Assembly (NCBI GenBank): GCA_016748015.1
Contig: JAAOMT010000671.1
Span: 124,001-188,000, forward strand
Direction: 5' to 3'
Source: Geosiphon pyriformis uo1
Taxonomy: Eukaryota; Fungi; Glomeromycota
Length of the DNA: 64,000 bases
Shown one piece after another: positions 1 to 64,000 of this stretch (its first letter is position 1; the number at the start of each line of letters is the position of its first letter). Below the pieces are notes generated by a model. The model worked only from the letters and a program-made list of their open reading frames with translations, was not told the DNA's origin and made no database searches. The position numbers and the translations under genes were made by a program.

Positions 1-1269
1 ACACCCTTGGGGTCAATACAGTTGGACTAAATTATTAGAAGAATATGGATCATTATTTGGAAATCTTATCCCAACAATTAATAAAACAGATGGAAATATG
101 TCGACATGGGAACCACCACCAATCCAACTCTTGACCAAAACATCAACTACTCTTTTTGAAGAAACAGCTATCCTCCAGCCCATTGAGAAAATTAACAAAA
201 AAAAACAACCAGAATTAGCACCAAGAGAACACTCTAGCATACAAACACCAAACCTCTCTACATTAACCAGTAAGGCTTCACCTACTCACCAGATTATGGC
301 TTACCAAGATATCGTCAAATTAGAGAAATTCTCTGGTAAACAAAATGAGACATATACATAGATTGCGGAAGCTAAAAAAGTCATCACCACCAACAATTGG
401 GATAATGATAAGGCCATTTAAGTGTTGTCATTTTTTTTGACCAAAACTGCAGACTTATGGTATCAAAGTCTTGTAGAGAAACCAACTGACTTTACTGCTT
501 TTAAACTTGTCTTTCTGCAATATTTTTGTGACCCCAACACTCTCATCAGATTACAAAATTAGTTCAATATCATAAAACAAAAAGATCACAAAGCAGTAAC
601 CACTTATCTTGGACAATTCAACCAAATTTTTCATCAAATCCAGATCATTGAAAGGGACTACTACACTGTGGCACAAATTTTTAATTAATTTATCAAAGAA
701 TTAAAGAGCAGCCTTCTCTGATTTATAAAACTCTGCCACCCAACAAACCTACAAAAAGCAGTTAATTTTGCTCATGACTTTGAGTCAGCAGAACAAGAGA
801 CTAACTATACTCAAGCCATTAATCTGGCTATTAATAGAACATCTGATATCAACACCAAAATAACTCAATTAAGTGAGAAATTCACTCAGAAAATTGAGGG
901 ATTTTTAGCCAATACTATAAGACCCTACCAGCCACTACAACAAAGGAATAATAATAATAACAGATATTAACAACAACCTTGGAGATCTAATCCCCACAAT
1001 TATTACTATTGTCAAAAATCTAAACATATTATCCGGGACTGCTGTAAAAAAATAATGGACCAAAATCAAGGAAATCAATATTAGTAACTGAAATACCCTT
1101 AAAACATAGTATTCCAATACCCTACACCTCAATATTAACTGCCTTAATACTTACAACAAATTTAGTATACCCAACAACTGTCTCAGAACTATTATCAGTT
1201 ATCACAGCCAATGGCTCAAATAGCACCCCAATACCAAAACCCTGTTAATAACCAACCTAAACATCATGC

Positions 1270-1877
1270 TGTTATGGTTGAGACCTATACTTCTTATTAA
1301 TTATTACATGTATTAGCCACACTATTTTTAAAAAGTGATCATTGACCATTTTTGACAACTATATAAGTGATGAATCTCTTAGCTGTAGAAAAGCATGTAA
1401 TAACAAGCATCTGAATAATCAAGAATAAATAAAATAACAACTTTCATCTCAATTCTTCTCTTATTACTAATTTCTCTTTTCTTATCTTCAAGTATCTGAA
1501 TATCTTAAAGATAAAAGATTACTTGTTGGCCTTTTCTTGACATATATAATTGTAGTATTTGAAAATTATTTAAATAAACGTGACTGAAAAGCACAAGTTG
1601 ATACCTGATATTGAATTCTAAGAGCACCAACATGAGGCATAGAATTATACCAGTAGTGATCAATTGTTGACAGTACAGACTATCCCTCTACTTTCAGATT
1701 CTTCAATTACTTTTGAAAAGAATAGCAACTGAGATAATTTATGAAACTGATCTTGCACATTGAATCTATATTCATTCAATTTGCTCTTTAAAGTTGAATT
1801 CCCCTTTGATTATTTCCATCACCCTACAATTCTGTTCTCCTTTGCTATCCATTAGCTTGTTACTCCAACCCATAACA
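1270..1877 (+). repeat. 5' LTR of B
   Basis: TG...CA ends with terminal inverted repeat; direct repeat of 9085-9785; TATATAA and AATAAA inside. Confidence 0.95.
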
Positions 1878-1883
1878 TAAAAG

Positions 1884-1901
1884 TGGTGCTCCCTGTGAAG
1901 T
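1884..1901 (+). promoter_or_regulatory. Primer binding site of B (TGGTGCTCCCTGTGAAG)
   Basis: Just 3' of the LTR; complementary to a tRNA ending GGAGCACCA (Ile-UAU or elongator Met type acceptor; identity not resolved). Confidence 0.8.
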
Positions 1902-1929
1902 TGTCAAAATTTACTTATTTCCTCATTGT

Positions 1930-3480
1930 ATGGGTAATTATTCATACTTGTCACAGCAATCAGAAGAACACTTTGCAGCACACAACAGAAATGACCTAGA
2001 GTTTATTGAACTCAATCCTCTGCTCTCCTGCTTGATCTGTTTCTCTGTTAAAAAACAATCCAGTAGACAATTCCAAGACTTTTGGAACTGGTTCTTGAAT
2101 GAGCATTCAGCTGAAATCTACACAGCTTATATCATCTATTACTTTGATCAAGCTTATTTTAAAGACAATTTTAAAGAAAAAAATACCAACATCAATCAGC
2201 TCTTATACTCCACAACCTTTGAACAACAGCCCCCTAATTTCGAATATCTGAATCACCAAATCCATATTTGGATTGCTGCTCACCAACTAGTTGAAAACCC
2301 CTTTGAAACAGAAGAAAAAAGTTACCAAACTGCCCCTATTTTTGATATTTTCTCAAGTGAATTAGAACACTCCACACAAACAGTAACTCTTGAACCAATA
2401 GCCCAAGATCCAATACAAGCAAACATCCTGGCTGCCCTCCAAGGTATACAAACTGCTTTGGGGTAAAGAAACAACATTTCACTACCATTATTTAGAGATG
2501 ATGCACAAGATCCAATTGAATAGTTGGATGACTTTGAGAGAGCTGCTACAGCTAACCAATACAATGATAAGTACAAGTTTCAAATTGTTGGTGGCTACCT
2601 TCAAGGCTCCCCTGTCACTTGGTTCTCATAGGAAACTGATGCCAATGCCCATTAAAGAATCATTAAATGGATGCCAGCATATGCTGAAGAAAACAACACC
2701 TCTTTCACAACCCAGTTTGAAAACAAGTTCAGAACCCCAATCTTGATATCCAAGTGGTGCATAGAATTGGAAAGAAGAACTCAAGGTTCAGGAAAAGTAG
2801 TAACTGAATATGCCAAAGCAATCAGAAAGTTAATCAAACAAGTAGACTCTGGAAAAAACTAGACAGAAGAACAAAAGATTTATTCCTTTACAAAAAGATT
2901 GAGAACCAACTTATCCTATGCTTTTTGGCTTCTCTTGGCTCTAAAAGATAATTCTACAATGGATATGACCATTGAACTTGTCCAAAAAATTGAAGACAAC
3001 CAAAGAATGCACTTGGAATCTACACTTCCAGTTTTTGCTTCTGCTTCTGTTATGGCTTCTGCTCTCCAAATGGCTGTTACTTCTTTTGCTGCCCAAACTC
3101 AAGACCCAAATGAACAGTTGATAAATAGACTCACAGCAAATTTTGCTTGGCTATTAGAACCATTAGCCCAAGCAGTTAGAGATAACCAGCAATCCCAAAG
3201 ACCCAGATTTGAGCCACGCTTCAATCAGCCTTAGCAACCACTTTATTAAAGACAACAAAATTATGGCCCACCTGTGTGCTATTGCTGTGGATTAATTAGA
3301 CATTTTTCAAGAGATTGCAACAATCTTTCCTTACTTCTTCCAGCTCCCAGAAACAATGATAACCAAAACAACAGAACTATTAACAACAATGCTCCCAATC
3401 AAAGACTTAATCATGCCAATATCAATTTCTTTAGAGAGGATCCCCTAGTTGAAGCCACTGTTTATCAGTCTTTAAACTAG
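1930..3480 (+). pseudogene. B gag (stop-interrupted)
   Basis: LPLFRDDAQDPIE capsid-like start, QGSGKVVTEYAKAIRKL major-homology-like motif, CYCCGLIRHFSRDC zinc knuckle. Confidence 0.85.
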
Positions 3481-3515
3481 TAGGCACACCTCCAAAGGGT
3501 GAGAGTGCAAGCCAA
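3471..3515 (+). promoter_or_regulatory. -1 programmed ribosomal frameshift signal (T TTA AAC plus stem-loop)
   Basis: Heptamer in correct phase immediately before gag TAG; the -1 frame is open into the protease ORF; GCACACC...GGT(GAGA)GTGC hairpin begins ~6 nt downstream. Confidence 0.75.
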
Positions 3516-6161
3516 CCAGAAGAAAACTTCTTTTATGTCTTTAACTTAACTAATGATGACCATGACATGGATGAACTAGCAATTAACATCACAGAATCAA
3601 CAAGAAAGAAGAAGAAAGCCAAGGTTGATTTTGTTTTAGATCCAAACAAACCATTTACATTAACTGCTGATAATAATGAGCCACCAAAGGCTAAAGTTTT
3701 TAAGAATTCTCCAAAGCTAGAACCCTCAGAAATAGTACAAAAATTTGGACCTTATTCTGTTGTTAAAAATCTCATAGAAACCCCAGCACATATTACCTTT
3801 GGCCAGCTAATGACCCATCCACAGTTTAGAAAAGATCTTTGCAAATCTCTGATCCCCAAGAAGAAAATACTAAAAATCAACAAATGCTTTTATCAAACTG
3901 GACTTGCTAACAACAGCAATGTTATCTCTTTAATTTGCAAAGCCCAAGTGGCTGGTTATTTCATCAACTTGATCCTAGACAGTGGATCATCTGTGAGTGT
4001 CATTGCCAAACATTTCTTAGAAGCAATTGGCAGAGAAATTGACAAACCTTCTACCAGACCTATGACCAATGTACATAGTGATAAAAAAAAAGGTTTTGGT
4101 ATTGCCAAAGCTATTCCTGTTTACATCAATGGCATCAGTATTAAAATTGACATGGAGGTTTCTGAAGCAAAGAAATACACCATCATTGTTGGCAATAAGT
4201 GGCTCAAGAAAGCAAAAGTCTTACTTGACTATGAACTGTGTAAATTAACCATCAGATGTGGTGAGAAGCCCATAGTAATTAAATGCTGCCATTGGACAAC
4301 TCCTCCAGCAAACAAACAGAATTAAGAAGAAGAACAATCAGACAAATCAGATGATGAAGAGAATGATAAAGAAAAAAAACAAGAGGAACAAGAAAAAACC
4401 ACTGAACTCGCATACATTACCTTTACTAGCAATGGCAAGCCACTGGATAATGTCAAAGCTGACAAAGAAGGAATCATTGTGAATGGCAAGCTGATCTGCT
4501 GGCCCTACTATGATATCCTTAGAAAAATCTTTAACCAAAAGCCTGGCAAGAAAGCCAAGTACCATTATTGGTGATATGGTCCTTGTGCCTGGTGCTGGTG
4601 CAACCAACCCTTGTATTCTCCAAGTGATGAATGCAAATCATGCCTGATCTATTACAAAGATTGGAAACCAATCAGTTTGATACCTAGAGAAAAATTGAAA
4701 GAAGTCCAAAAGTCCTTTGAAAATGAACCATTTGAGACCCAATCACTAGTTGTAGAACAAAAAAAACCCTCTCCAGAAGAAAGAAAAATAGACATTGAAA
4801 ATCTGCTGGCTAGAAACAGCCCAGTTATCTTAAAAGAAGGTGATACCTCTGGATGAATTCATGTGATACAACACACCATTACCACCAGAGAAACTCACCT
4901 CGTCCATCTAAAGCCATATCAATCCAATTGCCACAATAATGAGTTCATCAAGAAAGAAATAAAACGAATAAAAGATCTTGAATTCATACAAGAAACCAAG
5001 AGTAAATGGGCTTTCTCAGTTGTAGTGGTATTTAAGAAAAATGAAATCCTGCACTTCTATGTCAATTATCATTAATTAAATGCCATCACTGAAAGAGACA
5101 TGTACCCACTTCCCAAAATTGATGCAATGCTAGATCAATTCAAGGGTGCTGCTTTCTTCTCAACTATTGATCTAACTGCTGGATTTTGGCAAATAGAGAT
5201 GGATCCAGAAAGTCAGAAGAAAACCGCCTTTATAACCAAGTATAGCATTTATGAATTCACAGTCATGCCTTTTGGTCTCACCAATGCTCCTCCCACTTTT
5301 CAATGCTTAATGGACAAAGTATTTGAATCAGTGAAAGAAAATTTTGTTTTGGTTTATTTGGATGACATAATAGTATACTCAAAAACCTGGGATGAACATC
5401 TTAAACATTTGTAAAAAGTTTTTGACCTCCTTAGAAATGCTGGCCTTAAAATAAATCCAATCAAATCTTTCTTTGGATGGCAATCAACCCAATTTCTTGG
5501 CCATCTTATTACAAAAGATAGAATCTTTCCTGATTCAGCCAAGGTTGAAAAAGTCCAGAATATTAGACAACTAATGAATGTTCATGAACTGCACTCTTTC
5601 CTTGGTTTGGCTTCTTATTATCAGAAATTTGTTAAGGATTTTTCCAATATCGTTTTTTCACTCAATCAGCTACTTAGAAAAAATGTTAATTACCACTGGA
5701 GTACACATCAGCAGAAAGCATTTGAAACCCTCAAAGAAAAATTGGTTACAGAACCTATTCTCAAGCAACCTGATCTGGATCAACCTTTTATTCTTCATAC
5801 TGATGCATCTGGTTATGGACTTGGTGCTGTCCTGTCACAAAAAAATGAAGATGGCAGGGAATATGCAATAGCATATGCCAGTAAAACCTTTACACCAGCA
5901 GAACAGAACTATTCAATTACTGAACAGAAATGCTTAGCAGTAGTCTGGGCTACCAGTTACTGGGATAAGTATCTCCTGGGGGTAAAGTTTTTGGTGGTAA
6001 TAGATCACCAAGCTTTGGTTTGGTTATGCAACAAAAAGAAGCTAGAACATAAAAAAATAACTTGCTGAATACTCCACTTGGACAAATTTGACTATGACAT
6101 TCAACATCACAAAGGAGTGTATCATCAAAATGCCAACGCTCTCTCTAGACTTACCATCTAG
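3471..6161 (+). pseudogene. B pol: aspartic protease, short Cys-rich linker, RT, RNase H
   Basis: LILDSGSS; YPLPKID, MPFGLTNAP, YLDD; LHTDASGYGLGAVL; ends ALSRLTI*. Confidence 0.92.
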
Positions 6162-6229
6162 TAACAGTACAACTACCTTAAATCAAACCAACCTAATTAT
6201 TAGTAATTCTCTCACAACCAAACACAATA

Positions 6230-8417
6230 ATGGACTTAGACAACTACTCTGCCTTAATGGAATTTTTGGGTAAAAGACAATACCCACTGGAATACAATTG
6301 ACAGCAAAGAGAACATTTGCACAAACAATCAAATTTCTATTTGATCCATCAGAACCAACTATACAAAAAAGATCCTGACTGCCCCCAAAAAGTCATAAGA
6401 TTTGAAGAAAGAGAAATTGTGATCTATAACATGTACACTGATTTATTAGCTAGACACTTTGGAAAAACAAAAACAATTCAGAAAACTCTAGCTTGCTATT
6501 ATTGGCCTATCTTAGAAAAAGACATTGCTGAGTACATTAAAATCTGTGATACCTGCCAAAAAAGAGAAAAACCCAATAGAAAAAAAAATATTTATCCAAT
6601 CTCTGTTGGCCAACCATTTGACAGGATTGGTATAGATGTTGTTGGACTCTTAACAATAACCTCTGATGACAACAGATACATTATCACAGCTACTGACTAT
6701 CTTACAAAGTGGGTAGAAGCAAGAGTCACTTCAGACCAAACAGCAGTTTCAATAGCCAATTTTATTTATGAAGATATCATCTGCCATCATGGCTGCTTCA
6801 GAGAACTTTTATCTGATAGAGAAAAAGCTTTTCTTAGTACACTGATTGAAGAACTTTGTAGAAAAATGGGAATATATTACAAACTTTTCTCCCCTTATCA
6901 CCCCTAAACAAATAGTCTAGTGAAATGTTTTAATAGAACATTATGTGAAACTCTAGCCAAAACAAGTAAAGAAACAAACTTATAGAACAAAGTATTGCCT
7001 TCAGCTTTGTTTGCTTATAGAACTGTGAATCATAACATAACAAATTATAAACCTTTTTATCTGCTCTATGGACACTGTTACTTATAGAAATATAGAAAAT
7101 ATATTAGCAGGAGTAGTAGCTAATTAAAAGTAGGCATAGTAAATGTGGAATTCCAGGATTCCTCTCAGGAATTGCAGGATTCCAGAAATTTCAGAATTCT
7201 CCGACGAGGAATTGCAGGATTCCAGAATTCCAGGATTCCTCTCAAAAAAATCACAGGATTCCAGGAATTCCAAGATTCCTGTCATAAAGAATCAAGGAAT
7301 TGAGGAATCTCAATTATGTATATATAGCAGCAGGATTAAAAGCTGAAAAGACAGATCTCTCAGTTTAGATTTAAGCTAAGCAACATTTCAGTTTCCAATC
7401 ATCAAATAAATAATTATTTCATATCTCAACCCATTCTCTATTATCAACATGAAGTGTTGATAGTAATTGATACTTAACCATGCTGGAACAATAGCTCTTA
7501 ATTATGACTATTGATGAGATACTAACATACTAAATTGCCTTGACTTATTTTCTCTATTTTCTTTATTTTATTTTCTTTATTTTATTTTCTTTCTTTTTTG
7601 ATTTTGTTGTTGTATACTAATTGATTAAAAAATTAAGCACTGAGTTATTGATGTCAAGGATAGCTTGGTAAAAGACCCAGAAATAAGAGTAGGATTTTAT
7701 ATATTATCGGATAGCTTACCAAAAGGGCACAACTGTCAGACTAAATCTGGCCACCACACTGAGAAAAAAATTGGGAAAACTCTTGGAAAGATACATCTAT
7801 TATTGACACTATTGAATCTCTGTTCATTATACAAAAGACTCCATCAAAACTTTCAGATACAACACTTGCAGAATCTCATCCACGGAAGTCACTTTTGAGC
7901 ACCAAGTTATGGGTTTGTTATTTAATTCAACAGCAAAAATAATTACCTGTAACAATGCATAACAACACTACTAATAGAAACTGACATTGAGACAATATCC
8001 TTTGAAGAGATCACAATAGCAAATTACAAAGACATTTTACAAAGAAGACTTGGTACCATTCTTGACTCATTAGTAGAAGCACAAATAGTTGCTTTTGAAA
8101 AGATAAAACAGTTTCAAAAAAAGCTTAAAAAGAAAAAAACCTATAAAACACTTTCTTTAAGTGTTGGTGACTTGGTATTAAAATACTGTTTAGACAGAGA
8201 CAATGTCTATGGTGATAAATTTTCTAGCCAGTGGAAAAGACTCTTTATAGTCAACAAAGTTTTGAACAATGGTTCTTATATTCTTCAAGATTAATCTGGA
8301 ACAATCTTTAATAATCAATTTGTTCACAGCATGCGACTCAAGAAATATTACAAACAACCTGATTGGTTGCTTGTTGTGGTAATACCGACTCAAATAATCA
8401 ACAAAAATCAAGTATAA
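6230..8417 (+). pseudogene. B integrase (own ATG; split by solo LTR S)
   Basis: MDLDNYSALMEFL start; H...CDTCQ zinc module; IGIDVVG, DYLTKW, SPYHP; YG|R junction restored by removing 7076-7958; SH3/GPY-F-like tail. Confidence 0.9.
7076..7954 (+). mobile_element. Solo LTR S (C/E-type LTR family)
   Basis: TGTTAC...GTAACA; homologous to LTRs at 32149 and 45932; TSD ACAC/ATGC (both derivable from ACGC). Confidence 0.92.
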
Positions 8418-8458
8418 ATAAACGCACTATTCCCAAAACAGAGGTATTTTCAATCAAC

Positions 8459-9084
8459 ATGAACAATTATTTTCTGGATTAAAACATTTAAAATGCCTTC
8501 TATACTCTCCATGAGTATTGGATTAAAAACTATCCAAATGCTACTTTGACCATTGGAAAACAGACTACCATAATTGATAGCAGTGAAACACATACTGTTA
8601 TTAGACCAAAAAAAACAACTATCAGAAGAGAAAAAATTGGTAGCAAAATAGATAAATATCTGCTAGAAAGTATAACAGCAGTGATACTTGTACTTTCCAC
8701 CACACTTGGAAAAACAATTAAAGAAATTTTACCCATAGACAAAAACTTGTCATATGGAAGACAACTAGAGTTCTATGGTCATTTTGGTGAAATCATAGAT
8801 GACATAAAGCTCATAAAGAAAACAACTTCAGAAATACAGACAGAAATTTTGGGCATTATATAATTAGATGTTCCAAGAATTTTAACTATTGCTAGAAAAG
8901 CCAAAACTTTAATACAAAAATTTGGTCTTTTGGATACAAAACTCATTTCATCTCAAGTATTATACATCTTATCTACAAAAAACTTCAATAAATTAGTTAG
9001 CTTTGAGTTAGATAAAACTCTTTAAATAGATTACACTATAAATAGCTTGATTTTGCCAGAGCTCAATCTCTTTGGAGAGGATGA
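8459..9084 (+). pseudogene. B ORF3, unknown ~210 aa soluble protein
   Basis: ATG 8459 is in frame with ORF 8546-8863; internal stops are all TAA (compatible with CAA); TATAAATA at 8413. Confidence 0.7.
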
Positions 9085-9785
9085 TGTTATGGTTGAGACT
9101 TATACTTCTTATTAATTATCACATGTATTAGCCACTAATGTCATATGATTAGCCACACTATTTTTAGAAAGTGATCATTGATCTGATCAATGACCTGACT
9201 GTTGACCTGACCATTGACCTGATCATTGATCTGATCATTGACCTGATCATTGACCACTTTTAACAGCTATATAAGTGATGAATCTCTTAGCTGTAGAAAA
9301 GCATATAATAACAAGCATCTGAATAATCAAAAATAAATAAAATAACAATTTTCATTTCAATCCTTCTCTTATTGTTAATTTCTCTTTCCTTACCTTCAAG
9401 TATCTGAACATCTTAAAGATAAAAGATTACTTGTTGGCCTTTTTCTGACATATATAATTATAGCATTTGAAGATTATTTAAATAAACGTGACTGAAAAGC
9501 ACAAGTTGATACCTAATATTGAATTCTAAAAGCGCCAATGTGAGGCATAAAATTATACCAATGGTGATCAATTGTTAACAGTATGGACTATTTCTCTACC
9601 TTCAGATTCTTCAGTTATCTTTGAAAAGAATAGTGACTGAGATATTTTATGAGACTGATCTTGCACATTGAATCCATACTCATTCAATTCACTCTTTAAA
9701 GTTGAATTCTCCTTTGATTATTTCTATCACCCTACAATTCTGTTCTCTCTTGCTATCTATTAGCTTGTTACTCCAACCCATAACA
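9085..9785 (+). repeat. 3' LTR of B with 12-bp TGACCTGATCAT tandem array (~9170-9256)
   Basis: Direct repeat of 1270-1877, preceded by PPT. Confidence 0.95.
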
Positions 9786-11534
9786 ATATAATTAATTATA
9801 ATTAAGGATGGAAGAACCTCAGCAACAATCAGATGCTGACTAACAATGTACTATTGCAATCTCTAAATCATAGTAATGCCCTATCTTAATCAATACTTAC
9901 TAGATACTCTAACCAAGCCTTATATCTTGGTCTCACTAAAAACCAGGATTTTTATAGTTCTACATCTTTAAAAAGAAAGAATGTAGGAAAGACTCCTAAC
10001 TCTTTAAGACAAAATTGAGCCAACAATACTATCCTACCCACCACTATTACTGAAGATACTACCTTTGCTGCTATTTTTCCCTTCAACATTGATGGTCTGA
10101 ACGTAAATAGCTTTTTCAATAAAGCCATCATAAATTAGGACAAACCAATTATGGTCCTGTACACTAATGCTAGAGTCAGAAACATAGACATTAAATTAAT
10201 TCTTGATAGCAAATCAGCAGACAGTATAATAATAAAACAACTTATGGATCAATTAGGTCACCAAGTAGATTGTGCTGCAATTGTCAAAATAATTACCACA
10301 GATGGCAATACCAAAATCCCAATCAGAGAAATTAATAACTTTTTTTTCAAAATTAATAGAATTCAAATTTCTACAAAAGTTCTAGTCATAGAAGCCATGC
10401 AATATCAAGCTCTTATCAGAAACAATTGGTTGGCCAAAGCCTATGTCACTCTTAACTGGAACACACAGGAATTACAGATTATCTTTAATGAATAACATGC
10501 CTGAGTTCCAGCTATATGTAGACACTTCAAAGTCCAAAGCTTGAAGGAACTGCTAATTGAATTCAAAAACACAACACCACCACCAATTATAGAAACTTAT
10601 CAAGTTTCGTGGGTGAACAATTTCTAAACAGAGTTACCCCTACCACCAACTTGAGAAGAAAAAAGAAAGGGAAAAGCAGAAGAAAAACTACAATTGGCAT
10701 CTGCAGACTATTCCATTCCAAGTCAAAAAAGTCAATGGTATTGAATTCCGAAATTAATTTGTGTCGACTATGAGAAAAAGTTATCTTCTATGGACACATG
10801 TATTAGAAACAATAAGAAATAGCCAACTGCCACCAAACATTACTGTAGACCTTGTGTATTAGAAAGATTTGACAGACCAAAATAACAAGGCAAATAAGAC
10901 AATATGCCATGCCTTGCCTGTGGTGAGATCCTGTCAAATGAAAGATTATGGAACAATGTTCTTGGCAAAGGAAGAACATGTGACAAAACATGTCAATATA
11001 CTATCTTAATTAATGATTGGGTACAAAAAAGAACTCCAATCGACAATGCCTAAAAACAAGCATTATAATAATTGGATGGATATCCCCATGATAAACATGA
11101 AATTTGGAGAATGGCAAGTGTGAAAGCAGAGAGTGCTACAACCAGGGAATTACAGAAAATCAAAAACAACTCCTTATCCCTTCCAGAACCCAAATATATT
11201 ATGACTTTGGATGTTTTTGGCAACATTGAAGACAATTCAGAATACTTCTATGAGCACTACCAAAACCTGACACTGACTAGAAAAGAGCAGAAACAAAAGC
11301 TAGCTAACTTAAACACAAAACTGTGTAATTATTGTTTGATCCCTTGTCACTTTCAGTACTGCAACAAATGTAATATCATATTTAACCTGCCTTCAAGAAA
11401 ACTATACCCAATCACTGAAGTACCAGAACCTGAGGAAAAAAAGGAATTAATTACCAAGGACATGTTATTTCAAGATTCAACTAAGAATACCAAAACAGAA
11501 CAGTATCTTGTGTATTCCAACCTATCCAAAGAAT

Positions 11535-12125
11535 TAGTATTGTCAATTACCGTAATCAAGAGTGATTGATCCAAATCATTAATGATTCAAGGCAGTTATG
11601 CTAAAAGCATTTGTTTTGGAATAAAGATATGAAACAATGATCAATTTATGTATATTCCACAAAGTTTGAAAACATAAATTTATGATTCTGATTTCTTGAT
11701 AATTGATTTATTTCAGAAGATGAAGATGGAATAGAATAAATGATAAAAGGAGTAAGAATATTTGATTTTTGTCTAGGAGTTTGTATCTATCTGTTTCCCT
11801 GTTTCTACCTTCTATAACTACTTATTTTTATACATTTTTTTGGTTTTACAGGATTGCTTCTAATTGTTTTGTTATTGCTAATTATTGCTTTGTTATTTTT
11901 GTTATTGCTTTGTTCTTCTATGTTATTACTAGTTATTCTATGTTATAACATATTATCTGGTATTATTATATGTTATTTTGTGTTATTCTATGTTATAATA
12001 TGTTATCCTGCACTATCCTAAGTTATAACATGTTATCCAACATTATTGTGTACTATTCTGTGTTAATGTTATGTTTTGGTCATGTTTCTTCATAACTTCA
12101 GATCAGTTTTTCTACTCTGGTAACA
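11535..12125 (-). mobile_element. Truncated LTR H of another family, inserted in the dUTPase of E
   Basis: Minus-strand start TGTTACCAGAG at 12125; TGTTAT-rich tandem array 11860-12075; flank CTGG interrupts DAEFNLRYP of E. Confidence 0.75.
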
Positions 12126-13519
12126 CTGGATATCTTAGATTAAACTCTGCATCAGTATTATATATGCATTTGGGCATAATATCTTCATTATTATTGCTGA
12201 ACTATTTAAGTTCCTGTTCCTTAGTGAGGTCAGAAAGTACAATATATTGTTTGAAGTTTGAATCAAAGTTTAAATTATTGTAATTATCATTGCTAATTTG
12301 AACAAAATTGGAACCATTATTTTTATCATCATCATTGTCAGAGTTTAAATTGGAATTGAATGTTGATTCTGATTTCAATACACAGCTACTGATTGGTTCT
12401 TTTTCTTTTGAGATTGTGTAAATCATGTATGGTGGTAGATTGTAGATAAGGTCACACTCATTACAATATTAAAAGTCACATAGAATCAAACAATAGTCAT
12501 ATAGTTGGGTGTTTAATTGTTCTAAACACTATTCTTGCTCTTTTTTTGTGAGTGCTAAATTTTAATAACACTTGTAAAACTCTTTTAGGTCTGTCTCTAT
12601 ATCAAGAAAAACATCTGGATTTGGAATAAAAATGATATCAACTGGTTCTAAAGGATTATTTTTAATTTCCAAGATTTTGTTGAATGTGGCTCTTTTGATT
12701 TTGGTATTCTTTATTCACCAGATTTTGTTTTTGTTGTGTAGGTAACTGTTCAAACAAGAGATTGTTTAGTGCTATGCTGCAGTAATAAAAGTTCTACAAC
12801 TTATTCAGTTACTAATGAGGATCATATACTGGCATGAAGTCTTATACATTCCTTCTTAACCAAAAATGTCATTCTATATTCTTTTGTCAAGCAACTGCTC
12901 TTTACAAGAGAGACATGATTCATTGTCCCACTTGTTTTGTTGTTTTGGATAGCTATACTGTTTTCTGTAACACAGCTTGCAATAATAGTGGATTCATATT
13001 CAGTAATCTTTATTGGGTGCTATTCAAGCTTTCATGGAAGAAAGTTTCTTGCTGCAATCTTGGCACTTAAATGGAATGTATGATAGTGTTATTCATAGAA
13101 TATAAAAAGTATATTAGCATATAAATTAGCCAATCAAAAGTAGCCATAGTAAATATGGAATCTCAGGATTTTTCTTAAAGGAATTACAAGATTCTAGAAA
13201 TTTCAGGATTCTTGTACAAGGAATTCCAGGATTCCAGAATTCCAGGATTCCTCTTAAAAGAATTGCAAGATTTCAGAAATTTCAGAATTCCTGGTGTGAA
13301 GAATTGAGGAATTAAAAAATTTCAATTATGTATATATATTGGTAGCATTAAAAGTAAAAAAAACAGACCTCTCAGTTTAGATCTGATCTAAACAACCTTC
13401 CATTTACAAATATCAATAAAATAATTATTCCCTATTTTAAATCTACTCTCTACTATCAACATTTCATGTTGATAGTAATTAATATTTAACTATACTGGAA
13501 CAATAGCTCTTGATTATGG

Positions 13520-14502
13520 TGTTACCAGACGAAATTAGAGATATTATTTAGCATGAAATTATTTTTATAATTCCTATTATTAATTAGCATATATTATTGT
13601 TTCAAATTATCACTTATTATATTAGCAAAATGTCCGAAATTATCATTTAATTAATAACCCAATTTGTACATAACACAGATGTAACCTAATTGCAATGATT
13701 AATCATGCAATACCCCAAAATATGTAACATTCAAAAGTTCACTGAAATTTGTAGAAATTTGCCGAAATAATTGATAGTTCACTGAAATATCTAATAGTTC
13801 ACAGAAATAACTTGTAATTCACCGAAATGTATCTTTAGTTCAGTGAAATTGTAGAAAAGAGCAAAGTTCAAGTTCATAGAATAGTGTTATGACAAGTTGT
13901 ATAAAAAAAGAGCTTCTCTCTTCGAGAAAATGTATCTTGTTTCAGATTTAACAATTAGAATTATTTTTTACACACAAAAACAAAATAAATATCAAATAAT
14001 TTGAAAAATCAAATCCTTAATTATTTCTCTTTTGAAATTAACCAATTCTTACTAAACAGTTTTGAAATTGATTAGCTACCAATTTCAATAAACTGTTAGT
14101 GACTTCAGGCCTGGATAGAAAACATTTCTCTTGACAGAATTCTATTTCTTTTACATTTCTTTTATTTTCTTTCTTTTATTTTCTTATTATAATCATTAAG
14201 GTAGTCTACAGACGAGATTTCTGTAGAAAAGTTGACTTTCACAGCAAAGTAACTACATATTTTTAGTGAGCTTCCAAATGAGCAATTCTTGGGAAAGAGT
14301 TAACATTTACTACAATGTAACTACACAAAGCAATTGGCACAGAATTGGCCATTCTACTTATAAGCCCAGCAGTTCAAATTATAGGAAATAATTTGAAGAT
14401 AAATTCAGTTACTAGAAGTTCAACTACTTCCTGAAAACGTGAATTCACAGCAAATCAACATCAACAACATTCAAGAAAAGAGACCAAAAACCTTTGGTAA
14501 CA
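13520..14502 (+). repeat. 5' LTR of D
   Basis: TGTTACC...GGTAACA; repeat of 22437-23420. Confidence 0.95.
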
Positions 14503-14547
14503 TTTGGTGCTCTCCCATAGAAATAATACAGCAACAACAAATTCAAA

Positions 14548-17500
14548 GTGGCGACCACACCAGACACAGCAACTCTAGAGTATTACCAGTCAATTTATAC
14601 ACACTGCAAGCAAAGATTCAACATTCCAGACGGAATTGAAGTTGTCAAGAAATCAGTATACCAATACATTGAAAACCACATCAACAATTATCTTTTTAGA
14701 AACTACAACATTTCAAAAGTTAGAAGCAACCTCTACAATAATTTAGTGCACTATTCACAATTGGAAACAGAAGACCTGAACAGTGAAACACTTGCTACTT
14801 ACTTCCAAGAACTTAATTTTAACATTATTGAGTATTGTAAAGAAAAATACCCAGTACAGTTTAAATACTCTTTTGACTTTGAATCAGAGACAGAAACAAG
14901 CAACAAAAGCAAACAAAAATTGAAGCAATACTCAAAAACCACCCCAAATACTTCAATACTACCAAAAACAACTGCCAAACACTTACAAACACCTGAACAA
15001 GGAACCAGTTCAAAACTCCCACTCACTATTACATCTTTTCCAGCTTCACTTGCATAAGCAGAAACTCCTAATTCACCTTTAAATCAATTTTCAAAACTAG
15101 AAGATTATACATCACCCAGAAGTCCCACCAAACAACAAGAAACCCTTCAGACTAGTACCAATCTTCTTGACTATTTAGCAGAAAACACAAGCAAACACTC
15201 TGAAACATTAGCCAATGAAGTAAACGTTTCTGAATTCATTGAAGAAGAAGTAGAATCCAAAGAAAAAAGTGAATTAACAGATAACAAGAAAAAAGATGAA
15301 ATAACAGCTTATATTGCAAAAATTCCCGAATTTAATGAAGAAGATATTGAGATCAGTCCCCAAGAATGGCTCAACCAAGTTACTAAAGCTGGAGATGCAA
15401 ATGGATGGAATGCTGCCAGAATGTTAAGAACAATTTCCTACTTTCTCAAAAAAACAGCAGGTGAATGGTTTGAAAACTTGATCACTCCTTTTAATGACTG
15501 GACAGCTTTCAAAACAGCTTTCTTAGAACAATTCACTAATAACAACACCTCCATTACTCTTCGAAATTGTTTTCACAATATTAAACAAGAATCCTCTGAA
15601 TCTGTCATGACTTATATTGGGAAATTCAACAAACTTCTCAGACAAATTTGCCAACTTGAAACTAATGATTATTATTCTGATGCTCAAATCTTGGATCAAT
15701 TTATTGCTGGTCTAAAAGATAAACTGATTAAAAAGATTTGCCCACATGTCCCAAAAGATTTAAACTCTGCCATACAGCATGCAAAGAGATACGAAATGAC
15801 CATAGAAGAGACCAATTACACAAAACTTATAAACTTGGTCATTGGAGAAACTAGCTTAGCAGTTGAGGAGAAAATCGACCAACTCATGAAGAAAGTTGAA
15901 AACTATTTTACCAATCAACAACAACAGCAACTCCAAAGATATCAACCACCCCAAAGACAAAATCAAAATAACTTCACATTACCCTCTAATAACCAGTCTC
16001 AGAATTGCCATTACTGTTGAATTTCTGGCCACTGGAAAAGAGATTGCAAAAAGCTACAACAAGACCAACAAAATAGGAGTAATCAATGTTATCCTTTACC
16101 ACAGCAATCTTATTATCAACCACCACTACCAGCTTACTATTTACCAAGACCCCAATACCAAAATAACTATTATTAGCCCACCCCACAGCCAATTCAACAG
16201 CAATACCAACAACCACCCACACAATATTATCAAGTACCTGCTTGAAGATTGATTACACAAAATCAATTCATACCACAAAACCAATACCAAGTAAACAACA
16301 ATAGAATCAGTTCAAACAACCAATTGATTCCCTGAAATTCTACTCAACCAAGACCCAACCACTATTACACTCAACCCAGTTATTTAACAATGCCAGAAGA
16401 ACAGGATTTTTACCATACTGCACTCTCAAAAGGTAGAGCTGCAGCACGACAACAAAACTCTTTCTATACTCCTACCACAATTCCACCAGCCAGAATTGCT
16501 AAAAATGCCAACCTTTCAGATATATTCTTTTTTGAGTTTGAAGCAAATAAGTCACCATTCCTGCTCAGCAATGCAGCCGCCAATGAACAAAAAACAATCA
16601 TTGCTATGTACACTGAAGCAGAAGTCGAAGAAAAGGCAATTCACTTGATCCTAGACAGTGGATCTACTAGAAGCATCATCACCTACCAGTTGATGCAACA
16701 GTTAAAGAGAAATGTTGACCGACCAGCTCAAACAGTAATTGTTACTGCTAATGACATGAAAAAGACTCCTGTAGGAGAAATTGACAATTTTCTGTTTACT
16801 CTTGATAAAATCACCATTCCAGTCAAAGTTTTTATAATAGACGCACCCCAGTATCAAGCCCTTGTCAGAAATAATTGGCTTCAAAAAGCCAATGCAAAAT
16901 TAGACTGGGAAACCCAAGAATTACAACTCTCCTATCAAGGACAACATGCCCAAGTACCCGCTACTTGTGATATATTCAACAAATGATCAGAGAAAGCCCC
17001 TGTCTTCAAATTTGAAGAGGAGGAAGAAAAGCCTGTAGTCGAAACATTTATGGCCCTTGAATCAATATCTAACTGGGCTGAAGAAACTGAGCAAACATAT
17101 TTTGCAACAAAATCATATTCAGAGGAACCAGAAACCCCTGAATGGAACATTCCATATTCTAAACCAGAACCAAAGAAACGACACCCTTACATTCCACTCA
17201 AATGCAAGGACTGCCACAAGAAACTCTCCTCAATGGAAGCCTGCATTTTATCTGAAGAAGAATATGAAAATCATACTTGTTATTACTGCAAAGCTTGCCA
17301 CAGAGAACAATGGGGCCATCTAATAAAAAGAAGTGGAAAATAGGACAACACTCCTTGTTTGACTTGTGGAGATACGCTACCAGAAGAATGCAATTGGATT
17401 GATGTAGCAATGAGAGGAGGAGTCTGCAATCAAACCTGCCAATATGCTTTATCAATTTCAGAAAAAGTCAAAAAGAAACACCCTTTGATGTAGCATACAA

Positions 17501-20195
17501 CAGTGCTCTCAACAAACTCTATCACTACCTCCATAATGCTAAAATGATTTTTGACCTAGCAATGGCATTGGTTAATAGAGCTACCAAAGAAGATGTTCAT
17601 CAAATGAAAGAAGCTGAATATATCGAATATACCTTGGAATTAGCTAGATATGATTATAAAGATGAAGTAGAAGTGTACCATCAAATCACAAGTCACACCT
17701 ACCTGACTAAAGAAGTTCAAGCTTAACGGTTAAAGCAAATGAACATTAAATTGTGTAAAAAATGCATAATGCCTTGTGATAAACAATGGTGCCCTGAATG
17801 CTATGCTTTTAGCATTCTCCTGCTCAGTGAAAACAATAAAAACGAAATTGAATTTGAAGAACCTAAAGCAACAGAAAAAATTGAAATAACACCCATCTAT
17901 CTCATTGAAAATTAGTCTGCCTTACAACTCAAATACTTCAACAATAACGGACAAGGAATAAAACCTAAAAAAGTACATGAAATTAATGCTGGATATGACC
18001 TAAAATATCCAAACAAGGATACTCTTGTTCTCAAACCCAAATTTCTCACAAAAATCAACCTCAAAATTGCTCTCAAAATCCTGCCAGGAGCAATGGTTCA
18101 AATCACCTCCCAGTCCTCTCTGGCAAGCAAAGAAATCAATATCAAAGGAGGAATAATCGATGCTGGATATATTGGTGATATAACAGTAATATTCCAAAAC
18201 AAAACTGACAAGCCGTTTAAGATTGAACATGCTGAGAAAATTGTCCAAGCCATTTATTTATCCTTAATCAACATTTTGGGTTTACAATTAGTCAATCAAA
18301 GAGAACAATTGAGAAAAAGTGAAAAAGGAACTCAAGGTTTTGGTTCAACTGAACGATTCACAGTTCCAGTAAACATAGCTCTTAATAAACAAAATAAGTC
18401 TCACCAGATTTTACATCTTTTCCAACTAATCACTATTTCACCTTTCAGAGAACACCCCGAAATCTATATCTGCCCAAAGCCAACAACCACCCAACAAATT
18501 TTTGAGTCCAATGAACGAATCTGCTTGGAACATAATATCTCGATCTCAAACATTTATATTCCAGAAGAAACAAAGAAAGTCCAAGTTATTTTTTACAATC
18601 CCAACAATTATCCCATAGTTTTATTAAATAACTTAGAAATTAGAATCATTTACAGTAACATTTTTCAACAAGAATTACCCCAAACAGTCCCCGATTTCTC
18701 TGAAATTATTGGACATTCACTACCAAAAATCAACCCAAACCCCAGCTCTGAAAACTACCATGTTGTCATCGAAAAACTATCTCAAATCAACATAGGACAA
18801 CTTGAACCACAACAACAAAACCAGCTTAAAGAGCTAATTGCAGAATTTGCTGATATCTTTGCCAAAAACAACAATGACTTAGGAAGAACCAATTTGGTTC
18901 AACATCAAATCTACACAGGAGATGCCAAACCAAGACGACAGTAAGCCTACTGAGTTGCTCCAGAAAGTTACCAATTTATCCATGAAAAAGTACAATGGAT
19001 GCTCAACAATGGACTTATTTAACCATCAATGAGTCCATGAGCCTCACCTGTGGTCTTAGTTAAAAAGAAAAATGGAAAGATACAATTTTGTGTTGATTAT
19101 CGACAACTCAACAGCATCATCATTGGAAATGCCTACCCTCTTTCCTGAATTGATAACATGCTAGATGCTCTTGGGAAGTCCAAATACTTTTCAACATTAG
19201 ATTTAGAAAGTGAATACTGGCAAGTTGCCATGGATCCCAAAGATTACCCCAAAACAGCATTCACCACTCAAGGAGGAAATTACGAGTTCAATGTAATGCT
19301 TTTTGGATTATGCAATACACCAGCAACATTCCAAAGACTTATGGATGTTGTTTACAAAGACTTCCTTTGGAAATCAGTAGTTGTCTATCTCGATAATACT
19401 GATGTTTACTCACCATCTTTTGAATTACACTTAAAACACTTGTGAGAAGTCTTTCAATGATTACAGAAAGCAGGATTGAAACTGAACATTGAAAAATGCT
19501 ACTTTGGAAAAACGAGTTTGGCTTTTCTTGGTCACATTGTTAGTAAAGATAGAATCAAACCAGACTCTGGAAAAATTAGTGCTGTCAAAAACTTCAAAAC
19601 TCTTCAAAACACTACAGAACTAAGAGGATTCATAGGGTTAGCTTCCTACTATTGGAAGTTTATCAAAGAATTCTCAGAAATTGCAAAACCTCTCAACCAG
19701 CTTACTACCAAAAACATCGAATACAAATGGACTGCTGAACACCAAAATGCATTTGAAATCCTCAAAGAAAAATTAATCACAGCTCCAATTCTTGCCTATC
19801 CAGATTTTAGCAACCAATTCCAGTTAGCAACAGATGCCTTTTATACTGTCTTTGGTGCCATCCTATCACAGTTAGATGACAATAGAAATGAGCAAATAAT
19901 TGCTTATGCTAGCAGAACATTGAAACCAGCTGAAAAGAACTACCCTGCAACAGAATTAGAAACTGCAGCAGTAATCTGGGCCCTATATCACTTCAACCTT
20001 TACCTCAAACCCAAAGAATTTGATATTATCACTGATAATATTGGACTCAAATGGCTTCAAAAAAAAAACACTCAGCTGAATGCCAAACAAACCCAATGGA
20101 CAGGATTTTTAGCCAACTACCAATACATTGTACATCACAAACCAGGAAAACTCCACACTAATATTGATTGTCTCTCAAGAATGAGGCAAGATTAG
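14548..20195 (+). pseudogene. D gag-pol: N-terminal extension, capsid, CCHC, protease, Cys-rich domain, dUTPase, pseudo-dUTPase, RT, RNase H
   Basis: IAKIPEF; CHYC..GHWKRDC; LILDSGS; CKDC/CYYCKAC; AGYDL, GGIIDAGYIG, GTQGFGST; YLDN (=YLDD); LATDA; gag and protease share one frame. Confidence 0.92.
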
Positions 20196-20241
20196 AACAT
20201 AAAAACAACATCCATTTGAATTAACAACAAAACAACAAACA

Positions 20242-21626
20242 ATGAACCCCGAAAACTACAACAATCTTAAACAATATTGAAAACATTAACAATCTCAACA
20301 GATTGGTCCTCAGATAAAAAACATCAGTTACAACAACAAGCCAAACAATACTTCTTACACAACAACATAATTTATTATTAAAACTTCAGAAACCCAGACA
20401 ATCCACTCAGATTAATACAAAAACATGAAAAAGAAACTATTTTATATAATATGTACTCAGACTCTTCATTAGCACACCTAAGAAAAAACAGCACCACCCA
20501 GAAAACACTAGAATATTATTTTTGGTCTCAAATGAGAAAAGACATTTATGAATATGTTAAGTCTTGTGATAGTTGTCAAAGAAGAGAAAGAACTCACTCT
20601 ACAGAACCTTTAAATCCAATCAAAGTTGGACAGCTTTTTGACCAAGTTGGTATTAACTTAATCAGACCACTCTCTATTACAAACCAAAGAAACTGTCATA
20701 TTGTAGTAGCTGTAAACTATCTCACCAAATGGCCTGAAGCCAGAGCCATTCAACGAGCAGATGCAAAATCAGTAGCAAACTTTATCTACGAAGACATTAT
20801 TTGTAGACATAGATGCCCAATAGAACTTTTATCTGATCAAGAAACAAATTTCGTGAACAATTTAATCCAAGAAATTTGTGGACAATTTAATGTCAAAAGA
20901 CCATTATCTTTATCCTACCATCCACAAACAAATGGACTTGTAGAATGTTTCAACAGAACATTATGTAAATCATTAGCCAAAGTCTCAACCGATTTTGAGC
21001 AAGAATGAGATCTCTTTATTCCATCAGTGTTACTAGCATATAGAACACTAAAACAAGATATCACAAAACACACACTATTTGATTTAACCCATGGAAGGAC
21101 AGCAACATTACCAATTAGTTTCACAATGGAAACATACTCAGTACAACCAATTAATAAAGACAACTTTCAGGAAACACTACAATGAAGAGCCTACACTTTG
21201 CTTAGCACGTTGGAAGGAAAATGATGAATAACAGCCACCCATATTAAACACTCCCAAGCTCAACAAAAAAAATGGCATGACGACAAATTGCCTCCAGTTA
21301 CCAATGAATTTAAAATCAGAAACAAAGTTCTCTTACACAGAACTAAAGCTGAAAAACAATGGAGTGGAAAATTTGAAAATAAATGGGATGGACCATTCTT
21401 TATCCATGAAGTCCTAGACAACGGATTATATAAGCTAAGACTTAATGACAAAATCTTAGTAAAAGTTGCACATGCAAATCATTTGAAACACTATAATTCC
21501 AGAAACAATTCTGAACCATTAATTCCACAAATTGGTATACATTCCCCTTTAATTAATCACGAAGATATTTCTTGAAATTTAGAACCAATAGTTGTCATTG
21601 AACAACTTCCCAACTTGAACACTTAA
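20242..21626 (+). pseudogene. D integrase (own ATG), GPF/SH3-like tail, no chromodomain
   Basis: MNPENYNNLKQY; CDSCQ; YLTKWPEA; SDQ; YHPQTNGLVE; KWDGPF. Confidence 0.9.
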
Positions 21627-21790
21627 TTTAAATTTATTATTATAGTTATCTCCTTATAATTTAGAAACAATCTCACAAAAACAAAACAAAAATAACATAA
21701 AAACCCATACACCAAAAATAATTTTTTTTTATTTTCAAATCTCTTATAAGGACTATTCCTCAAAACATTCAACAATTATCCCAAAAACTA

Positions 21791-22436
21791 ATGTTAGCTT
21801 TAAAAACAATACCCAAATTATCTATTACTGTTACTGGAAACCACATTAATTATACCCAAACAGAAGTAGTTACAAATTTAGCCCCAAATGCACGAAAATA
21901 TCACCCGTATAAAAAGAACACAAGAAGTTATTCTGGAATTTACCTGCCAGAACTTTTAAAGCTTGGTTTAAGAGAAAACTTAATGCTCACTCCTATTAGT
22001 ATTCTACCAAATGCTACTATTTAATAAAAACTTCAACTGTGTCTTAATGAAAAAAACTACGATTATACTCCAATATATAGATATTTCTATATTGAAAAAA
22101 CATTTCACAAACAAAAATGAGAGCTTACAACAGCAAACCTCACAAAAGAAGCTATTTGGAAACAACTCCACAATGAATTCAAGACAACAGCTGGACCTAC
22201 AAACAGTCATTATAAACTAAGAGCTGCTCTTAGACTTTATGACCTATTCTACACCTGTGAAAACGTTCTACAAAACCCAATTTTACAGCCTTTGAAGATT
22301 CAATACATTGGAAAGCTCACAAAACTGAAATTTCAACAATTTTCAGACCAAATTTCTTCAATAATTTTGGATTATTATCTGGAAATTACAGACAGTACTT
22401 AGACTTTGATGGAGCTCAATCTTGAGAAGGAGGTTA
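21791..22436 (+). pseudogene. D ORF3, unknown protein
   Basis: TATAAG 21745; ATG 21791; C-terminal RAALRLYDLF...NPILQPLKIQYIGKL is similar to ORF3 of C and F. Confidence 0.7.
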
Positions 22437-23420
22437 TATTACTAGACGAAATTAGAGATATTATTTAGCATGAAATTATCTTTATAATTCTTATCATTAA
22501 TTAGCATATATTATCATTTTAAATTATCACTTATTACATTAGCAAAATGTCTGAAATTATCATTTAATTAATAACCCAATTTGTATATAACACAAATGTA
22601 ACCTAATTGCAATAATCAATTATGCAATACCCCAAAATATGTAACATTCAAAAGTTCGCCAAAATTTGTAGAAATTTGCCAAAATAATTGATAGTTCACC
22701 GAAATATCTAATAGTTCGCAGAAATAACTTGTAGTTCGCTGAAATATATCTTTAGTTCAGCGAAATTGTAGAAAAGAGCAAAGTTCAAGTTCATAAAATA
22801 GTGTTACAACAAGTTGTATAAAAAAAGAGCTTCTCTCTTCAAGAAAATGTATCTTGCTTCAGATTTAACAATTAGAATTATTTTTTATACACAAAAACGA
22901 AATAAATATCAAATAATTTGAAAAATTAAATCCTTAATTATTTTCCCTTTTGAAATTAACCAATTCCTACTAAACAGTTTTGAAATTGATTAGCTACCAA
23001 TTTCAATAAACTGTTAGTGACTCCAGGCCTGGATAGAAAACGTTTCTCTTAACAGAATTCTATTTCTTTTACATTTTTTTTATTTTCTTTCTTTTATTTT
23101 CTTATTATAATCATTAGAGTAGCCTATAGACAAGATTCCTGTAGAAGAGTTGATTTTCACAGCAAAGTAACTACACATTTTTAGTGAGCTTCCAGACGAG
23201 CAATTCCTGGGAAAAAGTTGATGTTTACTACAATGTAACTACACAAAGCAACTGGCACAGAATTGGCCATTCCACTTATAAGCCCAGCAGTTCAAATTAT
23301 AGGAAATAATTTAAAGATAAATTCAGTTACTGGAGGTTCAACTACTTTCTAGAAACGTGAATTCACAGCAAATCAATATCAACAACATTCAAGAAAAGAG
23401 ACCAAAAACCTCCAGTAACA
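22437..23420 (+). repeat. 3' LTR of D
   Basis: Direct repeat of 13520-14502. Confidence 0.95.
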
Positions 23421-23869
23421 ATGGCTATTGACGAGATATCAACTTTTATTGCCTTGACTCATTTCCTTATTTTCTTTTATTTTTTTTATTTTTTTTATTT
23501 TTATTTTTATTTCTTTGTTGTGTACTAATTAATTAAAAGATTAAAGCACTGAGTTATTAATGTTAAGAATAAGCCTGATAAAAGACCCCAAAGGAAGGAT
23601 ATAGCATTGAGAATTTCAGAATAGCTTACTAGAAAAGCATCTCTGCCAAATTACTGGCCATTATGCTGAAAAAAAAATTCAATGTAATTGTGATTCTAAA
23701 AGACTACTGAGAAGACAACAAATAAATCTCTATCCATTATACAAAGACTTAACAAACAAAAATCTTTAGATATAAACAATCTTTGGAAATCAACATTATC
23801 ATATTCATTGAGCACCAAGTTACAGATTTGTTATTTGATTTGAGACTTCAAATAATCATCTGTAATATT

Positions 23870-23887
23870 TGGTGCTCCTTGTGAGGT
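23870..23887 (+). promoter_or_regulatory. PBS of C (TGGTGCTCCTTGTGAGG)
   Basis: 2 nt after LTR end; same PBS as B, F and E. Confidence 0.8.
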
Positions 23888-23929
23888 ATAATCTTACAGA
23901 GAACCAGCACCAACAACAATCATCCAAAA

Positions 23930-26900
23930 GTGGCAGAATCAGAAATTATAAGAGCAAACTATTTAGGATTCACCAAATCTTTGTTTTAACAATACAGTCA
24001 ACAGTTAGGATTAAACAACAACCATTTTCCAGCAGAATCAGCCTTCAACTTTTATGTTAATAATAAAATCACAGACTGCTTAGGAGGAACAGTTAACATT
24101 GAATCTACAAGAGAAAATTTTTATACAGAATTGTTTCAACATACCAGCTTACCAAGAAATTACAGTTTTGTACCAAGCATTAAAGAAATCAATCAAACTA
24201 TTAAAAAATACACCCAACAACAATTCCTCATCACTTATGCAGACAAAAACAAAAGAAGATTGCAAACACCAGTGGTAACACCCAAAAAAATACAACCACC
24301 CACTTGGAAGAAAACCAAAGTTGAATTACTAACCAATCCATCATACTATTATACACCAGGAAGTGCCATCAATATCTCTTCAGCAGACATGTCCACATCA
24401 AATATAACATCAATTTTTGGACAATTCCTATTTCAAAGTAAACAAAAAAGAGCAGAGTTATTAGGACCATATGGTGAATATTTTAAAGGATTTAAATCGT
24501 AATTACCAATGCTATCAGAATTTTGATTACCACCATCTTAACCAGATTTTGGAACTGTGAGTTTGTGGAAAGTAACTAAATCAGAAGAAAAAAAAAGTGA
24601 GAATCAGGAATTTACCTACCAAAACCCAATCCTAAAAAGTCCAGAAGTTAAAACTCCAAACATTCAAATACAGCAAACTCAAAACAATCCAAACTCTGAA
24701 GCAATTAATTAGCAAAACTTACCTCTAGTAATCATCATCAATTAGCCACCAATTGAACTAATTATTGAACTGATTCAACAACAGCCACTTTAGCAATCTA
24801 TTCAACAACTGCTTTAACCACCTTAACAATCACAACAACTATTTCAACAGCTGCAACAACAACTTTAACCACTACCATCACAACAACAAATGGCATACAC
24901 ACCAATTGCAAAGCTGAAAAAGTTTTCTGGTGAAGAGGATAACACCCAAGCATGGATCAATAATGTTGCCAAAGCCATTATCACTAATAACTGGAATGAC
25001 ACCAGGACAATGCAAGTCATCCCATATTTTCTTAAGAATACTGCTAACTCATGATATTATAGCTTAGTCCAGAAATTCCAAGATTTTGATGCATTCAAAT
25101 TAAAATTTCTAAGATACTTTAGTAATAATAATAGCATCAACTGTCTGGCAAGTATTTTTACCACCATAAAGCAAGAGGACACAGAAGCAATCACTACTTA
25201 TCTAGGATGCTTCCATAGAAATTTGCACTAAATTTAGGCAATCTAAGCTGATTATTTTACAGCACTACAAATTTTAAATCAATTCATCAGAGGCCTATAC
25301 AGTAGTATCCTTCAATGCATATGTCCATTGCATCCAGCAGACCTTCAAATCACCATTACAAATGCCAGAGATTTTGAAGCCACTAAATTAAAAGCCAACC
25401 ACATCCAAGCCATAAACCTAGTGATAAATGGATCATCTGACTTGGATTCTAAGTTGAAGCAATTCAGCAACTCAATCAAACAGAAATTCAAAGAATACTT
25501 AGCTAATATCAATTAGGTAATTTATTAATCTCTACAATGATACAACAATTAGGGAAACTCAAATCATTCCCAAAATTAACCACATCTATTATTGTTGACC
25601 AATCAATTATGACAACAAGAAACACATGTTTGCCACTATTGTGGTAAACAAAGACATCTGCAATTTGACTGTCAAAAAAGAATAAGTAACCAATGATCAG
25701 GAAATTACTATCAAAATCTTAATTGCCAGTTTCAAACTCCAGGTTATCAACCAAACTCAAAACTATATCAACCGAACTACCTACCTATGACACAGCAGCA
25801 AATTTATCAAACACCAATTTACCAGCCTCTAGCACCTGTAATTTATCAACCAGCAACACCCATAATCTATCAATTACCACAGCCTCAAATAATATATCAA
25901 CTTCAACAAACTTCAATACTATTATTAAACTCAGCTCAAATGACATCAGAGAACCTTAGATCAAGGGTTACCCAAAACTGGAGATCAGTAATGGTTGTCC
26001 ACCAACTGATCTTCAACTCTTTAAACCAGTTATTGGGATTATGCCAGCAGAATTCAAAAACTGAGTACACACAAAAACTGAGTTTTTAAAACTATTTAAG
26101 CCTTCTAGTAACTCCAAAAGATGTCTCATCTAGCAAAACAGAACCCAATCAAAATAAACCACTTACCAGCAACATTTCACCAGCCATCATCATGGAAAAC
26201 AAGTTACTCGCAGCTATATTTTCTTTTGAAATGGAAGAACTGTCAGAAATCTCTTTGTTCAGTGAAGCCATATTTGAAGAAAAACCCATCATAGCAATAT
26301 ACATTAATGCCAAAATTGATGGCCATTCCATCAAACTGATCTTAGATAGTGGATCAGCTAGCAGTATTATCACAAAACAACTCATGGACCAATTAAGTTA
26401 CCAAGTTAATTGGGCTGCCAATGCAAGAATCATTATGGCGGATGGAATGACTAAAATTTCAATTGGCAAAATTGATGACTTTCCTATCAAAGTCAATGGT
26501 ATTATAGTACCAATCAAGATACTAGTTATGGAAGCCACTCAATACCAAGCACTCATTGGTAATGACTGGCTGTCCAAAACCAATGTGGTACTTGATTGAA
26601 CTGCCCAAAAACTCCAGCTAAGCCAGAATGGCCAACATACGAGAGTACCAGCTTTCTGTGGCCACTTTAAACCAACCACTATACAACCATTAATCAAACT
26701 AAAAGAAGAGGAAACTAAATCTACTTGGAAAGCTTATCAAGTTTCTTGGGCTGACAAGAATCACAATGAACTGCTGCCAGTACTTTTATGGGATGACCAA
26801 AAAAAAAGAAAGAGAAGAGAAGAACTTACCTGGGACACCGACCAATTATCATGAGATAACAATAATTAAAGCAAGTTACTACCAATTTGGATCTGGGAAG

Positions 26901-29900
26901 AAAAAGGAAAAAAGAAAGAAAGGGAAAGTAAAAACACATAAAATCTCAACCCTACATATATTCCATACTTGGCACCACAACCACAAACCAGTTACTATTG
27001 ACCCAAGCTAGTATGTGTTGATTGTGGTAAGAAATTGTTGACAATGAACACATGCTGTAGCAACAATGAGGAATACCAAATGGCAACTAAGTTTTATTGC
27101 CACTCATGTGTTATTGAACACTTTAGAAGACCAAAACAAGTTGGAAAATAGGATAACAAACCATGTTTGACTTGTGGAGAAATTCTTCTAGATGAAAGAA
27201 TGTGGAATGACATTCCTGGGTAAGGAGGAACATGTAATAAATTATGTCAATACATGATTCTAATAAGTAACTGGGTTAGAAAAAAAACACCAATAGAAGC
27301 CACTTAAATAGATGTTCACATGATGATAATAAAATTTGGCAAATGACACTTGCCAAAATCAAAGGAGTGTTATATAAAGAAATAAGAACAATCAAAAACA
27401 ACTTACTAAAACTCATAAAACTAGACTGGAACCCAAAACCAATCATAAATTTTCTGAATTCAGAACAATTCCATGAACACTACCAAGAATTAGTGCTTAT
27501 GAGAAAAGAGCAAGAGCAATGCTTAGAGCAGCTGAACACTTGACTGTGTCAATACTGCTTAATCCCATGTGACTTCCAATATTGTAATAAGTGTAACCTT
27601 ATTTACAATTCACTATCATACATGATCTACACAATTCCAGAAGAAGACAAACCAATCAGCAGCTATGCATTAGAATCAGATTCAACTTTCAATTCCAATT
27701 TAAACTCTGACAATGACAACAACAAAAACAACAGTTCCAGTTCTGCTTAATATGACAACAAAAATAACAATAATTTGGATTCCAATTCAAATCCTGAAAC
27801 ATACATAGCACTTTTTAATCTCTTTAAAGAACAAGAACTCAGATGGTTCAGTAATAATAATGAAGGTATTATGCCAGAACATGTACATGATACCAATGCA
27901 GGGTTTGATCTGAGATATCCCAAAAAATATGCTATTAAATTAGAACCACATTCACACATCTGTATTGATCTTAAAATAGTACTAGAAATTCTAGCAACAA
28001 CAATGGTTCAACTAGCATCCAAGAATAGTTTAGCAAAAAAAGAAATCAACATCAAAGAAAGAATAATTGATACAGGATATATGAAAAATATCATTGCTAT
28101 GCTACAAAATAACTCGGAAAAGACCTATATTATAGAGCCAAACAAAAAGATAGCACAGACAATATTCCTGTTTCTGGTTAAAATAGCTCAATTAGTATCA
28201 ATGGAAAACAGGAAAGAATTAGGGATAACAGCAAGAGAAATACAAGAATTCAGATCAATAGGTAGAATAGATGTACTAATTAATATGGCAGAAAAAGAGG
28301 TTATTAACAAGAGAGAAATTATCTCTACCCATCAATCAATTTCTATTCCACCATATGACTAGTATATAGTAACTATAGAGAGAAAAGTAAAGAATCAGGT
28401 TCAGATTTTTGAGGCAGAAGCATATCAACCAAGAACTACAGTTACATAAAAATTCCCATTTACAACAACATGGGAAATGTTATTAAGATACCAGAAGAAA
28501 CTACCATTGGATACTTAACCACTAAAATTGAAGACCAACTGCCAGACACTATTCTAGACTTTCCACAACTTTGCAGATATGTGGATATTACATCTCAAAC
28601 AATATACAGACAAGAAGAATGTTATCTGCTCTAACCAAAACAATTAGAACAGATAAACTTGAGAAATTTAGACCCACTACAATGTATACAGCTTAAAATG
28701 TTACTCAACAATTTCAACAACATATTTGCCAGCAAAAATGAATTTGGCAGAACTAACATTATTCAACATCAGATAAAAACTGGGGACACAATGCCAATAA
28801 AAAGCAAAGAGCATACAGAATACCACCAGCCAGCCATGAAATCATTTGTCAAGAAATTAACCAAATGCTTGACAACAGGTTAATTCAGCCATCAATGAGC
28901 CTATGGTCATCACCAGTAGTATTAATCTGTAAGAAAAATGGAAAAATCCATTTTTGTGTGGATTACCAAAAACTGAATGGACTAACAAAAGGAGATAGCT
29001 ACCCAACTCCAAAGATCCAAGAACTTTTTGATGCTTTTGAAGAAAAGAAATGGTTTTTAACTTTAGACTTAAACAGTGGTTACTGACAAGTAGCTATAAA
29101 ACCAGAAGATAAAAAGAAAACAGCTTTTACAACTCAAGAAAAAAATTTCGAATTTAAAGTGATGCCATTTGGCTTAATGAATGCTCCAGCCACTTTCCAA
29201 TAACTTATAGAAATTGTTTATACTGGGCTACTATAGAAATTAATAGTCATATACTTAGATAATATCAATGTGTTCTCAAAAACATTTGATGATCACTTGC
29301 ATTATTTCTAACAAGTATTTGAAAGACTAAGAAGAGCTGAATTGAAGCTAAATGCCACCAAGTGTTTTTTTGGAAAAACAGAACTCAAGTTTTTGGAACA
29401 TGTTGTGAACAAAGATGGTATCAAAACAGATTCAGATAAGATTGAGATTGTTAAAAACTTTCCAGTACTCACCAACTTGACTGAATTATGAGCATTCTTG
29501 GGATTTGTAGGATACTACTATTGCTTTATCAAAAACTTTTCCAAAATAGCTTAACCACTACACCAAATACAAATAGACTAAAATCCAACAAAAAGTCTTT
29601 GACACACTAAGAAGAAAACTTATTCAAGCCCCAATATTAATCTATCCAAATTACAGCAAACCATTTATCATCACTACCAATGCATCAGACCAAGTATTGG
29701 GAGCAGTACTATTGCAGAGAGGACCAGAGGAAAGAAAACATCCAGTAGCTTATACCAGTAAAAACTTAAGTTCAGCTGAAAAAAACTATGAAACTCTAGT
29801 ACTGGAACACTTGGCTATATATTGGGCTGTCATTAAATGAAAAAAATACTTAAGTTAAAAGTTTGATGTATACACTAATCACAAAGTATTGACTTCAATC

Positions 29901-30035
29901 CAGAAGCAAGAATTTGGAAACAATTGCTATGCCAGATAGAAAATAGAACTTTCACTATTTAATTATATAGTACATTACAAAAAAAGAAAAGAAAATGGAA
30001 ATGCTAACAGATTGTCACAAATAAGACAAATCTAA
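23930..30035 (+). pseudogene. C gag-pol with Cys-rich domain and dUTPase (~27840-28265)
   Basis: MAYTPIAKLKKF 24890; CHYCGKQRH; LILDSGSA; NAGFDLRYP; FCVDYQKLN; MPFGLMNAP; ends LSQIRQI*. Confidence 0.9.
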
Positions 30036-30067
30036 AAACATTTTCAACCCAAAAATATAACAAAAAA

Positions 30068-31444
30068 ATGAATATACAAAAATACCAACAACTCCAATAT
30101 TATATAAATATCCAATTGTTCAAGAAAAAATTATCTCAAAAAGAACAAAACAACATAAAACAGTAATCAAAATATTTTATTAACCATCAAAATATACTTT
30201 ACTGGAAGAACAAAAAAAATTCAGATCAATCAACCAAAGTAATCACAGAACCAGAGAAAGAGACAATATTATTCAACATGCACTCAGATCCAACAGCAGG
30301 ACATTTCTATAAAGAAGCAACCATAGAAAGAACCAAAAAAAGATACTATTGGCCATCAATATATTTGAATATTATCTAATATGTGCAAAATTGTGATGCT
30401 TGTCAGAGAAGAAAAGAAACAAAATCCAATAAACCATTAAGACCAATTAAAGTGAGACAATTATTTAATCATATTAGAATTAACTTAGTTGGATCATTAA
30501 CAATCACCAGCAAAGGCAACAGATATATTGCAGTAGCCATAAATTATCTCACAAAATGGCCAGAAGCAAAAGTCATTCAAAGAGTAGATGCAGAATTTAT
30601 TGCCAAATTTGTTCATCAAGATTTGATCTGTTAACACAAATGTCCAAAAAAACTACTATTAGATCAAGAAACTCATTTTGTGAATAGAAAATTGGCAGAA
30701 TTAAGTCAAAAATTTGGAATAAAAAGACTATTATTATTACCATACCATCTACAAACAAATGGATTAGTTGAAAAGTTTAACAGAACATTGTGTAAAGTCA
30801 TTGCCAAAATCAGCCAAAAAAACCAGGATGAATAGGATTTGATTATACTATTAGTATTATTTACTTATTGGACAATAAAGTAAGACATGACACAAGCAAC
30901 ACTATTTAAACTAGTATATAATAGAACAGCAATCTTACCAGTTGAGATAGAAGTCAAAACATATTTAGCAGAACCAATAACAGAAGAGAATTTTCAAAAA
31001 ACATTGTTGAAAAGAACATATGATGTAATAGAAACACTAGAAAATACATGGTGAAAAGCAGCTAATAACATCCAAAAGTCACAAAAAAAACAAAAAAAAA
31101 GACATGATAATCAACTACTAAATAAACCAGTCAAATTTAGGATTGAAAACAAAGTACTTTTACATTATACCAAAGCAAAAAAACAATGGAGTGGAAAATT
31201 TGATCCCAAATAGAACAGACCATTTTACATAAAGGAAATTCTTGGAAATGGAGCTTATAAACTAAGATAGGACAACAAAATCTTAGCCAAAGCAGCACAT
31301 AGTGATTAACTGAAACCATATCACCATATAGTGTCACCATCTATCAGTGATATTCCACAATTAGAAGTACAGAAAATACTAATCCAACCAAATAAAATTC
31401 CATGAGATTTAAAACCAATTATAATCATTGAACCAAATATGTAA
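30068..31444 (+). pseudogene. C integrase (own ATG)
   Basis: MNIQKYQQLQYYI; MHSDPTAGH, CDACQ, YLTKWPEA. Confidence 0.88.
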
Positions 31445-31504
31445 AATTAAACAACCACAAGAATATATAAAGACACAGTATATATGACAAAAGACAACAG
31501 AAAA

Positions 31505-32134
31505 ATAGAAATTACTAATGGCATTTACTTACTAGTACAACAACTTTTTCAACTGATTCAACAACAAGAAATGGAAATTACAATCAACTAATAAACTATC
31601 AAATACACAAACATCAGAAAAAAACCATGAGATAAAATATGAAGAAAAACAGAAAACACTGTGGATAAAATAATCACAAAAGTGAAATTGGCAATAGAAA
31701 TACAACCAAAAGTCATCTACTATCAAGAGTTAACTATAGAAACTTGGAATTAGTGGATACAACAATTTCTGAGAAACTTTTGTTACTTTTATTTGGAACA
31801 ACCCTTGAACATTTAGGGCTTGTATATGGATAAAACAAAATGATTATTTAACACAACAATACTGCAACAACTGGAACAATTTGTGGGGAAGAACAATTTG
31901 ACCACACAAGCAAAAGCCATTTATTGACTACACATTGGATTTCAAGATCGACCAGAAATCTTACTCAATCCAGAAATGAACTCTATTATCATTAACCAAA
32001 TAGGAAAAATAACCAATGCTCAATTTGAAGAAGTACAGAACAAGATAGCACAGATAATTCTTGAAAAAAAAGTTCAAGAAATACTCAAAGACAGAGAACT
32101 AGAATTAGGAGATCTTGATAGAACTTAATATTAA
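31505..32134 (+). pseudogene. C ORF3
   Basis: TATATAAA 31464; start ATA (ATG in F); PEILLNPEMNSIIINQIGKIT. Confidence 0.68.
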
Positions 32135-32148
32135 AAAGGAAGAAATAA

Positions 32149-32999
32149 TATTACTTATAGAATATAAGAAGTATATTAGCATATAAATTAGCCAATCAGA
32201 AGTAGCCGTAGTAAATGTGAAATTCCAAGATTCCTCTTAAAGAAATTGCAGAATTCCAGAAATTTCAGAATTCTTGTACAAGGAATTGCAAAATTCCAGA
32301 ATTTCAAGCTTCCTCTTAAAAGAATTGCAGAATTTCTGGTGTAAAAAATTGAGAAATTGAGAAATCTCAATTATGTATATATATTAGTAGTATTAGAAAT
32401 AGAAAAGACAGACCTCTCAGTTTAGATCTAATCTAAAAAACCTTCCATTTACAAATATCAATAAAATAATTATTCTCTATTTTAAATCTACTCTCCACTA
32501 TCAACACTTTATGTTGATAGTAATTGATACTTAACTACACTAGAACAATAGCTTTTAATTACGGCTATTGACAGAATACCAACTTTTATTGCCTTGGTTT
32601 ATTTCCTTATTTTTTTTTATTTTTTTTATTTTTTTTTTTATTTCTTTATTATGTACTAATTAATTAAAGAATTAAAGTGCTGAGTTATTGATGTCAAAGA
32701 TAAGCCTGATAAAAGACCTCAAAGAAAGGGTATAACATTGAAAATTTTAAAATAGCTTATCAGAAGGGCATCTCTGCCAGATTACTGGCCATTACACTGA
32801 GAAAAAAATTTGACAGAATTGCAATTCTGGGAGGCTATTGAGAAGACAACAAATAAATTTCTGTTCATTATACAAAGGACTCAACAAACAAAAACCTTCA
32901 GATATAAACAACCTTCAGAAATCAACATTATTATATCCATTAAACACCAAGTTATGGATTTGTTATTTGATTTGAGACCCCAAATAATTATCTGTAACA
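32149..32999 (+). repeat. 3' LTR of C (GGAATTCC-rich U3 array)
   Basis: Repeat of the joined 13087-13519/23425-23867. Confidence 0.93.
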
Positions 33000-33743
33000 G
33001 CAGTTTCTTGATAAGTTTATGTGAGTATAATCATTCTCAGCCACTAATTATTTCTTCTGTGGTTGTGTTTTCTTTGGGTTTATTTTCTTTTTTTTCTTTT
33101 TTTTTGTCATCCCAAGAAAGTACTGGTAGCAATTCATTGTGATTGATGTTAGTCCATGAGACTTGGTAGGCTTCCCAGGTAGGTTTTTTTTTTTTTCGAA
33201 TTCTATAAGTGGTATTAGTGTTGTGTTCATTTAAAAATGGCCGCACATGACTGGTACTCATGTGTGTTGACTGTTCTAACTGAGTTAAAGCTCTTGTGTG
33301 GTCCAATCAAGCACTGCATTGGTTTTAAACAACCAATTATTGCCAACTAGTGCTTAGTATTGTGTGGCTTCTATCATTAAGACTTTGATAAGAGTAAAGA
33401 TGCCATTGATTTTAAATGAAAAGTTATTAATTTCACTGATTGGAATTTTGGTGGCTCTATCAGCTATAATTATTTTAGCACTAATGGTGTGATCAATTTG
33501 GTGACTTAATTGGTCCATGAATTGTTGGGTAATTATGCTGCCAGCTGATCTATTATTTAGGATTAGTTTAATGGAATGACCATTAACTTTGATATCAGTG
33601 TATATCGCAGTAATAAGTTTATTGTTAAGAGTGATTCTACTAAATAATAAAACTAGAGCAATTTTTTCAAGTTCAAAAAAGAATATGGCAGCAAGAGTTT
33701 TGTTTTTAGTATTGATAACTGGTAGAATGTTGCTGGTAGGTGG

Positions 33744-34591
33744 TGTTATAGATGATTATTTGGAGTCTCAAATCAAATAACAAATCCATAACTTGGTGCT
33801 TGGTATGTTGATAATGCTGGTAATACCAATATGTTAGTTGTATCTGAAGATTTTAGGGTGGAGTTCTTTGTATAATGGACAGAGATTTAATTGATGGTTT
33901 TATCTATAGCTTCCTGAAACTGCAGTTTTGTCAAATTTTTTTCTCAGCATGGTGGCTGGTAATCCTTTTGGTAAGCTATCCTCAAATCTATAAGTGTTTT
34001 ACCTTTGTTTCACAGGTCTTTTACCAGCCTCTATAACGTCTGTATTTCAGCACTTAATTCTTAATCAATTTAGCAAAACCAAAGAAATAACAAAGAAATA
34101 AAAAAAATAAAAGAAAATAAAAAAACAAATAAAAGCAATTGCAAGTTAGTATTCCGTCAATAGCCATAATTAAGAGCTATTGTTCCAGTGTAGTTAAGTA
34201 TCAATTACTATCAACATGAAGTGTTGATAGTGGAAAATGGATTAAGATAGTAAATAATTATTTATTGATATTTGTGAATTGGAAAAGTTGCTTCAATGAA
34301 ATTTAAACTGAAAGGTTTGTCTTTTCTACTTCTAATGTTACCATTATATATACATAATTTGGGTTCTATAAGATTGCTCATATTCTCGAGCGATGTGCTA
34401 TAATTTCTCAAGCAATGCTCACATTGCTGAGCAATATGCCATATTTTCTTGACATTGTTCCATATTGCTGAGTAATGTGCCATGATTTCTGACATTGTTC
34501 CACATTGCTGAACAATGTGTTTACGTGCTAATTATTACTCTCTTATTGGTCTTCTATTTTTTTTATATCTGTTTTCTTTTTATGAGTAACA
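33744..34591 (-). repeat. 3' LTR of F
   Basis: Direct repeat of 42856-43690. Confidence 0.93.
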
Positions 34592-34605
34592 TTATCTCCT
34601 CCTTT

Positions 34606-35240
34606 TTAATATTGAGCTCTGTCAAAATCTTTGTTTTGAATTAATTCTAATACTTCTTTTTTAAGTATTGTTTGTTTGACTCTGTTTCTTATGTTTTCTA
34701 CTTGTGTTTTGTTCATTCTTCCCCATTGGTTAATGGTTATGGTTTCCATGTCAGAGTGTAACAGTATTTCTGGATAGTTCCAAAATATGTTGTATAGTCA
34801 GTACATTGTTTTAATGTGTAGTGTTGAATTTGTTTTCTTTCTGATAAATTCTTTAATTTGTTGTATTATGTCTTGATTGAATATTCTCTTGGATTTGTTG
34901 ATATACAACTCTTGAATATTCAACTTTTGACCTAATTGGTAATAGCAATATGATATTAGAAGTCGTTTTGTTTATTGTTTTCAATTTTTTTTGTAAGCTC
35001 TTCTGTTGGTGCCATAATAAGTATTTTTCCAAAAGTGTTCTTCACTTTTTCTATTAAGTTATCTGTCCAGTTTTTATCATTTTTTGGTGGCCACTGATAT
35101 GGTGTATTCTTTGTCTTTCTTTAAGTGTTTCGATAACAAATTATTTGGTTGTAAATAACAATTTCCATGTCTAATTGTTGTTTACTTAAGACTTGAAACA
35201 ATTGTTAAGCTATAGTGTGAATATGATCTGATATTTCCAT
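34606..35240 (-). pseudogene. F ORF3
   Basis: MEISDHIHTIA...CYYQLGQKL...LYNIFWNYPEILLH...DFDRAQY*; TATATAAA 42 nt upstream. Confidence 0.7.
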
Positions 35241-35295
35241 TTTTCTTGGTTGCTTTTGTCATGTGTACTGTGTCTTTATATACTCTTTTGATTGT

Positions 35296-36678
35296 TCAAT
35301 TTGATGTGTTTGGTTCAATAACTATGATTGGTTTCAGATCTCATGGAATCTTATCTGGCTAAACTAGTATTCTTTGTACTCCCAGTTGTGGAATGTTATT
35401 GGTGAATGATGATGCTATCTGGTAATATGGTTTCAGTCAATCCCTATGTGCTGCTTTGACTAAGATTTTGTTGTTTCATCTTAATTTATAAGCTCTATTT
35501 CCAAGAATTTCTCCTATGTGAAATGGTCCATCTCATTTGGAGTCAAATTTTCTATTTCATTGTTTTTCTGCTTTGGTACAATGTAATAGTACTTTGTCTC
35601 CAATCTTGAATTCAACTGGTTTATCTGGTAGTTGGTTATCATGTCATTTTTTTTGCTTTTCTTATGACTTTTGGATATTATCAGCTGTTTTTTGTCATTT
35701 GTTTTCTAGTGTTTTCATTAAGTCATATGTTTTTCTCAACAATGTTTCTGGGAAATTATCTTCTGTTATTGGTTCAGTTGAATATGTATTGACCTCTATC
35801 TTAACTGATAATGTTGCTGTTCTACCATATACCAATTCAAATGGTGTTGCTTGTGTGGTATCTTGCTTCATTGTCTAATAAGCAAATAATACTGATGGTA
35901 TAAACAAATTCCATTCCTTTTGATTTTCTTAGCTGATTTTTGCAATTGCTTCACACAGTGTTCTATTGAATCTTTCTATTAATCCATTGGTTTATGAATA
36001 GTATGGTGATAACAATGGTCTTTTAATTTCAAATCTTTGACTTAATTCTGTCAATGTTCTGTTTACAAAGTAGGTTTTTTGATCTGATAATAGTTCTTTT
36101 GGACATCTATGTTGACAGATTAAATCTTGATGAATGAATTCAGCAATGAATTCTACATCTGCTCTTTGAATAGCTTTTGCTTCTGGCCATTTTGTGAAAT
36201 AGTCTATGGCTACTGCAATATATCTGTTGCCTCTGCTGGTGATTGTTAATGGTCCTACCAAGTCAATTCCAATATAGTTGAATGGTTGTTTCACTTTGAT
36301 TGGTCTTAATGATTCACTGGGTTTTGTTTCATCTCTTCTTTGACAAACATCACAACTTTGAATATATTGAATAATATCTGAATACATTGATGGCCAATAG
36401 TATCTTTTTCTGGTTCTTTCTATGATTGCTTCTTTATGAAAATGTTCTGCTGTTGGATCTGAATACATGTTAAATAGTATTGTCTCTTTTTCTGGTTTAG
36501 TGATTACTTTGGTTGGTTGATCTGGATTTCTTCTGTTCTTTTGGTAAAGTACATTTTAATGGTTGATAAAATATTTTGATTGTTGTTTTATGTTCTTTTG
36601 TTCCTTTTGAGATAATTTCTCCTTGAACAATTGAGTATTTATATAATGTTGTAGTTGTTGGTATTTTTTAATATTCAT
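35296..36678 (-). pseudogene. F integrase (own ATG)
   Basis: MNIKKYQQLQHYI; CDVCQ; IGIDLVGP; DYFTKWPEA. Confidence 0.88.
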
Positions 36679-36707
36679 CTTTTGTTATATTTTTGGATTG
36701 AAATGTT

Positions 36708-39700
36708 TTAGATTTGTCTTATTTGTGACAAACTGTTGGCATTTCCATTGTTTTTTCTCTTTTTATAATATACTGTATAATTAAATAGTAAAAGTTCTAT
36801 TTTCCATCTGGTATAGCAATCATCTCCAAATTTTTGTTTCTAGATTAAAATCAATTCTTTGTGATTAGTGTATACATCGAACTTCTGACTCAAGTATTTT
36901 TTCTATTTGATAACAGCCTAATAAATAGTTAAGTGTTCTAGTACTGGAGTTCCATAGTTTTTTTCCACTGGACTTAAGCTTCTACTGGCATAAGCTATTA
37001 GATGTTCTCTTCCATTCGGTCTTCTTTGTGATAGTACTGCTCCCAACACTTGACCAGATACATCAGTGGTAATCATAAATAGTTTGCTGTGATCTGGATA
37101 CATCAATATTGGAGCTTGAATAAGCTTTCTTCTTAATGTGTTGAATGCTTTTTGTTGAGTTTTGGTCTATTCATATTTCACATTCTTGGTTTGTAGATGG
37201 TGAAATGGCTGAGCCAATTTCGAAAAGTCTTTGATAAAGTGGCAATAATAGCCTGCGAATCCCAAAAATGCCCTTAGTTCTATTAAGTTGGTTGGTACTA
37301 AAAAGTTCTTAACTACTTCAATCTTGTCTGGATCTGTTTTGATTCCATTTTTGCTCACCACATGTCCCAAAAACTTGAGTTCAGTTTTTTCAAAGAAATA
37401 TTTGGTTGCATTTAGTTTCAATTCAGCTTTTTTTAATCTTTCAAACACTTGTTGAAGATGATACAGATGATCATTAAATGTTTTTGAAAACACATTGGTG
37501 TTATCCAAGTATACAACTACTGATTTCTATAGTAATCTAGTATAAACAATTTCCATAAGCCATTGAAATGTTGCTGGAGCATTCATCAAGCCAAATGGCA
37601 TAACTTCAAACTCAAAATTTCCCTTTCTTGTAATAAATGTTGTTTTCTCTTTGTTAGCTGGATTTATGGCTACTTGTCAGTAACCACTATCTAAATCTAG
37701 TGTTGAAAACCATTTATTTCCCCCAAAAGCATCAAATAGTTCTTGGATCTTTGGAGTTGGATAACTATTATCTTTGGTTACTTCATTCAGTTTTTGATAA
37801 TTCACACAAAAACGGATCTTTCTATTCTTCTTCTGGACTAGTACCACTGGTAATGACCATGGACTCATTGATGGCTGAATTAGCCTATTGTCAAGCATCT
37901 GATTGATTTCTTAATGAATGATCTTATGACTAGCTGATAGTACTCTGTATGCTCTTTGCTTAATTGGCATTGTATTTCTGATGCTGGATGATATTGGTGT
38001 GGCCAAATTCATTTTCGCTAGCAAAAATGTCATTAAAATTGCTAAGTAATATCTTTAGTTGCATCTGTTGGAGTGGGTTTAGATTTTTCATGTTTATCTG
38101 TTCCAATTGTTCTGGTTGGAGCAGATAACATTTACTTCATCTATAGATGATTTGTAATGTAATATCCACATATTTACAAAGTTATGGCAAATCTGGAATG
38201 TGGTTTGGTGGTTGATCCTCAACTTTGGTGGTTAAATATTCAATGATGGTTCTCTTTGGTATTTCAATAACACTTTCTGTTGTATTGTAGATGGGAATTT
38301 TGATGTTTTTGGGGCTTTTGGCTGATATGTAGAGATTAGTGAGTTCAATCTTTTCTAATTTGCAAATGGTGGCTTCTGCTTTAAACAATTGAGCTTGATT
38401 TTTTACTTTTCTTTTTATGGTTAACATATACTGGTCATATGGTGGAATGGAAATTGATTAACAGGTTGAGATAATTTCTCTTTTGTTAATAACTTTTTCT
38501 TCTGTCATATTAATTGGTACATCTATTCTACCTATTGATCCAAATCTCTATATTCCTTTAGCTATGATCCTTAATTCTTCTCTGTTTCTTCCTGATATTA
38601 ACTGTGCTACTTTCACCAGAGATAGGAATATTGCCTGGACTATCTTTTTGTTTGGGTCTATGGTATATGCTTTTTTTGAGTCATTTTGTAGCATTGCAAT
38701 GATATTTCCTACATATCCTGTATTAATTATTCCTCTTCTAATGTTGATTCTTTTTTTAGCTAAGCTACTCTTTGATGCTAATTGTACCATTGTTGTTGCT
38801 AGAATTTCCAGTGCTATTTTGAGATCAATATAAGTGTGCGAATATGGTTCCAATTTGATGAGATATTTTCCTGGATATCTCAGATTAAACCCTGCATCAG
38901 TATCATGCACACATTTTGACATAATATCTTTATTATTGTTACTATACTATTTGAGTTCCTGCTTCTTGGAGAGATTAGAAAGCGCGATGTATATTTCAGG
39001 GTTTGAATCAGAGTTTGAATCATTGATATTTTTGTTGCCCTTTTGAATAGAGTTAGAACTGTTATTTTTGTTATCATCATTGTCAGAGTTTGAATCAGAA
39101 TTGAAAATTGATTCTGAGTTTGATGTGCAGCTGCTCATTGGTTTATCTTCTTCAAAAATCATGTAGATTATGCGTGGTGGTAGATTGTAAATGAGGTCAC
39201 ACTCATTATAATATTGAAAATCACATGAGATTAAGCAATATTGACATAATCGGATGTTCAACTGCTCTAAATACTGCTCCTGTTCTTTTCTAGTGGGTGC
39301 TAAACATTGATAATGTTTATGGAATTTTTTTGGGTTATCTTTAATGTTGCCAAAGACATCAAAAGTTTGGACGTATTCAGATTCAGGAAGAGATAAAGGA
39401 TTGTTTTTGATTTCCAGGAGTTTGCTGGTTGTCACACCTTCTGCTTTTGCATACGCCATTCTCCAAAGTTTATGTTTATCATGGGGATATTCTTCCAATT
39501 GTCACAACACTTGTTTTTAAACATTGTCAATTGGTGTGCCTTTGCATACTCAATTATTAATTAGGATTGTATACTGACACATTTCATCACACATTCCTTT
39601 TCATCCAGAAATGTTGTTTCACATTCCTTCATCTGGAAGAGTTTTTTCACAAGTCAAGCATAATTCATTGTTCCATTTTTCAACTTGTTTTGGTCTTCCA

Positions 39701-42700
39701 AACCATTCAATGATATATGGGCAGCAGTAGAATTTGGTTGTCAAAGTGTACTCCTTATCATTGCCACAATAAGCACCCATTGATGACAATTTTTTGCTGC
39801 AATCAATGCATACCAGTTTTGGGCAGTGATAAGTAGATCATTGGGGTGTAGTGTAGAAATTATAAGTGGTATTGCTGTTGGGTGTTGGTTCTTCTTCCTT
39901 CCCTTTTTCTTTCCCCTTTTTATTTTCTTTTCACTCCCAATTTATTAGTTCTTCTTGGTCGTTGTCAGTTTCTTAGGCTTGGTCGAAATTCCAGATAAGT
40001 TCTTTTTTTTGCTTTCCTTTGTTGTTGTCATCCCATGAGAGTACCAGTAGTAACACATTGTGGTTTTTGTTGGTCCAGAACACTTAATAGGCTTCTCAGA
40101 TAGGTTTTTTCTCTTCTTCTTCAAATTTAATAAGAGATGCTAGCATGTTGGTGGTTTTGAAATGACCACATGTGGCTAGTACCCGTGTGTGTCAATCATT
40201 CTGGCTGAGTTGAAGCTCTTGTGTGTTCCAATCAAGTGTCACGTTGGTTTTAAACAGCCAGTCATTGCCAATAAGTGCTTAATATTAAGTGGCTTCTATG
40301 ACTAATACTTTGATTGGCATGATAATGCCATTGATTTCTATAAAAAAGTTATCAATCTTGTCAATCAGAGTTTTGGTCATTCCATCAGCTGTGATAATTT
40401 ATGCACTGGCAGTTCGATCAACTCGGTGGCTTAATTGGTCTATAAGTTGTCTTGTGATGATACTGCTGGTTAATCTACTGTTTAAGATTAGTTTGATTAA
40501 GTGGCCATCAACTTTGGCATTAGTGTACATGGTGGTGATAGATTTTTCTTCAAGAGTGGCTTCATTAAATAACAGTATGGCCAACAGTTCCTTGAGTTTA
40601 AATGGAAAAATGGCATCTAGTAATTTGTTTTCAGTGATGGTAGTTGGTGGAATGTTGCTAGTAAGTGTTGGTTGTTGGTTGATTTTCAGATTATTGGATT
40701 GGACATCTTCTGAGGTAACCAAGAGACTTAAATAGTGTTGGGAATTCGGGTTTTGGGTGTACTCAGTGCCCAAATTCTATTGTTAAGATATTAATGGCTG
40801 GTTTGAGGAACTGGAGATCAGTTAATGGACTACTATTGACAATCTCCAGCTGAGGCCATGGCTGATAAATGGGTTGGAACTGCATTTAATAAATTGATGC
40901 TGGAGACTAATAGACTGAAGGTGAGTATAATTGCTGTGTCATTGGGGTTTGATACATTGGCCGCATCATAAGTAGGTAATTTGGTTAATATAGAGCTGAA
41001 TTTGATTGATAATTTGGAATTTGAATCTGGTGATTGGGATTTTGATATTGATTTTCCGATCATTGGTTATTTAAATGTTGGCAGCAATTGATTTGCAAGT
41101 GGCCTTGTTTACCACAATAGTGGCAAGTGTGTGTTTTTTGCTGCCACTATTGATTAGTCACAAAAAGTGCTGGACATGACTGATTTTGGAAGTAATTTCC
41201 GTTTTCCTGATTGTTATATAATTGGGGAAATTGATAAAGGACTTGATTGTTGTTAGCTAAGTACCCTTCTAATTTCTGATTGAGTGAGTCACTTAATTGC
41301 TTCAATTTGGAATCCAAGTCAGATAATCTATTCATCACTAGGATTATGGCTTGGGCATGGTTGGTTTTGAGTTCAGCTGCTTCAAAATCTCTGGCATTTG
41401 TAACTGTGGCTTAAAGGTCTGCTGGATGCATTGGACATACACGTTGAAGAATGTTACTGCACAGACCTCTAATAAATTGGTTCAGGATTTGTGGTGCTAT
41501 AAAATAATCAGTCTGGATTGCTTGAATTTGGTACAGATTCCTATGGAAGTGTCCTAGGTAAGTAGTAACTGCTTCATTTTCTCCTTGCTTGATAGTGGTG
41601 AAAGTGTTTGCCAATTGGTTAATGCTATTATTATTATTGAAGTATCCCAAGAATACAATTTTGAATTCCTAGAATGTTTGGGGTTTGATGACTAAACTTT
41701 GATACCACGAGTTAGTAGTATTCTGTAAGAAATAAGGAATGGCTTGGAATGCTCTTTGGTCATTTCATCTATTAGCCACGATAGCTTTTTCAATGTCATT
41801 AAGCCATATTTGGGTGTCATCTTTTTTGCTGGTGAATTTCTCAAGTTTTGCTATTGGAGCATAGGCCATTGGATCTAAGTTTGGTTGTTGAAGTTGTTGT
41901 TGCAGCTGTTGAAGTGGCTGTTGTGGTTGCTGTAGTGGTATTTGTTACAGTTGGATTAGTTTAACTGGTGGCTGATTAATGATGATTACTGGAGGTAAGT
42001 TTTGCTAATTAATTAACTTGGGATTTGGATTGTCTTGATTTGGCAGTATTTGAAAATTCAAAGTTTCAATTTCTGGGTTTTCAGTGATCGGGTTCTGGTA
42101 AGTAAATTCTTGATCTTCAAATTTTTCTTCTTTCTTTTCTGATTTCATTATCTTCCAAGGACTTGCATTTTCAAAATCTGGTTGAAGTGGCAGTAATTGA
42201 AATCCTGATGGAGTTGGCAATTGTGATTTAAATTCTTCAAAATAATTACCATAGGTTTCTAGTAATTCTGCTTTCTTTTGTTTACTTTGAAATAGTAGTC
42301 ATCTAAATGTTGATGTTGTATGTGATGTGGATGCGCTTGCTGATGAAATGTTAATGGTGCTTCTGAGTGTATAGTAGTATGATAGATTTGTTAGTAATTC
42401 AACTCTGGTTTTCTTCCAAGTAGGTGGTTGTATTTGTTTTGATATCACTGCTGGTGTTTGTAGTCTTCTCTTTCCTTTGTCTGCATAGGTAATTGGGAAT
42501 TGTTGTTGTGTGTATCTTTTAATAGTTTGATTGATTTCCTTGATGATTGGTGTAAAACTGTAATTTCTTAGTAAACTGGTATGTTGAAATAATTTTGTAT
42601 AGAAATTTTCTCTTGTGGATTCAATGTTAACTGTTTTTCCTAAGCAGTCTGTGATTTTATCATTGACATAAAAGTTAAAGGCTGATTCTGCTAGAAAATG

Positions 42701-42793
42701 GTTATTGTTTAATCCTAAATGTTGGCTGTACTGTTGAAACAAAAATTTGGTGAATCCTAAGTGGTTTGCTCCTATGATCTCTGATTCTGCCAC
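36708..42793 (-). pseudogene. F gag-pol with Cys-rich domain and dUTPase (~38500-38960)
   Basis: AESEIIGANHLG; capsid; protease; LCQYCLISCDFQYYNEC; DAGFNLRYPG; RT and RH motifs. Confidence 0.9.
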
Positions 42794-42855
42794 TTTTGAA
42801 TAATTGTTGTTGGTACTGGTTCTTTGTAGGATTATACCTTACAGGGAGCACCAAA

Positions 42856-43690
42856 TATTACAGATAATTATTTGAAGTCTCAAATCAAATAACAAATCTG
42901 TAACTTGGTGCTCAGTATGTTAATAATGCTGGTAATACTGGTATGTTGGTTGTATCTGAAGGTTTTAGGGTGGAGTTTTTTGTATAATGGACAGAGATTT
43001 AATTAATGGTTTTATTTATAGCTTCCCAAAACCACAGTTTTGTCAAATTTTTTTCTCAGCATAGTGGCTGGTAATCTTCTTGATAAGCTATCCTCAAATT
43101 TATAAGTGTTTTACTCTTGTTTCACAGGTTTTTTACCAGTCCCTATGATGTCTGTATTTCAGCACTTAATCCTTAATCAATTTAGCAAAACCCAAAGAAA
43201 TAACAAAAAAATAAAAGAAATAGCCGTGATTAAGAGCTATTGTTCTAGTGTGATTAAGTATCAATTACTATCAACATGAAGTGTTAATAGTGGAGAGTGG
43301 ATTAAGATAATAAATAATTATTTATTGATATTTGTGAATTGGAAAAGTTGCTTTGATGAAATCTAAACTGGGAGGTCTGTCTTTTCTACTTTTAATGCTA
43401 CCACTATATATACATAATTTGGGTTCTATGAGATTGCTCACATTCTCGAGCAATGTGCTATAATTTCTCAAGCAATACTCACATTGCTGAGCAATGTGCC
43501 ATATTTTCTTGATATTGCTTTATATTGCTGAGCAATGTACCATGATTTTTGACATTGTTTTACATTGCTGAACAATGTGTCATGATTTCTGACATTGCTC
43601 CACATTGCTAAACAATGTGTTCACGTGCTAACTACTACTCTCTTATTGGTCTTCTATTTTTTCTATATCCATTTTTTTTTATAAGTAACA
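42856..43690 (-). repeat. 5' LTR of F (40-bp palindromic U3 array)
   Basis: TGTTAC start at 43690; followed by PBS. Confidence 0.93.
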
Positions 43691-45931
43691 GTGGCTGCTT
43701 TTGGTTGGTTTTTTGGTTATGGAGTAAGGTATTTTCTGGAGTGACTAAGAGACTTAAGTAGTGTTGAGAATTTAAATTTTGAGTGTATCTGGTTCCTAAA
43801 CTCTACTAGCATGATTCTAATGGTTGGTTTGATAAGCTAAAAATTGGTTGGTGGACAACTATTGCCAATCTCCAGTTTTGAGTAACCCTTAATCTGGAAT
43901 TTCTTGATATTATCTGAACTAAGTTTGGTGATGGTGTTGAAATTTGTTGGAATTAATATATTATTTGTGGCTGTGGTTGATAAATAACTGGTGCTAAAGT
44001 CTGATAAATAGGTGGTTGATAAATTGGCAGCTGTATTATTGGTAGGTAATTTGGTTAATATAGTTCTGGATTAGGTTGATATCTTAGAGTTTAAAACTGG
44101 CAATTGGGATTTTGATATTGATTTCCTAATTATTAGTTATCTATTCTTAATTTGCAGTCAATTCTCAAATGTTCTTGTTTATTATAATAGTAGCAAACAC
44201 ATATCTTCTGCTGTCACTGCTAATTGGTTGATGATGCTGAATATGACTGATTTTGGAAACAATTCACATTTTTTTGATTATTGTATTGCTATGGAGATTA
44301 ATAAATTGCTTGATTGTTAGCTAAGTATCCTTCTAATTTTTAATTAATGGAATTACTGAATTGCTTCAACTTAAAATCCAATTCAGATGACCCGTTCATC
44401 ATTAGATTAATGGCTTGGGCATAGTTGGCTTCAAGTTTGGCTGATTCAAAGTATCTGGTGTAGGTGACAGTAGCTTAAAAGTCAGCTGGATTTAATGGAT
44501 ATATGCATTGGAGGATGCTACTGTGTAGTCCACAGATAAACTGATTCAGGATCTAAGCTATTGTAAAATAGTTCATGTCAATGGCTTGAATTTGGTGCAA
44601 ATTTCTGTAGAAGCATCCTAGGTATGTAGTAACTGTTTTACTTTCTTCTTACTTGATAGTGGTAAAAGTATTTGCCAAATGATTAATGCTATTATTGTTA
44701 CTGAAATATCTTACGAATTTCAGTTTGAATTCTTGAAAAGTTTGTGGTTTGGCAGCTAAACTCTGATACCATGAATTGATGATATCTTGGAGAAAATAGG
44801 GAATCACTTGAAGGGCTTTGTCATCATTCCATTCATTGATTGTGATGGTTTTTTCCATATCATTAAACCATACTTGGGTGTTATTTTTCTCACCAATAAA
44901 TTTCTCAATTTTAGTGATGGGTGCATATGCCATTGGTGCTAATGATAATTGTTGTTGTGGTTGAGATTGAGATTGAAGTTGCTGTTACAGTTGCTGCTAA
45001 GATGATGGTTGTGACTGTTGCTATTGCTGTTTGGCAATTGGTGGGATTGGTAATAGATCAATTATGATTACTGAAGGTAAGTTTTGGACAACAATAAGGG
45101 CAGTATATGGATTGTTCTGATTTTTCTGAGTTGGAATGATTGGGGTTTCAATTTCTGGATTTTCTAAAATCAGGTTTTGGTAATGAAATTCCTGATTGTT
45201 GTTTTTTTCTTCTTCTGATTTTGTTATCTCTTAGGGACTCACAGACCCAAGATCTGGTTGAAGTGGCAGTAATCAAAATCCTGATAGTATTAGTAATTGT
45301 GATTTAAATCTTTCAAAATAATTACCATATGTTCTTAATAATTCTGCTTTCTTTTGTTTACTTTAAAATAGAAGTTGTCTAAATGTTAATATTATGTTTG
45401 ATGTGAATGCATCTACTAATGCAATATTGATGGTACTTCTGGATGTATAATGATATGATAAATATAGTGGAGATTCAATTTTTTGTTTTTTCCACATTGG
45501 TAATTGTATTCCTTTTGGAGTTGCTGTTGGTGTTTGTAACTTTCCTTTACTTTTATTTGCATAAGTAATGGGAAATTGTTGTTGAGTATATCTTTCAATT
45601 TCTTGATTAATTTCTCTGATGATTGGTGCAAAACTGTGATTTTATGATAAACTGGTGTGTTGAATTAATTCTGTATAGAAATTTTTCCTTGCCAATTCAA
45701 TGTTAACTGGTCTTTCTAGAAAATTTGTGATTCTTTCATTGATGTAAAAGTTGAAGGCTAATTTTACTAAATAATGGTTGTTGGTTAAATCTAATTGTTA
45801 GGTATATTGTTGAAATAAAGATTTGGTGAATCCCAAATGTTTTGTTCCTATTATTTCTGATTCTGCTACTTTTGAATGACTGCTGTTGGTGCTGGTTCTT
45901 TATAGGATTAGACTTTACAGAGAGCACTAAA

Positions 45932-46773
45932 TGTTACAAGTAATTATTTGGGGTCTTAAGTCAAATAACAAACCCATAACTTGGTGCTAATTCATTTGAT
46001 AACATTAATAATATCTGTAAGTTGTTTGTATCTAAAGATTTTGGTTAAGTCTTTTGTATAATAGACAGAGATTCAATTGTGATTTTAGTAGCCTCCTGAA
46101 ATCACAATTCTATCAAATTTTTTTCTCAGTATGGTGACCAGTAATCTTTCTGGTAAGTTATCTTCAAATCTATGAGTTCTCTACCCTTGGTTTATGGATC
46201 TTTTACCAGTCTTTATAACATTTATAACTTAACACTTTTAATTTTTAATCAATTAGTACCAACAAGAAATAACAAAAAGAAGAAGAAAAATAAAATAAAA
46301 AAAATAAAAAAATAAGCCAAGACAATAAATGTTAGTATCTTGTCAATAGCCATAATTAAAAGCTATTGTTCTAGTATGATTAAGTATCAGTTACTATCAA
46401 CATAAAGTGTTGATAGTGGAGAATGGATTGAGATAGTGAATAATTATTTATTAATATTTGTAAATAGAAAGGTTGCTTAAATCAAATCTAAACTGAGAGG
46501 TTTGTCTTTTCTATTTCTAATGCTATTGTTATATATACATAATCAAGATTTTTCAATTTCTTAATTTTTCACACCAGGAATCCTGGAATTCCTGGAATCT
46601 TGCAATTTCTTTGAGAGGAATTCTGGAATTCTGGAATTCTTTATATAAGAATTCTAAAATTTTTGGAATCCTGCAATTCTTCTGAGAGGAATCTTAAAAT
46701 TTTACATTTACTATGGCTACTTTTGATTAGTTAATTTATATATTAATATACTTCTTATATTCTAAGAATAACA
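45932..46773 (-). repeat. 5' LTR of E (C-type U3)
   Basis: Homologous to C LTRs; decayed PBS TAGTGCTCTCTGTAAAG adjacent at ~45912-45929. Confidence 0.9.
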
Positions 46774-48429
46774 ATGGAAAGCACAAAGAATTTGATATCT
46801 TGCAAAGTATTGGTTGCTTAATGATAAGTTTCCAATATCAAAACATAAAAAACACCAAAAAATGATTAGAATAATTAATAATGAAAACATTATAGAAAGA
46901 TGTCATATTTGGATTAGAAACCAAAACTTCAATACTACTTTAGTCACATTTAAAAAATTCATCAAGCATGAATTGTTTCTTAATATTGGAATAATAATAA
47001 AAAAAACTATTAGTCTTATAACTGCAGTAAGATAGCTCAAAATTCTTGGTTATTTATTTCAACAATATTATCAAGGCTTATATTATGATAAACATGAAAG
47101 AAATAATGTCTTGTAATCTCAAAAAAAATTTTTAAAAAAAATATATGAGCATGAAAAATATATGTCAAAGTATAAAAGTGAATTTATGGATCAAATACAT
47201 CCTAATTTACTTAATAAAAAGAAAAAAAAATTCTTGTAGTCTATGATAAATGCATTTTTTATTCAAATAATAACAAGTGTAACATATGGACTAAGCATGA
47301 AAATTTGCCACTAAGAAAAAAAGGAAATAAAAAATCAATTATAGTTAGTAAATTTTTAACTAAAATTGATAAATATTTACATTTACAACAAAATAATATA
47401 AAAAACTATTTTAATATATCAGAAAAAACATGATGTTATTTGCAACCTAGTATAAATCAAGATGGTTATTAGACAGCAGATCATCTTTTTAAACAAATTA
47501 AATGTAAAGCAATTTCAGTTTTTAAGAAATTATATCCAGATTGTACAGTTGTATTTGTTTTTGATAATAGCTCTAATCATGCAGCATTTAATAAAGATGC
47601 TTTAATTGTAAGCAGGATAAATTTAAGTCCAAGTGGAAAGCAATCATTAATGTAAAATACTTCTTTTAGATTAGATAATCAATTACAATTAATAATCTTC
47701 TTAGAAACATATTCAGATGAAAAACTTTAAGAATTGCCTAAAGGAATTAAATAAGTATTAATAGAACAAAAAAAATGGCCATCAAAAGAATTAGTATTAG
47801 AATGCAAAAAATGCAAAAAAAAATCAAAGATTCTTTAAGAGTTTCTTGTTGTGTATGTCAAGTAATATCTTTGGAATCTAATTTTTTTGCTTAAAAAAAT
47901 ACAATTAAAGAATTAATCGAAAATATAAGACATAAGTGCATTTTTTTTCCAAAATTTTATTGCAAATTAAATTTTATTAAAAGATATTGAGGAGCTGCTA
48001 AAAGATATGCACATAACAAATACAATTATTCATGAAAAAAATTACAAAGAACAGTGCTTAAAAGTCTTGAATCAGTATTTTTAATAACTATTAGATGATT
48101 TTCAAAAAAATATTGGTGTTATATGAATTTTTATAGAAAAAATTTTAGTAGAAAATTAGTAAAATATGCTATAAAAAAATATAAATTTTATAGAAAAATC
48201 CCAGATAATATTCTTAAAGAATTAGACAAATTAAAATAATATTCAAATTTTGTAATACTGTATTGGTTTTATATTATATAAAATTTAATAAAATTTTATT
48301 TTTTATTATAAATAATATATTAAAAACACATATATATTAACCAATAAAATTTAATTATATAAATAAAAATATGTAAAAATCATCATTTAAAATTTTGGAT
48401 TAATATATATTTTTGGCGATTATAAATAG
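46774..48429 (+). mobile_element. Decayed IS630/Tc1/mariner-like DDE transposase (5' part displaced by E)
   Basis: Decayed YDKCIFYSNN (HDE..F..ND type), FVFDNSSNH, FFPKFYCKLNFIKRY (LNxIE motif); stop ~48239; terminal repeat not established. Confidence 0.7.
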
Positions 48430-51400
48430 TTTACATCATATTATCGACAAAAGCACTAACAGCCAGAAATAAAGACAACTCACTCTGATTTTCTATTCTG
48501 CCAGTTTTGACAACAAATTTAGTATTAATATGATAATCACATAAACTTTTATGTCTTTTGACTTTGCATAGAAGAGAATTATAAAAATTTTTTTAAAGCA
48601 AAGGAGAGAAAACTTTGTCTTAGTTCAAACTGTCATGTACACAGTACTCATTAGTCAAATTATAATTAGTTATAACCCAATTAATTCTATTATTGTGAAT
48701 ATTTCCAAAGAATTTGATGAATTTTTCATACATCTTAATCCAAACTAAACTATTCTTTAAATAATACCAACTTACAAAGTTATAAATCTTTTGCATATTT
48801 TACAAAACCAGCCAAAGTTTGTGACCTTTTTTCAAAGCATTCTTAACTATAGAACCAATTGCAAAAATAGAAGACTGGGTAGTAGTTCTCTTTAATACTA
48901 AAAAATTATCACCACAAAAAACATTAAATCTATTACAAGCCAAGGAAATTCTATCAGAAAACAACTTGAAAAAATTTTTTTAGGCAGTTTTAATCAACAT
49001 AATTAGCCTAGTATTAGTCAGAACATCTTTTCACTTATAAGATTTAAAAATCATTGACACTTAAGCCTTTTTTTAAGATTAAAAAACAGACTTATATACT
49101 AAATAAAAGTTCAAAAAATCTGAAAACATAATAAAAACAAAACTGTTACAATGTTTCCAAAGCTTATTCATAATATTAAACAAATTAGCAGTCTTCTCAT
49201 TAAACAGATCTTTAACTACATACATTATATTCTTATAATTAATAACATTTATAATATTAGAAAAAGCACTATTATTAATATAAACCAGTAGCAAATATTG
49301 TTAATACTACAAACCAAGAACACTATCTAATACTTTTTTCTTTTTTGTTCAGCTTTTCATAATCACATTAATTTTGAACTTAATCTCAACAAAATTCAGA
49401 ACCAACTTATCATTAACAACCAAATAATCTAGCATAATTCTTTGAAAAAAACATTTTAAAACACTCCTAATTGTATGACTTTTATTGACAGCAAAGCTCT
49501 CTATTTATTTATCAATAGCAGACCTAATATAAGATTCCTTAGTTTTCAGAGATTTAGCAAGCTTGAAAACACAATATGATTTTTTTACAGCAAAAAAAGC
49601 AAATCTTACATTATTAAAATTGGCACCAGAATCCAACAAAATTTGAATCTTCAAAGCATTGTCATTGTCCAATGATAATTAGTAGTTTACCAAAAAAAAA
49701 AGCTCATTACTAAATTTATCTCATAAAAATTTGGCTATTTTTAATACTAAAAACTCCAATTTATGAAATCTGAAAGATTCTTTGGTAAAAATATCATCAA
49801 ACTCTTTGAATCATTTCTTCTTGAATACTTTATTAACTAATAGACTCACTATTTTATGAACAATATTCCACATAGTATTCAGATCTAAGAAATTCCTAAA
49901 TATAGTAAACTCATCAGAAAACAGAACTGTATTAACCAGTATAGTATTTTTAAACTCATTTTATTTAGTATTATTAGCATTCTTAAAATCAAATTTCCAG
50001 CAGTCTCTATTTGTCTGCTTATGAAAAGAGTACAACTATACATTAAGCAAACCACCCAGTTCTAAAAAAATGGACACAGCATAATAATTAGTATCAAAGT
50101 GCTCTCTAATATCTAAAACATCACAATCCACAACCATGTTAACACAGTTTAAAAAAATAAAAATAAAATCAATTGTTTTTTTAACATCTTTAGAATTGAA
50201 CTATGTTAAAGTTTTTGCAACTGAACTTTTTACCAAAGAATTAATCAGTCTTAATTCAAGGCACTTTTTGAAACTAGTGTATTTACAAGAACCATCTTTA
50301 TTAAAATCACCACCTAAAATTGCAAATAAGGATTTATTTACAGTCTTAGCAATTAATGAATTGATTTTTTTAGCTTAAAATAAGCATGTTACTAGAATGG
50401 TACCAGCATATAAATCCAAAATTAACACAGAAAGTTTATTCTTAAAAAGCAACTTAATAGACAATAGTCTACCAGCAATTTCTGAAATCTTGTATATGTG
50501 TTTTGTTAAACTGATATTCATAATAACTGCAATACCAGAATCTAAGTAACCAGACTTTAAACCAGAAGTGAAAATCTAAACATTATCAAATTTATTTATA
50601 ATCTATAGATAAATCTTTTCTCTTAATTTTGTTTCAGTAATAATAGTAACTAAATTGTTCATATCTTTATGCCAATAAATAATATTCTCTTACTTTACAG
50701 AATTGTTCATATCTTTAATATTACACATGACAATTTTCCAGATTAAATCAGTTATTGTTAGAAAAAATTGTTTAAAACCAAATTCCTATTATCCATTTTT
50801 GCCAATATATTTATAATTATATCTGACAAATTGTCTATTTTAATTTCAAATTTCTTGATAGTTGATAGTTTTAAAAAACTCTATTTTTGTTATAGTCTCA
50901 TTATTAGTAACAGCACTTAAACTTTTATTTATTACTGTGTCTGTTCCTTAATTCTGTGATAAAAAGATTACCAACAGCTAACATTCAGGACTAAACTAGA
51001 AAACTATTGGCTTAAGTGCTTTTAATCTCTTAGCCAGCTTATTTATTTTTTCTGCAAGATTGATAAAACTGTACTCAAGAATAGCAAACTTATTATTTAC
51101 ATCTAAAGAAACCAACAAAAGAAGTTTTACATTTAATAACAAACCAACATTAAAAAAAACTAAAAAAACTATATGAAAAGTAGAATCACTAGCAATCTGG
51201 ATCCAAGTTTTACCACCAAAAAAAACTGAATAAGCAATTAACACCTGCTTTTTTATATATATATTGGCTAAACAAGCCTAATTTTGAGAAATTACCACAC
51301 ATTTATTATGACCACCAGAATACTTACTTATTGAATACATATTAGAGACATAATTAAACTGTTTATATTGAGCACAACAGGCCAAAAAAAACCAGTTCAG

Positions 51401-52700
51401 TATAAATTTACATTCTTAAAAACTTGTATAGAATTAATAGCAGTCAATTTAGATGTTTTGTCAGCAAAACAAATTACAACACATTTATTACATACATATG
51501 AACTTAGATTACAGCCAATAAAACATGTTTTTCTCTTATATAATTCCAACAAACCAAATAAATTATAAGCAATAATACTAATTGGCAAAGTATATAACAA
51601 AGCTTGATAAAGATTCTTGAAAACTCATGATTATTTATTATTAATTGCCAATGCTATATGCACAGAATTTTTTTTTAAAAAAATTAACCATTTAAAAACA
51701 ACTAAACTGGCAACATTTAATGACTCAAATTCCACCAAAATCTTTTGTTAAAGACCAATTAATTGTATTTTAATTGAAATAATTTTACCAAATTTGGAGA
51801 ATATTAATTCTATGACTAATTTGAGAAAATTTATTAAAATTTTCTTGACAACTACTTCTTAATTTAAATGGTTATTTGGTTTTTTAACATCAATATTAAC
51901 CAAGATTTTTGTATTAATAGTCAATTCTCTAGCCTTTAGTAAACTTAACTCTGAAGTAAAAAAAAACTTGATCAATTCTAAGAATTTTGAGAGAGTAGAT
52001 GCTCTTCCAAAACCATCTACACAATAAAAAATCTTTTTCAATACCATCAATTTATTACCAAAAAATTTGCCAGACACAGCCAATAAGTTAATATCCAATG
52101 TGAATAATTTATTAGGTCCAAAATTTCTAATATTTTTACTTTGTAACTTGGCCAATAGCAACTTTTTGGAATTAGCAAATATAGGTGCTAGAAGCACCAA
52201 TTCAGTTTTATTATTACTTAAATTATCAAATAATAATACTTTAGGTGGTTATTGTAAAACATATATTCTCATTAGTGTCTTTCTTAGAATTGTGTTACTT
52301 ATTATATTATTAATATTAGAAGTGTTGAAGTCCACGTAACTCATTTCTTTAGTAATTGTGTTTTTTATGTTCTTAATATTAGACATCTTACTAATATTAG
52401 CTTTTTTATTGTCTACTTTACTATTTTAAGACTTTTTGTATTCTTTAATACTAGTTTGTAAAACATCAACAAATATAAAACTAGTTGACAAATCTATTAC
52501 ACTATTAATAACTTTAGATTTTTTTGGTTTTTTGTATAAGAGACTATAAGAGTAGATACTTTTAATATACACTTTCTTCTTATTGCTAGATCAGATCTCA
52601 ACTTAGCTGAAATAAAACTAGAATTACCAATAAAAGAGCTTATTAGATCTATAATAACAAATAAGAGTACATTAAAAGAAATAATAACAAAAACAAAAAG
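48430..52700 (-). mobile_element. Decayed LINE, 5' part (ORF1 with zinc knuckle; ORF2 AP-endonuclease and RT up to FVDD)
   Basis: CAQYKQFNYVSNVF knuckle relic ~51340-51380; WKIVMCNIKDMN and ITETKL endonuclease motifs ~50620-50745; SAFVDN at ~48440-48460. Confidence 0.82.
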
Positions 52701-54064
52701 GTAAAGAAATAAAAAATGTATTTTTTTAAAGATTCTATGTTTTTACTGTAACCAGAAGATCAATGAAAAAAAAAGTATTAATTAAAGTTAAACATTAAAA
52801 AATATTATTTTGAAAAAAAATAACCTTTTTTAAATATATTATTAGTAAAAATAAAATTAATAATAATAATATATTATATACTATTTTATACAAAAATTTT
52901 ATCTTTAAAAAATGGTATTTAAAAACTTTGTTTGTTTTTAGTAATGTTAAAATTTTTGTTAATAAGATTATAAACTTGGTATATAATATAAAAATAGATT
53001 ATTATAATAAAGTATAATTAATTTAACTTAAATTTAAGATAGTTTTAAAAAAAATAATTTAATATCTTATAATAATTTGGTATTTTTTATTGTTTATGGT
53101 CTATTATTATAGCTTTTTAATAATCTTGTAAAATTATTTAATATTATTAAAATATTTAATATTTATTTTAGTTTATATAAGTTGTATATATTTTTTTAAT
53201 ATTAATTATAATGTTTTTGTTAAAATAAATTTGTGATATTGTCTTAATTAACTTAAATAGCTAATTATATATAAAAAGTACATAATTTATATTTAATTTA
53301 GATTACTTAGTTAATATATTATGCTAAGTAATATTTAGATTTTATTTATTAAAATAAAAAAAGTAATAATAAATTTTTAAATATTTTAAATATTATTTTT
53401 AATTTAATGAATTTAATATTATAACAAATAATATTAAACTTAAATAATTACACAAAACATTAAAATTTAATACTAAATAATTTTGTTAAATAAAATTTTT
53501 ATTTAATTATAAATATATTATTTATTACAAACCAAAAAAACTATTTAAAATAAAATAAGATTAAATACTAAATTTAACTTTTATACCAACAAACTTTTAG
53601 TAAACAATAAATTCAAAAAACTACAACAACATTAAAAATTATTTGGAAATATTTACATATTAATAACATAGTTTTTAAGTAAAAAACATTTTTTATAATA
53701 TTAAACAAAACAATATTTCTTACAAAACAACATTATTTACCACCAAAATTTTAAAAACCCAAATAACCTACTTTGATTAATTCAAGAACATAAAAAAACA
53801 AATATATACAAATTTTTTATTAGCATATTTTAAAAAAACAATATAATTTAAAGCTCATGTTGAATCCCAAATCTATAAATAAAATTTTTATAAAATGTGA
53901 TCCTCTGAACAATGGGAGCTTGGTTCTCCTTTTTTGTATAAAGGGCTGTAAATATCACATGCAATGACAATTTTTAACTAACGCCTTGAGCTATTAAATT
54001 CTAACATAAACACTTTGAACGCTTAATTTGACTGTTTTCCCAACTGAAAACTTCAAAAGAAATA

Positions 54065-57000
54065 ATGAGACAAGACCTGCTTTTCAACAAGTGTACCGTG
54101 ATTGTTACCGGGGCTGGTGGTGGTAAGTAAGCTACACTAGCTCAAGGAGTTGTACCTTGAGTTATTGAACCTTAGTTAATTACTCAGTGAAACGAAAGGT
54201 GAAACCTATCTTTTTTGCCGTTAATCGTTTGACTTTACTCTTTTATCAAACAACAACCTTTCCAAGGCCTGGGACGTGCTTATGCCCTGGCCTTCGCGGC
54301 TCGTGGTGCCAACGTTGTTGTTAATGATCTGGGTGTTTCTCGCTCTGGTGATGGGTCTTCTACAAACGCCGCTGATAAAGTAGTTGATGAAATCAATAAG
54401 TCTGGCGGTAAAGCTGTCGCTAACTATAATTCGGTCGAGGATGGTGATAAAATCGTCGAGACTGCCATTAAAGCCTTTGGTGGTGTCGATATTTTAATTA
54501 ATAACGCAGGGTAATTTTTAATAATCAAAATATATAACTGGTAGTGGCATTTTATTTATCGCTTTATACCATTCTAGCATCCTTCGTGATAATACATTCG
54601 CAAAAATGACGGATAAAGATTGGGATCTGGTACAGGCAGTTCACGTCCGTGGCACTTACAAAGTTACAAAGGCTGCATGGGATATATTCAAAAAGCAAAA
54701 ATATGGTAGAATTGTTAATCTTGCATCAGCCGCTGGTATTTACGGGAATTTTGGGCAAGCTAATTACAGTTCAGGTACTTAAAACTTGGCCTATTGTATA
54801 TGCAGTGTAGTGCATTGTACCAAATTTTTAATTGCTGAAACAATCTTAGAAGGTATTCTAATTAACCTTTATCCAAAATACCAATTTGACAGCTAAACTT
54901 GGTTTAGTTGCCCTCACAAAAACACTCGCAAAAGAAGGGGCCACATCTAATATTCATGTCAATGTAATTGCACCCATCGCCGCCTCTCGTATGACAGAGG
55001 CCGTAATGCCAAAAGATCTTTTAGAGGCTTTTAAGCCTGAATTTGTTGTTCCTCTAGTTCTCTATCTTTGCCATAATACAACAGGAGAAAATGGCAGTCT
55101 TTTTGAAGTGGGGGCAGGCTTTGTCGCTAAACTTCGATGGGAGCGCTCAAAAGGAGCTGTTTTTAAGGTTGATGAAACCTTCTTGCCAGGTTCTGTTGGG
55201 GCAAAATGGAGAGAAATAACAGATTTTTCCTATCCTGATTACCCTAATGCTCCGTCCGAAACAGATTTTACTGCTTTACTCGAACAAGCGAAGAGTTTGT
55301 CCTCGAACCCGAAGGGAGAAAATATCAATTTTAATGGGAAATCTGTGATAGTTACTGGTGCAGGTGGGGGTCTTGGTAGAGAGTATGCTCGCCTTTTTGC
55401 TAAATTGGGGGCCTCATTGGTTATTAATGATGTTGGAAAGCGTGACAATATCAGCGCCGCAGATGTAGTTGTAGAAGAGATCCGAAAAGCAGGCGGTAAA
55501 GCTGTTGCCAATTATGATTCAGTTGAAGATGGGGATAGAGTGGTTGAAACAGCAATTAAAGCGTTTGGGCACATTGATATAATTGTCAATAATGCGGGTA
55601 TATTAAGAGATAAATCATTTGTCAAAATGAGCGATCAAGACTGGGATTTAGTTCAAAAAGTTCATTTACGAGGAACATATAAAGTCACAAAAGCCGCTTG
55701 GCCATACTTTTTAAAACAAAAATATGGTCGTATAATTAATACAGCTTCCTCAGTTGGTTTATATGGCAATTTTGGACAAGCCAACTATAGCACAGCAAAG
55801 CTTGGCATTTTGGGTCTCAGCAATACTCTTGCGATTGAAGGCCGCAAGAACAATATACTGGTGAATACTATTGCCCCTAATGCCGGAACCGCGATGACCG
55901 CTACAATTTGGCCCCCAGAGATGGTTGAGGCTTTTAAACCAGAATACGTAGCCCCATTGGTTGCCTTCTTAGCATCTGAAAATCTCCCTTCAAATGGTAA
56001 TGTTTTTGAAGTTGGCGGAGGATGGGCAGCTCAAGTTCGTTGGCAGCGTTCAGGTGGTGTTAATTTTCCCATTTCCGATCTTACCCCTGAATTAATTGCT
56101 AATAATTGGCAACAAATCACAAATTTTGAGGATGGTCGGGCTACTTACCCAACCACGATTCAAGAATCTCTACAGCAGATTTATGAAAATTTCATCAAGG
56201 CTCAAGCTTCTCAGCCTAAAGGAGTCGGCAAGAAAATCGATGTAGAAGCTGCCAAGCATATCAAATATTCCTCTAAAGAATTTATATACACCGAAAAGGA
56301 TGTAATACTTTACGCGTTAAGCCTAGGAGCTACACGTCAGGATTTGCAATGGGTTTATGAAAATAGTGATAACTTTTCTGTATTGCCAACTTTTGGAGTT
56401 ATCCCAGCCTTATTGGCCTTACCTAATGACAAACTCAATGAGTTAGTGGGGGATTTTAATCCTGTAAGGCTCTTTATTCCACGTTGATGTTTCGATTAGT
56501 TTTGCACTTCAAAATTTTAAAATCAATCAATACTATTCGGCTTATTAGATGATGCTTCTCCATGGTGAACAATACCTAGAAGTTAAAAAGCCTATACCCA
56601 CTTCCGGGAAACTGACATCTACTCCTCATTTGGTGGATATCCTGGACAAGGGTAAAGGTGTATCCGTTATACTTGGTATTACCACGAAAGATGAAAAGGG
56701 CGATGTGGTATTTGAGAACGAATTTACCTTATTCATTCGCGGAATTGGAGGATTTGGCGGCAGAAAGGATCGTATAGATGCAGGGGCCGCGTCTGCTCCA
56801 AACAATCCTCCGACAAGGACTCCTGACGCAATTGTAAAAGAGAAGACAAGCGAAAATCAGGCATCAATTTATCGTTTAAATGGAGATCTTAATCCATTAC
56901 ATATCGACCCCCAAATGTCTGCATTGGGTGGTTTTAAAGTGCCAATTCTTCATGGACTATGCTCTTTTGGAATATCTGCCAAACATGTTTTGTCCACTTA

Positions 57001-57870
57001 TGGTAATAAAGACTCGAATGCTTTCAAGAATATAAAGGCTAGATTTGTTCTTCCTGTGTATCCTGGTGAAACACTCGAAACTCAAATGTGGAAGGTAAAA
57101 ATATCTCCGATTTAGGTACACCCTTATGTTGAAATTTACTTTGCTTATCAAAGCATGAATCTCCCTTGGTCCCATCAAGGAAGGTAATAAGATCATCTTT
57201 CAAACCCGGGTTGTGGAAAGGGATGTCATTGCTATCGCTGCTGCTGCAGTTGAATTAAAAGGATCGGGTAGTGCTGAGTCATCTAAAGACTCCTCCCAAA
57301 GCGGAGCTAAGACGGCGCCTGGTTCTCAGATTGCTGCTGATGGCTTTGGTGCTTCAGCAGTGTTTGAACAAGTCAAAGCAAGATTGGAGGCCTCTTCCTT
57401 AGCTGAACGTAAAAATCAAGTAAAGAAAGTAAGAAAAATTCAAAAATCTAAAACAAATTTTTTTACAAAGATCCTGAAAAAACACTTCTTCATTCATTAC
57501 TACGGATAAAGGTAAAAGGTTCTTTCCAGTTAGATATTACTAATGCTGAGGGAAAGAAACAATCCTGGTACATAGATCTCAAAAGTGGAGAGGGTGCGGT
57601 AGGCCTTGGTTCCTCACCAAAGAAAGCCGACGCAATAATCTCTATTAGTGATTCTGATTTTCTTGGATTGGCAACTGGAAAGCTTCAGGCCCAGAAACTG
57701 TTCCTTAAAGGGCAATTAAAGGTAATTTTAAACTTGTATTTAATTATCCTGCACTCTGGAAATGATTTTAAGAATAATGTTCCTCGCAATTCCTATAGGT
57801 AAAAGGGAATGTTATGCTTGCTACCAAGCTTGGAGAAGTTCTTTCACCTAATGCTAAAGCGAAATTGTGA
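54065..57870 (+). CDS. FOX2: Peroxisomal multifunctional beta-oxidation enzyme type 2 (two SDR dehydrogenases, hydratase-2, SCP2), 1048 aa. Exons 54065-54122, 54267-54510, 54578-54774, 54893-56463, 56549-57094, 57180-57428, 57512-57721, 57799-57870
   Basis: Two [16 protein letters not shown]/YSxAK SDR domains; LLHGEQ and [13 protein letters not shown] hydratase motifs; WYIDLK...[15 protein letters not shown]2; C-terminal AKL PTS1; all seven introns GT-AG and frame-consistent (3147 nt spliced). Confidence 0.97.
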
Positions 57871-58901
57871 GCCGACAGCATCCAATCCTCTTGGAGCTAT
57901 ACCAGCAAAACTATCTCAACTGAATAAAAGATACCTATTTGGTGCAACTACTCTTTTCCTTTGGCTCGCATCAACATAATAATATTGATTCATGTATCCC
58001 TTTCGTCAATAATTTACTCTGTTGATTTTCCATTTTGATCCTTGGGAAAATTATTTATGTATTTACTTATCTGTCAATGCTCGACAAATTTTTCTATTGA
58101 GGTAAAAATTTATTGGAAAATAAACCTTGAATGTTGTCATACCGCATGTGGGTTTCAATGTCCCGCAACTTTTCTTGAGAAAGAGAACTAAAAGGAGCCA
58201 AAGGCGCTTTACGCTTAAAAACTTCAAGATTTGGATCAATTGATGAATTTCTGAATTCCTCAACGCATCAACTTTTTGGAGGGTTTAAAAAACTTCAACC
58301 AATTAAAAAGCTGTAATTCAAGTTGTTTTTTGGCAATTTGTCTATGTTCGCAGCCAGTTTAAGCATTCAGTTTTGCGTATTGCGTATATTAAGGAAGTAC
58401 CAGAAATCAGATTTCTTGAATATTTGAAATTGTTAAGCTTAATAAAATATTAATTATTAAATTTAAAAGTTTAAATTGACATCAAATGTTTGTTTATGTG
58501 TAAATGTGAAATTAATGAATTATTTTTTTCATTTGATATTTTTCTGTTTTTTTATTTTAAATAAAATTTTGAATAATTAAAATTGAATTTAAAGTTGAAA
58601 ATATTTTCAAACCTATAATAATTTTTGTAAAAAAATTCAGTTTAAACTTAAATAACTTGAAACCAATATTAAAATACATAAACAAATCAATAAAAACTAT
58701 TAAAAATTCAAAGTTTGTAATATAAATAAAAAAATTTAAAATAAGTTTAGTAATTTAATTTTGGCTAATGTTTTGAATATAATATAAAAACACTATAATT
58801 TGTTTGTATTAAACTTACTATTAGATTTATTAAATATTTATTTATTAAAAAAATTGGTTTATAATACTTAAAAACAAATTTAAATATTAATAATTTCAAA
58901 A

Positions 58902-61420
58902 TTTTTTTTTTTTTATTACGAGTTTTACGAGTGAAGTCCAATTGCTATCTAGTACATAGAACCAATCTAAGTAGAACAAACTAAATACAGCTTACACACT
59001 TACTATATATGGCCAGCCACTTGGTCAAATAAAGCAATACTACACATCTATGCTAACAAATACATCACCATCTAAACTAGAAAAAAAATAACACAATTTA
59101 CATCTACTAAACCTAACAGCAAAAGATTCCATAACACCAAACATATAAACAACTCCAATTGACAACATAGATACCATACAGTGAAACAAGTCTGAAATCA
59201 TATTATTATCTCCAATTAAGCCAGTCTTTTCCATATTTACTCTATGCTTGGCCCTGACAATCCACACTCTAGTGTAATGCAATTCTATCACAAATCTAAT
59301 ATATTCTACAAGAACCAGAGCAGCTTTTTCTTTCTTCTCAAAAACTAAAACAGCTTCAGCATACCAATTCCTTAATACAAAACCCTTGCAAATAGCTGTG
59401 TATAAATTCACATCTAAAGAACACATTAAAAGTGAGTGTAAAATAACAAAAATAGATAAGCATGAAAAATCAGACAACAATACTTATTTCTTAATAGCTT
59501 CAACCAAAATGTTTTTATGGAGACCAGAGTTATCAGAACAAGTAAAAACGTAATCAGATAACTCTACCTTGTCACACAGCAAGCACAACACTCTAAAATA
59601 ATCTTTGTTATATAACTTCTTCCTAACTGCAATCAGTAGCTGTCTATAAACAGTCTTTATTAAATATGTGCACAAATTGGCTAACTTTTTACTAGTAAAT
59701 TCAGAAAGTATATGTGAATTAGGATGTCAAATCTTCATAGTAGTCTTCTAATTTATATTTTTAATTATAGCACCAGAAATTATATTATAACCAAGACCAG
59801 TCTCCCAATAAGTACAGCAAATTGATCAGTGCAAATTATGAACAAAATAACAAGTATTGCCAGATACAACAGTACTTTCAGCAACCAAAAACCTCTCTCA
59901 AATTTTGACCAGCAAAGAAAAAAATGAAGAAGTAGCTTTACTAGCCAATATATTAGCTTTAATATTGTCTGGCACATCTAAATATTCCTTAACTTTTACC
60001 CACTTAATTAAAATATCTTTATCCTTAAAGAGATTGACTATTTGCAATCTTTTAATTTAATATTGGCTATGGAAATCAGACACAGTAGAAGAAGTCTTAG
60101 ATATATAGGCATTAATTGCAGATTGGCTGTCCAATTAGAAAACCACAGAACATGAAAATAAAATGCACTCCAAAGTCAAAGCTATAGCTTGTAATTAAGT
60201 TAAAGTGAAAGACAAAAGCCTAATTATCCTAATCCCAATATTTGCATTTGTAGCTAAAAAGTAAGCAGCTGTCTTACCTGCCACTTCAACAGAACCAGCA
60301 TTTTTTAAGGACCCATCTGTATAGATCTCAATATAATCAGACCACACTCCCAGTAAACTATTACAAATATTAGAGAACTTATCAGAATTCAAAATATTCA
60401 GCATCTCTTTTCCATAAACAGCAGTAGTCCCAACTCCCAAAGAAACAGATTTGTGCATAAACTCAAATGCCAATAAGAATCAGGCCTCTTGAATTTAATC
60501 ACTTCTAACACCAAAATGTTTTCTAGTCTATCACATTCTCTTTTTTGTCTAGAAGTCTATTATTAAATGCAATATCAAATTGTTTTAACAAAAGAACAGA
60601 TTTGTAATACAAAAATTGGCCCAAGATATTAGACATCAAAAAATTACCAAATTCACAAAAGACACTAAACAGGTTGTTTGCCAATAACAACTTATTTTCC
60701 AAAAAAATTTTTACCACCCCAGCCAAAAAATTGTTTACAAAATTGACATGCAACTTAACAGGAAATTGTAAAAGATTCAGAGAGGACTACTTCAAAACTT
60801 GCAAATTCAAAAATTTATGATCAAAAAAGCATCCAAGAATGCTATGGCCATTGGAAAATGAAATTAGTAAAGTCAGCTTTCCTTAGCCTGTACTTGCTCA
60901 AAAGATTTCAAACCATACAAAGATGAATAGTGCAAAACCTTACTGGAAAAATCACATAGCAAACTAGTCTTGGCTTTAAAACTCTTCTTAATTATAACAT
61001 CTTACTTATAACACACATCCAAAGAAACAAAACTAAACTGTGTATAAAAACTAATTATGAACTGCAAAACTGCTGAAACCAAGTAACAAAATTGTTTATC
61101 TGTAATAGTTTTTTTTAATACTATATTAGAAAAAAACCTGACATTTATATGAACTTAAGCCAAACTGGATTTAAAAAGATCCTCAGTTAATAAAAAAATA
61201 TCCAAATATCAATGTAATTCACTCCTTTTAGCAATTGAAATCAGCAAATTATTGATTATTAGCAAAGCAGCCTTAACACCTTGATTAATAAAAATAGCCA
61301 TTGTCTTATTATTATTAATCAAAATATTATTAATCTCAAAAAACTCACTTGCAATATTCAAAATATACTGCATAAAAGCTTAATAATTTCCAATCCAGAT
61401 TGTATTATTAACAAAGGCAT
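58902..61420 (-). mobile_element. Decayed LINE, 3' part (RT end, RNase H, zinc finger, poly-A tail)
   Basis: AFVNNTIWIG (FVDD relic) at 61390-61418; IYTDGSLK RNase H; CLLC...FTC; 13-nt poly-A at 58902-58914. Confidence 0.85.
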
Positions 61421-64000
61421 TGTTACGGGATGGTTTTCTTGTTATATTTAATTGCTGATATCCCGCTTTAATTGCAATCAGTCTTTCGTGAGTTCCTCAA
61501 TTCTATTTGTGTGATAAGGTCACTTGTTACACTGAAGGCTTTCTTTTTACTGTTGCGATATAAGTTATTCTTTAATTCTTGATTGTTGTGTGTGTTTATG
61601 TACTCCTTCTCAGAGGCTGAACTGAAATCTACCNNNNNNNNNNNNNNNNNNNNNNNNNNNNNNNNNNNNNNNNNNNNNNNNNNNNNNNNNNNNNNNNNNN
61701 NNNNNNNNNNNNNNNNNNNNNNNNNNNNNNNNNNNNNNNNNNNNNNNNNNNNNNNNNNNNNNNNNNNNNNNNNNNNNNNNNNNNGATTCTTTTTGCTAAA
61801 TTCTTAAACCGTAACATTATCCCCTCCTTTCAAGATTGAGCTCCGTCGAAATCGAAGTTAATTTCTTCATTAAATTCTAAATTACTATAGTGGTTCAATA
61901 CTGTGTTATTAATTTGTTGAAGTGAGTTCACAGTAGAGGGCGATTTCTGGGAAATTTAGAATTTCTTGTGGTGTTGACGCGTTTTCTAGCTCCGTTCCGA
62001 GGTATCCAATGATGGTATCTTCCGGAATGTAGACGGGTTCTTCTGTGGTGTTTGCGATAGGAATTTTTATCCATTGAGCTTTATCAGCTGGAATAAAAAG
62101 GTTAGTAAGTCCTATGAGAAACTGTTGGCAAGTTTCTGGGTAGGGCTCAAATATTAGGTCTTTTTCTTTAATTGTCCTTTTTATTCTTATTTCTGATTTT
62201 CCATATGGTAGGAGCGTGATAGACCGCTCATTTTTAATTACTTCGCCTTTTTCCTCTATTGTTTCAGCGAAATTCGCTTCAATTCCTTTTCCTGTCGATC
62301 CGAAACCAAAAGTTCCTCTCGTTGTTTGTGACAATTCCTCACGATTTTCCACTGGCACGAATTTCCCAATTTTTACCAATGGTAGGAAAATTGCTTGTGC
62401 AATCTTTTCCTTAGATTCAATGGTATAAGGCTTTTCTGAATTGTTCTGTAGCAAAACCATCAAATTTCCGGTGTATCTGGAGTCAATTACTCCTCCTTGA
62501 ACGCTTATTCCTTTTTTCGCGAGGCTTGATCGCGACGCCATTTGAACCATTATTCCTGGCGGAATTTCAACCGCTAATTTTAGGTCGATTTTGGTGATGC
62601 TCCTGGGTGGTAACGTTGTGGATTGGTCTTCCGGATAACGTAGATCGAATCCGGCGTTGGTTGGATGGGCTCTTTCGGGTATTATTCCTAAGTGCCCGTT
62701 GTCGAAGTATCGGATGTCAGTCACCTGTTCTAGGTCGGTATAGGCTACAAATTTTTCTGACTCGGGACCGTCAGGTGAGTCTTGTTGATTTATTGATTGA
62801 TTTTGAGACTGCTGATTCTCAATTTCCATTTTTCTTTCTAAGTCCCTTTCGTCTTGACACTCTTCACAGCACTGACTTTGACACGAGATGAGACAGTTTT
62901 CGCAGAGGTAAGTGTTGATTTGGGCGAGGTATTGTTCTTGCTCTTGTCGAGTGGGGCATAGTTGTTGGTAGTAGTCCTGGAATTCGTCCACTGGGTCGAA
63001 CATGTTGTAGCTGGTGACTTCGTCGGCTACTTCGGCTGACTCTTTCCAACGTCGTATTTCTTCGGCGGTTCCTCCTCTTACTTTGGCTTGTGCGGTGTTG
63101 TACAACTCGTCCTCGTCGTGTGGGTAGTGCTGTAGTCTTTTTAATGCTCTGTTGAACGCTGCTTCGAACGGCGTTCCTCCTCTTACCCAGTCACAGATGA
63201 GGATCGTGTATTGGCAAGTTGCGTCACACGTTCCTCCTCTGCCTGGTAAGTCGTTCCAGTCGCACCCTCTTGGTAACGGTTCTCCACAAGCGAGGCACGG
63301 TTCCTCGTCCCATTTTCCGTGTCTTTCTGGGTAACCGTATTTTTCTTTGTTACAACGGTTACAATAGTAGTGGGTGGGGTTTCTTGGGTCTTCGTCCGGT
63401 GCGCTGCACGCAGTCATAGACGAGAGTTTCTTCTNNNNNNNNNNNNNNNNNNNNNNNNNNNNNNNNNNNNNNNNNNNNNNNNNNNNNNNNNNNNNNNNNN
63501 NNNNNNNNNNNNNNNNNNNNNNNNNNNNNNNNNNNNNNNNNNNNNNNNNNNNNNNNNNNNNNNNNNNNNNNNNNNNNNNNNNNNNNNNNNNNNNNNNNNN
63601 NNNNNNNNNNNNNNNNNNNNNNNNNNNNNNNNNNNNNNNNNNNNNNNNNNNNNNNNNNNNNNNNNNNNNNNNNNNNNNNNNNNNNNNNNNNNNNNNNNNN
63701 NNNNNNNNNNNNNNNNNNNNNNNNNNNNNNNNNNNNNNNNNNNNNNNNNNNNNNNNNNNNNNNNNNNNNNNNNNNNNNNNNNNNNNNNNNNNNNNNNNNN
63801 NNNNNNNNNNNNNNNNNNNNNNNNNNNNNNNNNNNNNNNNNNNNNNTCATTTCCTAGTAACGCTTGATATTGTGTAGCGTCCATTACTAATACTTTTGTA
63901 GGTATTACTATGCCGTTAATTTCGAAAGGAAATGAGTCGATTTCGCCATAAGGCAGCTTTGTACTTCCATCGGCTGTTATGATTTGGGACGTCGCGGCAC
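61421..64000 (-). mobile_element. Young, internally deleted Ty3/gypsy element G (3' LTR 61421-61816 with gap; PPT 61817-61830)
   Basis: TGTTACGG...CCGTAACA; PPT AAAGGAGGGGATAA; CpG-rich open reading frame; protease fragment at 63846-64000. Confidence 0.9.
61909..63434 (-). CDS. Open polyprotein segment of G: Cys-rich domain, trimeric-type dUTPase, pseudo-dUTPase-like segment (N-terminus in gap or outside window)
   Basis: 502-aa ORF; dUTPase motifs AGFDL, SRSSLA, GGVIDSRYTG, EKIAQ, RGTFGFGSTG. Confidence 0.9.

What the first reader, a model, noticed from the sequence alone, without database searches (positions are those of the whole stretch)
8413..35282. Extra 3' ORF3 with its own TATA box: candidate element-specific transactivator or anti-silencing gene
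B, D, C and F each carry a ~210-codon ORF between IN and the PPT. A TATA-like box lies a near-constant 41-46 nt before the start (8413/8459, 21745/21791, 31464/31505, 35282/35240). The proteins are hydrophilic with no signal peptide or TM segment, so they are not Env. C, D and F share a C-terminal xRLYxxF...xLxxPxxxxxxIxxxGK/R pattern; B is more distant. C and F are very similar through pol, IN and the ORF3 promoter, yet diverge strongly in ORF3 and have different U3 arrays. Inference: ORF3 and the adjacent U3 form a linked, co-evolving protein/target-site module. Analogies are Tas/Tax of complex retroviruses and VANC of VANDAL transposons. I know of no description of this in these fungi.
Basis: partly seen in the sequence, partly recalled or inferred. 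Interest (0 to 1): 0.88.

Follow-up and report, generated by a model that had tools for sequence, protein, structure and literature searches.

The report
Swappable extra gene in fungal retrotransposons
Gypsy retrotransposons of the fungus Geosiphon carry an apparently undescribed extra gene after integrase that likely changed hands together with family-specific repeats in the element's promoter and likely encodes a DNA-binding regulator of its own element, although the four copies in this window are broken by mutation.

Summary
The extra gene is real, but all four window copies are pseudogenes (4-9 premature stops; F also frameshifted). Full-length relatives are abundant in Geosiphon pyriformis, and an intact 230-aa copy sits at the same place in a metagenomic element (L001, 29% identical to D). 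C, D and F are homologous; B is a marginal relative. The protein is soluble and helical, with no significant family or fold match and no transmembrane segment. Between C and F, synonymous divergence is about four times higher in ORF3 than in integrase while dN/dS is the same (0.34 vs 0.38), and U3 is unalignable. ORF3 plus U3 was therefore probably swapped as one block rather than evolving fast. In L001 the U3 repeat core occurs five times: three in U3 and two upstream of ORF3, a foamy-virus-like layout absent from the four window elements. The TATA claim holds for B and C/F but not cleanly for D. DNA binding and transcription are untested, and linkage alone could explain the co-inheritance. 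The scan noted post-integrase accessory genes in other genomes, with no sequence match to this one.

The parts
1270..9785 (+). Element B, Gypsy LTR retrotransposon (LTRs 1270-1877 and 9085-9785, 91.6% identical)
6230..8418 (+). B integrase, separate frame with own ATG, interrupted by solo LTR H (7076-7954); its stop lies inside the TATA-like box
8413..8420 (+). B TATAAATA, 46 nt before ORF3
8459..9115 (+). B ORF3 pseudogene, 218 codons, 4 internal stops, runs through the PPT into the LTR; marginal homolog of C/D/F
9172..9255 (+). B U3 array, 12-nt unit TGATCATTGACC x7
13520..23420 (+). Element D (LTRs 13520-14502 and 22437-23420, 93.1%; TSD ATGG), nested in the 5' LTR of C; Gag, protease, dUTPase, RT, RNase H, integrase, SH3
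21749..22468 (+). D ORF3 pseudogene, 239 codons from the family's upstream start (AGG here; second ATG at 21791), 4 internal stops, runs through the PPT into the LTR
22654..22766 (+). D U3 array, 20-nt spacing, core AGTTCGCCGAAAT-like
13087..32999 (+). Element C (5' LTR split by D; 3' LTR 32149-32999; LTRs 86.5% identical)
31464..31471 (+). C TATATAAA, 41 nt before ORF3
31505..32134 (+). C ORF3 pseudogene, ATA start, 9 internal stops, ends at the PPT
32221..32334 (+). C U3 array, 40-nt unit with GGAAT-N6-ATTCC inverted cores
33744..43690 (-). Element F (LTRs 43690-42858 and 34591-33744, 90.8%; TSD CCAC), nested in element G
35275..35282 (-). F TATATAAA, 42 nt before ORF3
34606..35240 (-). F ORF3 pseudogene, about 5 stops and a frameshift near 34,990, ends at the PPT
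34373..34519 (-). F U3 array, 40-41-nt unit with the palindrome CACATTG-N5-CAATGTG
7076..7954 (+). Solo LTR H with C-type U3 array
45932..46776 (-). 5' LTR of element G with C-type U3 array; G's ORF3 region is not in the window
61845..61919 (-). Last 25 codons of a further ORF3 subfamily (100% to P0326 194-218) in a young, internally deleted element

Best explanation
ORF3 is an element-encoded accessory gene of a dUTPase-bearing Gypsy lineage, and its product likely acts as a nuclear, sequence-specific DNA-binding regulator of the short repeats in its own element's U3. Shown: position, conservation, purifying selection, no membrane segment, family-specific U3 arrays, and the joint divergence of ORF3 and U3 between C and F. 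Predicted: a helical-bundle core. Inferred: ORF3 is transcribed from a weak internal promoter at the end of integrase or in the spacer. A basic, poorly ordered segment (often ending R/K/H-x2-5-PY) takes it to the nucleus. A helix after a conserved G-[KP]-[TN]-N turn, whose first residues differ between families, reads the repeats. Binding raises LTR transcription, by direct activation or by keeping CpG methylation off. In L001 the same motif upstream of ORF3 would give positive feedback, as with foamy-virus Tas. Because gene and target sites are adjacent, one template switch exchanges both and gives a lineage a new private regulator.
For: Homologs: 200 of 341, 63 of 123 and 127 of 397 candidates for D, C and B; 116 profile hits spanning further subfamilies and two metagenomic full-length proteins. 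L001 has RT-RH, integrase, a 316-nt spacer, intact ORF3, PPT and LTR. 54 of 411 stored proteins join integrase and ORF3 pieces, nearly always of the matching family. C vs F: ORF3 dN/dS 0.34 (0.16-0.55), pS 0.63 (0.52-0.73); integrase 0.38 and pS 0.28 (0.22-0.35). Transversions: 20% in ORF3 vs 2-6% in IN, RT-RH, gag and R-U5. G and H share C's U3 (79-80%) although they are no closer to C than F is elsewhere. L001: TTGCCCT occurs 5 times in 3,713 nt, 3 in U3 and 2 at -198/-177 of ORF3; 0 of 20,000 spacer shuffles gave two. C and F array units are palindromic. AF2 core has pLDDT about 90 over residues 81-210. Weak leads to helical domains of nucleic-acid proteins: DUF1016_N (Pfam E 0.015-0.12 in 3 of 45; Atlas 0.85) and a SigF fragment (Z 4.8, rmsd 2.3, 57 aligned). 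The elements are strongly CpG-depleted (o/e 0.12 vs 0.70 in a host gene) and LTR pairs differ almost only by transitions.
Against: No significant family or fold match: Pfam none above cut-off, Foldseek none at E<=0.001, best Z 5.0. DUF1016_N itself has no established function (PMC1189080). 0 of 4 window elements show their U3 motif upstream of ORF3, even allowing C>T/G>A decay. The L001 match was found after the fact among 14 7-mers in 5 elements, and a host factor could use both sites. The two metagenomic proteins are acidic overall (pI 5.4, 5.9) and the PY motif is absent from B (0 of 23) and from the C representatives. The swap is one event, and adjacency explains it. dN/dS gives no sign of an arms race. 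D's TATA is doubtful, and L001's nearest strict TATA is 126 nt upstream.
Confidence: 0.5

Rival explanations
1. ORF3 is a functional accessory protein with another job (RNA-silencing suppressor, RNA export or packaging factor, integrase partner). The U3 arrays are host-factor sites that travel with it only because ORF3-PPT-U3 is copied as one stretch in reverse transcription.
For: Adjacency predicts the C/F pattern without any binding (established retroelement replication). There is no DNA-binding fold hit. Integrase is also a separate ORF, so auxiliary factors for its expression or packaging are plausible. A sunflower Tekay extra ORF resembles dsRNA-binding proteins (PMC12844716 passage).
Against: The C/F boundary falls at the ORF3 start and just before the LTR TATA, keeping gene and array whole. 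Every ORF3 type seen with DNA has a different array (5 of 5). The motif recurs upstream of ORF3 in L001.
Confidence: 0.33
2. ORF3 is a captured member of a larger Mucoromycota protein family, kept for a function that is not specific to the element or that benefits the host.
For: The core of P0352 scores 0.94 (174-177 shared features) against unnamed, 100% eukaryotic, mostly Mucoromycota clusters; whether these are element-borne could not be seen.
Against: It holds a fixed position across subfamilies that are 20-40% identical and in a second organism's element. Its 3' end overlaps the PPT and LTR start in B, D and L001.
Confidence: 0.1
3. ORF3 is an Env-like or movement protein that spreads elements between nuclei, hyphae or cells.
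For: It occupies the env position in sense orientation, the class called aORF-3S (PMC7264820).
Against: There is no hydrophobic stretch (max 19-residue KD mean <=1.44 in 13 of 13), no match to viral structures, and the model is a small soluble bundle.
Confidence: 0.05

Closest known systems
Sense additional ORFs between pol and the 3' LTR (aORF-3S; review PMC7264820)
   Same: Position and orientation; present in most copies of the families.
   Different: Described cases are mostly plant and insect Env-like proteins with transmembrane segments; this one is soluble and fungal.
Foamy virus Tas (PMC3798896 passages)
   Same: Small (209-308 aa), poorly conserved protein encoded just before the 3' LTR, made from an internal promoter, binding response elements there and in U3. 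L001 shows the same two-site layout.
   Different: No sequence or fold link was found. The host is a fungus and the element a Ty3/Gypsy retrotransposon without env. The two-site layout is missing in the 4 window copies.
VANC of VANDAL transposons (PMC5735166 abstract; PMC12844716 passage)
   Same: Element-encoded protein with family-specific tandem-repeat targets in a host that methylates transposons.
   Different: VANDALs are plant Mutator-like DNA transposons. No homology was found, and demethylation was not tested here.
Retand/Grande antisense accessory ORFs (TRP28, GENE23; PMC11963269, PMC7264820)
   Same: [quoted passage not shown]
   Different: Antisense, plant-only, TRP28 domain, and the arrays lie inside the internal region rather than in U3.
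DUF1016_N (PF17761, YhcG N-terminal domain)
   Same: Weak similarity over the central helices in two searches.
   Different: Far below the Pfam cut-off; prokaryotic; fused to a nuclease domain; function unproven.

Membership tests
Ty3/Gypsy LTR retrotransposon | LTRs with TG..CA ends, TSD and PPT | tested here: met
   (4-nt TSDs exact in D and F; differing by transitions in B, C and H)
Ty3/Gypsy LTR retrotransposon | Order Gag-PR-RT-RH-IN | tested here: met
   Pfam on element D; RH then IN in B, C, F and L001
Env-like aORF-3S | Sense ORF between pol and 3' LTR | tested here: met
Env-like aORF-3S | Transmembrane segment | tested here: not met
   max KD19 <=1.44 in 13 of 13 proteins, (the 1.6 threshold is recalled)
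Foamy virus Tas | Sequence homology to Tas | tested here: not met
   no such Pfam family among the rows shown
Foamy virus Tas | Related fold | tested here: inconclusive
Foamy virus Tas | Same response element in U3 and at an internal promoter | tested here: inconclusive
   present in L001, absent in 4 of 4 window elements
Foamy virus Tas | Direct DNA binding and transactivation | not testable with these tools
   needs EMSA or a reporter assay
VANC | Encoded by a Mutator-like DNA transposon | tested here: not met
   host element is Gypsy
VANC | Family-specific tandem repeats in non-coding parts of the element | tested here: met
   U3 arrays
VANC | Binds the repeats and removes DNA methylation | not testable with these tools
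   needs ChIP/EMSA and methylome data
Retand TRP28 ORFs | Antisense orientation and PF04195 | tested here: not met
   sense ORF; no PF04195 row shown
DUF1016_N | Pfam gathering score 32.8 bits | tested here: not met
   12.9 bits for P0009; best E 0.015 in 3 of 45

The most novel reading that the evidence does not exclude
These fungal Gypsy elements run a foamy-virus-like circuit of independent origin. A small DNA-binding protein of a new family activates, or shields from methylation, both its own internal promoter and the LTR through private repeat sites. Protein gene and operator array form one exchangeable cassette at the 3' end of the RNA, so lineages gain new orthogonal regulators by a single recombination, in an element that also makes integrase as a separate ORF.
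Probability: 0.35. Interest if true: 0.87.

Novelty: new variant of a known kind. Interest (0 to 1): 0.63.

Why it matters
The accessory ORFs of LTR retrotransposons are known by position, but the 2020 review read here (PMC7264820) gives no established function for them. This lineage offers at least five paired protein/U3 types, a natural swap, intact coding copies and short defined motifs, so a cognate versus non-cognate test is cheap and decisive. If it holds, a simple retrotransposon has a Tas- or VANC-like specific regulator. That could help explain the LTR expansion to 41% of the G. pyriformis genome (PMC11952901) under heavy C-to-T decay, and it would supply a set of orthogonal DNA-binding protein/site pairs. 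It also shows that hundreds of annotated Geosiphon 'hypothetical proteins' are transposon genes.

Tried and rejected
No whole genome is held for the window, so the genome-wide ORF3/U3 congruence test could not be run. No RNA holder was listed; this is no evidence on expression. A first AlphaFold model from a shallow alignment was poor (pLDDT 48). Foldseek on PDB and viral libraries, the wide VIA search and a PDB sequence search gave nothing significant; no Tas, VANC or clear HTH entry was listed. No homodimer prediction was obtained, so dimer formation stays open. No ORF3 relative was found in viral contigs (P0340 query) or prokaryote genome contigs (A1 query). B versus C or D profile-profile alignment was not significant. 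No strict TATA lies at a common distance upstream of the integrase ATG. Positive selection on ORF3 was rejected as the cause of the C/F contrast. The D integrase rows were read in a wrong frame and are discarded; one search replaces them. dN/dS values for pairs under 30% identity are near those of the unalignable B comparisons (0.45-0.51 vs 0.55-0.80) and are not used. A resemblance to a large Rhizophagus family is recalled only; one search is compatible with it but does not name it.
Full report
Setting. The first 47 kb of the window are nested, decayed LTR retrotransposons. Element D carries Pfam Retrotrans_gag, aspartic protease, dUTPase, RVT_1, RNase H, integrase and SH3 in Gypsy order. LTRs end TG..CA with 4-nt target duplications. 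All named homologs are Geosiphon pyriformis hypothetical proteins at up to 91% identity, so the window is taken to come from that fungus or a close relative; no genome was held. PMC11952901 (passages) gives 41.2% LTR coverage for this species. The 5' and 3' LTRs differ almost only by transitions (50:1, 68:0, 111:4, 73:0). CpG is the most mutated context (0.66 vs 0.21-0.30), and CpG observed/expected is 0.12 in the elements against 0.70 in a host gene. This fits methylation-driven decay; CG methylation of transposons is reported for Rhizophagus (10.1101/2021.03.30.436303, passages), not measured here.

The observation. A frame of 210-240 codons follows integrase in B, D, C and F, but every copy is broken: 4, 4, 9 and about 5 stops, with a frameshift in F. 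That it is a gene rests on relatives. D gave 200 hits among 341 candidates, C 63 of 123 and B 127 of 397. Of those listed, 81 of 120, 19 of 63 and 41 of 120 fall in the full-length size windows. These are gene models, and some skip stops by predicted introns, most visibly in C. A C/D/F profile found 116 proteins. I looked up the source of 20 of them: 18 are G. pyriformis and 2 are unnamed metagenomic proteins, P0340 and P0352. The contig of P0352 (L001) shows RT-RH, integrase with one stop, a 316-nt spacer, an intact 230-aa ORF3 running through the PPT into an LTR, and a U3 with its own repeats. Its integrase is 55% and its ORF3 29% identical to D's. 54 of 411 stored proteins join an integrase piece to an ORF3 piece, 53 in that order. 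The best-scoring integrase was of the same family in 10 of 10 D, 8 of 8 C/F and 32 of 34 B cases; 2 belong to a subfamily with no window reference. This shows adjacency genome-wide, not real fusion.

Homology. C and D profiles align over 183 columns (87.6%, E 3.5e-6), and F is 37-40% identical to C. B is not significant by profile-profile alignment (E 0.097 and colinear from the N-terminus). Against an 11-sequence profile the best of 23 B proteins scored 10.6, 9.7 and 8.7 bits, against a top of 8.6 in 500 shuffles; the 23 are not independent. B is a probable, unproven relative.

TATA boxes. B, C and F have strict matches where stated, and the background for such a match 41-46 nt upstream is 0.24%. 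C and F count once, and B's box includes the integrase stop. In D the proposed box overlaps the codon where 239-aa homologs start, and those 14 residues align with the first helix of C, L001 and others. Many D homologs, however, are annotated from the second ATG, so the true start is open. In L001 a strict TATA lies 126 nt and a weaker TATAAT about 26 nt before the ATG. An internal promoter is plausible but not shown.

Protein. The highest 19-residue hydropathy mean is <=1.44 in 13 of 13 proteins. AlphaFold2 with 45 sequences gave mean pLDDT 74 and about 90 over residues 81-210: an N-terminal helix and hairpin of low confidence, a disordered basic segment (39-63), a helical bundle and a long C-terminal helix. 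An R/K/H-x2-5-PY motif, the PY-NLS consensus (PMC2408616, abstract start in a search listing), lies in that segment in 25 of 45 D1, 8 of 27 D2, both metagenomic proteins and 0 of 23 B proteins. No Pfam family passes its cut-off. DUF1016_N appears weakly twice; PMC1189080 (passages) calls that domain helical and of unknown structure, and its HTH label is recalled. Fold searches gave no significant match; the best Z was 5.0, with a SigF fragment at Z 4.8. The Atlas places the P0352 core near unnamed Mucoromycota clusters (0.94), with a closterovirus coat cluster at 0.93 and fewer shared features. In the alignment a G-[KP]-[TN]-N turn precedes a helix whose first five residues differ between subfamilies before a conserved A-x-x-R-L-Y-x-x-F pattern. 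Reading this as a recognition helix is inference.

The ORF3-U3 block. C and F are 78-88% identical across RT-RH and integrase, including the spacer with the TATA. They drop to 59% in ORF3 and 43% in U3, and return to 80% from just before the LTR TATA. Synonymous differences are 0.63 (0.52-0.73) in ORF3 against 0.28 (0.22-0.35) in integrase, while dN/dS is 0.34 and 0.38 (184 and 437 codons). Transversions, which C-to-T decay does not create, are 125/614 in ORF3, 28/1368 in integrase, 39/1229 in RT-RH, 109/1893 in gag and 38/604 in TATA-R-U5. LTRs G and H share C's U3 at 79-80%, although G's gag is further from C (72%) than F's is (77.5%) and H's R-U5 is further (74% vs 80%). So ORF3 is under purifying selection, and ORF3 plus U3 of F has an older, separate ancestry: an exchange, not acceleration. 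This is one event, gag-protease identity also varies (63-89% by window), and G's and H's ORF3 cannot be seen. In reverse transcription, ORF3, PPT and U3 are copied in one run from the 3' end of the RNA (established knowledge), so linkage alone could give this pattern.

U3 arrays. Each type has its own repeat upstream of the LTR TATA: B a 12-mer x7, D a 20-nt spacing, C a 40-mer with GGAAT-N6-ATTCC, F a 40-41-mer with CACATTG-N5-CAATGTG, and L001 TTGCCCTAG. I tested the foamy-virus prediction that the U3 motif recurs before ORF3, using 14 repeated 7-mers from 5 elements. In L001, TTGCCCT occurs 5 times in 3,713 nt: 3 in U3 and 2 at -198 and -177 from the ORF3 ATG; 0 of 20,000 shuffles of the spacer gave two. 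In B, C, D and F nothing was found within 400 nt, nor with a decay-tolerant scan. L001 is the least decayed copy and has the longest spacer, which may explain the difference, but the count is 1 of 5 and a host factor would give the same picture.

Mechanism and rivals. The most likely reading (0.5) is a nuclear regulator that binds its cognate U3 repeats, with activation and anti-silencing not separable here. A different accessory role with passive linkage is the main rival (0.33). A captured host-family gene (0.1) and an Env-like role (0.05) are less likely.

Comparison with print. Sense accessory ORFs at this position are a known class, mostly Env-like; antisense ones such as Grande GENE23 are nuclear and have their own promoter (PMC7264820, parts 1-2 of 3, covering the main text). 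Retand TRP28 is predicted to bind DNA (PMC11963269, passages). Tas binds elements at the internal promoter and in U3 (PMC3798896, passages). VANC proteins target family-specific tandem repeats (PMC5735166, abstract and outline; PMC12844716 and PMC12859917, passages). Six full-text searches (titles and abstract starts only, except as follows) and passages of PMC11952901, PMC13465315 and PMC3248453 showed no description of such an ORF in Geosiphon or Glomeromycota Gypsy elements. The library lacks most subscription papers; I did not see the Geosiphon genome paper, Repbase, the curated AMF transposon library or any supplements, and these may bear on novelty. Earlier scan notes describe post-integrase accessory genes in other genomes, with no look-alike by sequence.

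Verdict. This is a real, apparently undescribed accessory gene family with a measurable ORF3-U3 block and one suggestive autoregulatory layout. It is a new variant of a known kind, its function is untested, and it is directly testable. Interest 0.63.

Noticed in passing
window 6230 (B), 20242 (D), 30068 (C), 36678- (F); L001 799: In 5 of 5 elements RNase H ends in a stop and integrase starts at its own ATG after a short A/C-rich spacer, in differing frames, so pol appears split into RT-RH and a separate integrase ORF. One literature search did not turn up this layout (listing only). How integrase is expressed and packaged is unexplained.
   Followed up: partly
window 61390-64000 (-): Young element (CpG o/e 1.08) with a long dUTPase ORF joined directly to the last 25 codons of an ORF3 subfamily and an LTR, so internally deleted or misassembled around N gaps. 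Its family is the best candidate for active copies.
   Followed up: partly
LTR pairs of B, C, D, F: 302 transitions against 5 transversions, in all C contexts with a CpG excess; RIP-like or methylation-driven hypermutation.
   Followed up: partly
window 17100-18100 (D) and equivalents: Cys-rich region between protease and dUTPase (CxxC pairs) in the polyprotein frame; no Pfam family was named in the part scanned.
   Followed up: no
window 9074-9115, 22424-22468; L001 3092-3148: ORF3 of B, D and L001 reads through the PPT and the first bases of the LTR, so the PPT and att site are also coding; C and F stop at the PPT.
   Followed up: yes
window 13087-32999 and 33080-46776: Nesting: D sits in C's 5' LTR, solo LTR H in B's integrase, and F in G.
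   Followed up: yes
window 54991-57115 (+): Host gene that looks like a peroxisomal multifunctional beta-oxidation enzyme (short-chain dehydrogenase plus hydratase domains; name recalled, not searched).
   Followed up: no
window 49160-52110 (-) and 59000-61390: Decayed sequence of another repeat type, matching non-ORF3 parts of gene model P0326 in the first interval; not analysed.
   Followed up: no
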